Part shown: positions 1 to 60,034 of the stretch, piece after piece | Layout of the letters: the number at the start of each line of letters is the position of its first letter | Numbering within the stretch: the stretch's first letter is position 1 | Assembly: GCA_013289095.1 (NCBI GenBank) | Contig: JABDAO010000006.1 | Coordinates: 1 to 60,034 of the forward strand | DNA length: 60,034 nt | Direction: 5' to 3' | From: Bacteroidota bacterium | GTDB taxonomy: Bacteria > Bacteroidota > Bacteroidia > Palsa-965 | Program-made: the position numbers and the translations under genes | The notes under the pieces: generated by a model | The model's input: only the letters and a program-made list of their open reading frames with translations | The model's database searches: none | What the model was told of the DNA's origin: nothing

Positions 1-364
1 GTTAAACTGGCGCATGCCGTGTTTTGCCGCAAAATGCCGTAAAATGCCGAGCTATTTTTTATAATGGATCCGTTAAGCGCTTGCTTCGTCTCTATTTCAG
101 GCATACATGCTTCATTATTTACGGTCGCTTCACTTCATGACGTGCGCTAAAAGCCGGAGAAAAATAGGTAGTACCTCTTTTTCTCTTCCTGTCTCACGAT
201 TCAAGATGTCGGTGATCTCAACGTAGTAACCCCGCGCTTCGGCGCAATGTCATTTAATGAAGGAAATTAGATTTGTGAGAATGGTCAGATCCGGGATTTA
301 ATTCAGTTTGGCTTGACGGGTTAAGAAGCCTGGAATCATCCCGGAACGGGTACTATCTGAGCGA

Positions 365-543
365 TGTGCGACCTCTTCGGGGTCGAAAGTTGTTTTGTTT
401 TACATTTCTACAAACGTGTGATGCCTTCAGCATCATCCCAAGGTCTGTTCGTTTATTTCTTCCAGGAAAGGAAACCCCGAAGGGGTTTAACGTTTGTAGC
501 ACGCGTCATCACCAAAACCTTCCGACCCCGAAGGGGTCGCACA
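365..543. repeat. REP/BIME-like palindromic doublet
   Basis: Left arm TGTGCGACCTCTTCGGGGTCG...CTACAAACGT is the imperfect reverse complement of right arm ACGTTTGTAG...CGACCCCGAAGGGGTCGCACA. Each end is itself a small hairpin, and a third hairpin AAACCCCGAAGGGGTTT lies inside. Confidence 0.75.
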
Positions 544-698
544 AATGAAAGCCTGTCGGGAATTAACTATTCAGCGCGTTTTTGGGTTTTAAACAACCAT
601 TCCAGAGGGGGTGGCAACATACACGAATACAAATTCCGGGTAAGGGGATAAGGCTTCTTAACTAAAAAATGACCGTGCTTTCAGCGGGTTACACTCCC

Positions 699-1105
699 TC
701 GTACATACATTCTTCTACATCGTCATTACACGTTTTCCTTTCGTACATACATTCTTCTCTTTCATAACTACACCTTTCTCCTTCATAAATACATGCTTCT
801 TCGTCGTCAATACACCCTTCTCCTTCATAAATACATGCTTCTTCTTCGTCAATACACCCTTCTCCTTCATAAATACACCCTTCTCCTTCATAAATACATG
901 CTTCTCCTTCGTCAATACACCCTTCTCCTTCATAAATACATGCTTCTCCTTCGTCAATACACCCTTCTCCTTCATAAATACATGCTTCTTCTTCGTCAAT
1001 ACATCCTTCTTCTTCGTCAATACACCCTTCTCCTTCATAAATACATGGTTCGCCTCCGTCAATACCGCTTTCCTTTCGTAAATACGCCTTTCTCCTTTAT
1101 ACATG
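699..1105. repeat. 21-bp-period tandem array (about 19 units)
   Basis: Alternating units TTCATAAATACATGCTTCTCC and TTCGTCAATACACCCTTCTCC, degenerate at both ends. Confidence 0.9.
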
Positions 1106-1347
1106 CAGCTTTCACTGTGTAAATACACGCGGTTGCCATGCAGTAGCACCCGACACGTCGACTGCAAGAACTGAGTTTCCACAAAATCCGTTCGTAATTA
1201 CATGTTATTCAGCAGGGTAATTGCAACCGGCGCGCCTGCTTTTTTTAAACAGGGAATAAACAGACAGAGCAAGACAGCATCCATCAGCAAATACCGTTCT
1301 TGCATTCAACAGACCGTGACCAGCTATTTACCAGGGGCAACAGGCTG

Positions 1348-1496
1348 TTTATCCCGGGATTTTCGGTTGGAGATGGACAAGGCCCTGAAAGGGCCGCAAG
1401 CTCTGAGGAACAGCGGGATAACCCAAGCCCCTCACACAAAGGTCAAACGCAGGGAACAGGAGGGCAATTCGTTTCTACTGTTCACTTTGGGTTTAT
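1348..1496 (+). repeat. Structured dispersed element, copy 1 (subfamily A)
   Basis: TTTATCCCG...GGCCCTGAAAGGGCC...CAGCGGGATAACCC...AAACGCA GGGAACAG...CTGTTCAC...GGGTTTAT; closest to the copy at 5253. Confidence 0.8.
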
Positions 1497-2134
1497 CTGT
1501 GACACATGTTTCATAATGCAGATTGCACATATACGTAACGCGAGCCTGAAAATTTTACACGGAGTGAAAATAAATTGTAAGAATATCTTGAATGAGGAAA
1601 GCTGAACGCTTATCTTTATGCAGAATTTGATAACCGGTATCATGAAGAGGATAAATCAACAGAGTTTCGATGCGCTGTCCGGCAGCAGGTTTTCTTCCGG
1701 CCATATTGGTATGACTTCCTCACCTGCCTTCCTTTGTTTACCAGGGAAAGCAACCACGCGTGTTCCCGACCCGGCCCAACACATACCTTCCACCCCAAAC
1801 TAATCCGCATTCAGAAAAACTTACCCAGGACCCTTCTTTCTTCCGCCTCCTGATACCTTAGCCGGTATAACGCGGATAGTTGATTATACGGCGGCTCCTT
1901 GTCTTGGATTGCAGGCCGAGGCATATCTGAATTTCACGTCGAAGAGACGAGACAGGTGCGTGGCTCTTGCCCCGGCTTGACCGGGATTGCTGACACCCAC
2001 GAAGAATCAGTATAACGCCTGCCCGTCAGAACATCCCGATAACAACCGGGGTGATCGGGAGCAGCCCAGTTGCGTACAAATAAAAACGGATGACGCTGTT
2101 TTTGAAATTGACAAAACAAACAAAACTGAAACCC

Positions 2135-2410
2135 ATGACTAACATCAATAAAACGAAGATCGGAAAACTGTACAACCTCAGCCCGAGGACAATAACGGGT
2201 TATTTTTCGAAACATCTGCGCGAACTCCGGGCCCTGGCCACGGTACGCACCTTAAAGGATGGACGGGTATGTGTATGCCAGTTCTACAACCCGAAACAAT
2301 TGCAATTCATCATCGATGTAATCATGAAAGACACTCCCGAAGGGTATTCCTTCAACGGAAAAACGTTTGTGAGGATCGATGACAAGGAATTTAAACGCGT
2401 CAGGGAGTGA
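2135..2410 (+). CDS. Small putative DNA-binding protein, DUF4248-like
   Basis: 91 aa from ATG 2135. HTH-like start (KTKIGKLYNLSPRTI) and a FYNPKQLQFI motif resemble Bacteroidota DUF4248 proteins. Confidence 0.5.
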   Translation: MTNINKTKIGKLYNLSPRTITGYFSKHLRELRALATVRTLKDGRVCVCQFYNPKQLQFIIDVIMKDTPEGYSFNGKTFVRIDDKEFKRVRE

Positions 2411-2554
2411 GGTGTTGAACAGACTACCCTTTTGCATCCATGGATACAAGGATAGGGTGATCACACGCGTCACTTCGACCACTGGTGTTTATTAAAAAAG
2501 GCCATCCCAACCAAATGAGACAGCCTTGAATTCGTATACAGAAGAGACCTTTGT

Positions 2555-2848
2555 TCAGATCCTTATTTCATGAATCCGGTGCAGGGGAATCTGCATCCCG
2601 GTTTTGAGGAGCACATATTTTTCGGTCACGCTCCAGATGGTTGTTTCTACCTGTTTCATACCGAGTTTGTCTTCGAAGATGATTTTGACCTTGCCTTTGT
2701 AGTTATTGCCCAGGAGCATGGCCCGTTCGGCATCCGAACGGCGCTGGTTCATGTTTTCGGCCGATTTCAATACATCCTGTAAGGGGAAATTCAGACCGGC
2801 TATAATACTTTTCTCGACCAAGGCGAGTTGGGGATAGGAGATGTTCAT
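2555..2848 (-). CDS. Conserved Bacteroidota hypothetical protein
   Basis: 97 aa from ATG 2848. The LGNNYKGKVKIIF...VETTIWSVT...IPLHRI pattern is familiar from Bacteroidota hypotheticals. Confidence 0.75.
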   Translation of the reverse strand: MNISYPQLALVEKSIIAGLNFPLQDVLKSAENMNQRRSDAERAMLLGNNYKGKVKIIFEDKLGMKQVETTIWSVTEKYVLLKTGMQIPLHRIHEIRI

Positions 2849-2979
2849 GGGGCTCAGGTTTGGGGGTGAGTCTAGTTGTACGCACCAACCCGGCATAGGT
2901 TTCGATAAATGTAAGATATATATGAATTCTTCTTAACCAGAGCGCAAAACAGCCGGAAATTACATTTATAAACACCTGC

Positions 2980-3151
2980 TTTATCCCGCATTATTCATTA
3001 GGAATCGGCCTTCCCACTCAAAAGGATGACAGCACATGCACCCAGCGGGATAACCCGTCTCCCGATGTCTATCAGGACTATCGGGACACACACAAGGCTT
3101 AACGCACTTTGCATTAGCCTGTTGCACGGCTAATGCAAAATCCTGGTTTAA
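2980..3151 (+). repeat. Structured dispersed element, copy 2 (subfamily B)
   Basis: TTTATCCCGC...CTCAAAAGG...CAGCGGGATAACCC...AACGCAC TTTGCATTAGCC...GGCTAATGCAAA...GGTTTAA. Confidence 0.85.
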
Positions 3152-3520
3152 GGATGGACGATTCCACAAGGTCATTCCGATACCGACAAGTTCTTTCTGT
3201 CACGGGGCAGTGCTGACGGATTACGGAATACCATATCACAGATGGTGATCCAGCTCAGGGAGCAGTTTCCGCAAGTGAAGAACCTGCACCACATCAGGGG
3301 AAGTGTAATTACTCACTGGCAGAAACAGGAAGGTGTGATGGAGGCAATGGTAAAGGCAGGGCATAGGTACGTGAGCAGTACCCAGCGATACCAGACCAAT
3401 AAATACGAGGAATTGCAAGACCAACTCAAGACCATGCACCCGCTGGAAGGGATGGCCCTTGGAAGTTATTTCCATGTCTCAATCGCCTACATTTGCAGGG
3501 CTTTAAACAATTCTTTATGA
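3152..3520 (+). pseudogene. Tyrosine recombinase C-terminal fragment
   Basis: HHIRGSVITHW...AGHRYVSSTQRY...HPLE contains the catalytic HxxR, GH and Y motifs. The frame opens directly after a TAA at the end of repeat copy 2, and the N-terminal part is absent. Confidence 0.75.
3488..3495 (+). promoter_or_regulatory. Bacteroidota -7 promoter element TAnnTTTG
   Basis: TACATTTG, 21 nt before ATG 3517. Confidence 0.5.
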
Positions 3521-4416
3521 GTGAATATAGAATTCAAATTATTGGTCATACGCAAGTTTATCCTTGGGTTCAATTAATAAATGCAAACAGGTTTGAGGTC
3601 CTACCCTCCAAACCAAGATCGCTGAATATTGATTTAACTAACATGAATTTTATTGCTCCGTACCATGTGGTTTCTCTGGCTTGTCTGATTGAGGAATATC
3701 ACATGAACGGAGTAATTATTAAGTTCAATCAAGGAAACAATCCTGCAACAGATTATTTAGACCAGCTTGGATTTTTCGACTACTGGAAAAAAGGATTTGA
3801 CAGAAAGAAATACCATCCAGATAAGGTGAGAACCTCTTTTTGTCTCTGGCAGCTGGACATTGAAATGTTTAACGCTTACGTCTTTCAAGCGAAGGATTAT
3901 TTCAACAGACACTTTTTTAGTGACAAGGATTTGCAACCATTGAATGATTCATTGACGGAATTATTTAACAATGTGGTTGACCATTCCGAGTCCCCAGTCA
4001 GAGGGTATGTCTTTACTCAATACTTCCCTAAAAGAAACCAAATAATCATATCGGTATGTGATTTTGGCAATGGTATTCCTAAGACAATAAATCGGTTCCT
4101 TGAACGAACAAAGGGTAAAGGCGTTTCTAACATTGCTGCCCTTCTGATGGGCTTTAAGAAGGGCTTTTCCACCGAATCAACCCCATCAAACAGAGGCTTA
4201 GGGCTTGATAATATAGCATCCATCGTAAAAACTATGAAAAGCGAATTGTTAATAATTTCTAATGACGTGTATTTCAAGCAAAAGCATGATGGTTCGGTGG
4301 TAAAAGCGTTGATGCCAGAAGCCTTCCCTGGCACTCAGGTAGTTATATCCCTTAACACAAGGCACCTGAAACCCTTGGAAGTAGAGGATATTGTCCATGC
4401 CGAATATACTTTGTAA
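3517..4416 (+). CDS. STAS-like + HATPase_c (GHKL) ATP-binding protein
   Basis: N box ELFNNVVDHS, G1 box VCDFGNGIP, G2 box NRGLGLD and terminal FPGTQV. The N-terminal IDLTNMNFIAP...LACLIE segment is STAS-like. Confidence 0.85.
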   Translation: MSEYRIQIIGHTQVYPWVQLINANRFEVLPSKPRSLNIDLTNMNFIAPYHVVSLACLIEEYHMNGVIIKFNQGNNPATDYLDQLGFFDYWKKGFDRKKYHPDKVRTSFCLWQLDIEMFNAYVFQAKDYFNRHFFSDKDLQPLNDSLTELFNNVVDHSESPVRGYVFTQYFPKRNQIIISVCDFGNGIPKTINRFLERTKGKGVSNIAALLMGFKKGFSTESTPSNRGLGLDNIASIVKTMKSELLIISNDVYFKQKHDGSVVKALMPEAFPGTQVVISLNTRHLKPLEVEDIVHAEYTL

Positions 4417-4453
4417 CTTTGTACTAATAAAACCCGCTGAAAACCTGCCAGAT

Positions 4454-4765
4454 ATGAAAACAAACCCAGAAAAAGTAGTGGTGATTGACGTGATGACTTG
4501 CGTTAGTGGTACAACTACATCTTCTGAGGCTGTTTCTCTTTTTATAAAAATGAAACAGTCCTTGGTTGACGGTTTTTCCATCAAGCTGTCATTGATTAAT
4601 GCAACTCCAATGTCTTCGTCTTTCCTGAACGCTTCCTTCGGTGAATTATTTGACCAGTTCGGGTATCCGATGATAAAAGAGCGGATTACTCTTGTAGATT
4701 ACAAACCGTCTCAGGCAAAGCAAATCAAGGATTACCTTGACACAATTAACAAGCTTGTAAAGTAA
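4454..4765 (+). CDS. STAS-like domain protein (DUF4325-like)
   Basis: 103 aa with MSSSFLNASFGELF, the phospho-acceptor-type motif of DUF4325. A TAACTTTG promoter-like site lies at 4414-4421. Confidence 0.8.
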   Translation: MKTNPEKVVVIDVMTCVSGTTTSSEAVSLFIKMKQSLVDGFSIKLSLINATPMSSSFLNASFGELFDQFGYPMIKERITLVDYKPSQAKQIKDYLDTINKLVK

Positions 4766-4792
4766 CGTTTCCATCGCACTTCTTGAAAGTAT

Positions 4793-4819
4793 AAAGCTCC
4801 TTTAATCGGGAGCTTTTTT
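4793..4819 (+). terminator. Rho-independent terminator
   Basis: AAAGCTCC-loop-GGAGCTTTTTT after the STAS gene. Confidence 0.7.
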
Positions 4820-4928
4820 CGTTTACATTTACCTCCAAGTTCTTTGAAAACACTGGAAAAACAACTCAACAGGCTATTGCTCCTTTGGCAAGATTCTGAG
4901 AAGTTATGTACCTTCGGTGTTAGACCAT

Positions 4929-5239
4929 TACGGGTTTGATGGGCTTGAGCGTGATAAGCAGCTCTCTGACAATAATTATACAACGCATTTTAGAGAAATG
5001 GACTCCGAAATAGGACGCTGGTGGCGATTGACTCTAAAATGAAATTCGGTGAAAGTCCGTATGCACTTATGGGGAATAATCCGATTTCGAGAACTGAGCC
5101 GGACGGAGATAGTGATGGGGATGATGAGGATAAATCACTTGTGAAAACACATAAATTCTCTGATGTACCGACCTTATCCGATCAAAAAAACAATGGCCGT
5201 CAGCCTGTCAAGCTTAACAGGTTGAGAATTTTATTTTAA
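4929..5239 (+). pseudogene. RHS repeat-associated core fragment, frameshifted
   Basis: YGFDGLERDKQLSDNNYTTHFREMDSEIGRWW, then a frameshift near 5024, then AIDSK...ESPYALMGNNPISRTEPDGD (RHS core ending in a DPxG-type cleavage site). Only a short C-terminal stub follows. Confidence 0.8.
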
Positions 5240-5252
5240 GAGATACGATTAC

Positions 5253-5413
5253 TTTATTCCGCATTTTTCAGTTGAAGATGGCTAACGCTCTGAAAGGGCC
5301 GCCAGCTATCAGGAGCAGCGGGATAACCCATCCCGATGAATATCGGGACTGCACAAAATCCAAACGCACTGAACAGTAGTGCACTACGTTTCTACTGTTC
5401 ATGTTGGGTTTAT
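5253..5413 (+). repeat. Structured dispersed element, copy 3 (subfamily A)
   Basis: TTTATTCCGC...CTGAAAGGGCC...CAGCGGGATAACCC-TCCCGATGAATATCGGGA...AAACGCAC TGAACAGTAG...CTACTGTTCA...GGGTTTAT. Confidence 0.85.
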
Positions 5414-5546
5414 AGCGTGTTTTGACATCTCTGCTGAAACGGTTTCGGTTACCCGAAAAACCGGCGAGAACTTTGCAAAGACCGGCTAGTGAATTCCTTA
5501 CTTATACCGAAAGAATTTGAGAATATGAACAACACCCCTCGGTATA

Positions 5547-5581
5547 ACCCGTTCTCCCGCTGAAGGAGCGGGAGAACGGGT
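5547..5581 (-). terminator. Stem-loop, probable terminator of the minus-strand T9SS gene
   Basis: ACCCGTTCTCCCGCT-GAAGG-AGCGGGAGAACGGGT, a perfect 15-bp stem. Confidence 0.6.
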
Positions 5582-5608
5582 ATATATTTAGGTTGATGCC
5601 CAGACCAC

Positions 5609-6694
5609 TCATCTCACCACCTCGAACGACTTCATCTCCCGGCTTCCTTTTGAATCTGTAACCGATACCAGAAAGAGCCCAGCTTCGAGCGAAGAGACAT
5701 CCACGGTAAGCAGATTGTCGCCTGTTACAAAGGTGTATTGTTTGCTGAAACGTTGTTTGCCAAGCACATCATACACCCGAACCTCCACATTGCCGGCATC
5801 GACCAAACGGAGGCCCAGATTGATCGCTGTGGTTGACGGGTTTGGATACAGGTTTTTAAACATGCCCGTTGCAGGAGCTGCATACGAAACAATTCCGGAG
5901 GCCGGACAGGAATTGGTACAGGTACAAAAGGTAACACCAGTCATCGTCCCGCTGTTGCCGGTTATTCCTCCTGCCGGGTGGCTGGCATCGCAGATATCCA
6001 CATGTTGCCCTGCTGCGCCAACCGTTCCCGAATTGTATGAGCCCGATGTAATGCTAAAACCACCGCAACCCGACCCTGTGGGCCCTGTAATGGTGGCCGA
6101 ATTATACCAGGCCCCTTTTACGATAACCATGCAGGCTGTATAAAACGAGGCGGAGTACCCGTTGTAAAAATTGGCCCCAACACGCATGTAGCTGCCATTC
6201 GTAACCGAGGCTGAGTAACCGCTCGAAAAAATTCCGGTAGTTGTAAAGTTTCCGTTATTCACCAGCGTGGCCAATGAATCACCAAAGACAGCGCAGGTAA
6301 TTGTTCCTCCTGCATTATTTATCGCACCGTGGTTTGTTACAGCCAGACGTGTATCTGTAAGATTGCTGTAATTATTCAGTACAGAGCCCGAACCGATTAC
6401 CAGCAGGCTGTCGGCCGTAATGGTACCGTAATTGTTTAGTATTCCTCCCCCATCCACTTCCAGGTTGTGGTTGTTTATCATCCCCTGGTTACAAAGCGTA
6501 CCCCCCGCAACTTCGATGAGCCCGGTGCAGGTTCCACCGGCAGCAATGCAAAGCGTGGTTCCGGTAGTGATCAGGTGATTGGTTGGGTCGTTGGTGGTGA
6601 TTGTGGTTGTACACGAAGTGCATTGTGCCTGCCCTGCCAATTGGAGGGCGCATAGCATCATCACAGCCAGGGCTGTACGGGTAATTTTTTTCAT
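5609..6694 (-). CDS. T9SS type A sorting domain protein with beta-helix-like G/N/T-rich body
   Basis: Signal peptide, repeated xNxGxI motifs, and C-terminal LYPNPS...VYDVLGK...LEAGLFLV domain. Confidence 0.9.
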   Translation of the reverse strand: MKKITRTALAVMMLCALQLAGQAQCTSCTTTITTNDPTNHLITTGTTLCIAAGGTCTGLIEVAGGTLCNQGMINNHNLEVDGGGILNNYGTITADSLLVIGSGSVLNNYSNLTDTRLAVTNHGAINNAGGTITCAVFGDSLATLVNNGNFTTTGIFSSGYSASVTNGSYMRVGANFYNGYSASFYTACMVIVKGAWYNSATITGPTGSGCGGFSITSGSYNSGTVGAAGQHVDICDASHPAGGITGNSGTMTGVTFCTCTNSCPASGIVSYAAPATGMFKNLYPNPSTTAINLGLRLVDAGNVEVRVYDVLGKQRFSKQYTFVTGDNLLTVDVSSLEAGLFLVSVTDSKGSREMKSFEVVR

Positions 6695-6882
6695 GAGGAA
6701 GATTTTGGATTACTGAAAGCGAAGGTAGGGATTAATAGCTTGCCTATTCCTGGAAAACCAGGAATCAAGGATCAATACCCGATCCTTAAATTTCAACTGA
6801 AATTGCGAAGCAACAGATGAACGGCGAAAAAGGGAAAATGTTCTGAAGATCCGTTCAGCGCTATGCCGGGACGGCCTGGCCC

Positions 6883-7293
6883 TTACCTGGCTTCGAACGT
6901 AAAAAAAGTATGTATGTCAGAAACATGGTAATCAACCTTGAGTTTGGTTGGTTCGGCGTTTTCTACTTTGTAGGCAAATTTTTCTTTGCTGGCTTCATCC
7001 ACAAAATTTATATAGACCCCCTGTTTGGTCCAGGTGCCGGTCTTGGCATCTCCATTGCGTTTGAGGCTGTATTTTCCATCGCCTGTCATCCATAAAAAAT
7101 CGTCGGCTTGTTTCTTTTTGGGTTTTGATTCCACAGCCCATTCTTCGACGGCAATCAGGAGCCATTTCTTGCCGCAGAGCGAAGTGTCGCGTGCAGGAGC
7201 TGCTTTGGTGGTTTTTACTGGGGTTGGTTTGGTTTGTGCCTTCACGACATATCCGGTAGCGAGCGCAAGCAGCAGTGTAAGTATCTTTTTCAT
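6883..7293 (-). CDS. Exported lipocalin-like hypothetical protein
   Basis: Signal peptide; LCGKKWLL...DGKY...TGTW pattern typical of lipocalin-like domains. Confidence 0.65.
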   Translation of the reverse strand: MKKILTLLLALATGYVVKAQTKPTPVKTTKAAPARDTSLCGKKWLLIAVEEWAVESKPKKKQADDFLWMTGDGKYSLKRNGDAKTGTWTKQGVYINFVDEASKEKFAYKVENAEPTKLKVDYHVSDIHTFFTFEAR

Positions 7294-7307
7294 AGTACGT
7301 GTTCTGT

Positions 7308-7733
7308 TTACGAGAGTAAAGATAGAAATTTATCTTCTAACCGGGTCATCCGGGCTTTGTTGGTCTTGCCTTTGTCTGAAAAGCCGAGCAGGTGCAGCAA
7401 GCCATGCACCATGACGCGGTGCAACTCTGTTTCGAACAGCTGGCCCTCGGTTTTAGCATTGTCGCGTATGCGGTCTATGCTTAGGTAGATATCGCCTGAA
7501 ATGACTTTTTTCTCCGAATAATCGAATGTGATCACATCGGTATAATAATCGTGTTTCAGGAATTGCTTGTTGATGCCAAGCAGGTAGGTATCGGTGCAAA
7601 AAATATAGTTCAGCGTCCCCGTTTGTTTTTTGTGAAAAGCGATGACCTGATAAAGCCAGAGACGGAGTGTTTTCTGGTTTTTTAATTTATAACGAGCTAT
7701 TTCAGAGTGAAAGGAGATGGATTCTGGCGACAC
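7308..7733 (-). CDS. ybeY: rRNA maturation RNase YbeY
   Basis: HDYYTDVITF, GDIYLS and HGLLHLLGFSD metal-binding motif. Confidence 0.95.
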   Translation of the reverse strand: MSPESISFHSEIARYKLKNQKTLRLWLYQVIAFHKKQTGTLNYIFCTDTYLLGINKQFLKHDYYTDVITFDYSEKKVISGDIYLSIDRIRDNAKTEGQLFETELHRVMVHGLLHLLGFSDKGKTNKARMTRLEDKFLSLLS

Positions 7734-7742
7734 AAACAGGCG

Positions 7743-8165
7743 TTAGTTTGCAGAAAGTTTAAAATCAAGGACCACTTTGGAGCCGTTATCCTCGAATTCA
7801 ACCTTATCGGCCAGGTGTTTCATCAGGAACACACCTCTTCCGTTTGGTTTCTCGATATTTTCGGGATTTGTCGGATCCGGGAGCTGGGTATAATTAAAGC
7901 CTTCGCCTTCATCCTTCACCGAAAAACGCAGGTGATGATCGTCAGACAGATAACTGATATCGATATTTTTATTGGGATTGGCCTTATTGCCATGCTGGAT
8001 TGCATTGTTAACCGCTTCGGTGATGGCTACCAGGATATTTCCGTAATGGTCTTCGCTGATATTGTAGGTCTCACAAATGGTATTTACCAGTTTTTCAACG
8101 AAAGCCATGCTTTCGGCTTGTGATGTAATCCTGATCTTTTTTTCTTCTTCTGCCATTCGAATCAT
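7743..8165 (-). CDS. RsbW-like anti-sigma factor / HATPase_c_2 protein
   Basis: EAVNNAIQHGN, VKDEGEGF and GRGVFLMKHLAD motifs. Confidence 0.9.
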   Translation of the reverse strand: MIRMAEEEKKIRITSQAESMAFVEKLVNTICETYNISEDHYGNILVAITEAVNNAIQHGNKANPNKNIDISYLSDDHHLRFSVKDEGEGFNYTQLPDPTNPENIEKPNGRGVFLMKHLADKVEFEDNGSKVVLDFKLSAN

Positions 8166-8196
8166 GGTGTTATTTCTTTAAAAGTGTTGAAATATA

Positions 8197-11100
8197 CTAC
8201 TGTTTTTCTTCAAAACTGTTAAAATACTGGGAAACTTTGACTTTATAATAAGGGCTTAATGAAGGGGGTACAGTCTTCAAAAGCTCCACTTCCCTCGACT
8301 TTAAACGGTTGTATTCAAGAAACTCATTTGTATTGCTAACATCTTGTGTTTTAGGTTGATCGGCTTTCCTTTCGGTATCCATCTCCCGCTCTTTTTCTGC
8401 CTTTTCGTAGTCCAGCATCTTGGTTAAAATCTCCTGCTGCCTCCGAATGGTTTCTTGCGTTATACGCTTATTTACCAGATCGGTTTCAGTTTCATCCATC
8501 TTTTCGGCAGTATTGCCCAGCGTCCCCCCCCCTTTACCGTCCTTTTTTTGCTGATCAGACATCTTTTGGAGCAATTCGCGTATGGCTTCCTGCTGGGCTG
8601 CCATGCGGGCAAATTCCTCGCTCATGCCCTTTCCGTCCTTGCCTTTTCCGTCCTTCATTTTTTTCATCATCTCACCCATCTGCGCATTCAGTTTCTGCTG
8701 CATCTGCCGGAGTGAGGCTCCGGTCTGTTTTTGGCCCTTTCCTCCCGGTTTGTTGCAGCTTCCGGCCCCCGGTTTGCCCTTTTTGGCGGCTTCCTGCATA
8801 TTGCTGAGGGCTTCGTTGAGCAACAAAGCCAGGTTGTTGACCGAAGTCATAGAATACTGCTGGCGTGAGGCCGCTTCGCCCGTGTTCCGATCGGCCAGAC
8901 TGGTGATGGCCTTTTCCATGTTCATATTGATAGCGCTCACCTCTTTGTTCACCATATCGCCAATAGCAGGGTTCCGTTTGCTGAGGGCAAACAAACTGTC
9001 CTCGATCATTTTTGCATCGTCCTTGAGCATATTTTGCTTTTGGGCAATTTTTACATACTGGGGGTTATCGGTTCGGGTCTTGCCCAAATCGGTCATGAGG
9101 GCCTCCTGATCAAACGAAAGCCGCACCAGGTTCTGGAGGATCTGACGCAACGCATTGACATCTTCTTCATTCTCCTGTTCGGCCATTTTTGCCTGCATCT
9201 GGGCCAGCTTCTGGCTTAGATCCTCCATCTTTTCGGCAGCTGATTTTTGTGATTTGGATGCTTTTTTGTTTTCCTTGTTTTGCAGATCCGCGCTGCTCTC
9301 CTTCATATCTTTCTGGATTTGCTGTTCCTGAGGTTCTGTGCTTTTCAGTTCATCGTGCGGTTTTTCGAGGGCATCGTTCTTTTTCTGCAGGTCTTCCAGT
9401 TGTTTCTTGATGTCCTCAAATTCCTTGTTCATCTGGTCTTGTTTGTTTTCCAGTTCTTTGGAATCCTGCTTTTTGTCTTCTGTTTTTTCAGCAAGCTTTT
9501 TCTGGTCATCGGCCAGCTTGTCGAGCCGTTCTTTGGTATCGGTCAGTTTTTTATCGAATTCCATTTGTTTGAACAACTCCAGGGTGCGGTCTAGCTCCTT
9601 CTCCAGGTCTTTGTTGCTCAGTTTCATTTTTTCGAGTTCCTCCTGCATCTTGTCCTTGTCCATGGTCTGCATGAGTTTATCAAGGTCTTTCATCTGTTTC
9701 TTCATATCCTCGGTGAGGAGCTGATCAAACAGGTCCTGGATCTGTTTCTGCTTTTCCACCAGTTTCTCGTTGTCTTTCCGGTACTCGGTCTGTTCCTGCT
9801 GGCTTTTGGAGTTTTCTTTTTTAAACTGCTCGATGCTGTTTTCCAGTTTTTGTTGTTTGTCTTTAAGCTCCTGAATTTTCTTTTTGTCTTCCCAACTGAG
9901 CGATTTTTTCTCGAGCACTTTTTTATGGAGCTCGTCGATATCTTTTTGCAGGTCTTTGGCCTTCTGGATACTCTCAGAGATATCACTTTTCACGGTCTGG
10001 CTCGATTCTTCCGATTTCTCAGCCAGCTCTTTGAGTGTAGGGGCCTGGAAGAGCATTTTCTGGCTGCGGGTAGTCTTTGGCCCATGCACCCCGTCGTTAT
10101 CAGACACTTCGAAAAAATATTCGATCTGATCGCCGGGGGCCAGGTTGAGTTTGCCCAGATCCCAGAAATACATGAACTGATCTTGGGTGAATGTGCCCGA
10201 AACAGGGATGCGTTCTGTCACATACTTCGCCCCGGCAGTGTTGCCTGCCGCAGCCGAATCTTCTTTGTGGTTGAGTTTGTAGTTAAAATTAAGCCCCGTA
10301 AAGCCATAGTCATCCTTCACTTCGCCATGATAGTACAGACGCTGTGTCGAAACAGAGTCCTTTCTTTCTTCCACCTCCATGGTAGGATACAGATCGGGAA
10401 TCACATTGATGGCATACACAACCGAATCTTTGCTTTTAATAAATTCGTTGGAGGTGGTGATCGAATACGAATCGCTTTTCAGGAACCTGTTTTTGTAACT
10501 GCACGCATTGGCCGATGGGCTGAGCAGATAGGCCGTATCCTGAAAATTAATGCGGAGACTCCGGGTATCCTTTGTATTAAAATTCCACGAAACCCTGGTG
10601 CCCGCCGGAATGACCAGATCACCCGTATTGTGCAAGACCTCGTTTTTCTTCCCGATATAGGCCGGGTAATCCAACTGAATTTCGAAATTGAGGAGCACCG
10701 GGTTAGGCAGCACGCTGATCTCGTATTCATGCGAGGTATAACCATCGGCGCTGAGTTTGAATTTGGTATTGTGTTGCAGGTTTTTGAAGACATAACTAAA
10801 ATTCACCACGTTGTCGCGGCTGAGTTTGTATTCATTGCCATCCACCAGTAAGAGCACCGTTTCGGGAATTTCCTGCCCCGTAATTTTTACCTCCAGCGAA
10901 AAATCCTGCTGCTCAATGGTCTTGAGCTGGTTGTTCACCACGTTAAAATGAAAAGGGGCTTCCCTTTCATAAAAATCGCTGTGGTGCACCAGGCGTTTTG
11001 TGCTTTCGGTAATGATGCTGGGCGAAGCAAAAACAATAAAGAGGATAAGTACCAGCGGGATGACTGCATATTTTACATAGCGCTTGTTCTGGCCCACATC

Positions 11101-11565
11101 AATAGCCGATGCAAACGGGATGGGTTTAAGCTCCCTGGTTTTTTGATCGATCGAAGCCTCCAGCAAGGTAAGGCTGGAGGTATTTGAGTGGGTGATGCCC
11201 GCTTGGGCAACTGCTTTACGAAGCTGGAGCAGGTTCAGGAGTTTATCTTTTACTTCCGAAAAATGTTTCCCGATGATTTCGGCAGCCTGTTCATTGCTGA
11301 TGACAACCCCGATCTTGTTGAGTTTTGATAACGGAATGAAGATATATCGGCCGGCGATAGCAAGCACGGATAAAACAAGGGTATAAAACAGGATGGTACG
11401 GATGGTGGTATCAAAATGTGCGTATGATTCAAGCAGGGCCACGGCCAGATAAAATCCAAGGATCAGCCCGGTGGAATAAAGCAGGCCTTTGATAAGCTGG
11501 TTTTTGTAATACTTACGTATAAATTCGTCCAGCTTTTGTACTAAGATGTCTTCCTGATAATCCAT
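8197..11565 (-). CDS. DUF4175-family membrane-anchored long coiled-coil protein
   Basis: N-terminal TM helices, an Ig-like middle, DNDGVHGPK, and a long E/K/Q-rich coiled coil. It sits upstream of the rsbW-like gene and ybeY, as is usual in Bacteroidota. Confidence 0.85.
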   Translation of the reverse strand: MDYQEDILVQKLDEFIRKYYKNQLIKGLLYSTGLILGFYLAVALLESYAHFDTTIRTILFYTLVLSVLAIAGRYIFIPLSKLNKIGVVISNEQAAEIIGKHFSEVKDKLLNLLQLRKAVAQAGITHSNTSSLTLLEASIDQKTRELKPIPFASAIDVGQNKRYVKYAVIPLVLILFIVFASPSIITESTKRLVHHSDFYEREAPFHFNVVNNQLKTIEQQDFSLEVKITGQEIPETVLLLVDGNEYKLSRDNVVNFSYVFKNLQHNTKFKLSADGYTSHEYEISVLPNPVLLNFEIQLDYPAYIGKKNEVLHNTGDLVIPAGTRVSWNFNTKDTRSLRINFQDTAYLLSPSANACSYKNRFLKSDSYSITTSNEFIKSKDSVVYAINVIPDLYPTMEVEERKDSVSTQRLYYHGEVKDDYGFTGLNFNYKLNHKEDSAAAGNTAGAKYVTERIPVSGTFTQDQFMYFWDLGKLNLAPGDQIEYFFEVSDNDGVHGPKTTRSQKMLFQAPTLKELAEKSEESSQTVKSDISESIQKAKDLQKDIDELHKKVLEKKSLSWEDKKKIQELKDKQQKLENSIEQFKKENSKSQQEQTEYRKDNEKLVEKQKQIQDLFDQLLTEDMKKQMKDLDKLMQTMDKDKMQEELEKMKLSNKDLEKELDRTLELFKQMEFDKKLTDTKERLDKLADDQKKLAEKTEDKKQDSKELENKQDQMNKEFEDIKKQLEDLQKKNDALEKPHDELKSTEPQEQQIQKDMKESSADLQNKENKKASKSQKSAAEKMEDLSQKLAQMQAKMAEQENEEDVNALRQILQNLVRLSFDQEALMTDLGKTRTDNPQYVKIAQKQNMLKDDAKMIEDSLFALSKRNPAIGDMVNKEVSAINMNMEKAITSLADRNTGEAASRQQYSMTSVNNLALLLNEALSNMQEAAKKGKPGAGSCNKPGGKGQKQTGASLRQMQQKLNAQMGEMMKKMKDGKGKDGKGMSEEFARMAAQQEAIRELLQKMSDQQKKDGKGGGTLGNTAEKMDETETDLVNKRITQETIRRQQEILTKMLDYEKAEKEREMDTERKADQPKTQDVSNTNEFLEYNRLKSREVELLKTVPPSLSPYYKVKVSQYFNSFEEKQ

Positions 11566-11813
11566 AGCGCCTGGCATCTTCAATCCCGAGGAGCGGAAAC
11601 AAGCATGCCAAGCAAATTTAACACTATTTAGGGGAGAATCCCGTGTCTTGATTGCTGGGGGTGACATTTTAACAGATATTAGGAGAATTACCCGCCCGGG
11701 AAACCTGAGATGCCGGCCTTAATCCTCAGAATCAGAGAAATAGTTGACAAATGGGGGAAAGAATACTGGCCCCGGCCCTTCTTCCATGGAAATTGCTATT
11801 AAATTTACCCTAG

Positions 11814-12347
11814 ATGAAGTTCGAATCCAACGCCGAGTTTAAGGAATTGTGTGAAACCTGGAATGTTCCGGAAGATCTTCGGTTTGACCTGGTCTTGCCT
11901 CCGGGGGTAGTGCAAATCCTGGATGATGATATTATCGAAAACAAATATGGCATACGGCTTAAAAAAAACGGTTCGGCAAACCCGCCCAATGGCAATCAGG
12001 ACCTGAATAAATCACAAGCGGAAGACAGCAACAATCATTTTCATGTCGATTGGTTTGTAAAACCCTTGTCGAACGAGGGTGTGTTCCGTCTGGGTCTTAA
12101 AACAATGCTGGAGCTTGCTGAGAAATTCAGGGCAAAAGGGTATAAGGATATCTGTTTTACCTATTCCTTTATGTCAACCGATATGCGTAAGCAATGGAAT
12201 AAAAAACATGGTTTTGACGAAGAACCCGAAGACGAAAGCTATATCAGCGAGCGATTGAGCTTTCACCGGCTGAGGGCGGGAGAAACGGTTCTCGAATTTG
12301 ATCCGAAGATGCGGAAGTTTGAAGCATTGCTGCTGATCAAGATATAG
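11814..12347 (+). CDS. Hypothetical protein
   Basis: 177-aa ATG ORF with normal globular composition; no family recognised. Confidence 0.6.
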   Translation: MKFESNAEFKELCETWNVPEDLRFDLVLPPGVVQILDDDIIENKYGIRLKKNGSANPPNGNQDLNKSQAEDSNNHFHVDWFVKPLSNEGVFRLGLKTMLELAEKFRAKGYKDICFTYSFMSTDMRKQWNKKHGFDEEPEDESYISERLSFHRLRAGETVLEFDPKMRKFEALLLIKI

Positions 12348-12434
12348 GGCCTAACCAGGCCAAAACAACGCGTTAAACTCCTTAACGGGTTCTGTTCTTA
12401 TCAGTTTTCTTACCCGACACCGAAGGAAAAACGC

Positions 12435-12842
12435 TTACGGACGCATGGCTTTTAAGGTAACCGCTTCAGCCTCGTCCATACAGATGTAGGCATGGCTGTA
12501 ATCGCCAAACTTGGGATATTGAGATGCCGTTGTGATGCACAATGCGGCATGATGGCAATGGGCGGTATAAACCAGCTTTGAAAACTGCTGCCGGTATTTT
12601 TTCTGTTTAAAATTCTTCTTCAGATCTCCCGAAGCAGAAAACTGAAACTGCGAAACCGTTTCCACCAGCATGGCCCGGTTTTGCGCTTCGTTGCTGATCT
12701 TCGAACGGATCATCACGTTCCAGCCATAGAGATTGGCCGAAATTTTTTCGGGCAATTCAAAATCGGTCTCCACCACATTTGCGGATGAAGCTGCAAGGAG
12801 CTTTTTCTTGATCAGGTAGACATTCCTCAGGTGTAGTTTCAT
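12435..12842 (-). CDS. Hypothetical protein, possibly SecB-like fold
   Basis: 135 aa. The order of beta strands then helix (LHLRNVYL...VETVSQFQF...LVYTAHCHHAAL) loosely resembles SecB-like chaperones. Confidence 0.5.
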   Translation of the reverse strand: MKLHLRNVYLIKKKLLAASSANVVETDFELPEKISANLYGWNVMIRSKISNEAQNRAMLVETVSQFQFSASGDLKKNFKQKKYRQQFSKLVYTAHCHHAALCITTASQYPKFGDYSHAYICMDEAEAVTLKAMRP

Positions 12843-13387
12843 GGGTTTTGGTTTTTATGAATTGTGACTTCATGCTGAAAATCAGTTTTCTGTGCGCCCT
12901 CACTAATAATTACTCTTTTTCGTTCATTGCAATTGATGATTATGCTCAACCTTCCAGACTAAAAACTCAATGTCGTTTTACATATTACATTACACGCTTA
13001 TTTATAATCATTTTTATTATATTAACCCCTAAGCTCCTTCCTTTTTTAACATTCAACCTATATGTTTAGATATCAAAACATCAATATTACAGGATAAGAA
13101 TAACATTCCGTGTAGTACAAACAACTACATTTACTATAATTAATACACAATTTTATCTCATACAGTATCTTATTTTAATATTTATATATAAGTAATTTAA
13201 CATATTTTAACACCAAAACGATAGAACTCTTGTTCCAAAAGACGAGAATTAATTTTTACAATATGCTGTATATCTATTAATTACATACATATTGAAGGTA
13301 AATCCGCAGTTTGTAAGGCGAGGCTAAGATGCAGATAAATTGATAGGTAATTAACAATATCATAAATATTGCACCAGGCATGCAATC

Positions 13388-13550
13388 TTTATCCCGCAAT
13401 CATGCATTAGAGACACGCCTTCACGCTCAAAAGGCCATCAGCGCTGCCGCCCAGCGGGATAACCCGTCTCCCGATGTCTATCGGGACGCAAACAAGCTTA
13501 ACGCACGTTGCATTAGCCTGTTACACGGCTAATGCAAAACAAGGGTTTAT
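13388..13550 (+). repeat. Structured dispersed element, copy 4 (subfamily B)
   Basis: TTTATCCCGC...GCCTTCACGCTCAAAAGGC...CAGCGGGATAACCC-GTCTCCCGATGTCTATCGGGAC...AACGCAC GTTGCATTAGCC...GGCTAATGCAA...GGGTTTAT. Confidence 0.9.
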
Positions 13551-13629
13551 TGAAGTATATGCTCGCGCAGACACCGGTTAGCATAAACCGGTGGAGCAAG
13601 ATCTGGTCTTGGAGGAAGTAGGGGGATTA

Positions 13630-14532
13630 TTAAACAGAGGCGCTCTCAAAAGAGCGAAACCTTCCAAAAACCCCGAGCGGGAGCTTGTTTCCGGCGGTGG
13701 CTTGCAGAAACAGTTCTCCTGTCTCCACCCTTCCATGCGCGGAAGGCTTGATGAGGTTTTCGATTATAAGCGATGAAAAACCAAGCGAATACGCGTTTAG
13801 GATCAAAAAATGCCCCCGGGGATCCAGAAGTTGAATAACCCCCTTCATCATTTCGTTGATATTGTCTTCCAGCTTCCATTTTTCTCCATTCGGACCATGC
13901 CCGAAGGCAGGAGGATCGAGGATAATGCCGTTGTATTTATTGCCGCGTTTTTCTTCCCGTTTTACAAATTTCAATGCATCTTCAACAACCCAGCGGATAT
14001 TTTCGAGCGTTGAGAGATCCATATTCTCCCTTGCCCAGCTAACCACCTGTTTAATGGAATCGACATGGGTCACGTCGGCTCCGGCAGCTTTGGCTGCAAG
14101 CGACGCGCCTCCGGTATAGGCAAAGAGGTTCAGAAAACGTGGGGTTTCACCAGGAAGCAACCGTTGCACCTGGCGAACGGAATCGGCAATATATTCCCAG
14201 TTCGAAGCCTGTTCGGGGAAGATGCCTACATGTTTAAACGAAGTAAGCCCCAGCCGAAACCGGAGTTCAGGCCCTTTTCCCTGCAGGGCATATTTTATCT
14301 GCCATTGATCGGGCATCTTATGCAATGTTTTCCACTCACCGGCCGAACTGGACCGGGGCACGAATTTTACATGTGCACGCTGTTCCCATTCTTTTACAGA
14401 AAGGGTACGGTCCCATACCGCCTGAGGTTCGGGCCGTATCGTCAGATAATTTCCGAACCGCTCGAGTTTCTCAAAATCGCCGACGTCAATCAGTTCGTAA
14501 TCTTTCCAATAAGCTGGGGTGAGAAATTGCAT
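13630..14532 (-). CDS. Class I SAM-dependent methyltransferase (RlmI-like)
   Basis: FLNLFAYTGGAS SAM-binding motif, IILDPPAFG, and FKHVGIFPEQ. Confidence 0.9.
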   Translation of the reverse strand: MQFLTPAYWKDYELIDVGDFEKLERFGNYLTIRPEPQAVWDRTLSVKEWEQRAHVKFVPRSSSAGEWKTLHKMPDQWQIKYALQGKGPELRFRLGLTSFKHVGIFPEQASNWEYIADSVRQVQRLLPGETPRFLNLFAYTGGASLAAKAAGADVTHVDSIKQVVSWARENMDLSTLENIRWVVEDALKFVKREEKRGNKYNGIILDPPAFGHGPNGEKWKLEDNINEMMKGVIQLLDPRGHFLILNAYSLGFSSLIIENLIKPSAHGRVETGELFLQATAGNKLPLGVFGRFRSFESASV

Positions 14533-14666
14533 GGGCTCAAAGGTAAAGAAATCTCTCTCTGTAACCAGTGGAAGGGCTGAACGAATAAAAGAGCAGCATG
14601 AACGAATAAAAGAACATCCTTGTTTTCTATCTTATTTCGCCTATATTTGGTTCTCAATCTCCAAAC

Positions 14667-16787
14667 ATGCTGCGCTATCACACTGCCCTGTTCCTGCTTC
14701 TGGCAGGTTTTTCGATGCTGCCTGCCCAGGTACTAAACCTTCCGGCAAGGAACCCGGCGGCGCTCAACGGCACTCAATTCATTGCTACGATCAATTCGCC
14801 TACACTCTCGCTGACAAACCGGGAAGACCTGATCTATACACAGATCAGCGGAGGAAATGTGCCTTCTTTCTACCGCAATCTGGTGCCTGTTACTTCCTCG
14901 GCTGTGATCTCGGGGGTCACCCAATCGCTTACCTATTATGTAGCCCCCGATTATCTGATGGTTGGAACAGATACCAACTATTTTCTGTGCCCCATGAGCC
15001 CTATGCTGGCCACCAAAATAGCCGACTTTACGGGATGTACCCTGCCTTCACGCAAAATGGTAAACGATATCTATGCCGCCGCTACTGTAAAGCTGGCGCC
15101 TCAGCCTATCCCGCCTTCATCGCAAATGAGTACGGTTCCGGTTTTTACGGCCTACAATGATTCTGTACGCAAACAGCGTGATTCGGTGATTGTCGCCCAT
15201 CCACTCGGCGAACTTACCGGTGGAGACAAAAAAGATGTGACAATCAGTAATCTGATTTACACAACAGCAAACCGGGTTGTAATATACGGCTGGCATACTT
15301 CGATCGGAAACCCCATTCAACCGCTTTCAAATATCCATGCCGATACCTATATGGATTACAGCCATGGCATCCGTCTGGTACAGAACAGCTGTGTCTATAA
15401 CGGAACCCCGACTACGATCAAAGACATACTCATCTCTTCAACACTCAATACCTTGCTGAGCGATGAAGGTTCGATGGCACAGCCTCAGTATCCGTATGAC
15501 GGTGTCATTCCGTCAACCCCGGCTTCGTTTGCCGTGCTCCGCGGAAGCAGTACCACACTACAGGTGCTGGTAAGCAACGACACCGCCGTAACCGGGTACA
15601 ATATCTATTTAAGCACAGACGGCATCAATTTCAATGCACCGGTATTGCTCCCAAAGACCTCACTCCTCCTTACCGGTCTCACACCCAACACCGTTTACTA
15701 TGTGAAACTATCGGCAAACAATTCAATTACCGGTCTGACCTCGGGTATTTCATTCCTGCTCGCTGCCACTACAAGCTCACAAGCTGACAGCACCTTGCTG
15801 GTTTATGGTTTCGACCGGGTGATTACCGGAAATACCTACAATTGGGTGATCCAGCATGGCCAGGCTTTCGCGGCAGGAGGAAAAATTTTTTCCTCTGCTA
15901 CCCATCAGGCAATCGAAAATCACCTGCTGCCGTTGACCAACTATGCCATTGCCGATTATATCCTCGGTGAAGAAAGCACCGCAAACCAAACATTCAGCGA
16001 TACCGATCAGGTCTTGTTTGCAGCCTACCTGAACCAGGGAGGACATCTGTTTGCCTCGGGTTCTGAAATTGCCTGGGACCTCGACAAAAACGGCACAACC
16101 GCCGACCGTTCGTTTTTCAACAATTATTTAAAATCATCGTTTATCGCCGATTCTCCCAACAATCTGGTGTCTACCTATTATTCCGATTATACTTCTGTCT
16201 GCCCTTCTTCCATCTTTTCGGGCAGCGACAGCATCACCTTTGATAATGGGACACATGGCACGTACAATGTAGGTTATCCGGATGTCGTCTCCGTCGTAAA
16301 CGGAGGCATCCCCGATATGCATTATGCCACCTCCAATACCGATTATGGGGGGGTGCACTTTGCAGGTCTGTTTCCGGGTGGAACAAAGCCAGGCAAGATG
16401 ATGTATCTCTGTTTTCCTTTCGAGACCATCTACCCCATAGCGGCAAGAGATACCGTGATGGCCCACATCATCCGCTTTTTCGACGGAAATCTGGGTCTGA
16501 TCTCCGGCCTGGCAGGTGTAGATGAAAATGCGATAAGCCTCAAACTCTATCCAAACCCGGTGGCGGGCGAAGGGCTGGTACAATTCTCTCTGCCTAAATC
16601 CGATCGGGTTTCGCTTACCTTGTACGATGCATCGGGGCGCAGCCTGCGCACATTGGCTGATCAGGACTTTCAACAAGGTGTTCAACGCGTTGGGGTAAAC
16701 CGTGAAGGATTACCCCCGGGCTTGTATTTTATACACCTGTTAACTTCTTCTACTTCGGCAACTGTTTCATTCCTGGTGGTAGACTGA
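14667..16787 (+). CDS. T9SS-secreted multidomain protein (uncharacterised N-domain, FN3, T9SS CTD)
   Basis: Signal peptide, FN3 segment (VTGYNIY...LTPNTVYYVKLSA) and C-terminal LYPNPV...LYDASGR...GLYFI. Confidence 0.85.
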   Translation: MLRYHTALFLLLAGFSMLPAQVLNLPARNPAALNGTQFIATINSPTLSLTNREDLIYTQISGGNVPSFYRNLVPVTSSAVISGVTQSLTYYVAPDYLMVGTDTNYFLCPMSPMLATKIADFTGCTLPSRKMVNDIYAAATVKLAPQPIPPSSQMSTVPVFTAYNDSVRKQRDSVIVAHPLGELTGGDKKDVTISNLIYTTANRVVIYGWHTSIGNPIQPLSNIHADTYMDYSHGIRLVQNSCVYNGTPTTIKDILISSTLNTLLSDEGSMAQPQYPYDGVIPSTPASFAVLRGSSTTLQVLVSNDTAVTGYNIYLSTDGINFNAPVLLPKTSLLLTGLTPNTVYYVKLSANNSITGLTSGISFLLAATTSSQADSTLLVYGFDRVITGNTYNWVIQHGQAFAAGGKIFSSATHQAIENHLLPLTNYAIADYILGEESTANQTFSDTDQVLFAAYLNQGGHLFASGSEIAWDLDKNGTTADRSFFNNYLKSSFIADSPNNLVSTYYSDYTSVCPSSIFSGSDSITFDNGTHGTYNVGYPDVVSVVNGGIPDMHYATSNTDYGGVHFAGLFPGGTKPGKMMYLCFPFETIYPIAARDTVMAHIIRFFDGNLGLISGLAGVDENAISLKLYPNPVAGEGLVQFSLPKSDRVSLTLYDASGRSLRTLADQDFQQGVQRVGVNREGLPPGLYFIHLLTSSTSATVSFLVVD

Positions 16788-17073
16788 TCTCCTGCGTCTC
16801 CATTCAATAACAAAGCCTGACCGGATACACGGCCAAAAACACGGTGTACCTATAGAACGGGACAATCCGGACAGGCCTAACCGCTTAGCCCGATGATTAT
16901 TGGGGCCTTTTAAAGCGGCTAAAAACCGGCATATCAATGCCAGCGCCGGCGCTCCTCCCGAGCCATGCCTGGCATGAACCGGTGCAGCTTGTTCATTTCT
17001 CCCTGTATAACTAATCCTCATCCTTCTTTGCAGGCGTCGGGAATCAATGTATTTTCGAAAAAATATTTTACGT

Positions 17074-18684
17074 ATGAGTAGTCAAAAGACATCCCAATCG
17101 TCGTTAATTACGCTCATCTCGGTATTCTTTTTCTGGGGGTTCCTCGCTGCTTCGAATGGTATTTTTATTCCCTTTTGCAAAGCGCATTTCAACCTTACAC
17201 AAATGGAGTCGCAGCTGATCGACAGTTCTTTTTACGGGGCCTATTTTATCGGTTCCTTTCTGCTGTACCTATTCTCGGTGGCCAACGGAACAGATATCCT
17301 GAACAAAATAGGTTACCGTAAAGGCATCATTTATGGGTTACTTGTTTCCATAGCCGGGGCATTCTCGATGATCTATGCTGTCAATACCGGTTCGTTTCAG
17401 TTTATCCTGGGCGCTTTTTTTATCATTGCCCTGGGGTTCTCTCTTCAGCAGACCGCAGCCAACCCCTTTGCCATAGCACTGGGCGACCCTTCTACCGGAG
17501 CACACCGCCTCAACCTGGGTGGGGGTGTAAATTCATTTGGCACCACCATCGGGCCCTTGCTTGTGAGTTTCGTGCTTTTCGGCAGTATTGCAGGCGCCGG
17601 GGCCAAAGGCGCTGACATCAGCTCCATCAACAAGCTCTATCTGATCCTTGCGGCCGTCTTCCTCCTTGTTGTATTGATCTTTGCATTTAGCCGGATGCCA
17701 CAGGTGGTGAGCGAAGAAAAATTTGAACGCACCAACCGAGCCAGCGGCGCTCTGTTCCTGCTTACAACCCTGTTGCTGGTTGTCATCGCGCTTGGAATGT
17801 ATACCGATTTGAACCGGGTGATCCTGCTGGGCGCCTGTCTGCTGGGCATCCTTGGAATATTGATCCGTTCACTCATCGCCGCAGGTAAAAACGGAGCAGG
17901 CTGGGGCGCGATGCGTTATCCGCAGCTGGTACTGGGCATGATCGCCATTTTTGTTTACGTAGGCGTTGAAGTATCTATTCAAAGCAACCTGGGGGCTCTT
18001 TTAAAAACACCTGATTTTGGGGAAATAGATGAAGCCCATATTTCGCAGTATGTCTCCCTTTATTGGGGAAGTCTGATGATCGGACGATGGGTCGGGGCCA
18101 TTACCGTTTTCAAACCCCGGGGAATCTGGAAACACCTGCTTACCGTGATTGTTCCTATCCTTGCTTTTGGTCTGGTATTGGGGGTAAACATCCTGAAAGG
18201 GAACGAAATTTCGGCGCTTGTTCCGTATCTGGGTTGTATTGCCGTGCTGATCACTGGTTTTTTCTTTGCACAGGAGAAACCGGCACGCACGCTCATCCTG
18301 TTCGCAGTGCTGGCTATGTGTGCCATGGTCATCGGCCTGTTCACCACCGGCCGGATTTCCATTTTTGCCTTTCTCAGCGGAGGCTTGTTTTGCTCGGTGA
18401 TGTGGCCCTGCATCTTTTCACTCTCTATCGCCGGTCTGGGCAAATACACCAGCCAGGGAGCCGCCTTCCTGATTATGATGATCCTGGGCGGGGCCATTAT
18501 TCCGCCTTTGCAGGGCAGCCTGGCCGACAGTCGGGTAGGGATTCATTTTTCGTATGTCATCCCGGTGGCTTGTTTCGCTTATCTTGCATGCTATGGCTGG
18601 AGAGTACGTTTGGTGCTGAAACGTCAGGGCATAGACTATGATGATGCCATCGCACAGCAGTCGGGGTCAGAGCCTGGAATCTAG
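17074..18684 (+). CDS. MFS sugar transporter, FucP/GluP family
   Basis: VFFFWGF, LQQTAANPF, NSFGTTIGP, IFVYVGVEV and MMILGGAIIP motifs; many TM helices. Confidence 0.92.
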   Translation: MSSQKTSQSSLITLISVFFFWGFLAASNGIFIPFCKAHFNLTQMESQLIDSSFYGAYFIGSFLLYLFSVANGTDILNKIGYRKGIIYGLLVSIAGAFSMIYAVNTGSFQFILGAFFIIALGFSLQQTAANPFAIALGDPSTGAHRLNLGGGVNSFGTTIGPLLVSFVLFGSIAGAGAKGADISSINKLYLILAAVFLLVVLIFAFSRMPQVVSEEKFERTNRASGALFLLTTLLLVVIALGMYTDLNRVILLGACLLGILGILIRSLIAAGKNGAGWGAMRYPQLVLGMIAIFVYVGVEVSIQSNLGALLKTPDFGEIDEAHISQYVSLYWGSLMIGRWVGAITVFKPRGIWKHLLTVIVPILAFGLVLGVNILKGNEISALVPYLGCIAVLITGFFFAQEKPARTLILFAVLAMCAMVIGLFTTGRISIFAFLSGGLFCSVMWPCIFSLSIAGLGKYTSQGAAFLIMMILGGAIIPPLQGSLADSRVGIHFSYVIPVACFAYLACYGWRVRLVLKRQGIDYDDAIAQQSGSEPGI

Positions 18685-18701
18685 CAGAAAGAAAAGACAG
18701 C

Positions 18702-19649
18702 ATGAAGACACAACTCGCAGCGGGAATCGATATCGGTGGTACGAATACCATATTTGGTTTGGTTGACCAAACCGGAAAAATACATGAACGCGGTCATTTG
18801 TCAACCCTCTCTTATCCGACAGCCGAAACGCTTGTGGATGCAATCGCTGAAAAGATAAACGATTATACTGACAAACACAGGTCGGCGTTGGAACTGATCG
18901 GAGCAGGCGCTGGTGTTCCGAATGGGAATTTTTTCAGCGGTTGTATAGAATACGCTCCCAACCTCAAATGGAAAGGGGTAATCCCCCTGGCTTCCTATTT
19001 TGAAACCCGTTTATCCTGTCCCGCTTTTCTGACCAACGATGCAAAAGCAGCAGCGCTCGGCGAACTGCTTTTTGGAGGAGCAACAGGATTGAACGATTTT
19101 TTGTTCATCACCCTTGGCACCGGTCTGGGATGCGGTCTTGTTTCAAACGGGGAACTTGTTTATGGCCATGATGGAATGGCAGGAGAACTCGGGCATACGG
19201 TGTTTATTCCCGATGGAAGGTTATGCGGTTGTGGCAGAAAAGGATGTCTGGAGACGTATTGCTCAGCTTCTGGAATAAAGAAAACCTACCTGGAACTGAC
19301 AGGGCTCCCACACACCCCCGAAATCGATGCACGGTTCATTTACGAAAAGGCCCTTGACGGACAAAAAGAGGCGCTTGATTCATTTTATCAGACCGGCAAA
19401 TGGCTCGGACTCGCTTTGGCCAACTACGCTTCTGTAACAGGGCCTTCTGATATTTTTCTTTTCGGAGGCCTGGCCCAGGCAGGAGATTTGATTTTTCTTC
19501 CGGTCAAGAAATATTTTGAACTAAATTTGCTACAGGTCTTTCGGAATAAGATCAACATCCGGCGCTCCCTGCTCCCGGAAAACGATGCCCCGGTTCTTGG
19601 CGCCGCTTCCCTGGCCTGGAAGCATTTAAAAAAAGGATCTTCGGAATAA
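18702..19649 (+). CDS. ROK family sugar kinase
   Basis: GIDIGGT, NDAKAAALGE, TLGTGLG and GELGH...CGCGRKGCLETY motifs. Confidence 0.95.
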   Translation: MKTQLAAGIDIGGTNTIFGLVDQTGKIHERGHLSTLSYPTAETLVDAIAEKINDYTDKHRSALELIGAGAGVPNGNFFSGCIEYAPNLKWKGVIPLASYFETRLSCPAFLTNDAKAAALGELLFGGATGLNDFLFITLGTGLGCGLVSNGELVYGHDGMAGELGHTVFIPDGRLCGCGRKGCLETYCSASGIKKTYLELTGLPHTPEIDARFIYEKALDGQKEALDSFYQTGKWLGLALANYASVTGPSDIFLFGGLAQAGDLIFLPVKKYFELNLLQVFRNKINIRRSLLPENDAPVLGAASLAWKHLKKGSSE

Positions 19650-19650
19650 C

Positions 19651-20745
19651 ATGGAACAACGATCAAATCAGGAGGAAAAAGAATTACTTGCAGTTATTCA
19701 GAAACTCCTGAACCTCATTCTCTTTTTACTTTTCGTAGTAATCGTCCTGTTGTATTTCCTGATTTTTGGAATTCCCAGACCCGGTTCGGAAGCAACGATT
19801 GGTAATTCCCTTGCGGGCTCATCCCAGACTGCCATGCTACAGACTGAAAAGAAAAGCGCCCCTGCTGTCTGGACGGCCCCCGACACCACACAATTGCCAA
19901 CAGGAGAGCTCCGGAAACAGATCCTCTATGGAAAATCCCTCATCGCGAATACCGCCTTGTATCTCGGCCCTCTGGGATCTGTGGCCCACATCAGCAACGG
20001 AATGAATTGCCAGAACTGTCATCTGGATGCCGGCACCCGCCCGTATGGAAACAATTACAGCGCGGTTGCGTCCACCTATCCTAAGTTCAGGGAACGTTCC
20101 GGAAAAACAGAGGATATTTTCAAACGGGTAAACGATTGTCTGGAACGAAGCCTCAATGGCAAGACGCTCGATTCATCTTCGAATGAAATGAAAGCCATAA
20201 AAGCCTATATCACCTGGCTGGGAATAAAGGTGAAGAAAGGAACAAAACCTCCTGGTTCGGGCATTCAGGATCTGCCATTTATGGATCGCGCCGCAGATCC
20301 CGGAAAAGGAGAACTTGTTTTCACATCCAAATGTATTTCCTGTCATGCCGCTGATGGCATGGGCAAGCTAAACGCCGACAACAAAACGTATCAGTACCCT
20401 CCGCTTTGGGGCGAACACAGCTATAACACCGGGGCCGGTTTATATCGTCTCTCCCGCCTGGCCGGTTATGTAAAAAACAATATGCCATTCGGTGCAACAC
20501 AGGCTTCGCCCCAGCTCAGCGATGCCGAAGCCTGGGATGTGGCCGCGTTTGTAAATTCCCAATACAGGCCGAAAGGAAATATCAGCAAGGACTGGCCAAA
20601 ACTTGCCGCTAAACCAATCGATCATCCATTCGGGCCCTATGCTGATTCATTTACTGAAACCCAACACAAGTATGGCCCCTTTGGTCAGATGGCAGCGCTA
20701 AAAAATATGGAAAAAGAAAAACAGAAAGTAAAGCAAGTCAATTAA
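19651..20745 (+). CDS. tsdA: Diheme cytochrome c, thiosulfate dehydrogenase TsdA-like
   Basis: Two heme motifs (CQNCH, CISCH), catalytic Cys in [25 protein letters not shown], and KNNMP; N-terminal membrane anchor. Confidence 0.8.
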
Positions 20746-20795
20746 CCCATCGGCAGAAACCAAGCCTATTTTCAGACACTAAAAAAAATGACTGC

Positions 20796-21356
20796 ATGAA
20801 CATCCTCACACAACCCTGGCCCTGGTATGTATCGGGCCCCCTTATCGGATTGATGGTTCCGGCCTTGCTTATTTTGGGAAATAAGCCCTTCGGAATTTCA
20901 TCCACACTCAGGCATATCTGTGCTTCGTGTATCCCCACACGGGTTAAATTTTTTGATTACGACTGGAAAGCCGAATCCTGGAGCCTGTTGTTTGTTTTCG
21001 GTATTGCACTCGGAGGACTTGTTGCCGGTTTCTTTTTTCAGAACCCGAACCCGGTGCGTATTTCTGAACATACGGTTGCCGACTTAAGCGCCCTGGGCGT
21101 AAAAAATTATTCAGGATTTGTGCCCGACGACCTTTTCAATTTCAAAGCGCTTTTAACGCTCAGAGGATTTATACTCATGGTTGCAGGCGGTTTTCTGGTT
21201 GGTTTCGGGACCCGCTATGCCGGCGGTTGTACTTCGGGTCATGCCATCATGGGGCTTTCGAACCTGCAATGGCCATCGTTGGCAGCTACCTGTTGTTTTT
21301 TTGGCGCCGGGATACTTACCAGTTGGTTTATCCTGCCAATCATTATGCGTCTTTAA
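20796..21356 (+). CDS. YeeE/YedE sulfur-compound transporter subunit
   Basis: [12 protein letters not shown] and [14 protein letters not shown] motifs. Confidence 0.92.
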
Positions 21357-21392
21357 GGAAGACTGTTTTATTCATTTTTTCAAACTCCGCAC

Positions 21393-21803
21393 ATGAACAA
21401 ACTCAAATTTATCCTTCTCGGTTTTATCTTTGGTGTGATCCTGATCAAGGCCGAAGTCATATCCTGGTTCCGTATCCAGGAAATGTTCAGGTTCCAGGCT
21501 TTTCAGATGTATGGAATTATCGGATCAGCGGTGATGGTTGGGATGCTGAGCGTCTGGCTCATCAAACGCAACAAGATAAAAACCATTTCGGGCGAAGAAA
21601 TTAAAATTGCCGATAAAGAATTTAGCTATGGCAATATTATCGGCGGCTCTATGTTCGGTATAGGCTGGGCGCTTACAGGCGCTTGTCCTGGCCCGATCTA
21701 TGCATTGCTGGGCAGCGGGATCGCTGTCTTTGCGGTTGTTTTGGTGTCGGCCGTTTTGGGTACCTTTGTTTATGGCCTTCTGAAAGACAAGTTGCCACAC
21801 TAG
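21393..21803 (+). CDS. YeeE/YedE sulfur-compound transporter subunit
   Basis: SWFRIQEMFRFQ and FGIGWALTGACPGP motifs. Confidence 0.9.
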   Translation: MNKLKFILLGFIFGVILIKAEVISWFRIQEMFRFQAFQMYGIIGSAVMVGMLSVWLIKRNKIKTISGEEIKIADKEFSYGNIIGGSMFGIGWALTGACPGPIYALLGSGIAVFAVVLVSAVLGTFVYGLLKDKLPH

Positions 21804-21846
21804 AACACCACCCTACCCATCTGCTTTTTTTGATTCACCCGTTTTG

Positions 21847-23640
21847 ATGAATGCTATGAGTGATACCCCTTGCAACAAACCCGATTGTACGTGTTCCTGC
21901 CATCATCCCGGCGCTCTGGAAGATGCCGCTGAAAAGAAAAACCAGCATGGGCAAACCCGCCGTGACTTTATCCGGTATACAGGCATGGCCGCCATTGGTC
22001 TGGGCATCGGGCCTGCGCTTTCCTGGTGGCTGCAGGACAAGGATAAGATAAAAGATATCATCAAGAATCCGGCAATACAAAACGGAAAGGCGCAACGCTT
22101 CACCATTCTTCATACCTCCGACATTCACGGGCAGCTTGATATTCACGACGAATTTTTCTGGGAAAACGGCAAAGCGGTTTACAAGAAAAGAGGTGGATTT
22201 GCCACGCTTCAAACCATGATCAGGGAGCTGCGCAAACAAAACCCCTTGAACACCCTGGTGGTGGATGGGGGCGATTGTTTCCAGGGCAGCGGCATTGCCT
22301 CCCTCACCCAGGGACAGGCCCTCATGCCCCTGATCAATAAAATAAACTACGACCTGGTCCTTCCCGGCAACTGGGAAGTAGCATTCGGCAAACGCATGCT
22401 CCTGAAAGACATGAACGGATACCAGGCTGCCAAGGTTTGCGCCAACATGTTCAACAACGATGACTTTGAACACGATTTACTTTTCCCTCCCTATCAGATT
22501 TTCAATCTGGGCGGGCTAAAGATCGGGTTTATCGGTTACAATGATCCGCTCACGCCCATACGCCAGAGTCCCGCGTATTCAAAAGGGATTAAATTCACCA
22601 AACCCGAAAAAAACCTGCAGCGTTATGTAAAAATACTGAGGGAAGAACGGGGTTGTGCCATGGTATTTGTGCTTTCGCACATGGGGCTTGCCCAGCAACT
22701 TCATCTGAGCAATGACCCTTGCGCACAAGGAGTTAATTATATCCTCGGCGCCGATACCCACGAACGCATCCGTGAACCTTTGCAGGGAAAATACAGCAAG
22801 GTAACCGAACCGGGGGCCTTCGCCTCATTTGTCGGAAAACTCGATATCGTGATCGAAAACGGGAAAATAAAGGATGAAGTCTACGAACTCATCGATGTGG
22901 ACCCTGGAAAATATCCCGAAGACCCTGAAATGAAGCACCTGATCGAGTCTACAAAGGCCCCATACAACAAGGTACTGAAGGAGGTGATCGGGCAGACCAA
23001 GACCCCCCTTGTGCGTTATTACATCATCGAAACCCCGATGGATAATCTCATCACCGATGCCGTGATGTGGCGTTTCAAGACAGATATCGTGGTTTCGAAC
23101 GGGTTCCGTTTTTGTCCTCCACTTGTGCCCGATGAAAAGACCGGGGTTGCCGATATTACCAAAGACTATCTGTGGAGTATGCTCCCGGTAAATTCTGAAG
23201 TCAAGACAGCCGATGTAAAAGGAAAACAAATCCTTAACTGGCTTGAAAAAGAACTCGAGAATGTTTTTGCAACCGATGCCACCAAGCGGTTCGGTGGCTG
23301 GTTTGTTCGTTTCAATGGAATGCAGGTCAGGTTTACCATCGGCAACAAAAAAGGGGAACGTGTCCAGGAAGTGAAAATTAAGGGAGAACTGCTGGATCCC
23401 GAAAAAATGTATTCGATGACCGCCTGCGAACGCGAGGGAGACCCCGACAATATGTTATGCCGGATGATGAATGTACACAACTCCGTTCCTCAGGGTGTCC
23501 TCTTACACGATGTGATGGAAAATTACCTGGCCGAATTTTCACCGGTATCGCCCCGGGTAGAAGGCCGCGCCATTGCCACCGACGGAAGCCCCGAGCTGCT
23601 GACACAGGCTGCGGAAGGCGTACCCTATCAGTTTCGGTAA
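21847..23640 (+). CDS. Tat-exported metallophosphatase/5'-nucleotidase family protein, SoxB-like
   Basis: Tat signal TRRDFI, HTSDIHGQL, DGGDCFQGS, GNWE, LSHMG, ADTHE and SNGFRF. The GNWE/THE/GFRF pattern and the sulfur-gene context point to the SoxB branch. Confidence 0.75.
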   Translation: MNAMSDTPCNKPDCTCSCHHPGALEDAAEKKNQHGQTRRDFIRYTGMAAIGLGIGPALSWWLQDKDKIKDIIKNPAIQNGKAQRFTILHTSDIHGQLDIHDEFFWENGKAVYKKRGGFATLQTMIRELRKQNPLNTLVVDGGDCFQGSGIASLTQGQALMPLINKINYDLVLPGNWEVAFGKRMLLKDMNGYQAAKVCANMFNNDDFEHDLLFPPYQIFNLGGLKIGFIGYNDPLTPIRQSPAYSKGIKFTKPEKNLQRYVKILREERGCAMVFVLSHMGLAQQLHLSNDPCAQGVNYILGADTHERIREPLQGKYSKVTEPGAFASFVGKLDIVIENGKIKDEVYELIDVDPGKYPEDPEMKHLIESTKAPYNKVLKEVIGQTKTPLVRYYIIETPMDNLITDAVMWRFKTDIVVSNGFRFCPPLVPDEKTGVADITKDYLWSMLPVNSEVKTADVKGKQILNWLEKELENVFATDATKRFGGWFVRFNGMQVRFTIGNKKGERVQEVKIKGELLDPEKMYSMTACEREGDPDNMLCRMMNVHNSVPQGVLLHDVMENYLAEFSPVSPRVEGRAIATDGSPELLTQAAEGVPYQFR

Positions 23641-23733
23641 CCCCTTTTGTCTACTACCAGGAATCTGGTCAGCTGACAACAAAACTATCCTGTTCTTCAA
23701 TCACGCTAATTCAAATTAGTACCCCAACCCTGT

Positions 23734-25332
23734 ATGTTGAAATTTTGTTTCAGCTTTTTATTTCTGACAGGTCTCGCTTCCACGTTTTTTTCGCAAATAC
23801 AACCGTTTCCCGTAATTCCTCTTCCTGCACTGGCAACCAGCGACACGGGCTCTTTTTCAATCACACCCTCCACCCTGCTGGTTGATAGCTTGAATGAGTT
23901 TTTCGACGAAATCAAAGCCTTCAATGAGCAGCTGAACAACTACTTCGGATTTGTTTTGCCGGTGGCTTCAAAAAGTGCAGGCAACTCCTGCATCCTACTC
24001 TTTCACCGACAGGAGGGCAACGGTAACCAGTCTGCGGAAGCTTATTCCATGCAGGTAACAAAACAGAACATCTTGATTACAGGTTACCCCGCAGGTGTTT
24101 TTCATGGTCTGGAAACCTTGTTCCAGCTCATGAACGGACAAATCGAAATTTCTGTTCCGTGCGTGTCAATAACCGATAAACCGACATTCGGCTGGAGAGG
24201 CATGCACCTGGATGTAAGCCGGCACTTTTTTACCAAGGAGGAGATAAAAAAATACCTGGATTATCTTGCGCTTTACAAGTTCAACGTTTTTCACTGGCAC
24301 CTGACCGATGATCAGGGCTGGAGGATAGAAATCAAAAAATACCCCCTGCTCACCCAACTCGGTTCAGAACGCAAGGAAACCGTTATCGGAAAATGCTCGG
24401 ATACGGCACACTACGATGGAAAGCCCTACGGTGGTTTTTATACCCAGGAGGATATTAAAGAAATCGTGCGCTATGCAACGGCAAGACATATCGTGATTGT
24501 CCCCGAAATCGAAATGCCGGGTCATGCCCGTGCCGCCATGGCCGCTTATCCTCAGTTTTCATGTACAGGAGGTCCTTTTGAGGTGGCTACCACCTGGGGC
24601 GGGTTTGATGATGTGTTTTGTCCCAAACCCGAGACCTTTCAATTCCTGGAGGACATACTTACCGAAGTCATGCAACTTTTTCCGGGGCCCTACATACACA
24701 TTGGAGGCGATGAGTGCCGTAAAAAACGCTGGAAATCATGTCCCAGCTGTCAGGCCCTGATGAAAAAAGAAGGATTGAAAAACGAAAACGAACTGCAAAG
24801 TTATTTTATCCGCCAGATCGAAACCTTTGTTCATGCCCATGGAAAACAGATGATAGGCTGGGACGAGATCCTCGAAGGGGGACTTGCTCCAAATGCAATT
24901 GTCATGAGCTGGAGAGGCGCCACGGGAGGGATCAAGGCGGCGAAACAAAAACACCAGGTAGTAATGAGTCCGGGCACGCCTTGCTATTTTGATCATTATC
25001 AAAGCAAGGACCGTTCAACAGAACCGCTTGCCATCGGCGGCTTTAATCCTTTGGAAAATGTTTATCTTTATGAGCCTGTGCCAGCTAAATTACTCCCGGC
25101 AGAACGAAAGTATATCCTGGGGGCACAGGGAAATGTCTGGACAGAATACATCACCACGTTCAGCCAGGTTGAATACATGTCTGTTCCACGCATGTGCGCG
25201 CTCTCGGAAGCCCTCTGGAGTCCTGCCTCCAAAAAAGCGTATGCCGGTTTCCTGGAACGTTTGAAACTGCACCAAAGGTTGCTTGACCGGATGAAGGTTA
25301 ATTATGCAACCCATTTTTCAACTCAAAAGTAA
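23734..25332 (+). CDS. Beta-N-acetylhexosaminidase (GH20)
   Basis: WRGMHLDVSRHF, HWHLTDDQGWR, PEIEMPGH, HIGGDE and WTEY motifs. Confidence 0.97.
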   Translation: MLKFCFSFLFLTGLASTFFSQIQPFPVIPLPALATSDTGSFSITPSTLLVDSLNEFFDEIKAFNEQLNNYFGFVLPVASKSAGNSCILLFHRQEGNGNQSAEAYSMQVTKQNILITGYPAGVFHGLETLFQLMNGQIEISVPCVSITDKPTFGWRGMHLDVSRHFFTKEEIKKYLDYLALYKFNVFHWHLTDDQGWRIEIKKYPLLTQLGSERKETVIGKCSDTAHYDGKPYGGFYTQEDIKEIVRYATARHIVIVPEIEMPGHARAAMAAYPQFSCTGGPFEVATTWGGFDDVFCPKPETFQFLEDILTEVMQLFPGPYIHIGGDECRKKRWKSCPSCQALMKKEGLKNENELQSYFIRQIETFVHAHGKQMIGWDEILEGGLAPNAIVMSWRGATGGIKAAKQKHQVVMSPGTPCYFDHYQSKDRSTEPLAIGGFNPLENVYLYEPVPAKLLPAERKYILGAQGNVWTEYITTFSQVEYMSVPRMCALSEALWSPASKKAYAGFLERLKLHQRLLDRMKVNYATHFSTQK

Positions 25333-25340
25333 AACACGTC

Positions 25341-26321
25341 ATGACCAGTCGCCGGAAATTTATACAGACAGCAGGCTTTGCCGGGGCTGCTGCACTGATA
25401 GGTCTTCCTGAAATTTCACTGGCCGAAAAACGCCCGGCTAGCGGAACAACGAAGCCGATTGTACTGAGCACCTGGAAACGTGGTCTTGCAGCCAACGATG
25501 GGGCCTGGAAAGTGCTCTCTGCAAATGGAAGGGCCCTGGATGCCGTCGAAAAAGGAGTGAATGTTACCGAAGCCGATTTTACAGACCGCAGCGTCGGACT
25601 GGGTGCATTGCCCGACCGCGACGGGCATGTGACCCTCGATGCCAGTATTATGGATGAACATGGATCCTGTGGCTCGGTTGCATTCCTGCAGCATATCATG
25701 CACCCGGTATCTGTTGCAAGACTGGTCATGGAAAAAACACCCCATGTCATGCTTGTTGGCGAAGGCGCCTTGCAGTTTGCACTTGAAAACGGGTTTAAAA
25801 AAGAACCCGATAAACTGAGCCCCGCCAGCGAGCAGGCTTGGAAGGAATGGTTGAAAAAAAGCGAATACAAACCGGTGGTCAACATCGAAAATCACGACAC
25901 CATTGGTATGATTGCACTGGATGCCGCCGGAAACCTCAGCGGTTCTTGCACCACAAGCGGTCTGGCCTACAAAATGCATGGCCGCGTAGGCGATTCACCG
26001 ATCATCGGAGCCGGCATGTATGTCGACAATGAGGTTGGGGCTGCCTGTGCTACCGGTGTAGGCGAAGCGGTCATGAAAATCTGCGGAAGTTTCCTCGTCG
26101 TGGAATACATGCGCCAAGGCATGAGCCCCGATGCGGCGTGCCGGGCAGCTGTAAAACGGCTTACCGAACGAAACCCGAATTACAAGGACATACAGGTAGG
26201 CTTCCTGGCCTTAAATAAACAGGGAGAGACGGGCGCTTATGCTGTCCAGCATGGTTTTAATTATGCCCTGTGCGACTCTTCGGGGAATAAACTGGTGGAT
26301 GCTGATTTTTTTGTTAACTAA
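25341..26321 (+). CDS. N(4)-(beta-N-acetylglucosaminyl)-L-asparaginase
   Basis: Tat signal SRRKFI, autoprocessing site HD/TIG, and GRVGDSPIIGAG. Confidence 0.95.
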   Translation: MTSRRKFIQTAGFAGAAALIGLPEISLAEKRPASGTTKPIVLSTWKRGLAANDGAWKVLSANGRALDAVEKGVNVTEADFTDRSVGLGALPDRDGHVTLDASIMDEHGSCGSVAFLQHIMHPVSVARLVMEKTPHVMLVGEGALQFALENGFKKEPDKLSPASEQAWKEWLKKSEYKPVVNIENHDTIGMIALDAAGNLSGSCTTSGLAYKMHGRVGDSPIIGAGMYVDNEVGAACATGVGEAVMKICGSFLVVEYMRQGMSPDAACRAAVKRLTERNPNYKDIQVGFLALNKQGETGAYAVQHGFNYALCDSSGNKLVDADFFVN

Positions 26322-26437
26322 TTGTATCGCCAAAAATATAGTTTCACGGTTCCTTCCTATTCATGGTTCTTTTCTTCTTACATAGCAGGCACATCGGATC
26401 GTTTTGGGTCCACGTCATTTTCGGGGGAGTAACCTGT

Positions 26438-26598
26438 TGTATCCCGCATTATGCATTAGAACCAGGCATTCGCGCTCAAAAGGCCAGCAGCACAACGAAC
26501 CTGCGGGATAACCCATCCCGATGACTATCGGGACACACACAAAGCTTAACGCACGTTGCATTAGCCTGTTACACGGCTTTTCCAAAATCCCGGTTTAT
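26438..26598 (+). repeat. Structured dispersed element, copy 5 (subfamily B)
   Basis: TATCCCGC...GCTCAAAAGGCC...GCGGGATAACCC-ATCCCGATGACTATCGGGAC...AACGCAC GTTGCATTAGCC...GGTTTAT. Confidence 0.9.
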
Positions 26599-26721
26599 AG
26601 CATAGACCCTCGATAAAAAACGCTTGCTATTCCTCATTCCGGTACGAAACGTTCGGAAATCTGTCGGAACAGGAATGGAACCTTACGGATTGTATCAGAA
26701 ACATTAGAGGGCAGCTTACAA

Positions 26722-27545
26722 CCTTGACAAGGCATCACGCAGCCTTAGCAAGGCATCATGTAGCCTTGACAAGGTATCTCGTAGCCTTAGCAAGACATCT
26801 TACAACCTTGCAAAGGCATTTCGTAGCCCTGATAAGGAACCAGAGGGAAAGTATCAGGAACCTCGGGGAACATGTCGGGAACCTTAGTGAACATGTCGGG
26901 AAACTCGGGGAACATGTCGGGAAGCTTGGGGAACATGTCGGGAAGCTTAGTAAACATGTCGGGAAACTCGGGGAACATGTCGGGAAGCTTGGGGAACATG
27001 TCGGGAAACTCGGGGAACATGTCGGGAAGCTTAGTAAACATGTCGGGAAACTCGGGGAACATGTCGGGAAGCTTAGTAAACATGTCGGGAAACTCGGGGA
27101 ACATGTCGGGAAGCTTAGCAAACATGTCGGGAAGCTTAGTAAACGTGTCGGGAAGCTTAGTAAACATGTCGGGAACCTTGGGGAACATGTCGGGAAGCTT
27201 AGTAAACATGTCGGGAACCTTGGGGAACATGTCGGGAAGCTTAGTAAACATGTCGGGAAGCTTAGCAAACATGTCGGGAAGCTTAGTAAACATGTCGGGA
27301 ACCTTAGTAAACGTGTCGGGAAGCTTAGGGAACATGTCGGGAAGCTTAGTAAACATGTCGGGAAACTAAGGGAACATGTCGGGAAGCTTGGGGAACGTGT
27401 CGGGAACCTAAGGGAACATGTCGGGAACCTTGGGGAACGTGTCGATAACCTAAGGGAATGTGTCGGGAACCTCGGGGAACATGTCGGGAACCTCAGGGAA
27501 CATGTAAGGAACCTGAGGGAATGTGTCGGGAACCCCTGGGAAACG
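26722..27545. repeat. 21-bp-period tandem array (about 39 units, two sub-arrays)
   Basis: About 5 units of CTTGACAAGGCATCACGCAGC type, followed by about 33 units of (GCTTAGTA/ACTCGGGG)AACATGTCGGGAA. Confidence 0.95.
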
Positions 27546-27866
27546 TGTCTCTGGCTGGATCAACATGCAGCAGTTATTCGATCTCTGCCCCCCGGCTTTT
27601 GACATTGACCCCTGGTTTTGTCTATCTCGTGTACATCTATGTTCCTCCAGGTCTCCGTGGCAAGTCAATATAGCCCCCTATCAACGTGGAGTGGTATGGC
27701 TTTGTGCTTTTCTCCTAATTAATTAACGTATCCCCAATATTATGTTTACCCGAAAAAACGAGCTTTGATTCGTAGAGCTAATAAACAAAATCCAGCCCTA
27801 TCATTCAGAAAATATCAAACAACGCTGCAAGCACTTTCATAAAATCATACTTAAAAAAACAAAATC

Positions 27867-28064
27867 ATGAAAACAACAAAACTGAACAAAAAGCTTTCGC
27901 TTCACAAAGAAACCCTGTCGAAGTTAAATGAAGTAGAAACAAAAGTGCTCGAAGGCGGGAAATTGCATCCTACCACTACGGTTCGTCACACATTTTATCT
28001 GTGTCATCATACCCACACTCCGATCTGCCATTACTCGGTGGAGAGATGCACCCAAAATCGTTAA
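27867..28064 (+). CDS. Class I lanthipeptide-type RiPP precursor (double-glycine leader)
   Basis: Leader KLNKKLSLHKETLSKLN...LEGG, followed by a 34-aa core with 7 Thr, 1 Ser, 3 Cys and 6 His. A-rich translation start and its own terminator. Confidence 0.75.
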   Translation: MKTTKLNKKLSLHKETLSKLNEVETKVLEGGKLHPTTTVRHTFYLCHHTHTPICHYSVERCTQNR

Positions 28065-28083
28065 AACCCGTTGATGACAACAA

Positions 28084-28122
28084 ACAAGACCCTCTCCCGC
28101 CAAACCGGGCAGAGGGTTTTGT
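28084..28122 (+). terminator. Rho-independent terminator
   Basis: ACAAGACCCTCT...AGAGGGTTTTGT, 19 nt after the precursor stop. Confidence 0.65.
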
Positions 28123-28388
28123 AGCTTCCAACCACGCTTGCTTGTGTTTCGGCTGCTGCCCCGCTTTTTTCAGCCGGATGCAACATACGTCCTAAAAAAG
28201 ACCCTCAGCGCCCCGGCGCAAAGACCTGGGGAACGGCAGACAGAACCGTCCAGACTTAACAGGGTCTGTACTTAAAGCCACACACACGCTACCCGCCCGA
28301 CCCAAAAGGAATATGGCTATCCGGTGAGACGGCAGCAGCCTGTTACCTGGCTGCGGTAAAATCACGGATTATCGTAATTTTACCGGAA

Positions 28389-31358
28389 ATGAAGTCTGTC
28401 GGGTGTTTCATTTCTTTTGCCGGGTATGCGTCATTGCTGTTCCTGTTGTTTTCGTGCAAGAACCCCCAAAGACCTGAATCTTCTTCTTATGGAAACTATT
28501 CACAATACGTCGATCCGTTCATCGGTACGGGTGGTCATGGTCATACCTATCCCGGCGCCACGCTCCCGTTTGGGATGATACAGCTAAGCCCCGATACCCG
28601 CATTGACGGGAGCTGGGACGGGTGCAGCGGCTACCATGGTTCGGATACGCTGATCTATGGTTTTTCGCATACACACCTCAGCGGCACCGGCTGCAGTGAT
28701 TATGGGGATATCCTGCTCATGCCCGATGTAGGCGTGCCTTCGCTCGACAACACGATGTATTCTTCGGGTTTTTCGCATAAAACAGAACAGGCCTCTCCGG
28801 GTTTTTATTCGGTAACACTGCAAAAAACAGGCGTACATGTAGAGCTTGCAGCAGCCCTTCGTTCGGGAATGCATAAATATATTTTTCCGAAAGCCGGGGT
28901 CGGAAATATTGTCATCGATTTGCTACACCGCGACAAAACGCTGGAATCGCATCTGGAGGTGCTCGATAAAACCCATATTGAAGGCATGCGCCGCAGCCAG
29001 GCCTGGGCAAAAGACCAGGTCATCTATTTCTCACTCGAATTCAGCCGCCCTTTTACATCCTCTCTCCTCCTGGCCGATGCCAAAGAAGGGGAGACAAACC
29101 CTGCCGGCCGCGACCGGGGCGGAGTATTTTGTTTCAACACCACAGCCTCCGACAGCATCCTCGTGAAGATTGCCATCTCTACCGTGAGCATGGAAGGCGC
29201 ACGTAAAAACCTCCAAGCCGAAATCCCCGGTTGGGATTTTCAGCAGGTGAGAAACGATGCCACCGTAATATGGGACAATGAATTGAGCAAGATCGAAGTT
29301 ACAAGCCCAAACAAAACAAAACTCAGGATCTTCTATACCGCGCTTTACCATACCCTGTTACAGCCAAACCTGAACATGGATGCAGACAGTATGTACCGTG
29401 GCCGCGACAAGGCTGTTCACCGCGCAAAAGGTTTTAGTTATTATTCTGTCTTTTCGCTCTGGGATACGTTCAGGGCGGCTCACCCACTCTACACCATCAT
29501 CGAACCCAGACGCACCGCTGATTTTATCAATACCTTCCTGGCCCAGTACAAGGAAGGAGGCCGCTTACCGGTATGGGAGCTGGCTTCCAACGAAACCGAC
29601 TGCATGATCGGGTATCATTCGGTTTCTGTCATCACCGATGCCGCCGTGAAAGGCATCACCGGTTTCGATCCCTGGCTTGCCCTGGAAGCCATGAAAAAAA
29701 GCGCTACCGGCAAACAAGGCGGCCTCTCTGCATATCGCCGCCAGGGATACCTGGCTGCGGAAGATGAACCCGAATCGGTTTCGAAGACCCTTGAATATGC
29801 CTATGACGACTGGTGTATATCGCGCCTGGCAGCCTTGCTCGAAAAGACCGGCGATGAAAAGGAATATGGACTCCGTTCACAGAATTTCAGAAACCTCTTC
29901 GATCCCGCCACCCGGTTCATGCGTCCGCGCTCCAACGGGTGTTGGCTCGAACCTTTCGACCCGAAAGAAGTAAATAACAATTATACCGAAGCCAATGCCT
30001 GGCAGTATAGTTTCTTTGTGCCCCAGGCCATCGTGCAATACATGCAACTGATGGGTGGCAAAGAATCATTTGCAGCCAAACTCGATTCCCTTTTCTCTGC
30101 CGATAGCCAGACCACCGGACGAACACAGGTTGACATCAGCGGTTTGATCGGTCAGTACGCCCAGGGAAACGAACCCAGCCACCACATGGCATACCTCTAT
30201 AATTACTGCGACCAGCCCTGGAAAACACAAGAACGGGTGCATCAGATCCTGAACGACTTTTACAAAACAGCTCCCGATGGTCTTGCTGGCAATGAAGACT
30301 GCGGTCAGATGAGCGCCTGGTATGTGCTGAGCGCGATCGGTTTTTATCCCGTTACACCGGGTGATCCGCATTACGAAATCGGAGCCCCGCTTTTCAATAC
30401 TGTTCGGATCCATCCGGGGAATGGAAAGGTCTTTACGGTAGAAGCCCACAACCTCACCGACGACAATTATTACGTGCAACAGCTCAGCTGTACACATGCA
30501 TCGGGCAACCCCTTCGTCCTGGCCCATGCATCGATCCTGAACGGCGAAACGCTTCGGTTTGAGATGGGCCCCAAAGCAAATACTGCGCTGTCTGTAAATT
30601 CCAGAACCGATGCCGAGGCATCAAACAAACATCCCGATTTTGTTACAGCTCCGGTTCTGGCCACGACAACACCCGTTTTTCATACACCGGCAACCATCCA
30701 TATTTCCGAAAACCAGGAAAATACGGTGATCTATTATACTACCAATGGTGCTATGCCAAGCACATCGTCGGAGGTGTACAAAAAACCGTTTACCGTCGAC
30801 AATACAACAACCATCCGTGCCATGGCCTGCCTCGTTTCCGACAGCAGTGTTCACAGCGGCATCACCACCGGGACGTTCCATAAAGTCCCCAACAAATGGA
30901 CCATCGCACTCAAAGCCGCTTACTGCCCTCAATACGCTGCGGGGGGAGATGGTGCCCTGATAGACGGGATACGGGGCGATCAGAACTGGCGCAAAGGGGC
31001 ATGGCAGGGCTATCAGGGAACAGACTTTGAAGCGGTGATCGATCTGGGCCAGTCGAAAGAAATAAGCAGACTGGGGGCCGGTTTCCTGCAGGATGTTGGT
31101 TCCTGGATTCTTTTTCCAAAAGAGGTGGAGTATTTTCTTTCATCGGATGGAAAAAACTTCAAGCATATTGTCACCGTCGACAATCCGGTTTCGGAAACAG
31201 ACGAAAAAATTCAAACCCGCAATTTCACTTCTGCAATCAGAAAACAAAAAGCGCGTTATGTCAAGATCAAAGCCGGCAATTATGGTAAACTGCCCTACTG
31301 GCATCCAGGCAAAGGCGGTGAAGCCCTTTTGTTTATTGATGAGATTGAGGTGGAATAA
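28389..31358 (+). CDS. GH92 alpha-mannosidase lipoprotein with Fn3-associated and F5/8-type C-terminal domains
   Basis: Lipobox LFSC, VDPFIGTGGHGHTYPGA, SLWDTFRA, TEANAWQY, GNEPSHH and GNEDCGQMSAWY motifs. Confidence 0.97.
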   Translation: MKSVGCFISFAGYASLLFLLFSCKNPQRPESSSYGNYSQYVDPFIGTGGHGHTYPGATLPFGMIQLSPDTRIDGSWDGCSGYHGSDTLIYGFSHTHLSGTGCSDYGDILLMPDVGVPSLDNTMYSSGFSHKTEQASPGFYSVTLQKTGVHVELAAALRSGMHKYIFPKAGVGNIVIDLLHRDKTLESHLEVLDKTHIEGMRRSQAWAKDQVIYFSLEFSRPFTSSLLLADAKEGETNPAGRDRGGVFCFNTTASDSILVKIAISTVSMEGARKNLQAEIPGWDFQQVRNDATVIWDNELSKIEVTSPNKTKLRIFYTALYHTLLQPNLNMDADSMYRGRDKAVHRAKGFSYYSVFSLWDTFRAAHPLYTIIEPRRTADFINTFLAQYKEGGRLPVWELASNETDCMIGYHSVSVITDAAVKGITGFDPWLALEAMKKSATGKQGGLSAYRRQGYLAAEDEPESVSKTLEYAYDDWCISRLAALLEKTGDEKEYGLRSQNFRNLFDPATRFMRPRSNGCWLEPFDPKEVNNNYTEANAWQYSFFVPQAIVQYMQLMGGKESFAAKLDSLFSADSQTTGRTQVDISGLIGQYAQGNEPSHHMAYLYNYCDQPWKTQERVHQILNDFYKTAPDGLAGNEDCGQMSAWYVLSAIGFYPVTPGDPHYEIGAPLFNTVRIHPGNGKVFTVEAHNLTDDNYYVQQLSCTHASGNPFVLAHASILNGETLRFEMGPKANTALSVNSRTDAEASNKHPDFVTAPVLATTTPVFHTPATIHISENQENTVIYYTTNGAMPSTSSEVYKKPFTVDNTTTIRAMACLVSDSSVHSGITTGTFHKVPNKWTIALKAAYCPQYAAGGDGALIDGIRGDQNWRKGAWQGYQGTDFEAVIDLGQSKEISRLGAGFLQDVGSWILFPKEVEYFLSSDGKNFKHIVTVDNPVSETDEKIQTRNFTSAIRKQKARYVKIKAGNYGKLPYWHPGKGGEALLFIDEIEVE

Positions 31359-31419
31359 AAAAGAGCGTGGCGCTGTTGGTTGGATTTACCTCGGAGACAC
31401 AGCAAAACAAGAATAACCC

Positions 31420-31427
31420 TATCTTTG
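31420..31427 (+). promoter_or_regulatory. Bacteroidota -7 promoter element for gltX
   Basis: TATCTTTG, 18 nt before ATG 31446. Confidence 0.6.
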
Positions 31428-31445
31428 CCCCTCGAAAAACAAACC

Positions 31446-32990
31446 ATGGAAAACAGGAGAGTACGTGTACGTTTTGCCCCCAGTCCGACAGGGCCTTTGC
31501 ACATGGGCGGAGTGAGAACAGCCCTTTACAATTATCTTTTTGCCAAACACCACGGAGGCGATTTTATCCTGAGGATTGAAGATACAGACCAGGAACGTTT
31601 TGTGCCAGGGGCCGAAGAATATATCATCGAAGCCCTGAAATGGTGCGGAATAGAACCCAACGAAGGCATAGGCTTTGGCGACGGCGCATACGCTCCGTAC
31701 CGTCAGAGCGACCGCAAACCCATGTACAGGGAATATGCCGACCAGCTCATCCACTCCGGCAATGCTTACTATGCCTTTGATACCAGCGAGGAGCTGGGCG
31801 AAATGCGAAAGCTCATTGAAGCTGCAGGCGGTACATCGTCCTACAATGCCATCACCCGTCAGAACATGAAAAATTCACTCACCCTCTCCGAAGATGAAGT
31901 GAAACAACGCATTGCTGCCGGCGAGCCCTATGTCATCCGGATGAAGATACCCCGCAACGAAGAAATCCGCGTAAAAGATCTCATCCGCGGATGGGTAGTG
32001 GTACATAGCGGACAGATGGACGACAAGGTGCTTTTTAAATCAGATGGGATGCCCACCTATCACCTGGCCAACGTGGTAGACGATTATACCATGAAAATAA
32101 CCCACGTCATCCGGGGCGAGGAATGGCTGCCTTCGGCCCCGCTGCATGTGTTGTTATATCGCAGTTTTGGCTGGGAAGCTGTCATGCCCGAATTCGCCCA
32201 TCTGCCCTTGCTGCTCAGACCCGATGGAAACGGCAAACTCAGCAAACGCGATGGAGACCGCCTGGGCTTTCCGGTATTCCCGATAAGCGGGAACCTGCAG
32301 GACAGCAAGACCAAGAAGATGGAATCGTTTACGGGGTACCGCGAGTCGGGGTATTTTCCCGATGCGTTTATCAATATGCTGGCCCTGCTCGGCTGGCACA
32401 GCAGCGGAAACCAGGAATTGTATACCCTGGATGAGCTTGTCAAGGATTTCAGTCTCGACCGTGTCAGCAAATCGGGCGCCAAATTCGATCCCGAAAAAAG
32501 CAAATGGTTCAACCAGCAATACCTCCGCAAACGTACCGATGCAGCGCTGGCAGCCATCTGGATGACAGAACTGAAAACAAAAGGTTTTACGCCCGACCCC
32601 ATCTTCGTTGAAAAAGCTGTACGCCTCATCAAGGAAAAAGCCATGTTCGCCAATGAATTCTGGACCCTGGGCAGTTTCCTGTTTGTAGCCCCCGAAGCCT
32701 ATGATGCCGAGGTAGTAAAGAAACGCTGGAATGAAAACTCAGCAAAATTTGTGGCTGCCGTAAATACCGCCTACCAGGCCATGACCAGCTTTACGGCTGC
32801 CGAAGCCGAAACCCTATTTAAACAAACCGCCGAAACACAGGCTATCAAAACCGGCGAAGTGATGCAGCTGTTCCGTGTCTGCGTAAGCGGAGCGGCTGGA
32901 GGACCGGCCCTTTTTGAGATGTGTGAGTTGCTGGGCAAAGACGAAGTAGTCAAAAGACTGACCAGGGCGGTGCAAACAATCAAAGCGTAG
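31446..32990 (+). CDS. gltX: Glutamate--tRNA ligase
   Basis: RFAPSPTGPLHMG (HIGH motif), LRIEDTD and KLSKR (KMSKS motif). Confidence 0.98.
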   Translation: MENRRVRVRFAPSPTGPLHMGGVRTALYNYLFAKHHGGDFILRIEDTDQERFVPGAEEYIIEALKWCGIEPNEGIGFGDGAYAPYRQSDRKPMYREYADQLIHSGNAYYAFDTSEELGEMRKLIEAAGGTSSYNAITRQNMKNSLTLSEDEVKQRIAAGEPYVIRMKIPRNEEIRVKDLIRGWVVVHSGQMDDKVLFKSDGMPTYHLANVVDDYTMKITHVIRGEEWLPSAPLHVLLYRSFGWEAVMPEFAHLPLLLRPDGNGKLSKRDGDRLGFPVFPISGNLQDSKTKKMESFTGYRESGYFPDAFINMLALLGWHSSGNQELYTLDELVKDFSLDRVSKSGAKFDPEKSKWFNQQYLRKRTDAALAAIWMTELKTKGFTPDPIFVEKAVRLIKEKAMFANEFWTLGSFLFVAPEAYDAEVVKKRWNENSAKFVAAVNTAYQAMTSFTAAEAETLFKQTAETQAIKTGEVMQLFRVCVSGAAGGPALFEMCELLGKDEVVKRLTRAVQTIKA

Positions 32991-33004
32991 TACTTACCGA
33001 TGTA

Positions 33005-33078
33005 TTTACCACGGAGACAGGGAGAACACAGAGAAGCACGGAGACAATCTCTGTGCCTCTCCCTGTCTCCGTGTTAAA
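33005..33078. repeat. Intergenic inverted repeat (CACGGAGA/CACAGAG-type REP-like element)
   Basis: CACGGAGACAGGGAGA pairs perfectly with TCTCCCTGTCTCCGTG. Related degenerate copies lie near 35596-35650 and 40103-40126. Confidence 0.7.
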
Positions 33079-33128
33079 TGCAAACCACATCAGGCAACAA
33101 AATTCAAAACACCACAAGCAACAGATTC

Positions 33129-33476
33129 ATGGGAACCATCTTAGTATCAGGCATCCGTTTACATGGCTATCACGGTTGTCTGCCCGAAGAAAGCAAGATA
33201 GGCGGTGAATATGTGGTAGATGTAAGCATCCATACTGATTTCACCCAGGCCGAGAAGACCGACAAGCTCAGCGATACGGTAGATTATTGCCGCGTCTACC
33301 AGATCGTAAAAAAGGAAATGGCCCAACGATCAAACCTCATTGAATATGTCTGCCGTCGTATACTCGATATACTGATCCTGGAATTTCCTTCCTCGAAGTT
33401 CGAAGTAAAAGTCTGCAAACTGCGTCCGCCGATGAACGGAGATGTGGAAAGTGTAAGTGTGGTGTTGGGAAACTAA
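33129..33476 (+). CDS. folB: Dihydroneopterin aldolase
   Basis: GYHGCLPEE, DKLSDTVDY, SNLIE and KLRPP motifs. Confidence 0.95.
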   Translation: MGTILVSGIRLHGYHGCLPEESKIGGEYVVDVSIHTDFTQAEKTDKLSDTVDYCRVYQIVKKEMAQRSNLIEYVCRRILDILILEFPSSKFEVKVCKLRPPMNGDVESVSVVLGN

Positions 33477-33488
33477 GTAGCCTTATCC

Positions 33489-34637
33489 CTAGAAATTAAA
33501 TCCAAAACCGACAAAGGGCGAGGTCTCACCCACGTTGGGAAGATAAATTTGCAGACCCAGACTCATGTTAAAATGCTTAACGCTTAAGATGAACGACTCT
33601 TCGAGCAGGAAGTTATACGAGGAGAAGTCATTATCCAACAGGGTCTGTGTCCCTATCAGTGCGCCGGTAGTTGGCGAGTATTGGTTATAGTCGTACATAT
33701 ACCTCACCTGGCCAATGCCTATGGCGGTAGCCATTCCTCCGGCCACCTTGGTCACATCGCCAAACAATTTAAAGATTAAGCCTCCGTTGGCTTCGAACCT
33801 TGAATAGTATGAATTTCCAGTGTATTCCCAATACCAGATATTGTCCTGAATGGCTCCATTGCTGATGCTGGTTCCGCTGGTGCTTTTGAATGCACGATAG
33901 CTAAAGCGGTAACTGCAGTAAAACGCAACCCCATGTTGTTTCATCTTGCCGCCAGAAAGTCCAAAAGGAGCATAGGGGTCGATCGAAAACTGGGCGATGC
34001 CAACGCTTGGGTTTTTCTTGGCCTGATCTGTCTGGGCATCCCGGGCCTCATCGGCTATTCGTTTTTTTTCAGAAATCTTGTAGCTTTTTCGTTCAGCCGG
34101 TGTCATTTCAGAAAGCTCTTGCTTTGACTTCGGTCCGCTTGCAACCGGGGCAGGTTGATAGCTTGGCTGCGGGGTCGGGGCGGGAGCCGGGGCCACCGGG
34201 GCCGGAGGGGGTGGCGGTGCAGACGCTGCTGCCGGGGCAACCCCGTTTAGCGCATTGAGCTGGTTCTTCAGATCGGCTGCTTTTGCATAATCTTCGGCGG
34301 CAAGACTGGCTGCAATATCCGTACGTAATTGTTCTTTTTGGGCCCGGTTGGCCTTCAAGCGTGCAAGTTCATCTTTCAGCCGTGCGGCTGATGCATAGTC
34401 CTCTGTCTTTAAGCTGGCATCTAGCTGGGCCTGGGTATCGACAATCAATTGTTGTTCGGCCGTACGCCCATCGAGTTCTTTCTTGATATCTGCCGCCTTT
34501 CCATAATCGCCGGCAGCAGCTGCATCACTCTTCATTTTCTGAAGAACGGGGGTGCTCTGCGTGGAGTAGACAGATTGTGCTACCACAGCAAGGTGGGCGA
34601 AAAGGATAAACACAAAAAGGGTAAGGATTTTCTTCAT
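33489..34637 (-). CDS. Exported protein with three UVR-like motifs, Pro/Ala linker and probable outer-membrane beta-barrel
   Basis: Signal peptide MKKILTLFV; GDYGKAADIK, EDYASAARLK and EDYAKAADLK; PPPPPAP linker; aromatic-rich C-terminus ending VGFGFNF. Confidence 0.75.
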   Translation of the reverse strand: MKKILTLFVFILFAHLAVVAQSVYSTQSTPVLQKMKSDAAAAGDYGKAADIKKELDGRTAEQQLIVDTQAQLDASLKTEDYASAARLKDELARLKANRAQKEQLRTDIAASLAAEDYAKAADLKNQLNALNGVAPAAASAPPPPPAPVAPAPAPTPQPSYQPAPVASGPKSKQELSEMTPAERKSYKISEKKRIADEARDAQTDQAKKNPSVGIAQFSIDPYAPFGLSGGKMKQHGVAFYCSYRFSYRAFKSTSGTSISNGAIQDNIWYWEYTGNSYYSRFEANGGLIFKLFGDVTKVAGGMATAIGIGQVRYMYDYNQYSPTTGALIGTQTLLDNDFSSYNFLLEESFILSVKHFNMSLGLQIYLPNVGETSPFVGFGFNF

Positions 34638-34650
34638 CTGCTTCCGGTGA

Positions 34651-35136
34651 TTAGTTTGATTTAACGATCGTTGCTTTAATGGTAAGGATAGAAGTGTTTG
34701 GCACCGCATTTGAATGCAGTGTAATAATTTTTGAATGTTCGCCCAGCTTCCCGGTGGGGTCAAACGCAATTTCCACAAAACTTTCTTTGCCCGGCGCTAT
34801 GGGTTCTTTTGGCCAGCTGGGCACGGTACATCCGCAACTTGCTTCGGCAGAGACAATCAACAAGGGTTCTTTTCCGGTATTTTTAAAACTGAATCTGGTA
34901 TATGCTTTCTTGTTATCGGGTATGACCCCAAAATCATGACTGAGGCTATCGAATACCAGTTCGGTAGGCGGCAGATCGGGCATACTTTTGATGGCCGGAA
35001 CACCTTTGTCGAACGGTATGGCTGTATCTGGCATCAGACCCTGACGTTTTGCAAACAGACCATAAGCCGAAAAACCGGTTTGGATCAGCAGCAAGGCAAT
35101 AATGATATAAAGCAGGCGTTTGATTCCCTGTTCCAT
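34651..35136 (-). CDS. DUF1573 domain protein
   Basis: FSFKNTGKEPLLI...ASCGCTVPSWPKEPIAPG. Confidence 0.93.
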   Translation of the reverse strand: MEQGIKRLLYIIIALLLIQTGFSAYGLFAKRQGLMPDTAIPFDKGVPAIKSMPDLPPTELVFDSLSHDFGVIPDNKKAYTRFSFKNTGKEPLLIVSAEASCGCTVPSWPKEPIAPGKESFVEIAFDPTGKLGEHSKIITLHSNAVPNTSILTIKATIVKSN

Positions 35137-35158
35137 GGCAAGCCCCCGTTTATAAAGA

Positions 35159-35470
35159 TTACTGCCCTTTGTTTACATAACCTGTACATCCCTGGGATGC
35201 AGAGGCACAGGTTGTAAAACATGAATTTTGGGTAGAACACCAGAAGGGGCTTGAAGCCGGACAGCAGGCCGAAGCCGAAATCTGTACCATGTTGGCCCCA
35301 CAGTTAAGCGACCCGACGTATGGGTTATAGTTACAGTTTTGAGCCGATGTGCCCTGGCTCTGGACAGGGGCCGGAGGAACATCTTTGCTACAGGATGCCA
35401 AAAAAAGCACCGAACAAAACAAAACAACAAAAACCGGCAATGCCAGCATCGTACGTAGGTGTTTATCCAT
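35159..35470 (-). CDS. Small cysteine-rich lipoprotein
   Basis: Lipobox LASC followed by 8 further Cys in about 55 aa. Confidence 0.65.
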   Translation of the reverse strand: MDKHLRTMLALPVFVVLFCSVLFLASCSKDVPPAPVQSQGTSAQNCNYNPYVGSLNCGANMVQISASACCPASSPFWCSTQNSCFTTCASASQGCTGYVNKGQ

Positions 35471-35682
35471 GGCAGAGGGATGTAAAATAAATGAGTTGAT
35501 TTTGTATGGCAAAGATACCCAATAATTGATAGCTATGACAGATGGCAAAAACAGGAGAATAAAGACAGGCCCTGCGGTGATGTATTGACTTATTAATCAC
35601 GGAGAGAATACGTAAAGCCTCTGTGCCACTCCGCGCGCTCCGTGTTAAATCCAAAGAACCTCACGTCTGTCTGTTTTTTTAT

Positions 35683-35766
35683 CTTCATTTTCAAGTTGTC
35701 TACCGTCTATTTCAAGCTGTTCAACAAATATACATTTATTGCATTGCCTCCATGCTTACACTTGTA
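35683..35766 (+). promoter_or_regulatory. Regulated promoter, copy 1 (upstream of the RiPP cluster)
   Basis: Ungapped match to 40573-40656 (40/46 identical in the operator part). TTCAAG repeats 21 bp apart, then TTGC...TACACTTG. Confidence 0.6.
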
Positions 35767-35963
35767 CACGCTAGCAGGACATGAATGTCTTCTACAGAAA
35801 CGGGAGCGTTAAACAAGGAAGGTCCCGGCCCTGAACATCAATAGCTCATGCAACAGACACACTTTATAGGGATTTTTTGTTACCCTCCCATCTGGCTAAG
35901 AAACTGTATTGAAACGGGAAAAGCCGAAACCCAGAACTTTTGGCAACTAAAAAAACAAACACC

Positions 35964-36194
35964 ATGAAAACAATGGAAAAATTGAGCTCCGGATTATTTA
36001 AAAAACAGGAACTGCCCCTCAACCAGATCGGGCAACTGTTTGGCGGGTCTACCTGGGTAAGCAGAGATACTGCCGGCTCGGGATGCGATTGCGTCAACCT
36101 CGATTCGGGAAACCCCGATGGGTCTTATCCTTCGAGTGATGTAATCCTTGGAGGAGGGGTAATTAATGTTGGGTCAGCCACACACCACAGGTAG
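35964..36194 (+). CDS. RiPP precursor peptide of the grasp-with-SPASM cluster
   Basis: Leader MEKLSSGLFKKQEL...LFGG and a Ser/Thr/Asp-rich core with CDC, directly upstream of the ATP-grasp gene. Confidence 0.75.
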   Translation: MKTMEKLSSGLFKKQELPLNQIGQLFGGSTWVSRDTAGSGCDCVNLDSGNPDGSYPSSDVILGGGVINVGSATHHR

Positions 36195-36251
36195 GTGGGC
36201 ATTGATAATGGAAGAAACGGCCCGCGCTGTTTCTTCCTTATCTCTCCGATC

Positions 36252-37235
36252 ATGATACTCATTATTAGTCAGGAAACAGAAGTCAGCACCGAGGATGTGA
36301 TTGAATGGCTCCTCTTCAACAAAGCATCCTGGAAAAGGATCAATGGCGAAAAAACAATCCAATCGGTCGCACTTGAATTTGGAGGAGGCTGCCTGGGCAA
36401 ACAAGCGCATTGGTGGAATGCCGACGGTGAGACTTCGTTTTCAGAAATACATGCGGTGTGGTACCGCCGGGGCGACCTGAACATTCAAAGCACCCAATTA
36501 AACGAAGAATATGAAGGAATGCAACAGATCAACGCCTATCATCGCAAGGAAACCCTGGCCTTTCGTCTGGCTTTGCACCAGGCCCTTTCTGATAAATACT
36601 GCATCGGGAGCATTTTTGAAAACTACCTGAGCAAAATCAGCATTCTCGAAAAAGCCATCGCTGCAGGCTTTTCGGTGCCTGCTACCCTGATCACCACCTC
36701 CAAAAAAGAACTTCTCAAATTTCTAACGCAGACTGGCGCCCAGGTAGTCACCAAATCCATCGATCATGTGCTCAGTTTCTGGATCCAGAGTTCGAATTAC
36801 TACGCCCATACCAGCCTCATCGATCAGGAAGCCCTGAACCTCATGCCACCTGCCTTTAATGCCACCCTTTTTCAGGAACGCATACCAAAAAAGTATGAGC
36901 TGCGGGTTTTCTATCTCGACCAGGCTGTTTTCTGCGCTGCTATCTTTTCGCAGCATGACCCCAGGACACAGATCGATTTCAGAAATTACAATTACGAGCG
37001 TCCGAACCGTGTAACGCCCTACCGTTTACCCGATACCATCACAGCGCAGATCACCGGTTTGATGAGAAAAATGGAGATGCGTTCGGGTTCGCTCGACCTC
37101 ATTGTGACCCCTAACGATGAATACATTTTTTTGGAAGTAAACCCGGTAGGACAATTCAAACAGGTATCCGACCCCTGCAATTATTACATCGAAAAAAAAA
37201 TCGCCGATACACTGACCCATGCTGACCGAACATAA
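36252..37235 (+). CDS. gwsG: Grasp-with-SPASM ATP-grasp peptide maturase
   Basis: MILIISQ..EVSTEDVIEWL, VWYRR, FQERIPKKYELR, DFRNY and FLEVNPVGQF motifs; cluster context. Confidence 0.9.
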   Translation: MILIISQETEVSTEDVIEWLLFNKASWKRINGEKTIQSVALEFGGGCLGKQAHWWNADGETSFSEIHAVWYRRGDLNIQSTQLNEEYEGMQQINAYHRKETLAFRLALHQALSDKYCIGSIFENYLSKISILEKAIAAGFSVPATLITTSKKELLKFLTQTGAQVVTKSIDHVLSFWIQSSNYYAHTSLIDQEALNLMPPAFNATLFQERIPKKYELRVFYLDQAVFCAAIFSQHDPRTQIDFRNYNYERPNRVTPYRLPDTITAQITGLMRKMEMRSGSLDLIVTPNDEYIFLEVNPVGQFKQVSDPCNYYIEKKIADTLTHADRT

Positions 37236-37416
37236 AAACCTGCTCCTTGAAAAAGTGAGGGGCGATCTTTCAAAACTCCCGATTGGCTATCAAAACTGGA
37301 ATGTCAATTCCCGGCATGCCTACGACCAGGGTGCTATCTGCATGCCGTCTCCCCTGCACCAAACCGCTAAACTGGTTTGCAAACGGTTCTACAAGGCCAT
37401 TACTATTTTTATCTGA
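37219..37416 (+). CDS. Small accessory protein of the grasp-with-SPASM cluster
   Basis: 65 aa, overlapping the gwsG stop and ending 8 nt before the gwsS start; LPIGYQNWNVNSRH motif. Confidence 0.65.
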   Translation: MLTEHKNLLLEKVRGDLSKLPIGYQNWNVNSRHAYDQGAICMPSPLHQTAKLVCKRFYKAITIFI

Positions 37417-37424
37417 CAAACAAA

Positions 37425-38477
37425 ATGAGGTTGACCGAGGCTGACAAACAAAGTTATTTCGCGCTCCACGCCTGCTGCATCCCCGTAAAAGGCATGACAC
37501 GAAGCATCATGTACGACCTGAACCGAAAAGACTATCAGTACATCCCAAACGCGATGACCGATCTGCTCCATGCCAACAAACACCGCACCATCGCCGAGCT
37601 CCTGAATGATGTGGGTGAGGCCGACAAGGAAACAGCTGTTGAATACTTCGAGTTTCTGCTCGAGCATGAATTTATTTTTCTGTGCCCCCGCAACGACCTC
37701 AACCGTTTTCCGCCCATCTCGCATCGGTTCGAAACACCTTCGCTCATTACCAATGCCGTTGTCGACCTCAGTCTTGCTTCGGCCTATGATCCTGAATCTG
37801 TCTTCATCCAGCTTGCCGAACTGGGCTGCCGCGATATCCAGATCAGGACCTTTGATGCCTGTGAGCTTTTGTTTTACAGCCGGCTGCTCGACTCGGCACA
37901 GGAAAAAGGATTCAAGTCCATCGAACTGCTGGCCTGCTATCATCCCTCCTTGCTGCCCGATAAGCTGATCAGGTTTGTGAACCAGTACAAATTCACCGCA
38001 TTCATCCTGGTGCATGGGGCCCCCTTTAAAAGACGCATCCAGGATGCGGTCTACGAAATGCATCTCATACAATTTGAACCGGTACAACTCGAACACGGCA
38101 AAGCATACCGGCAAACCGACTGCAGCTATTTCAGCATCAGCCCAAAAATACTGGCCGAAGCCATGAACCATCACCTCTACTTTAACCGAAAAGTGGCCAT
38201 CGATCATCTGGGGTTTGTGAAAAATGCCGAATCGTGTACGGGCCATTTCGGGAATGTAACCACGCACCTCTTGAAAGAAATTGTAGAGCAAACAGATTTT
38301 CAGCGTATCTGGTCGGCCAGAAAAGACGATACCCGGGTGTGCAAAGATTGCGAATACAGGTATATGTGTGTCGACAACCGCCCGATTTTCTGGGATGAGC
38401 ACAATGCCTGCTGGGCCCATCACGAACCCTGCAGATACGACCCTTCCAGGGCGCTCTGGCAACATGCCGGCCCCTGA
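37425..38477 (+). CDS. gwsS: Grasp-with-SPASM SPASM-domain peptide maturase
   Basis: CIPVKGMTRSIMYDLNR at the N-terminus, FNRKVAID, and VCKDCEYRYMCVD...C...CRYDP. No CxxxCxxC radical-SAM motif. Confidence 0.9.
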   Translation: MRLTEADKQSYFALHACCIPVKGMTRSIMYDLNRKDYQYIPNAMTDLLHANKHRTIAELLNDVGEADKETAVEYFEFLLEHEFIFLCPRNDLNRFPPISHRFETPSLITNAVVDLSLASAYDPESVFIQLAELGCRDIQIRTFDACELLFYSRLLDSAQEKGFKSIELLACYHPSLLPDKLIRFVNQYKFTAFILVHGAPFKRRIQDAVYEMHLIQFEPVQLEHGKAYRQTDCSYFSISPKILAEAMNHHLYFNRKVAIDHLGFVKNAESCTGHFGNVTTHLLKEIVEQTDFQRIWSARKDDTRVCKDCEYRYMCVDNRPIFWDEHNACWAHHEPCRYDPSRALWQHAGP

Positions 38478-38574
38478 CCCCGGCCCAATCGGGATGTTTC
38501 GTTTTCCGGATGACGCTCAGGCAAGACGACTTCAAAATCCGACCATTCACGTGTCCAGCCATCTTTTGAAACCT

Positions 38575-40086
38575 ATGAACATGAAAAACAAACACCGGTA
38601 CCTCATCCTGGCCCTGCTCCTGATACTGTCAGAAATAAATGCCCAGCATCGGCCCGGAATCTGTAAACTGGTGGCGTCAGACAGGGATACCGGAAGTTGT
38701 TTGGGATGGGCCTGTGCCGCTTTTGACAACCATGTAATCGGGGGGAGCCCCTTTAAAGCTGCCACAGACGGCAAACACAAACTCAAAAATGTGGGCTCGG
38801 TTTACGTCTTTTCAAAAAATGTCGATGGCGTCTGGGAACAAACCGATGAGGTGCATCCCGACGGCTTCCAGGCCGGGCTTTTGTTTGGAACAGCCCTAAG
38901 CCTGCATGCTGATCGTATGCTGATAGGCGCCAATGGCGACAAAGACGCCGCCGATTCATTGAAAGACCCGCGTAAAGGGGCGGCCTATATTTATGCATTG
39001 AACCCGGCAGGAAAGTCTGTTTTTCTTCAAAAAATAATGCCGGCAAACCGGAATTCGAATGATGATTTCGGCAGCGCGGTTGATATTTCTGACCGGTATG
39101 CGGTGGTTGGCGCACCGGGTCGAAAAAACGGAACAGCCTACCATTCGCCGCTGCCGGGCGCGGTGTATGTATACCGCTTAGACTCCACGCATACCTATAC
39201 CGAGCAGCAAACGCTGTACCCTCCCGATTCGAACACATTCAGGTTTGGACAGGCCGTGAGCCTGCGCGACAACCGCATTGCCGTATCGGCTGCAGAACCG
39301 GCCGAGGTGTATATCTATACGTTTCAGCAGGAACCTGAAAAATGGACGCTGACGGCTGTCATCAAACCCGATCCTGCCAAAGAAGAAAATTTTGGAGAAT
39401 CGCTTTGCCTCACCGGACAGCAATTGGTGGTAGGCGCCGGTGGAGACGGCTGGCAGTTCGAAGGCGTGGATATGCCCCTCACCGATTCGGTGATGGAGCA
39501 GCTCAGACCCGACGACCGCGGAAATTTCAAACGCATTTTTGTACTCAACACCAGGCATTGCAAAGACTCGTTGGGAATCAGTGAAACAGAATTCAAAGCA
39601 AAAGCCAACAAAGTAGAACCGCCCGAAAGCCGGCAAAAAAGAATGGCCGGAGCCGGATCGGTAAGCATCTATGAACTGGATACAGATGAACACTGGAACC
39701 TGCAGGCCCGAATCATACCTGCCGACTTACGCACCGACGAGCATTTTGGCAGGTGTGTTTCGGCAAACGACAGTATGCTCCTGGTGGGCGCTTTTGGCGA
39801 TAAGCTCCGCGAACCAAACCGGAAAAACAATTTTTACGCTGGCGCCGCCTATCTCTTCCGCAAGAACAAGGACGGGGTGTGGAAGGAAACCGAAAAAATA
39901 ACCGATCATCCACGCACGCCCTGGGTCAAGTATGCCTTTTCGGTAGCCCTGAGCAGCGACAACGTGGTGATTGGCTCACGTTTCGAACCCAAAGACAATA
40001 CCGGTAAAAACAGCATGCCGGGCGCAGGAGCCATTTATATTTACCAACAACCAGCAACACCCGAAAGCTATAGCCCCATGCGTTAA
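38575..40086 (+). CDS. Exported FG-GAP repeat (beta-propeller) protein
   Basis: Signal peptide and repeated FGxAVxxxxxxxVVGAP...GAVYVY motifs. Confidence 0.85.
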   Translation: MNMKNKHRYLILALLLILSEINAQHRPGICKLVASDRDTGSCLGWACAAFDNHVIGGSPFKAATDGKHKLKNVGSVYVFSKNVDGVWEQTDEVHPDGFQAGLLFGTALSLHADRMLIGANGDKDAADSLKDPRKGAAYIYALNPAGKSVFLQKIMPANRNSNDDFGSAVDISDRYAVVGAPGRKNGTAYHSPLPGAVYVYRLDSTHTYTEQQTLYPPDSNTFRFGQAVSLRDNRIAVSAAEPAEVYIYTFQQEPEKWTLTAVIKPDPAKEENFGESLCLTGQQLVVGAGGDGWQFEGVDMPLTDSVMEQLRPDDRGNFKRIFVLNTRHCKDSLGISETEFKAKANKVEPPESRQKRMAGAGSVSIYELDTDEHWNLQARIIPADLRTDEHFGRCVSANDSMLLVGAFGDKLREPNRKNNFYAGAAYLFRKNKDGVWKETEKITDHPRTPWVKYAFSVALSSDNVVIGSRFEPKDNTGKNSMPGAGAIYIYQQPATPESYSPMR

Positions 40087-40572
40087 AGCGCCACACGCAA
40101 GCAGTGCCTCCGTGTCTCTGTAGTAAATACAAACCACAGGCCCCCATCGTTCACACCTAATTAAGCGCGGTGGATGTATCGGGAAGCCCTCGTAACCCGA
40201 CTACAGCTACATGCATCTTTTTCAGGCCAGCCTTCAGGAAAGTAATGCTTTCGGCAGAACTTCCCAGACAGAAAAGAAGGGCACCAGCAAATAATGCTTT
40301 TTACGGACGAAGGTTACAAATACATTTCCAAACTCGTCGTACAATTCTCTGGCCTGTTCATTCTTGCGATAAGCAACTTCGACAGTGTATTCGTTCCCTT
40401 TGTTCCAGCTCTGGCGGCCATGTTTATCAAAACAAACAAACTATAATAAAGTATATTGTATATGAAACAGGAAACGGCTCATTCCGCGTCTGGAAATTAA
40501 ACCGGTTTCATTCCAAAAAGAAAAGAATCTTCCTTTTTCCCTTTCTGTTTCTCTTTCTGTTTCTTTTTTCAC

Positions 40573-40656
40573 CTTCATTTTCAACCTGTCTACCGTCAAT
40601 TTCACGTAGTTCAACAAAAAATTAAAAATTGCCCCGTTTCCCTGCTTAGACTTGTA
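40573..40656 (+). promoter_or_regulatory. Regulated promoter, copy 2 (upstream of the DUF4199-like gene)
   Basis: Ungapped match to 35683-35766; TAGACTTG lies about 17 nt before ATG 40672. Confidence 0.6.
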
Positions 40657-40671
40657 GAAAATTATGACGAC

Positions 40672-41148
40672 ATGGATATCATCAGCAGTACCGAGAGCAG
40701 TAAAATACGGGGAACCTCGGCCCTGACCCTGCAAAGCATACGCACGGGTTTATGGGTGTGTATGAGCTTGATCATTTATTTTTTAATAATGGAAAGCCTG
40801 GGGTTTTTGGAGCATTTGATACTCCGGGCCTTTAACCTGGTACTCCTTGTTACCGGAATTTACTGGGCCTTGTATAGATACAGCCGCAGCAGAGGAGGCA
40901 AGATCGATTATTTTGACGGCATCCGTCTGGGGATACAAACAACACTCATAGCCACTGCACCCTTTGCCGTGTTTATCGGTATTTTTCTGGGCATGGATGC
41001 ACCCCTCATGAATTACATTATCCAGACTGTCGATATCGGTAATTATGTCTTCTCCCCGCTCACGGCTTCGGCAGCAGTAGCTGCTGAAGGCATCAGTTCG
41101 GGGTTTATCGTCACCTTCATCTTAATGCCTTGGTTTAAAAAACAATAA
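40672..41148 (+). CDS. DUF4199-like four-TM membrane protein
   Basis: Four hydrophobic helices with LRAFN and IDYFDGIRLG motifs. Confidence 0.8.
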   Translation: MDIISSTESSKIRGTSALTLQSIRTGLWVCMSLIIYFLIMESLGFLEHLILRAFNLVLLVTGIYWALYRYSRSRGGKIDYFDGIRLGIQTTLIATAPFAVFIGIFLGMDAPLMNYIIQTVDIGNYVFSPLTASAAVAAEGISSGFIVTFILMPWFKKQ

Positions 41149-41203
41149 CTCTTTTCCTCCAGTACACCTCGTTTCTTTTCCTTCCTTTTTGTGTTGTGTT
41201 ACA

Positions 41204-41245
41204 CAAGCCCCCGAAGTCTGCTCACTTCCGGGGGCTTGCCTCTTT
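41204..41245 (+). terminator. Rho-independent terminator
   Basis: CAAGCCCCCGAAGT...ACTTCCGGGGGCTTG followed by CCTCTTT. Confidence 0.6.
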
Positions 41246-41355
41246 ATCCCAGATTTCATTCTGAATCGGCCTTCCCGCTCAAAAGGCTAATAGCATATAC
41301 ACCCAGCGGGATACCCCGTCTCCCGACGTGCTATCGGCAGACGGGGTATCCCGCT
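41243..41355 (+). repeat. Structured dispersed element, copy 6 (3'-truncated, ends in a fold-back)
   Basis: TTTATCCC...GCCTTCCCGCTCAAAAGGC...CAGCGGGATACCCCGTCT, then the perfect inverse AGACGGGGTATCCCGCT. Confidence 0.8.
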
Positions 41356-41543
41356 CTTCCCAAGTGCTGGTAGTGTTTCTGTGCGATGACATACTTCAAC
41401 TGTAAAAAGCCCGGCAAAGCCGGGGAGAAAGCTGTTTTTCCGGATCCATTCTGCTTAGAATTGGCCCTATGCCCTGAAATGGAGCAAAATAAGCCAAATG
41501 AATGGCTTTCAATTTTTTTGTACATTTACGCCCAATTCCCTAT

Positions 41544-41614
41544 GGTCCTGTGGCCGAGTGGCTAGGCTGAGCTCTGCAAAAGCTCCTACTGCGGTTCGAA
41601 TCCGCACGGGACCT
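41544..41614 (+). tRNA. tRNA-Cys (GCA)
   Basis: Acceptor stem GGTCCTG/CGGGACC, anticodon arm GAGCT-CTGCAAA-AGCTC, T arm TGCGG-TTCGAAT-CCGCA, discriminator U. Confidence 0.97.
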
Positions 41615-41619
41615 CACCC

Positions 41620-41653
41620 AAACCCCCATATTCAGCGAAATATGGGGGTTTTT
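41620..41653 (+). terminator. Terminator after tRNA-Cys
   Basis: AAACCCCCATATT...AATATGGGGGTTTTT. Confidence 0.8.
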
Positions 41654-41722
41654 CGTTTCTGACCCCTAAAATCGTGCTCGTTTCTGCTCGTTTGCGCTCT
41701 GTGCCGCACAGAACCGCTCGTG

Positions 41723-41755
41723 AAATGTTCGGGTAAAACCAAATGTTCGAGTAAA
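41723..41755. repeat. Paired 15-bp direct repeat, candidate integrase arm-type sites
   Basis: AAATGTTCGGGTAAA and AAATGTTCGAGTAAA (14/15 identical), about 110 bp inside the left att site. Confidence 0.5.
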
Positions 41756-41853
41756 CGCTTCTTTTCCCTGGCTAATGTTGACCGGGCTGAGATTGCCGAT
41801 TATCCGGAAAAGGGGTAATTTGGCTCATCTAATCCTAGGATAAGCATAAGTTT

Positions 41854-44616
41854 ATGGAAACACATCAACTACCCACTGAGGTAATCTCCTTAATACACCA
41901 TGTAAAATTAAACGAGACAGGGTGGTGGGAAAAGGCTTTTCAGGGAATGATAACATCCCTTATAGGCAGTAACAGCAATAAGCCAACGACACGAGAAAAT
42001 CTCTATGATATATTTAAGACTCAGTTAACCGATCATTTTGAAAAATCGAAATTCGATCAACAATTTGATATGTTGCTTGGTAGGAAAACCATTGTTGAAA
42101 TCTCGAAGGGCGAATTTGTACTTTCGACTACAGCATTTGAAAATTTCAATAAATCATTTCTTCAGCAGCGGCAAATAGAGGATGAGGCGCTTAAGAGATT
42201 TACTCATTTTGCTGTGATCAATTGTCCAGAATTGGATGCTACCAAATTATGGGAAGACTTCAACAAAAAGTTGATGATGCCCTTAATTAAGGAGTTGGGT
42301 GCACGGATGTATGAACTTATATCCGGAAATAAGTCATTTCAACTTCAGCAACATAGGGTTTTTATCGACTTCATGGATGGCATTTCATCGGAGCGTGACA
42401 AAATAGGATCTCTTATATCAGCATATTTGGATTTCAAAAATACTGAGGTGAAGAGTTACATTCTTAGGCAATTAAATTATTATTTCTTTATAGAAGCTTC
42501 TAGCTTAACCCCTCAAGCCCTCGAGAAAATATATGCCCTTTCAAAGTCGCAAACAAATTTAAAAGTATTTGCTGATACGAATTTCCTGCTTAGTGTATTG
42601 GATTTGCATGACAATCCATCAAATGATGCTACAAGCGCATTGCTCGACTTGCTTGTAGAAATAAAGAATAAGGTAAACGTAAAGATTTATGTGTCGCCCT
42701 TTACCATTGATGAGTTCAAGAATTTGTTGGGCAAAATAAAAGACAGCATAAAAAACACAAGACCAACGCTAAACTTTGCGAAGGCAGTGGATAATCATGA
42801 ATCGGTATCTGGAATTCTTCGAAAATATTATCAAAAATGTGTGGAGAGAGGCACGATCTTAAGTCCAGAGGAATATTTCGAGCCCTATTTGAATAACGTT
42901 ACAGTATTCTTACGAAGTAAAGGAATAGAGATTTATAATGGGAACGTCGATAAGTATTCAACTGATAGTAGAGTAATAGATGATTTAAATACTCAAGTGG
43001 AATATCGATATGCTAAATATGAAAGAAATAATCCAGGTAAGACAAAGGATGAATTGGAGAATGTTAAGTTGAAGATTTATGACAAATTTAACCATGATTG
43101 CAAATTGTGGTATCTAGTTAAGGATAAGAGACCTGGATATACAGATTCTCCGAAGGATATTGTTGATTGGATAATAACGTTAGATTTTAATTTGTTGGAA
43201 TTTGACCATTTCAAACAGGAAACTACTTCCACATCCCCAGTTGGCTTATGCCTTCATCCGAATGAATTTATTTCAATGCTACAGTTTTGGGCACCAAGGA
43301 GTGAGAAATTTGAGAATGCGATCTTCGAGAACTTTAGATTGCCATTCTTGTTTCATGAGATTGACTTGGAGGCAGAAAAGGTAAGTGTTGAGATCCTGAA
43401 ATCACTATCGCAGTATGGAGACAGTAAAGAATACAGCGTAGATTTGGTTTCGGAGATTTTAACAAATAAAGCAATAAGACATAAAATAAAACCATCGAAT
43501 ACTACCCAGGCTAATGCTGAGCTAATAAAAGAGGAAGTCTATAAACTATACGAGAGCTCAAAAAGCAAGTTGGCTGAAAAGGATGTCATAAACTTGGAAC
43601 TCAAAGGCGAGTTGACGAATCTAAAGAGGGGGTTCGATTCTCTTGCAGTAAAAATAGACGATTTAAGCTCTGGACAAAGGAAGCTTATTGAAGAACACAT
43701 GCGATCCGTAATTCAATTTCGAATCAAAGAAAGCGAAAGCGGGAAAAGAGAAAAAGAGTCGGTGATCGCTGAGCTGGATGCAAGAATGGAAGACTTTGAA
43801 AAATTGCGCCAAAGAGCATCGACGTTATTTGAGGGAGAGAAGCGAAAACTTGCATTTAGACTGAACGCATTTTTATCCGGTAATAAGCAACTGTATTACA
43901 AAAAAGCTTACGAGAATATGGAAGCAGGTCTATTGGATGTGAACAAAATGTCAGAGCTCTCCAAGAGAAGGGAGGAAATAGCTAAGGAGCTTAACGAGAT
44001 TAGGATTCCAGTGGCTGTAGGTAATGTTGTTGTGTTTTGCGAAAATCAAAATGCGGAACAGTTTAATAAGCTTGGATTTGAAGGCATAAGCTTTTTTCCG
44101 GAAAATAATAGTGCTGGAGTTTTTATTAAGGTAGTTTCAAACCCTACTGCCTTTGGAATAAGAGATCGTGATTATTTGACCACGAATGAAGTAGCGAAGT
44201 TGCAAGCTAAACATAAAAACTATATCATATTAGATTACTACTGTTTCGAAAACTACTTATATCATCCAGATAATATAAAGGAACTGGAACTCCCCGGGTT
44301 ATCTGTCACTGAATATATCGCGGAAATATTTAAGCAGCGCGATGAGCAAAGAGATAGAATTCTGACAATAATAAAAACATCCCGGCGAGGATATCAAGAG
44401 TTTAAAATAACCGAGGATAAATTTGAAGACAAAGATGACACGGAGATAATTAATAATCTAAGCTCAAATGACATTGAAGTTCTCTTAAAATCATTTGACA
44501 TGAAGAGATTCTTTAAGAGAGAAATACTTGTGAAACACCACTTACCATTTGAACTCTTAACATCAACTAATTGGTTTAAGAAACAAATAACCTTGTTGTT
44601 GGAAGTGAAAGCGTAA
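41854..44616 (+). CDS. wHTH-PIN-coiled-coil-TOPRIM(OLD/DUF4435-like) fusion protein
   Basis: PIN motifs VFADTNFL, YVSPFTIDEF, NHDCKLW and IITLD; a heptad-rich region at about aa 550-720; TOPRIM-like motifs VVFCE, GIRDRD and YCFENYLYHP. Confidence 0.7.
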   Translation: METHQLPTEVISLIHHVKLNETGWWEKAFQGMITSLIGSNSNKPTTRENLYDIFKTQLTDHFEKSKFDQQFDMLLGRKTIVEISKGEFVLSTTAFENFNKSFLQQRQIEDEALKRFTHFAVINCPELDATKLWEDFNKKLMMPLIKELGARMYELISGNKSFQLQQHRVFIDFMDGISSERDKIGSLISAYLDFKNTEVKSYILRQLNYYFFIEASSLTPQALEKIYALSKSQTNLKVFADTNFLLSVLDLHDNPSNDATSALLDLLVEIKNKVNVKIYVSPFTIDEFKNLLGKIKDSIKNTRPTLNFAKAVDNHESVSGILRKYYQKCVERGTILSPEEYFEPYLNNVTVFLRSKGIEIYNGNVDKYSTDSRVIDDLNTQVEYRYAKYERNNPGKTKDELENVKLKIYDKFNHDCKLWYLVKDKRPGYTDSPKDIVDWIITLDFNLLEFDHFKQETTSTSPVGLCLHPNEFISMLQFWAPRSEKFENAIFENFRLPFLFHEIDLEAEKVSVEILKSLSQYGDSKEYSVDLVSEILTNKAIRHKIKPSNTTQANAELIKEEVYKLYESSKSKLAEKDVINLELKGELTNLKRGFDSLAVKIDDLSSGQRKLIEEHMRSVIQFRIKESESGKREKESVIAELDARMEDFEKLRQRASTLFEGEKRKLAFRLNAFLSGNKQLYYKKAYENMEAGLLDVNKMSELSKRREEIAKELNEIRIPVAVGNVVVFCENQNAEQFNKLGFEGISFFPENNSAGVFIKVVSNPTAFGIRDRDYLTTNEVAKLQAKHKNYIILDYYCFENYLYHPDNIKELELPGLSVTEYIAEIFKQRDEQRDRILTIIKTSRRGYQEFKITEDKFEDKDDTEIINNLSSNDIEVLLKSFDMKRFFKREILVKHHLPFELLTSTNWFKKQITLLLEVKA

Positions 44617-44669
44617 TAAGGTGTTCGACGCGGTTACTATATGTTGGATTAAACAATAATCATCTGCCC

Positions 44670-46379
44670 ATGAAAATAATTTGTATTGACAAGGACATAA
44701 AACAAGTACTTGAAACTGGATATTATAATATCCCAAGGTTTCAGAGGCCATATTCATGGGAAAAAGAACATATAAACGAGTTCTGGAATGATACTGTAAT
44801 GGGGAGTGAGATAGATTATTTTATAGGGTCGTTTGTAGTGTACAAAACAAATCAAGGGTTGTACGGTATTGTCGATGGCCAGCAACGTCTGACGACCCTC
44901 ACGATGATTCTATGTTCTATCCGAGATTGTTACATCGGGGAAGGCCTTGAGGATTTGGCCAGAGGGGTTCATAACCTTGTTGAGCGTGTTGATTTGAGCA
45001 ATAAAAAACAATTCATACTGCAAACGGAAACATCATACCCATATCTCCAGGAATATATTCAGAAATTTGATGACCCGGATATCGATGTCCAGCTTGGAAG
45101 CGAAGAAGAAAATTTGAAGGCGGGATTTGAGTTAATAAATTATTACTTGCACGCAATCGTCAAACAGATTAAAAGTAATAGGCAAATTGCGAAAGAGAAT
45201 CTCAGTGCTGAAATCCAGAAGAAATTGACAGAAGTAAGGGATAAGATTTTAAAACTCAAGGTTATTTATATTGAGCTTGACGATGAAGACGACGCCTATA
45301 CGATTTTTGAAACACTTAACACTCGTGGAAAGGATTTGAGTGTTACTGATTTGGCCAAAAATTACTTGACTAAGCTTGTCAAAAGTACAAATGATAAGGC
45401 CGACATGACGAAGGAAAAGTGGAACAAAATTCGAGGAGTTATAGAAAGCTCATCGGCTGAGTTAGATACTGATACATTTCTACTTCATGTTTGGCTTTCT
45501 AAGTATGGGTACACGTCAATGAACGCCTTGTTTAAGAAACTGAAGGCAGAAGTGCGCGGATCTGAAAATGCGAAAATGTTCCTTGATGAGCTTGTTGTTG
45601 ACTCGTCAACATACAAGGATATCTTCGATCCAGAGTCGAAAAGTTGGAATAAAAACGAGTTTGAGCTTAAAAGATCGTTATCTGCATTAAATAGCTTTCG
45701 TGTTACGCAACAAACGCCAATGGTTTTGGCTATAATGCGTGAATATTATTTGGATCATTTAAAGTATAAGCACGCTATGGAGGGCATAATGGCCGTAGAA
45801 CATTTCCATTATATCTTCACCGCTATAACTTCACAGCGATCATCTGGTGGTATTTCTTCCATGTACTCTACTCATTCCCGTAAGCTGTCATTAGGAGCTG
45901 ATGTGGATGAAAGAATTAAGGCAATTCGAGAGCTAAAAGAAAAAATGAGGGAAAAGTTGCCAACCCTAGAGGAATTTATTGTGAATTTCAAAACTTTAAG
46001 GTTCACGAATGACTATACAAAGAACAAAAAAATCATCCACTATACTCTCTCAAAAATGGATGAAGCAGCTAATAATAAGGGCGCAGCTATCCATTATGAT
46101 CGGATGACCATTGAGCATATACTGCCGCAAAATCCAGCAAAGAAGAGCAAGGAACACGATGATGTGGTTGGAATGATTGGAAATTTAATTTTAGTTGACG
46201 AGGATTTAAATGGTAAACTCGATAATAAGGAGTTCCTTGATAAGAAAGCTATTTTGGCTCAAACTCTTGTTTTTGTTGATGGCCTAATACAAAACGCTGA
46301 TAAGTGGGGTCCTGAAGAGATAGTAAAAAGAACAGAGACGATGGCTAGAGTAGTTTATACAGAAATTTTTAAGATATAA
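44670..46379 (+). CDS. GmrSD-type fused DUF262 + DUF1524 (HNH) endonuclease
   Basis: IPRFQRPYSW, IVDGQQRLTT and IFETLNTRG (DUF262); TIEHILPQ...IGNLILV...N...N (DUF1524). Confidence 0.93.
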   Translation: MKIICIDKDIKQVLETGYYNIPRFQRPYSWEKEHINEFWNDTVMGSEIDYFIGSFVVYKTNQGLYGIVDGQQRLTTLTMILCSIRDCYIGEGLEDLARGVHNLVERVDLSNKKQFILQTETSYPYLQEYIQKFDDPDIDVQLGSEEENLKAGFELINYYLHAIVKQIKSNRQIAKENLSAEIQKKLTEVRDKILKLKVIYIELDDEDDAYTIFETLNTRGKDLSVTDLAKNYLTKLVKSTNDKADMTKEKWNKIRGVIESSSAELDTDTFLLHVWLSKYGYTSMNALFKKLKAEVRGSENAKMFLDELVVDSSTYKDIFDPESKSWNKNEFELKRSLSALNSFRVTQQTPMVLAIMREYYLDHLKYKHAMEGIMAVEHFHYIFTAITSQRSSGGISSMYSTHSRKLSLGADVDERIKAIRELKEKMREKLPTLEEFIVNFKTLRFTNDYTKNKKIIHYTLSKMDEAANNKGAAIHYDRMTIEHILPQNPAKKSKEHDDVVGMIGNLILVDEDLNGKLDNKEFLDKKAILAQTLVFVDGLIQNADKWGPEEIVKRTETMARVVYTEIFKI

Positions 46380-46719
46380 TGAGGAGGTTGTGAATTCCGA
46401 ATTAAAGAGGTTAGTGGTTTCCTCTGCGCACTGATAGGAATATCAGAGCCGGGGAAAGATTACATGCTACCGAACCGACCTCCAAAAAGCAATCCGGGCT
46501 CACCGGGGAAGCAAACTACGCTCTTCTAAGCCAATCCAGCCGTGGGCTAAAAGCTCCTACGGTGGCCCGTTTCAAGCCCATCCGATACCTAAAATATACG
46601 CCTTGGATTCCAGGTGCTTAGGAAATCTCCTCAGATTCTCCCGCAGCCGGGTGGAAATCATCTGCTACACTCGAGATAAGAAATAATGTAAATAAACAAA
46701 AATCTCAAAAAACAAGACC

Positions 46720-46981
46720 ATGAAAAGGGAAGACGTGATCAAAGCGGCGCTGAAGCAATTACAATGACACCATCTATGGATTGCTGGCCTATGTCAGCTC
46801 GGGCAGCCAGGAAAGAGCGAGGAAAGTGGCTTCACAGATAAATGCGGGCAGGGTGCTCATCAACACCTTAAATCATGACCCCTTAGCGCCTTTCGGAGGG
46901 TTTAAGCAATCTGGTATGGGAAGAGAGGGAGGTATTTTAGGATTGGAAGAATACCTGGAACCCAAAGCTATCATCGAATAA
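46720..46981 (+). pseudogene. Aldehyde dehydrogenase C-terminal fragment
   Basis: NDTIYGLLAYV...AGRVLIN...PFGGFKQSGMGREGG..GLEEY; only the last ~70 aa remain. Confidence 0.85.
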
Positions 46982-47037
46982 TGGAAAGTAAATTTTAATT
47001 CTTCATTTATTAAATCAACAATTAAAACAGCAAGGAT

Positions 47038-47532
47038 ATGACTTCTGAAACAATCACACTTATCGCCAATATCGCACTCACAGTGTCGGCCATCATTGCT
47101 TTGGTGTTTGGAATCGCACAGGTCAGGACATCGACACGCGACCGACAGGAAAGGCTTACCCTGGAGGCAATGCGTAATTTCAATACACGTGAATTTTCTG
47201 AACTCATGAATTACGTTACAGCACATGATATACCTCCTACGCACGAGGACTGGCAAAAGCTTCCCCCGCACGAAGGGGTTATTATCACACAGTTTGCACA
47301 GGAAATGGAATCGCTCGGCATTCTTGTCGCAGAGCGGCTTATTAATATCGAGCTCGTGGATAAAACGATCGGTTCACTGGTTTCAATTGCCTGGAACAAG
47401 TATAAAGTCATGATAGAGGATTCACGCAGGAAACGGCCCGACCCTTTCCTTTGTGAATATTTTCAATGGCTGGCTGAAAGCATAGATGAAAGGATGCGCA
47501 TTGCTCCACGCAAACCATTCTATTTAAAATAA
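47038..47532 (+). CDS. DUF4760-like protein with N-terminal TM helix
   Basis: TM helix, then MESLGILVAERLI...W...EYFQWLA. Confidence 0.7.
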   Translation: MTSETITLIANIALTVSAIIALVFGIAQVRTSTRDRQERLTLEAMRNFNTREFSELMNYVTAHDIPPTHEDWQKLPPHEGVIITQFAQEMESLGILVAERLINIELVDKTIGSLVSIAWNKYKVMIEDSRRKRPDPFLCEYFQWLAESIDERMRIAPRKPFYLK

Positions 47533-47715
47533 CAAAGTATCGGAGGATTTGGAATAAGAGATTAATTTTGGAAATAATATAAACAATGATGCAAAAACTA
47601 CCGATACAATATTCGTGTTACTTCTCAAGAAGCAGCAAAGGCGAGCAATTCGTGCCGGAGCATACGTTAGTTTATATTATTTCCGGTTCGTTGGAGATCG
47701 CGGATATCAGTCATA

Positions 47716-47928
47716 CTAGTATGCCTTTGTAGAATCAGGATTACCAGGATCAACAGTAGGGGTGCTGACCAGCTTATCCACTTTGCTGCTTAATATCTGT
47801 TCTGTTCCTGCATCGTTTAATTTTGCCGATCCCACCGTCCCATCTGCAGATACCAAAGTAATAATCCCAATCACTGAGCAAGCAATTATTACGACGAAGA
47901 GTGTGATTCGATTTGCTGTTTGTTTCAT
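47716..47928 (-). CDS. Short hypothetical membrane/exported peptide, possibly a fragment
   Basis: 70 aa with a signal-like hydrophobic N-terminus. Confidence 0.35.
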   Translation of the reverse strand: MKQTANRITLFVVIIACSVIGIITLVSADGTVGSAKLNDAGTEQILSSKVDKLVSTPTVDPGNPDSTKAY

Positions 47929-48399
47929 TTTTCTTTAGTGAACTGTAATTAAAATTATGGCAATAACCTCCCTTAACCTCCCAGTCAGCGAGAAAGTTGC
48001 TTTTGTAAACACACTGCTAATTTCATCGGCTGTTCTTGTCAAAATTGCCCTCTACAACAGGATAAAATTTCCAATATTAATCGCTGGATCTACAAAATGA
48101 TATTTGAAGTGATGAGCCATAAATATACGGTAATAATGCAATAAAACATATATTATTTTCTGGTTCGTGGACTAACTCCTTGCGATGAATTCATCAAAGG
48201 TTGGCTTTTCCACGAACCACCGTGCTCTCTGCCAAGGATTCCAGGAACGGGTTATATTAGCTAAATAAAGGTGCTGCCATAATAATCACTCCAGTAAACA
48301 GATGTCTGGAAATCAATCCGGGTCACAGATCGTGGATTGATTCGGACGACAGCCCCAGCACCCCAAGAAACATTAGATTAAAATGAACCATGAGGTTGG

Positions 48400-49542
48400 T
48401 TATCTTCTTTTTTCAAAGAGAATTAAGTAGCTTTCGTAAGCAAATAATCGATTTCTCTGAAATCCAGTGATTTCTTTGAGAATCCCCTTTTTTATGAAGT
48501 CATTAATTAAGTCATTCGCTGCTTTGGGGGTTAGTCCTGTCACTTTTGCGACCTCAGAGGCATTTAAAACAGGTTTTGAAAATAAATGATCATAAAGTGC
48601 CTGGGCACTTTTTAGTTTTCTTCCCATATCCAGGATCACAGTCTTCTCTGTCTTGTTTTTAATGGAAATTATTTTTTGCAGCGTTTCACTGGATTTTTCC
48701 GCGGTTTCCTTCACGGCAACCAGGAAAAAAAGTAACCATTGCCGCAAATCGCTTTTTGTACGGACAGCCATTAGATTGTCGTAATATAAATTTTTATTTC
48801 GTTCAAAAAATTCTGAGAGATATAGTAATGGTTTATTGAGTATCTTATTTTCGACTAAGTATAAAGGAATCATTAATCGTCCTAATCGCCCATTTCCATC
48901 CAGAAAAGGGTGAATAGTTTCGAACTGATAATGGGCAATAGCAATTTTTATCAGATGAGGGACTTCAATTGTTTTATTATGAAGAAACAATTCGAGGTCC
49001 CCCATTAAATTTTGAACTTCTGAGTGAACAGGAGGAACGAAGACGGCATCGGATATGCTTGCGCCGCCTATCCAATTTTGGCTTGTTCGAAAAACACCAG
49101 GTGTTTTATGTGCTCCTCTGACACTCCTCATCAAATACTCGTGAGCCTCACGGAGTAATCGATTTGATAGCGGAATGTGTTTTAGGGATTTAAGTGCATA
49201 ATTCATTGCCTTTACGTAGTTATCGACTTCTTGCCAATCGTCTCGATGTTCAGGATTAATATCCTTTTTATCAAGAATAGCCTCGCTCATATGGGTTTGT
49301 GTCCCTTCAATTCTACTCGACACTACCGCCTCTTTCAATACATGCATTCGAATGAACATATCTACATCCGGCACCAAACGGGCAACCGCGTTCAATTCAC
49401 CGAGTTTTAATGATGCTTGCTCCAATAGTTCATTTAACTTGGTGTCTGCCCAGGTATAAGTTTGGTTTATATTTGAGGGCAAAAAATACTTATAACCTGT
49501 TCCTGGTAGCCAGAGTCCGGATTTATATAGCTTTATATCCAA
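48400..49542 (-). CDS. Fic family protein (N-terminal inhibitory motif, C-terminal HTH)
   Basis: HPFLDGNGRLGR catalytic motif, SSRIEG inhibitory motif, and C-terminal wHTH ending EITGFQRNRLF. Confidence 0.95.
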   Translation of the reverse strand: MDIKLYKSGLWLPGTGYKYFLPSNINQTYTWADTKLNELLEQASLKLGELNAVARLVPDVDMFIRMHVLKEAVVSSRIEGTQTHMSEAILDKKDINPEHRDDWQEVDNYVKAMNYALKSLKHIPLSNRLLREAHEYLMRSVRGAHKTPGVFRTSQNWIGGASISDAVFVPPVHSEVQNLMGDLELFLHNKTIEVPHLIKIAIAHYQFETIHPFLDGNGRLGRLMIPLYLVENKILNKPLLYLSEFFERNKNLYYDNLMAVRTKSDLRQWLLFFLVAVKETAEKSSETLQKIISIKNKTEKTVILDMGRKLKSAQALYDHLFSKPVLNASEVAKVTGLTPKAANDLINDFIKKGILKEITGFQRNRLFAYESYLILFEKRR

Positions 49543-49943
49543 CGTACTATTTTATTTGGTGAAAGTAAAACAAAGATATTCATAATTTACTTTAATCGCT
49601 GAAAGTAAAATTAATATTTTCTTATTTTATCTTCTTTAATAAAGAAAATGGAAATCTAATTGGAGTTGATTCAGAAAATCTAATTGTTTCATCCACGTTT
49701 CAGTAAAGGTGCAGCCAGTGGTGTAATATATTTGTTTCCAATTAATTAGAAGGGATGGTTCGAATCCGCACGGGACCTCCAATAAAATCCCATCCGACAA
49801 AGTCGGACGGGATTTTTGCTTTTCGGGCGAGTCAAGTTTTTGACTTGAAGGAGCCCGAAAAGCAAAAAGCACGATAGGCCGAAGACCTGGGATTTTATTG
49901 GAGCAGCTCCATTTTTCGGATCATCAAGCCGCCAGGCTTGATG

Positions 49944-49960
49944 ATCCGCACGGGACCTCC
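49944..49960. repeat. Second, shorter tRNA-Cys 3'-end duplication (att scar)
   Basis: ATCCGCACGGGACCTC, 16 bp identical to the tRNA 3' end. Confidence 0.8.
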
Positions 49961-50051
49961 AAAAATGGCGCATTTCGCTCCATTTTATGCCAAATCAAGC
50001 CGTTACATATCGTAACGGCTTTTTTTTGTGCCAAAAGGAGTTCCTTTGTGG

Positions 50052-50378
50052 GTTGAAGATCATCTGCTGAGTGTTGATGATGATCTGCTTAGCATTGATG
50101 ATAATCATCACAGCGTTGATGATGATCTTTTGAGGGTTGACGATGATCCTCTTAGCACTGATGATCATCTTTTGAGAGTTGAAGATGATCGTTTGAGCGT
50201 TGACGATAATCATCTTAGCGTTGATGATGATCTTTTGAGGGTTGATGATAATCATCTTAGCGTTGATGATGATCTTGTAATCGGTAAAGATCATCATCAA
50301 GGTGTTGAAGAACATCCGCTGAGCGTTGACGATGATCCTCTGCGTGTTGATGATGATCGTCTGAGCGTTGACGATCTC
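50052..50378. repeat. 21-bp-period tandem array (about 15 units)
   Basis: Units such as GTTGATGATGATCTTTTGAGG and GTTGATGATAATCATCTTAGC. Confidence 0.9.
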
Positions 50379-50527
50379 ACCGAACGGATTTATAACCATA
50401 GCCAGGAATAAGACATCCTCCGTTCTCACAGTTCTTCCTTCTCCTTCACCTATGGTGCCAGTCTGAAGCTGCGCCGAGGGTGAACTCAATGCTTTGCGCT
50501 TGGTTTCGTCAGCCTGAGGCTGACGAA

Positions 50528-50573
50528 GGCACTGTTCCCATTCACACCGTCAGCCTGTCAGAACAGCGCCAAC
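50528..50573. repeat. Diverged copy of the 60-bp hairpin repeat
   Basis: GGCACTGTTCCC...CAGAACAGCGCCAAC versus GGCACTGATCCC...CAGATCAGCGCCAAC. Confidence 0.65.
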
Positions 50574-50690
50574 GGTGATCGGCGAGATCCGTTTGCGCTT
50601 AGATCCGTCCGCCCCGGAAGACGGATCTAAGCGTAAAGCATTCACTTTAAAGGGCTGCTTTTTTGCATCGCTCATGCGTTGGACAAGGGG

Positions 50691-50750
50691 CGGCTTTGGC
50701 GCCGGCACTGATCCCAGCCGCACAGCCTTCTCTTCAGATCAGCGCCAACT
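50691..50750. repeat. 60-bp hairpin direct repeat, left copy
   Basis: 59/60 identical to 51497-51556. Confidence 0.9.
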
Positions 50751-50810
50751 TTTGGATGGAAGGATGAACAGGAGCTCTGACGGGTTGGGAGTTAAACGCT
50801 TAAGCTACGT

Positions 50811-51269
50811 TCATTTCTTTCTTAGCTTTTCAAGATCATCAAGGTCACGAGGTCTTCCGGATGCTTCTTTAGCGAGGAGAAGATCCTGATAGCTCACAAT
50901 TCGAATAGAAAATGATTCGATAGAATGTACTTGCGAATGAGCATAAGCCACATCAAAATCCAGACCCTTCACATTGGTCATTAAATCAATGCATACAGGA
51001 GCCTGGCCAAAGGTGAAAACGTCTATGTCGGGGTTGTGAAGAAAATTCTCCTCCGTCATATCAAAAACAGGCATTTTGAATTCAAGGAATGCATTCACAA
51101 TAAGCCGGTAGTTCGAAAGGTCTTTTTTTACCCAGATATCCATGTCTCCTGTCGTTCTTGAATATCCATGAAGAATAACGGAATAGCCCCCGACCAGAAT
51201 ATATTTAACCTGGTTGTTGTTAAGGGCCTGAATAAAATCCTGAAAATCGGGATTGAAGATATTAGTCAT
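50811..51269 (-). CDS. Nucleotidyltransferase (DUF6036/MNT-like)
   Basis: YILVGGYSVILHGYSRTTGDMDIW and KEASGRPRDLDD motifs. Confidence 0.9.
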   Translation of the reverse strand: MTNIFNPDFQDFIQALNNNQVKYILVGGYSVILHGYSRTTGDMDIWVKKDLSNYRLIVNAFLEFKMPVFDMTEENFLHNPDIDVFTFGQAPVCIDLMTNVKGLDFDVAYAHSQVHSIESFSIRIVSYQDLLLAKEASGRPRDLDDLEKLRKK

Positions 51270-51465
51270 TGTCCCTGTGTCGGATATGGAATACCGTTTT
51301 ATCCAAGCGGGGAGGGTTGTCTGACGGGTAGTTGTAGGCAACGCTATTCAGGTATGCAGCTGCTTTCAGGCGTTCAGTTTCGGTCTTCGAGAGCCAATAA
51401 TTCACCTGATCAGAGGCTTCCTGAAACTTCTGCATCTTAAATGCATTTCGGTTAAGACGGTACAT
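51262..51465 (-). CDS. Small partner protein of the nucleotidyltransferase
   Basis: 67 aa, YWLSKTETERLKAA...PPRLDKTVF; overlaps the NTase start. Confidence 0.8.
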   Translation of the reverse strand: MYRLNRNAFKMQKFQEASDQVNYWLSKTETERLKAAAYLNSVAYNYPSDNPPRLDKTVFHIRHRDND

Positions 51466-51496
51466 ACACAAATATACATATTCTTTATGAACGGGT

Positions 51497-51556
51497 CGGC
51501 TTTGGCGCCGGCACTGATCCCCGCCGCACAGCCTTCTCTTCAGATCAGCGCCAACT
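51497..51556. repeat. 60-bp hairpin direct repeat, right copy
   Basis: 59/60 identical to 50691-50750; a partial inverted copy (24/26) lies at 54372-54397. Confidence 0.9.
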
Positions 51557-51726
51557 CGTCCCTCTAAACCTGCCTGATACAATTTCTGTTCGTCAGGCCG
51601 GAACTTTGCATTTGACTTCCTTCAGATTCCTTCTCACGAAGGACACCCTTGTCTTCTGCTGACACTTCCTGCTACCAAATGTGTTCGGGACTTACACCCT
51701 GGAATCATCGCCCATGCCGGGCGCAC
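51557..51726 (-). mobile_element. Group IIC intron 5' fragment (domain I only, no RT)
   Basis: The minus strand begins GTGCGCCCGGCATGGGCG...GGGTGTAAGTCCCGAA...AAGGGTGTCC...GGAATCTGAAGGAAG...GAACAGAAA, directly after a terminator hairpin, which is the typical IIC target. Confidence 0.85.
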
Positions 51727-51772
51727 AAAAAGAAACGGCAGGAAATCTATTTTTGCTGCCGTTTGCTTTTTT
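51727..51772 (-). terminator. Terminator hairpin serving as the intron target
   Basis: AAACGGCAG...CTGCCGTTT flanked by A and T runs. Confidence 0.75.
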
Positions 51773-51997
51773 GTGGTCCCGAAGAGATTAAACGATAGTA
51801 TAGCAGAGTTGTTCGTTCAAGCGTGTTTGCCCCTTGCCGAGATTTAACAGCAATCTAACGTCCAAAAAGCTTGTGTTTCCCCATTTTTTCACCAAATTGC
51901 GCCCCAATCAGCCCTTTTATTTACCGGTCTTGTCTGTACTGACAATTCATGTTATTTAATCGGGTATGGTCATAAACCATCAAACCAACAAAACCCA

Positions 51998-53383
51998 ATG
52001 AAAACAAAATTACTGATCCTTGCAGGGGCTTTCGGAATGTTCGCGAATACTGTCGGCGCCCAAATTGTATTGCAAAGCGACTTTGAAACCTGGACCTCTG
52101 GCACCGTTGCCGGATGGAACGGATCAAAAACCAATTGCACGACTACCCCCGACAGCGTAAACCAGTGTACCGTTACTCCTTATCACGGTCTTTCCTGCGT
52201 GGAGCTTGTTAACCCAGGCGCCAGCTCCAAACGTTTCTCTTCCCAGCCGGTTGCAATAACAGCCGGTACACTTTATTCTGTTCGTTTCTGGGCGCGTGGT
52301 TCAGGCAGTCTGCGTACCGGATTGGCAGGAGTTACAGCTGCCAACGGTTTCGGATATGAATACAGTAACACCTATATTACACTTGCTTCGCCAACCTGGA
52401 CCCTGTACACACAAACCCTCCTGGCTGACAGCACCAACGCCAATGCACAGTTCTTGTTTGCTGTAAAAAACACCCTGGCTGCAAGCGGAAATGTGGATAT
52501 TGACAGCGTAACCATCCGCGTTGCCGGAACCGCTCCCTTCCAATCACTTTACAACATCCAATACACCACTGCGGTGCCTGCAAACTCTCCCTACAACAAC
52601 CAGGTTGTAACCACAGCCGGTATCGTTACAGCCGTGTTCGGCTATGGATATTTCGTAGAAACCACCGGAGCAACTTCGTGGGCAGCCTTGTATGTGTACG
52701 ACAGTCAGCACACCGTTGCCATGGGCGACAGTATTATTTTTTCCGGACTGGTAGACGAATATTACAATGAAACGGAAATGGAAAACATTGTGTACTTAAA
52801 CGATGTATCTCATGGAAACCCCATCCCCACACCTATTGTCGTAACGTACTCAAACATCCAGAACGAAGAGTGGGAAGGTATGCTCATCAAGGTAAACAAC
52901 ACGAGCTGTGTCCGCTACAATGCTGCCCAGGCCTGGTATGTATTCAAAGATGCAAGTCCTGGCATCGACACGGTAGACAATATCATCTACACCTATCCCT
53001 TCAGCATTGGCAAGACGTATAACATCACCGGTGTGATCCACTTTGAATATGCCAACTGGATCGAGCCCCGCTTCGTGGCCGACATCGATTCTATCCATGT
53101 CACAGCAGGCATCCAGGAATTCAACAACTTCAGCAACTTCAAAGTATTCCCAAACCCGAACAACGGAACATTTACCGTTTCCATCAACACGGTTGAAGAA
53201 GGAAAAAACTCTATCCTGGCTTTGAAAGACCTGACCGGACGCGTGATCTATCAGGAACAACGCGATGTGACCGAAGGATTCAGCTCCTGGGTAGTAAACA
53301 CTACCGGTCTGCCTAAAGGTCTTTACCTGCTCGAAGTAAGCAACGCCACCGGCAAAGCGGTGGAGCGTATCAGCGTTCAGTAA
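51998..53383 (+). CDS. T9SS-secreted protein with CBM-like and OB-fold-like domains
   Basis: Signal peptide; DFETW...YSVRFWARG (CBM-like); SPYNNQVVTTAGIVTA...GDSIIFSGLVDEYY (OB-fold-like); VFPNPN C-terminal domain. Confidence 0.85.
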   Translation: MKTKLLILAGAFGMFANTVGAQIVLQSDFETWTSGTVAGWNGSKTNCTTTPDSVNQCTVTPYHGLSCVELVNPGASSKRFSSQPVAITAGTLYSVRFWARGSGSLRTGLAGVTAANGFGYEYSNTYITLASPTWTLYTQTLLADSTNANAQFLFAVKNTLAASGNVDIDSVTIRVAGTAPFQSLYNIQYTTAVPANSPYNNQVVTTAGIVTAVFGYGYFVETTGATSWAALYVYDSQHTVAMGDSIIFSGLVDEYYNETEMENIVYLNDVSHGNPIPTPIVVTYSNIQNEEWEGMLIKVNNTSCVRYNAAQAWYVFKDASPGIDTVDNIIYTYPFSIGKTYNITGVIHFEYANWIEPRFVADIDSIHVTAGIQEFNNFSNFKVFPNPNNGTFTVSINTVEEGKNSILALKDLTGRVIYQEQRDVTEGFSSWVVNTTGLPKGLYLLEVSNATGKAVERISVQ

Positions 53384-53415
53384 TTTTCTGGCAAGAGCCA
53401 GTATCCTGTGCTATT

Positions 53416-53449
53416 AAAAACCTGCAAGTGATTTACTTGCAGGTTTTTT
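53416..53449 (+). terminator. Rho-independent terminator
   Basis: AAAAACCTGCAAGT-GATTT-ACTTGCAGGTTTTTT. Confidence 0.85.
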
Positions 53450-53692
53450 GTTTCAAGTCTGCCGTCTGCACAACGATTCCGTCCCCCGCTCCTCTTCCAT
53501 CTCGGCATCCTGCTGCCTGACAGTAAAAAAATGTTCATCGCCATGGAAACCCTTGCGGGATTGTTTCCGGATTCATAAACGAAGCCGGTGGTTCCGGGGC
53601 CTTTTAGTATAAACGACTGGATTTGAAAACTTGATCATCCAAAATGGAACCTCAAGTTGGGCAGAATCATCCTCTTTATTTACTTTGCATGA

Positions 53693-54250
53693 TTACCAGA
53701 ATTTATTCCCTGCTTCGCATGCACATATCAATGCATCCAGCCTGGCGGTACGGGTTGCTTCTTGTTTCGCACTCATGATCCTGTAGACAGCCAGTTTCTT
53801 ATACGAGGGAGCGGCCTTCTGAAAATAAGCCCATGCCTTTTTATTTGATTTTAACTTTTTCTCATAAGCAAGGGCCAATTTTATGACCTCGGTCTCATAG
53901 GCGTATATTCTTGATTTTGCCTCTGTCCTCTTTTCATAGATTGCTGTTCCGGCAGGCAGCATAAGTCCCCTGGTTTTGAGGACTTCAATCTTATCAATAT
54001 TGATGGCGCTCCAGATGCTTTTCGGTTTTCTTGGCGTGAAACGGATAGAATAGCTGTATTCATCAATTGACTTCCGTACTCCGTCAATCCAACCAAAGCA
54101 AAGCGCTTCATCGACAGACTCCGGCCACGACACACTGGGTTTAGCAGTATGAACCTTATGAAAGCCAACCAGCAGCTCTTTTTCTGTGGTGTGGTTTTTA
54201 AGAAACCATTTTCGAAGATCAGACGGCTTTGCAAAGAAGATTGGGGTCAT
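53693..54250 (-). CDS. YdeI/OmpD-associated family protein
   Basis: EALCFGWIDG, RFTPRKPKSIWSAIN and SAKQEATR motifs. Confidence 0.93.
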   Translation of the reverse strand: MTPIFFAKPSDLRKWFLKNHTTEKELLVGFHKVHTAKPSVSWPESVDEALCFGWIDGVRKSIDEYSYSIRFTPRKPKSIWSAINIDKIEVLKTRGLMLPAGTAIYEKRTEAKSRIYAYETEVIKLALAYEKKLKSNKKAWAYFQKAAPSYKKLAVYRIMSAKQEATRTARLDALICACEAGNKFW

Positions 54251-54448
54251 TGCTTGATTTCGAAATTAAAATGAACAATCTGTCCGGGCTTTCGGCCGGT
54301 ATGACATTAAAAATACAGACACTAAACGAACCGGTATCACACGCGTTCTTCGGCCTCAATCGTTTATCTCTATCTGAAGGGAAGGCTGTGCGGAGGGCTT
54401 TGCCCCTTCGGGCGAAGCATTGGTTTTGCGTTTTTTTTGCAATTTAAC

Positions 54449-55021
54449 CTAACTCGTTCGTACCAATGGTATTTGCAGATTTGTTGGTCTGTTTTCTTCT
54501 TTATCAAAACCACGGCCATCAATATTTCGTGCACCCCAGAACATCATGTCGTTGAATATATATACCAAATCATTTTCGGCAAAAATCTGCCCTTCAACCA
54601 GCCCGAATGGGGCGAAAGCCTTTTTAAAAATGCTTTGCGGGCCGTTCACTTCCCATTTGCTGTACTCTTTGCCTGCCAATTTGTTCATGGCATCGGCAAA
54701 TCCTTGCACCAATGGAATTACTTCATACCCCTCATCGGCTATGAAATCTACTTTTTGCGCACCGTCTGCAATCGGATGAGGACCTTGCCAAACCATACGG
54801 CCTTTAATATTCATTTTTACCAACGGCACTTTACCATAGGCATCTGCCGAATTAATCACCGAGAGTTCAAACTTATCTCCCTCGATGTATTTAAAAACCC
54901 TTGACAAATAAAATGGCTTTAGGGTGCCATCGGCATTTTTAATGCCGCTCGGACGAATTTCCGGAGCAATGCTTGTCCATTTGCCATTCTCCATGAATCT
55001 CTTGATTTCTTCTACTTCCAT
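54449..55021 (-). CDS. Hypothetical protein, APCDD1-like domain
   Basis: GKWTSIAPEIRP...YLSRVF...WGARNIDG...NRPTNLQIPL. Confidence 0.6.
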   Translation of the reverse strand: MEVEEIKRFMENGKWTSIAPEIRPSGIKNADGTLKPFYLSRVFKYIEGDKFELSVINSADAYGKVPLVKMNIKGRMVWQGPHPIADGAQKVDFIADEGYEVIPLVQGFADAMNKLAGKEYSKWEVNGPQSIFKKAFAPFGLVEGQIFAENDLVYIFNDMMFWGARNIDGRGFDKEENRPTNLQIPLVRTS

Positions 55022-55138
55022 ATTATGCTGTTTTAGAAAACAAATGTGCTGCTTTTCCTTCAGAACTGCAAGTACGACCTTTGGCAGATATGCCCAACAA
55101 TGTAAATGACATTGAGCTTTAGGTCAGATGAAAGTGTT

Positions 55139-55711
55139 TTAGTCTTTAGTTAAGAATAGATCAGCATCTAATTGCGCCTCATCGGCCAGGGTTGGGGCAG
55201 GCAGGTCTGCACCCAGATTAAAATCCGATCGTTTGATGGTTCCGGTCACTTTAAATCCGGCTACCGTTTTCTTGTTAAATGGGTTTATCGCAGTTCCGTT
55301 ATAGATCAGGTTAAATACCACAGGCCTGGTAATGCCATGTAAGGTGAGCGAGCCCGAAAGGCTGTACTCATTCTCTTTAATCCGTTTCAGAGAGCTGCTT
55401 TTAAAGCTAATTACAGCAAATTGTTTGGCATCAAAGAAATTCCCTCCTTTTAAATAGGTGTCGCGCCCCTCCTGATTGGTATTGATGCTGTTCACATCTG
55501 CGCTTAATTCAATCGATGCATCAGAAAAATCGGGGCTGGCTGCGCTGACTTTTGCATCAACCGAGACAAATGTTCCAACCACATTGGCAACGGTGAGGTA
55601 TTTAACGGCAAACCCGACATTGGAATGTGTCTTATCTATCGACCAGGTTTGTGCATATCCGCTTGTTATGCACATCAGGATAACAAATACAATTACGTAG
55701 CTTTTTTTCAT
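55139..55711 (-). CDS. YceI family protein
   Basis: WSIDKTHSNVGF, SINT..RD, GSLTLHGITRPV and IKRSDF motifs. Confidence 0.95.
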   Translation of the reverse strand: MKKSYVIVFVILMCITSGYAQTWSIDKTHSNVGFAVKYLTVANVVGTFVSVDAKVSAASPDFSDASIELSADVNSINTNQEGRDTYLKGGNFFDAKQFAVISFKSSSLKRIKENEYSLSGSLTLHGITRPVVFNLIYNGTAINPFNKKTVAGFKVTGTIKRSDFNLGADLPAPTLADEAQLDADLFLTKD

Positions 55712-56174
55712 CTGATTCTACTTTACAAATTGTGTGATAGATTCTATTTGACGAAACAAAGTTGCTGATTACCTGCTGGACAGTGAATCGATAAGACTAC
55801 TTATTTCCTTAATATATGTTAATTTCCAGGGTTGACCTCTGTCGGCTTATGAAAACCTGCACGCACAGAAGAAAGCGCTTCTTAACCCTTCTAAAGAAAA
55901 ATTGCCCGTGAAATGCAACTATAAGTTTAAAGCGCTACCCAAATGCTATCCCAATGCTCTGAAAAAGGACGTTCAGCAGCTCTTGGCGGATAAGGCGCTG
56001 TCTGCATGGTAATGAACGAGGAAGAAGAGCAAATTGTCATTTTGTGTTACTTTTATCCCGAATTTTGGGCGTCTGAAGTCATCCTTGTTCTCCCCTTCCT
56101 TCGGGCGAGAACGGGTCATACAAAAGATCCCTGTCCTCATTCGTATGTTCATCCGGCACAAATACCTTCTTGCA

Positions 56175-58130
56175 TTGAAAACAAAGCTTCTGTTTATTCT
56201 TTTCCTCCTTATTGCCTCACTGCATCTTACAGCCCAACGGCATATCATCGATTCGTTGAGGCATGTCCTGAAAACAGAACAGGAGGATACAAACAAAGTA
56301 AAAACGCTGAACAAGTTAAGTTACCGGTTCTGGGTCACGGGCGTATACGACACAGCCATGATCTATTCAAAAGGGGCAAAGACATTGGCCGAAAAAATGG
56401 GTTATAAAAGCGGTTTATCGAATGCCCTGGAAGATTTAGGTGTAATTTATTATAAACGCGGCGATTTTTCAAAAGCCCTTGAGTATGATTTTAAAGCATT
56501 GGAGATAGAGAAGCAACTGGGCGACAAAAGACATTATGCGGCCTGTTTTGGGAATATCGGGATTGTGTATTACGCCCAGAATGACCTGAACAAAGCCCTC
56601 GAATACTTTAATAAAGCCCTGGAAATAGAAAAGATTTTAGGAAATAAAAACGATATAGCCGTTGATTATGGCAATACGGGCGCGTTATACGACAACATGA
56701 AGAATTATACAAAGGCGTTGGAATATGATTCGATGGCCCTGGCCTTAAATACCGAAATAGGGAATAAATACGGGATCGCAATCAATGAGGGCAATTTGGG
56801 TAGCATCTATGCCGAGCAAAACAATTACCCCAAGGCAATGGAGTATACCGTCAAAGCCCTGACGATACAAAGAGCGATTGGGGACAAAGAAGGCATTGCC
56901 CGCGATCTGAGCAATATAGGTGAGCTCTATATTAAATTCAATAAATACCCGCTTGCAAAATCATACCTCGATTCATCCATTGCCCTTTGCACCCTCATTG
57001 GGGCTATCGACCAGCTTGAAAACAGTTACAACAGTTTGTCTTACCTCGACAGCCTGACCGGAAATTACAAAATGGCCTATGCTGATTATAAAAAACACAT
57101 TGTTTACCGCGATAGTCTCCTGAATGATGCAAACACAAAAAAAACGGTGCAGACAGAAATGAATTATGAGTTTAAGCAAAAGGAAGAAGCAGGAAAAGCA
57201 GAACAGGAAAGGAAAGATATCATCAGTGAGCAGGAACGAAAAAAACAGGTGGTGATACGCGATTTCTTTATTGCAGGTTTTGCGCTGTTAATGGCCCTGG
57301 TCTTTTTTGTGTATCGGGGCTACCGCGAGAAAAAGAAGGACAACCTGACAATCACCCAACAAAAAGTATTGGTGGAAGAAAAACAAAAGGCAATCCTGGA
57401 TTCAATACACTATGCAAAGCGTATTCAGAAGGCCCTCCTGGCGTCTGATAAATTACTGGGGGCCAATTTGCCCAGATACTTTATATTATACAAACCAAAG
57501 GATATTGTCAGCGGAGATTTTTACTGGGCCACCCAAAAAGCAGAGACTTTTTATCTTGCCGTATGTGACAGCACAGGACATGGCGTTCCGGGTGCATTTA
57601 TGAGCCTGCTGAACATGTCGTATTTAAATGAATCCATCACCGAAAAGGGCCTTGCCAAACCCAATGAAGTACTGAATCATGTGCGCAAACGATTGATTGA
57701 AAACATCTCGCAGAATGGGCAACAAGATGGAATGGATGGCATTCTATTGTCATTCGACAAAAGAAATACAGTACTTGAATATTCTGCGGCCTATAACGAG
57801 CCCATCATCATCAGAAACGGCACTGCGATGGAATTGGATGCCGACAAAATAGCCATTGGCCGGTCGCCAAGGGAAGACGTTTCGTTTACCAATCATACCA
57901 TAAACTTACAAAAGGGCGATTTGGTGTATGTTTTTACCGATGGTTATGCAGATCAGTTTGGCGGGCCTAAGGGAAAGAAGTATATGTACAGTAAGTTTAA
58001 GGCTAAACTCTTAGCCCTTAGCCATCAGCCATTAGCCGCACAACGGGATAGTCTTGAACAAACCATTGAAAGCTGGCAAGGAAATCTGGAACAGGTGGAC
58101 GACATCCTCGTTATCGGAATACAGGTTTAG
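56175..58130 (+). CDS. TPR sensor + TM + SpoIIE/PP2C phosphatase
   Basis: Periplasmic TPRs, a TM helix, YAKRIQ, PKDIVSGDFYW, DSTGHGVPGA, FTDGYADQFGG and QVDDI motifs. The start is uncertain (TTG 56175 chosen). Confidence 0.93.
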   Translation: MKTKLLFILFLLIASLHLTAQRHIIDSLRHVLKTEQEDTNKVKTLNKLSYRFWVTGVYDTAMIYSKGAKTLAEKMGYKSGLSNALEDLGVIYYKRGDFSKALEYDFKALEIEKQLGDKRHYAACFGNIGIVYYAQNDLNKALEYFNKALEIEKILGNKNDIAVDYGNTGALYDNMKNYTKALEYDSMALALNTEIGNKYGIAINEGNLGSIYAEQNNYPKAMEYTVKALTIQRAIGDKEGIARDLSNIGELYIKFNKYPLAKSYLDSSIALCTLIGAIDQLENSYNSLSYLDSLTGNYKMAYADYKKHIVYRDSLLNDANTKKTVQTEMNYEFKQKEEAGKAEQERKDIISEQERKKQVVIRDFFIAGFALLMALVFFVYRGYREKKKDNLTITQQKVLVEEKQKAILDSIHYAKRIQKALLASDKLLGANLPRYFILYKPKDIVSGDFYWATQKAETFYLAVCDSTGHGVPGAFMSLLNMSYLNESITEKGLAKPNEVLNHVRKRLIENISQNGQQDGMDGILLSFDKRNTVLEYSAAYNEPIIIRNGTAMELDADKIAIGRSPREDVSFTNHTINLQKGDLVYVFTDGYADQFGGPKGKKYMYSKFKAKLLALSHQPLAAQRDSLEQTIESWQGNLEQVDDILVIGIQV

Positions 58131-58150
58131 ATACAGATTGGGCGCGCAGG

Positions 58151-58945
58151 TTAATTTTTAATGCACAACCCAAAACCAATCCTGAGCTTGATATAAAACA
58201 TGGACATAGAGGCTGCATTGTTTTCACCAACCACATTGGTCAGGAAATTGACATTATTGCTGGTCTTGGTGTAAATATCAATGTTGTTGTCGTTCCAATA
58301 AGAGTTATAGGGGCTTAGGGAGTACCCCACGGTAAGCCCTACCACTCCGGAAAAAAGCTTCCCGAACGGGGTTTTGCTCGAACAGAAATCGTGTTTGCTG
58401 ATGATCGAGCTCTGCCGGTCGAGATTGAAGGAGAAATCAAATGCCGTATAGGTATTGGTTGCCGATACATCCAATACGGGGTTGGTACCCTGATGCGAAT
58501 GAACATCCATGCCCCCGATATGCGCCCCGGCTTCGGGATAAAATACATAGTGTTGATTATGCAGCAAGACATATCCTATTTCGAGCCTTACCCCGGTGCC
58601 CGAAGTGGTAGTCCGGGAGGTGTTGTATACGGCGTTGCGCTGCGCCTGCCCTTCTATATCAACCTCGAACACCACATTTCTCACCATGGCATTGATCGGG
58701 GTTATGTTCCAGCTGATCAGATCGGTGGTCATGGGGGCAAAACCGTTGTTTTGCAAACTGCTATTGATTGAATTGCTGGCGCCGGGCGAGAGCGAGGTGT
58801 AGCCAAATCCCCCGGATATCATATAACCGCTCAATCGCTCACGTTCTTTTTTGACCGTGCTGTCAGAAACCTGGTTTTGAGCCGTGGCTGTGAATGTATA
58901 AAAGATGAAACACATGAATGCCGGAACAAGTTTGTCTGTTATCAT
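58151..58945 (-). CDS. Hypothetical outer-membrane beta-barrel protein
   Basis: Signal peptide, amphipathic strands, and terminal FYIKLRIGFG. Confidence 0.65.
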   Translation of the reverse strand: MITDKLVPAFMCFIFYTFTATAQNQVSDSTVKKERERLSGYMISGGFGYTSLSPGASNSINSSLQNNGFAPMTTDLISWNITPINAMVRNVVFEVDIEGQAQRNAVYNTSRTTTSGTGVRLEIGYVLLHNQHYVFYPEAGAHIGGMDVHSHQGTNPVLDVSATNTYTAFDFSFNLDRQSSIISKHDFCSSKTPFGKLFSGVVGLTVGYSLSPYNSYWNDNNIDIYTKTSNNVNFLTNVVGENNAASMSMFYIKLRIGFGLCIKN

Positions 58946-59252
58946 GAAAAAGGGAGATTGATTTATACCGGTGAGAGAACAAGAGCTGTGCCAGCTTCGG
59001 TAAAAAACGATTAGAATGGTCTTAAAACAGGGTGTTGGCCCAAAGCATCGGGAAGAGGCCACTCATTCCGTTTGAGGAATAGTGCACTCACCCGTTCGCG
59101 CAACTCTTCCTGCTCCTCCGGAAGGTTGACCAGGGCAGGACCCGAACCAAGGTATCCTGGCCTTCCTGCTTTAGCAAAGGCTTTCCACTTCTACAAACGT
59201 TTTTACTATTTGCCAGAGCTTCCTGAAGACATGCTGTTTTCCGGAGCGTGCA

Positions 59253-59288
59253 CAAAAAAGGCTGCCCCTCTCTGGGGCAGCCTTTTTG
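59253..59288 (-). terminator. Rho-independent terminator
   Basis: AAAAAGGCTGCCCC-TCTCT-GGGGCAGCCTTTTT. Confidence 0.85.
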
Positions 59289-59307
59289 TTTATTGGGTTG
59301 GTGGAAA

Positions 59308-60034
59308 TTATTGTTTCACGAATTTCACCACCTGGCTCGATCCATTCATTGCAACTTTAACAAAGTATAAACCTGCAGGCAAGGAAGCTATATCTATCGG
59401 GAGCGGTGCATTTGAACCGATCTCCTCCTGCATGCTCATCAGTTCTTTTCCTCTGATATCGAAAATGCTTACGTTGGCTTGTTTCGGAGCGCCTTCTACA
59501 TCAAATTTAATAAACAAGGTTTGCCCTGCAGGGTTAGGATACACTTCCCCATTCACGTAAGCAGGAGGAATGGAGCTGATACCGGTTGCAGTCGACATAT
59601 TTAAAGAGAACGTGGCTGTTGTGGAGCAACCGTTTAACGTGGCTGTAACGGTATAGGTGGTTGCCACAAGCGGAGCAACGATGACTGTGTCGCTGATGCC
59701 ATGCGATGCTGTGCTCCAGAGATACGATGTGCCGGTGCCGGCAGCGGTAAGCGTATCTTTGGTACCCGGTACGATAGGATTCGTGCCGATGATGGTAACA
59801 GTTGGCAATGGATTAATAAGAATCGTAACACTGGCTGCACCTTTACAACCATTGATGTCTGTTACAGTCACTCCCCAGGTCTTGGTGCCGGGAGTTCCTG
59901 TATTCGTATTAATCGCAGAATCGCCAAGGGAAGAAACAGGGGTTACATGGCTCCAGGAATAAGAGAACGGACTTGTTCCCGAAGTAACAACGGCCTTCAT
60001 CGTATCAGCTATTCCGAAACAGGTAAGTGTTTTT
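59308..60034 (-). CDS. T9SS type A sorting domain protein, 3' part (runs off the window)
   Basis: SprB/PKD-like repeats (VTVTDINGC, TTYTVTA) and VYPNPA...LPAGLYFVK C-terminal domain. Confidence 0.9.
   Translation of the reverse strand, partial: KTLTCFGIADTMKAVVTSGTSPFSYSWSHVTPVSSLGDSAINTNTGTPGTKTWGVTVTDINGCKGAASVTILINPLPTVTIIGTNPIVPGTKDTLTAAGTGTSYLWSTASHGISDTVIVAPLVATTYTVTATLNGCSTTATFSLNMSTATGISSIPPAYVNGEVYPNPAGQTLFIKFDVEGAPKQANVSIFDIRGKELMSMQEEIGSNAPLPIDIASLPAGLYFVKVAMNGSSQVVKFVKQ

Follow-up and report, generated by a model that had tools for sequence, protein, structure and literature searches.

Repeats of about 150 bp in an uncultured soil Bacteroidota genome are probably non-autonomous DNA transposons of unusually modular, hairpin-rich build

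What are the short repeats that recur along the 60,034-nt stretch of contig JABDAO010000006.1 analysed here (the window), and what has moved them? The original prediction described six co-oriented copies of a structured element with exchangeable hairpins, and proposed an undescribed non-autonomous ssDNA or RNA mobile element, a recombination site or a structured ncRNA. We made a profile from the six window repeats, against which the six loci themselves score E = 3e-48 to 5e-34. The described order of motifs was found in five copies, and related sequence was present at all six loci, but the locus at 41243 holds no full copy. The loci are as follows.

1348..1496, plus strand: copy 1 (E = 3.9e-36); element at 1353-1491, 139 bp; target duplication TTTAT at 1348-1352 and 1492-1496; small middle hairpin absent; 3' hairpin of type A (TGAACAG.../...CTGTTCA)
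2980..3151, plus strand: copy 2 (E = 3.4e-48); element at 2985-3146, 162 bp; flanks TTTAT at 2980-2984 and TTTAA at 3147-3151; middle hairpin doubled; 3' hairpin of type B (TTGCATTAGCC/GGCTAATGCAA)
5253..5413, plus strand: copy 3 (E = 4e-42); element at 5258-5408, 151 bp; target duplication TTTAT at 5253-5257 and 5409-5413; type A 3' hairpin
13388..13550, plus strand: copy 4 (E = 1.4e-46); element at 13393-13545, 153 bp; target duplication TTTAT at 13388-13392 and 13546-13550; type B 3' hairpin
26438..26598, plus strand: copy 5 (E = 2.5e-45); element at 26443-26593, 151 bp; flanks TGTAT at 26438-26442 and TTTAT at 26594-26598
41243..41433, no single strand: locus 6, a tail-to-tail junction of two truncated copies; 3' hairpin module absent
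from 41248, plus strand: one half of locus 6, a 5' half with the small hairpin, following TTTAT (E = 5.4e-34)
about 41291-41433, minus strand: the inverted half of locus 6, again a 5' half (E = 8e-10)

The right terminal repeat of copy 5 is degenerate (GGCTTTTCCAA), and this copy is nested within a larger repeat of ~1.2 kb (26402-27619), which carries a 21-nt tandem array and is bounded by inverted ends of its own. Copy 4 has a minus-strand gene on each side.

The profile was used to search the assembly of this uncultured soil bacterium (G000; 2.95 Mb in 167 contigs, 62% complete). We found 133 matches (E < 1e-3) on 69 of the 167 contigs, together 19.3 kb or 0.65% of the assembly. At least 100 model positions are covered by 115 matches, and 97 are near full length; the 76 copies with canonical ends measure 135-196 bp. 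The top identity between independent copies was 98%, not 100%. Across 35 genomes of the same bacterial family, element-like matches occurred in G000, G009, G042, G002 and, weakly, G008, with at most two in each related genome. Such multiplication in a single species, when no relative has more than two matches, represents a lineage-specific repeat expansion. The element encodes nothing. Its internal module indels are not multiples of three in length, and the 11 of 115 copies inside called ORFs mostly lie in spurious frames of ~100 aa, to which the copies give rise. A 1,126-aa ORF overlapping a copy has a Peptidase_M1 domain far away from the element, and a Pfam search with a 455-aa ORF overlapping a copy gave no match. 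With more than 100 copies the family also breaks the assembly, 21 of the 115 standing at contig edges.

The original prediction saw no target duplications and took the TTTAT at both ends as element sequence. Both statements proved wrong: TTTAT lies outside the element proper, which runs 5'-CCC...GGG-3', and is a 5-bp target-site duplication. We identified it as such because the flanking 5-mers co-vary and because element-less copies of other repeats hold a single TTTAT or TTTAG at the corresponding position. Canonical ends were present in 76 of the 97 near-full copies, and identical 5-mers flank 41 of these 76, while 10,000 permutations of the flanks gave 30 identical pairs at most. When the left 5-mer was other than TTTAT, 14 of 38 pairs were identical (permutation mean 2.2, maximum 9), including ATAAA/ATAAA, ATTAT/ATTAT, TTTAA/TTTAA and ATGAA/ATGAA. 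Among the 59 copies with unrelated outer flanks, 50 matched at four or more of the five positions and 32 were identical; against these 32 matches at length 5, only 1, 0, 0 and 0 were obtained at lengths 3, 4, 6 and 7. The target logo displays T at position 2 (98%), A at position 4 (97%) and W at positions 1, 3 and 5, a symmetric form W-T-W-A-W most commonly realized as TTTAT. However, the left-side 5-mer was TTTAT in 38 copies and its complement ATAAA in 4, an excess that counts against a purely symmetric target, which does not predict it.

The comparison of empty and filled sites suggested in the original prediction could be made at paralogous sites, in two sets within the one genome, since the loss of synteny in the congeners leaves no orthologous sites to compare. 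The sites show a single 5-mer when empty and one on each side of the element when filled. In the first repeat family, five copies read ..CCTGT TTTAT/TTTAG ACC.., one filled copy reads ..TTTCT(152-bp element)TTTAC ACC.. and another ..TTTAT(inverted dimer)TTTAG ACC... The second repeat reads ..CATTTG TTTAT TGTCAAAC.. in four empty copies (TTTAG in one) and ..TTTAT(element)GTTAT TGTCAAAC.. in the two filled copies printed in full; a third filled copy, on contig C74, has the same start and an element doubled in tandem. The family is found both nested in other repeats and hosting them.

We next consider the ends. The element proper, ~137-165 bp, starts with CCCGC and ends with (C/T)(C/T)GGG, and the ~20 terminal bases on its two sides are imperfect inverted repeats of each other, with a consensus near CCCrsATTwTkCAkTAG. 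Left ends matched reverse-complemented right ends at a mean of 11.5 of 21 positions, compared with 5.0 in interior control windows (95th percentile, 8). Left and right end types are linked, the observed sum having been reached in 1 of 5,000 permutations. Some subfamilies are without most of the right inverted repeat and yet keep matching 5-mers (TTAAA/TTAAA at C29:9501, ATAAA/ATAAA at C17:14709), which raises the possibility that only ~12 terminal bases may be needed for transposition.

The interior is assembled from hairpin modules. A long 5' hairpin is closed by (TAT)CCCGC/GCGGG(ATA), an optional small hairpin consists of CCCGAT..ATCGGG, and a 3' hairpin has the right terminal repeat as its outer arm and an inverted copy of that repeat as its inner arm; some copies carry additional palindromic inserts. 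Modules are freely gained, lost and doubled among copies. The original prediction held that the 3' hairpin differs in sequence while keeping its position, and this was borne out: in 56 diverse copies, 7 of 11 pairs change on both sides, and 85.5% of cells are paired, against 29-44% for slid partners. The compensatory changes are real, but the right terminal repeat itself supplies the outer arm of the hairpin in which they fall; the sequence type of this hairpin co-varies with the left end. We could also confirm two alternative pairings of the central GCGGGATAACCC, one with each end (P1, 88% of cells paired; P5, 86%). P1 shows almost no covariation, and pairing in the inner helix P2 is poorly maintained (77%). 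Two copies folded better than all 200 shuffles of each (z = -3.65 as DNA and -4.38 as RNA), a control that ignores subfamily kinship where only about four hairpin types exist. We infer that the hairpins either matter for end recognition or are its by-products.

Concerning orientation, the co-orientation of the six copies stood for this contig but not for others, where order is mixed (++--+ on C4, ++-+- on C7, -+++ on C1); outside this contig, neighbouring copies separated by over 1 kb share orientation in 15 pairs and differ in 18. Local GC skew was unrelated to orientation (30/32 versus 27/20, Fisher p = 0.44), contrary to the replication-strand bias that had been proposed. Such a bias belonged to the leading idea of the original prediction, mobilization as ssDNA by an HUH enzyme. 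In this reading a Y1 transposase of the IS200/IS605 or REPIN/RAYT type would insert the element beside TTTAT, with hairpins as recognition signals. Stable hairpins do stand at the two ends or close to them, TTAT, the preferred flank, is complementary to the ATAA inside the element, and the genome carries three Y1 transposase genes. On the other hand, the right 5-mer varies with the left (ATAAA, ATGAA, TTGA(A/C)) while the internal ATAA stays constant, indicating a duplication rather than a guide-specified cleavage site, and altered internal motifs (GATTACCC, GACAACC, GAGAACC) bring no matching change in the flank. The three Y1 genes, which we looked for beside the copies as had been suggested, have unrelated hairpin repeats of their own on their flanks, and no copy was found within 3 kb of any of them. 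With terminal inverted repeats and without local co-orientation in addition, we regard an HUH mechanism as highly improbable. A fixed 5-bp duplication, inverted ends and the absence of strand bias point instead to a DDE-type enzyme that cuts and makes a staggered join.

Alternatively, the repeats might be structured ncRNA genes or cis-regulatory RNA or DNA signals (terminators, processing sites, protein-binding sites), with hairpins that benefit the host and mobility as a secondary matter. The compensatory changes and the fold scores agree with this, as does a mild skew in co-directional gene gaps, where 17 copies point the same way as their neighbours and 32 the other way (binomial p = 0.044, based on a rough ORF map). 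However, gaps of all kinds hold copies alike (21 convergent, 13 divergent, 49 co-directional), relatives have at most the two matches mentioned above, RNAalifold found no consensus structure, and no Rfam family matched any element copy, either at gathering scores over the whole window or at E <= 5 over positions 1-14,000. Nor do the poorly kept P2, the scarcely covarying P1, the free exchange of modules and the kinship of the few hairpin types suit an RNA, and the covarying hairpin is itself the right terminal repeat with its inverted internal copy; a structured ncRNA is thus unsupported and, in our judgement, very unlikely. The gathering-level Rfam matches in the window were one tRNA and one group II intron domain, both outside the elements. 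The proposal of a recombination site, whether integron attC-like or a target of an IS110-type recombinase, draws on imperfect palindromes kept better in structure than in sequence, on the close, co-oriented spacing of copies 1-3 (1.6 and 2.3 kb) and on an IS110-family fragment on contig C2. It likewise found no support and seems exceedingly improbable: copies stand between ordinary housekeeping genes on 69 contigs in mixed orientation, with variable 5-bp duplications and empty sites, and we found no recombinase gene next to the window copies.

Taken together, the 5-bp duplication, the inverted ends, the unbiased orientation and the location of the Y1 genes beside other repeats indicate that the window repeats are probably MITEs, non-autonomous DNA transposons that are ordinary selfish DNA of unusually modular, hairpin-rich build, and not an ssDNA element or an RNA gene. 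The part of the original prediction that named an undescribed non-autonomous mobile element holds, in view of the more than 100 dispersed copies and the filled and empty sites. No copy had a counterpart in Rfam or in any other collection that we searched. What had been a candidate for a new RNA or ssDNA element is thereby replaced with a well-supported MITE call, which helps to annotate this and similar soil Bacteroidota assemblies.

As the element encodes nothing, its transposase must come from elsewhere, and the staggered 5-bp cut would be made by a DDE transposase supplied in trans. Other IS families also make 5-bp duplications. Considering the cut together with the 5'-CC ends and a partial similarity of end sequences, we tentatively suggest that the enzyme may well be of the IS1380 family, poorly studied relatives of piggyBac; the repeats fit the 5'-CC ends and 4-5 bp duplication expected of a derivative of this family. 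Genome G019, of the same bacterial family, contains two cleanly bounded IS1380-family elements with CC...GG ends and 5-bp AT-rich flanking repeats. One (1,431 bp, TTTAA/TTTAA) encodes a 437-aa transposase between the ends CCGTAAACATGCAGTAGGAT and CCGTAAATAGACAGTAGGAT; the other, flanked by TTAAA/TTATA, has ends CCTAAATTGAGCGATT and CCTAGATTGAGCGATT. Set against the first, the MITE's type-A right end, CCCAACATGAACAGTAGAAAC, agrees at 11 of 21 positions and has CC and, at positions 12-17, CAGTAG in common; set against the second, the type-C right end, CCCAGATTGTGC, agrees at 10 of 12. Both are short, post-hoc comparisons. The similarity could be due to chance, as several ends were inspected first and 11/21 is about the match between the MITE's own ends. 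It is confined to ~20 terminal bases, and unlike IS1380-family elements the window elements have no transposase gene. A third, seemingly intermediate end in G019 was discarded because it falls within an ORF. According to Table 2 of PMC3281130, IS1247, an IS1380-family member, is likewise flanked by 5-bp direct repeats. According to passages of PMC10813416, piggyBac, which targets TTAA and has ends that start with CCC, has IS1380 transposases as its prokaryotic outgroup.

An autonomous partner's transposase gene would be bounded by the end pair CCCGCATT.../...GGG. No autonomous element with the MITE ends was found in the 62% complete G000, nor one with their own end variants in G009, G042 or G002. 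The IS1380 transposase model NF033539 had no match in G000, again at 62% completeness, and matched seven of the 34 other family genomes (G002, G004, G015, G016, G019, G020 and G043; G043 is flagged as unpublished and supports no claim here). G002 and G004 are congeners. Element and transposase do not co-occur across the 35 genomes, G002 alone having both. This, the absence of a partner from the assembly and the 98% ceiling on identity would also be explained if a DDE transposase of another or unsampled family moves or once moved the MITE, or if the family is a fossil without a living partner; we consider this possible, if somewhat doubtful. None of the candidates seen in the assembly is suitable: the IS5-family element, with AGGGYTCACTCAAA as its ends, is paired with a different abundant repeat, the IS21-like pair on contig C12 has no copy within 3 kb, and the IS110 fragment on C2 adjoins the end of the repeat with the 21-nt array. 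CC ends with a 5-bp AT-rich duplication are exactly what the two bounded IS1380 elements of G019 possess.

If the MITE reading is true and the enzyme is of the IS1380/piggyBac type, the family would be the first MITE family for that lineage; a limited literature search found no described IS1380-derived MITE among the matches listed. The clean target logo (WTWAW, 5 bp) and natural end variants could be used to test how IS1380-type enzymes choose ends and targets. We also considered that the transposase may be guided less by sequence than by folded DNA, in the form of hairpins or cruciforms at the ends. Across at least four hairpin types, changes at the left and right ends go along with changes in the inner arm of the 3' hairpin while pairing is kept; the element centre, GCGGG-ATAA-CCC, mirrors the junction of right end, target and left end; and the additional palindromes, which occur nowhere outside this family, have fixed insertion points. 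Such recognition is, in our view, unlikely, but if it is real and the enzyme is of the IS1380/piggyBac type, the family would offer a natural system in which structure guides the recognition of ends and the target, WTWAW, is symmetric.

Among known systems, bacterial MITEs in general come close; the Correia/NEMIS elements of Neisseria, for example, are bounded by near-perfect inverted repeats of 26 bp and duplicate TA. They resemble the present family in size (~100-160 bp), in their more than 100 dispersed, non-coding, intergenic copies with inverted ends, and in a fixed duplication, end-to-end folding potential and internal-deletion subfamilies; the present family differs in its imperfect ends (~11.5/21), 5-bp WTWAW duplication and mosaic of exchangeable hairpin modules. 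The many intergenic copies of short palindromes, arranged head to tail or inverted, are reminiscent of REP/BIME/REPIN sequences with RAYT (Y1) transposases. To our knowledge target duplications have not been reported for REPINs, whereas the MITE family has both duplications and empty sites, and the three Y1 genes adjoin other repeats. A modular build with optional and repeated inner modules is shared with the boxA-boxB-boxC arrangement of BOX elements in Streptococcus pneumoniae, which are not known to have a defined target duplication or transposase-type ends. In the same phylum, the passages on BrickBuilt and other Porphyromonas gingivalis MITEs in Klein et al. 2015 (PMC4596501) describe elements that are likewise non-coding, intergenic and nested with mobile repeats. 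BrickBuilt is presented there with IS5-like ends GAGACCTTTGCA, irregular duplications (CT, GAAA, AAAAA) and internal 23-nt repeats, unlike the CCCGC.../...GGG ends, strict 5-bp duplication and ~150-bp element without a tandem array in our family. It is the larger repeat around copy 5, with its 21-nt array, that resembles BrickBuilt as described in those passages.

Sequences related to one another were present at all six loci of the window (1348, 2980, 5253, 13388, 26438 and 41243), and their alignment displayed a mean column identity of 67%. A profile built from these loci, which recovered them with E values of 3e-48 to 5e-34, gave 133 matches at E < 1e-3 across the source assembly, G000 (2.95 Mb, 167 contigs, estimated completeness 62%). 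The matches were spread over 69 contigs and amounted to 19.3 kb, or 0.65% of the assembly; 115 covered at least 100 model positions and 97 were near full length. Pfam analysis of 45 window ORFs indicated an ordinary chromosomal gene content of Bacteroidota type, including several type-9-secretion sorting domains, GH20, GH92, Glu/Gln-tRNA ligase and FolB, and identified no transposase or recombinase adjoining the window copies. A crude ORF map placed 49 copies in gaps between co-directional genes, 21 in convergent gaps and 13 in divergent ones; a further 21 lay at contig edges, and 11 fell within ORFs that were mostly spurious. Within the co-directional gaps, 17 copies were oriented with the genes and 32 against them (p = 0.044).

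The 97 near-full copies were aligned together with their flanks, and canonical ends were found in 76. Flank similarity ended 5 bases beyond CCCGC on the left and 5 bases beyond GGG on the right, and the two 5-mers co-varied. They were identical in 41 of the 76 canonical copies, while 10,000 shuffles of the right side gave a mean of 19 and a maximum of 30. Among the 38 copies with a left 5-mer other than TTTAT, 14 pairs were identical (shuffles: mean 2.2, maximum 9), comprising ATAAA, ATTAT, TTTAA, ATAAT and ATGAA. After removal of copies with common outer flanks, 59 were left; 32 of these had identical 5-mers, 50 matched in at least 4 of 5 positions, and the flank repeat was in register at length 5 only. 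The target logo was W-T-W-A-W, a self-complementary consensus in which 98% of the copies had T as the second base and 97% had A as the fourth. The co-varying 5-mers reveal that the TTTAT next to the element is a 5-bp target duplication lying outside the element proper. The original prediction, largely right in its observation, had missed this duplication and stated that there was none. We also considered the internal ATAA as a guide for the TTAT target. This was rejected: ATAA was unchanged in copies with flanks such as ATAAA and ATGAA, and copies with an altered centre had ordinary flanks.

Paralogous empty and filled sites were supplied by two other repeat families within G000. In the first, five copies were empty (...GTAACCTGT-TTTAT/TTTAG-ACC(T/C)TTTCTT...), a sixth carried TTTCT, a 152-bp element and TTTAC at the same point, and in a seventh, TTTAT and TTTAG enclosed two left halves joined as an inverted dimer. 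In the second, four copies were empty (...CATTTG-TTTAT-TGTCAAAC...), one with TTTAG, two were filled (...CATTTG-TTTAT-[element]-GTTAT-TGTCAAAC...), and another, on contig C74, had the same start followed by a tandem pair of elements. These sites indicate that the element inserts where a target already exists, duplicating five bases of it. In head-to-tail tandems (C74, C52, C116, C120, C40 and C10) a single TTTAT was common to both elements, which fits insertion into an earlier duplication. An orthologous empty site was not obtained for the copy at 13388, whose neighbour gene was kept in all five congeners (79-84% identity) with non-syntenic downstream DNA. Two soil-metagenome contig sets, one of them probably the assembly source, gave repeat pile-ups only and no contigs skipping an element.

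The consensus ends of the element were CCCGCATTATTCATTAGAAGT and CCCGGATTTTGCATTAGCCGT. When the first 21 bases were compared with the reverse complement of the last 21, 11.5 matches were found on average (range 6-16), against a mean of 5.0 and a 95th percentile of 8 in interior control windows. Particular end types occurred together (left TCAGTTG and right ACAGTAG in 11 copies; GCATTAG at both ends), and the observed total of this association was reached by only 1 of 5,000 permutations. Short derivatives also carried matching or near-matching 5-mers. The derivative forms were as follows.

C81: 60-bp derivative consisting of a left end and a right end, flanks TTTAT/TTTAT
C26:17259-17332, C5:50971-51045, C4:36782-36938 and window 41243-41433: two inverted left ends
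C29, C17, C28 and C46: subfamily without 17 bases of the right repeat, which has nevertheless spread

Two palindromic inserts of ~44 nt, CCGCCCGGCC...GGACGGGC and GCCTGCCTGCCGT...ACGGCAGGCAGG, occurred at fixed positions of the element. For the patterns searched, they were confined to this family within G000 (9 and 3 matches).

C20:4122, C35, C55:6224, C28:23275, C5:21242, C51:5000, C46:17090, C75:2720, C31:22518 and C32:13863; also C1:43412, C55:15351 and C3:13545: palindromic-insert loci

Folds of single copies had a common set of helices: P1, formed by (T)TATCCCGC paired with GCGGGATA(A), a weak inner P2, an optional CCCGAT..ATCGGG helix, the 3' hairpin and a closing AACCC/GGGTT. The z-scores were -3.65 (DNA) and -4.38 (RNA), and in either case 0 of 200 shuffles folded as well. 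As RNAalifold gave no consensus structure for 56 copies, the structure model was written by hand from the single-copy folds. Covariation was examined in these 56 diverse copies, selected from the 76 so that no two were 93% or more identical, 4 long variants being omitted. Paired cells accounted for 85.5%, against 80.0% in shuffles, a control that ignores kinship, and 29-44% with slid partners. P1 displayed almost no both-sided changes, and 77% of the P2 cells were paired. In the 3' hairpin, 7 of 11 pairs had changed on both sides, bearing out for this hairpin the earlier proposal that structure is kept while sequence is swapped. Its outer arm is the right terminal repeat, its inner arm is an inverted copy thereof, and the left end follows the type; as there are only ~4 hairpin types, independent covariation events are few.

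Concerning the mechanism, a replication-strand bias and an HUH-type mobilization had been proposed from the shared orientation of the six window copies. These copies do all lie on the plus strand, but a seventh, partial copy lies on the minus strand, and on other contigs orientation was mixed, with neighbouring copies > 1 kb apart having the same orientation in 15 cases and different orientations in 18. Orientation showed no association with whether local GC skew was positive or negative (30/32 versus 27/20, Fisher p = 0.44), a comparison whose power is limited by the weak skew signal of the draft. The transposases seen in G000 were the following.

C124:4469-4943, C105:1-931 and C36:26302-26481 (contig ends): IS5-family element, split (NF033578, 294 bits)
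C12: IS21-like pair
C2: IS110 fragment
C42:18015-18446, C13:15681-16103 and C9:42016-42591: Y1 (HUH) transposase genes

Each of the three Y1 genes was bordered on both sides by its own GC-rich hairpin repeat family, unrelated to the element, in a RAYT/REP-like arrangement > 3 kb from any copy. The HUH/strand-bias mechanism is thus not supported. The IS5-family transposase beside a truncated copy on C105 was considered as a parent and rejected, as its ends (AGGGYTCACTCAAA) are those of a different repeat that is likewise abundant, with the copy located ~150 bp beyond. That second abundant short repeat family shares the IS5-family ends (AGGGTTCACTCAAACACC...), with ~40 short copies in G000 whose flanks resemble TTA/TAA. 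None of the IS5, IS21-like, IS110 and Y1 transposases fits as the mover. The G000 assembly (62% complete) contained no longer element with MITE-type ends (CCCGCATT.../...GGG), and models for Tn3, IS1595 and IS1380 gave no matches in it. IS1380-type transposases were present in 7 of the 34 other genomes of the family; one of the seven, G043, is unpublished and carries no claim here. Exact boundaries came from two elements in one relative, G019, only, five other IS1380-like genes in relatives having no definable ends.

G019, IS1380 element 1: 1,431 bp, flanks TTTAA/TTTAA, ends CCGTAAACATGCAGTAGGAT and CCGTAAATAGACAGTAGGAT, 437-aa ORF
G019, IS1380 element 2: 1,732 bp, flanks TTAAA/TTATA, ends CCTAAATTGAGCGATT and CCTAGATTGAGCGATT

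Both resemble the MITE in having CC ends and 5-bp AT-rich duplications, and their ends share with those of the MITE the short stretches CAGTAG, at positions 12-17, and CCyAGATTGwGC. A further G019 sequence (CCGTAAATATTCAGTTGAAT) that looked like an intermediate end lay inside a 136-aa ORF and was discarded as a chance match. Table 2 of PMC3281130 gives 5-bp direct repeats for IS1247, a member of the IS1380 family, and PMC10813416 uses IS1380 transposases as a prokaryotic outgroup to piggyBac, which has ends beginning with CCC and a TTAA target. Taking into account the CC ends, the duplications, the short end similarity and these parallels, we tentatively favour an IS1380-type enzyme as the most likely mover of the MITE, with somewhat less than even confidence. 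Counting against it, the gene is absent from the 62%-complete G000, and gene and element do not co-occur across the relatives.

A covariance model gave at least 83 matches in G000, 2 in G009, 1 in G042, 1-2 in G002 and 2 weak ones in G008, and none in the other 30 of the 35 family genomes, the same 35 that made up the order-level search. The copies in G009 and G042 were built in the same way, their flanks being TTTAA/TTGAA and their centre GGGGTTAACCGAGATGC. Independent copies in G000 reached 98% identity. From this distribution and identity, the MITE family is old and underwent a burst in a single species fairly recently. Exact-pattern scans with the element's centre gave no match in genome and metagenome contig collections, which may omit kin of the source genome, and no BLAST match to one copy was found outside G000 among 40 relatives, plasmids and phages. 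No Rfam family matched the element, a check that the original prediction had itself proposed. By title or abstract, no IS1380-derived MITE was apparent among the matches listed from the IS1380/MITE literature. The BrickBuilt MITE of P. gingivalis, as described in PMC4596501, differs in its ends and has irregular duplications. The repeats are a real, well-defined MITE family, apparently undescribed in comparison with Rfam, plasmid and phage records and the literature matches listed.

Several other repeats were noted. A ~1.2-kb repeat at window 26402-27619, bounded by inverted ends of its own (GGGTCAACGTCATTTTCCGGGG.../...CCCCGGCTTTTGACATTGACCC), contains a 21/42-nt tandem array of ~33 units at 26857-27542 and recurs in part on C1, C4, C8, C36, C59 and other contigs. 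The MITE copy at 26438 is nested in it, and elsewhere this repeat is inserted into a MITE copy (C64:16401-16547). Tandem arrays with a 21-nt period at window 694-1097 and 50052-50375 (19 and 15 units, unrelated in unit sequence) give long spurious ORFs. A small repeat with ends TCAGTATCCAACAATCAAATTACCAATG.../...CCATCTAAC was inserted at AATT within at least 8 MITE copies, and this AATT looks like a preferred target of the repeat.

C76:80-238, C3:13451-13646, C26:3180-3349, C66:11041 and C51:5001-5113: small repeat in the left side of the MITE
C5:13651, C34:21658 and C97:2322: small repeat in the right side

The window also contained the following features.

51547-51643, minus strand: group II intron D1-D4 (Rfam, 58 bits)
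41544-41614: tRNA gene
41544-51300: 920-aa ORF without a Pfam match, GmrSD, DUF4760, Fic protein and DUF6036 nucleotidyltransferase

The ORFs scanned near the intron included no obvious reverse transcriptase, so the intron may be ORF-less or truncated. The genes downstream of the tRNA, up to 51300, form a run of defence/accessory type and may represent an island integrated at the tRNA.
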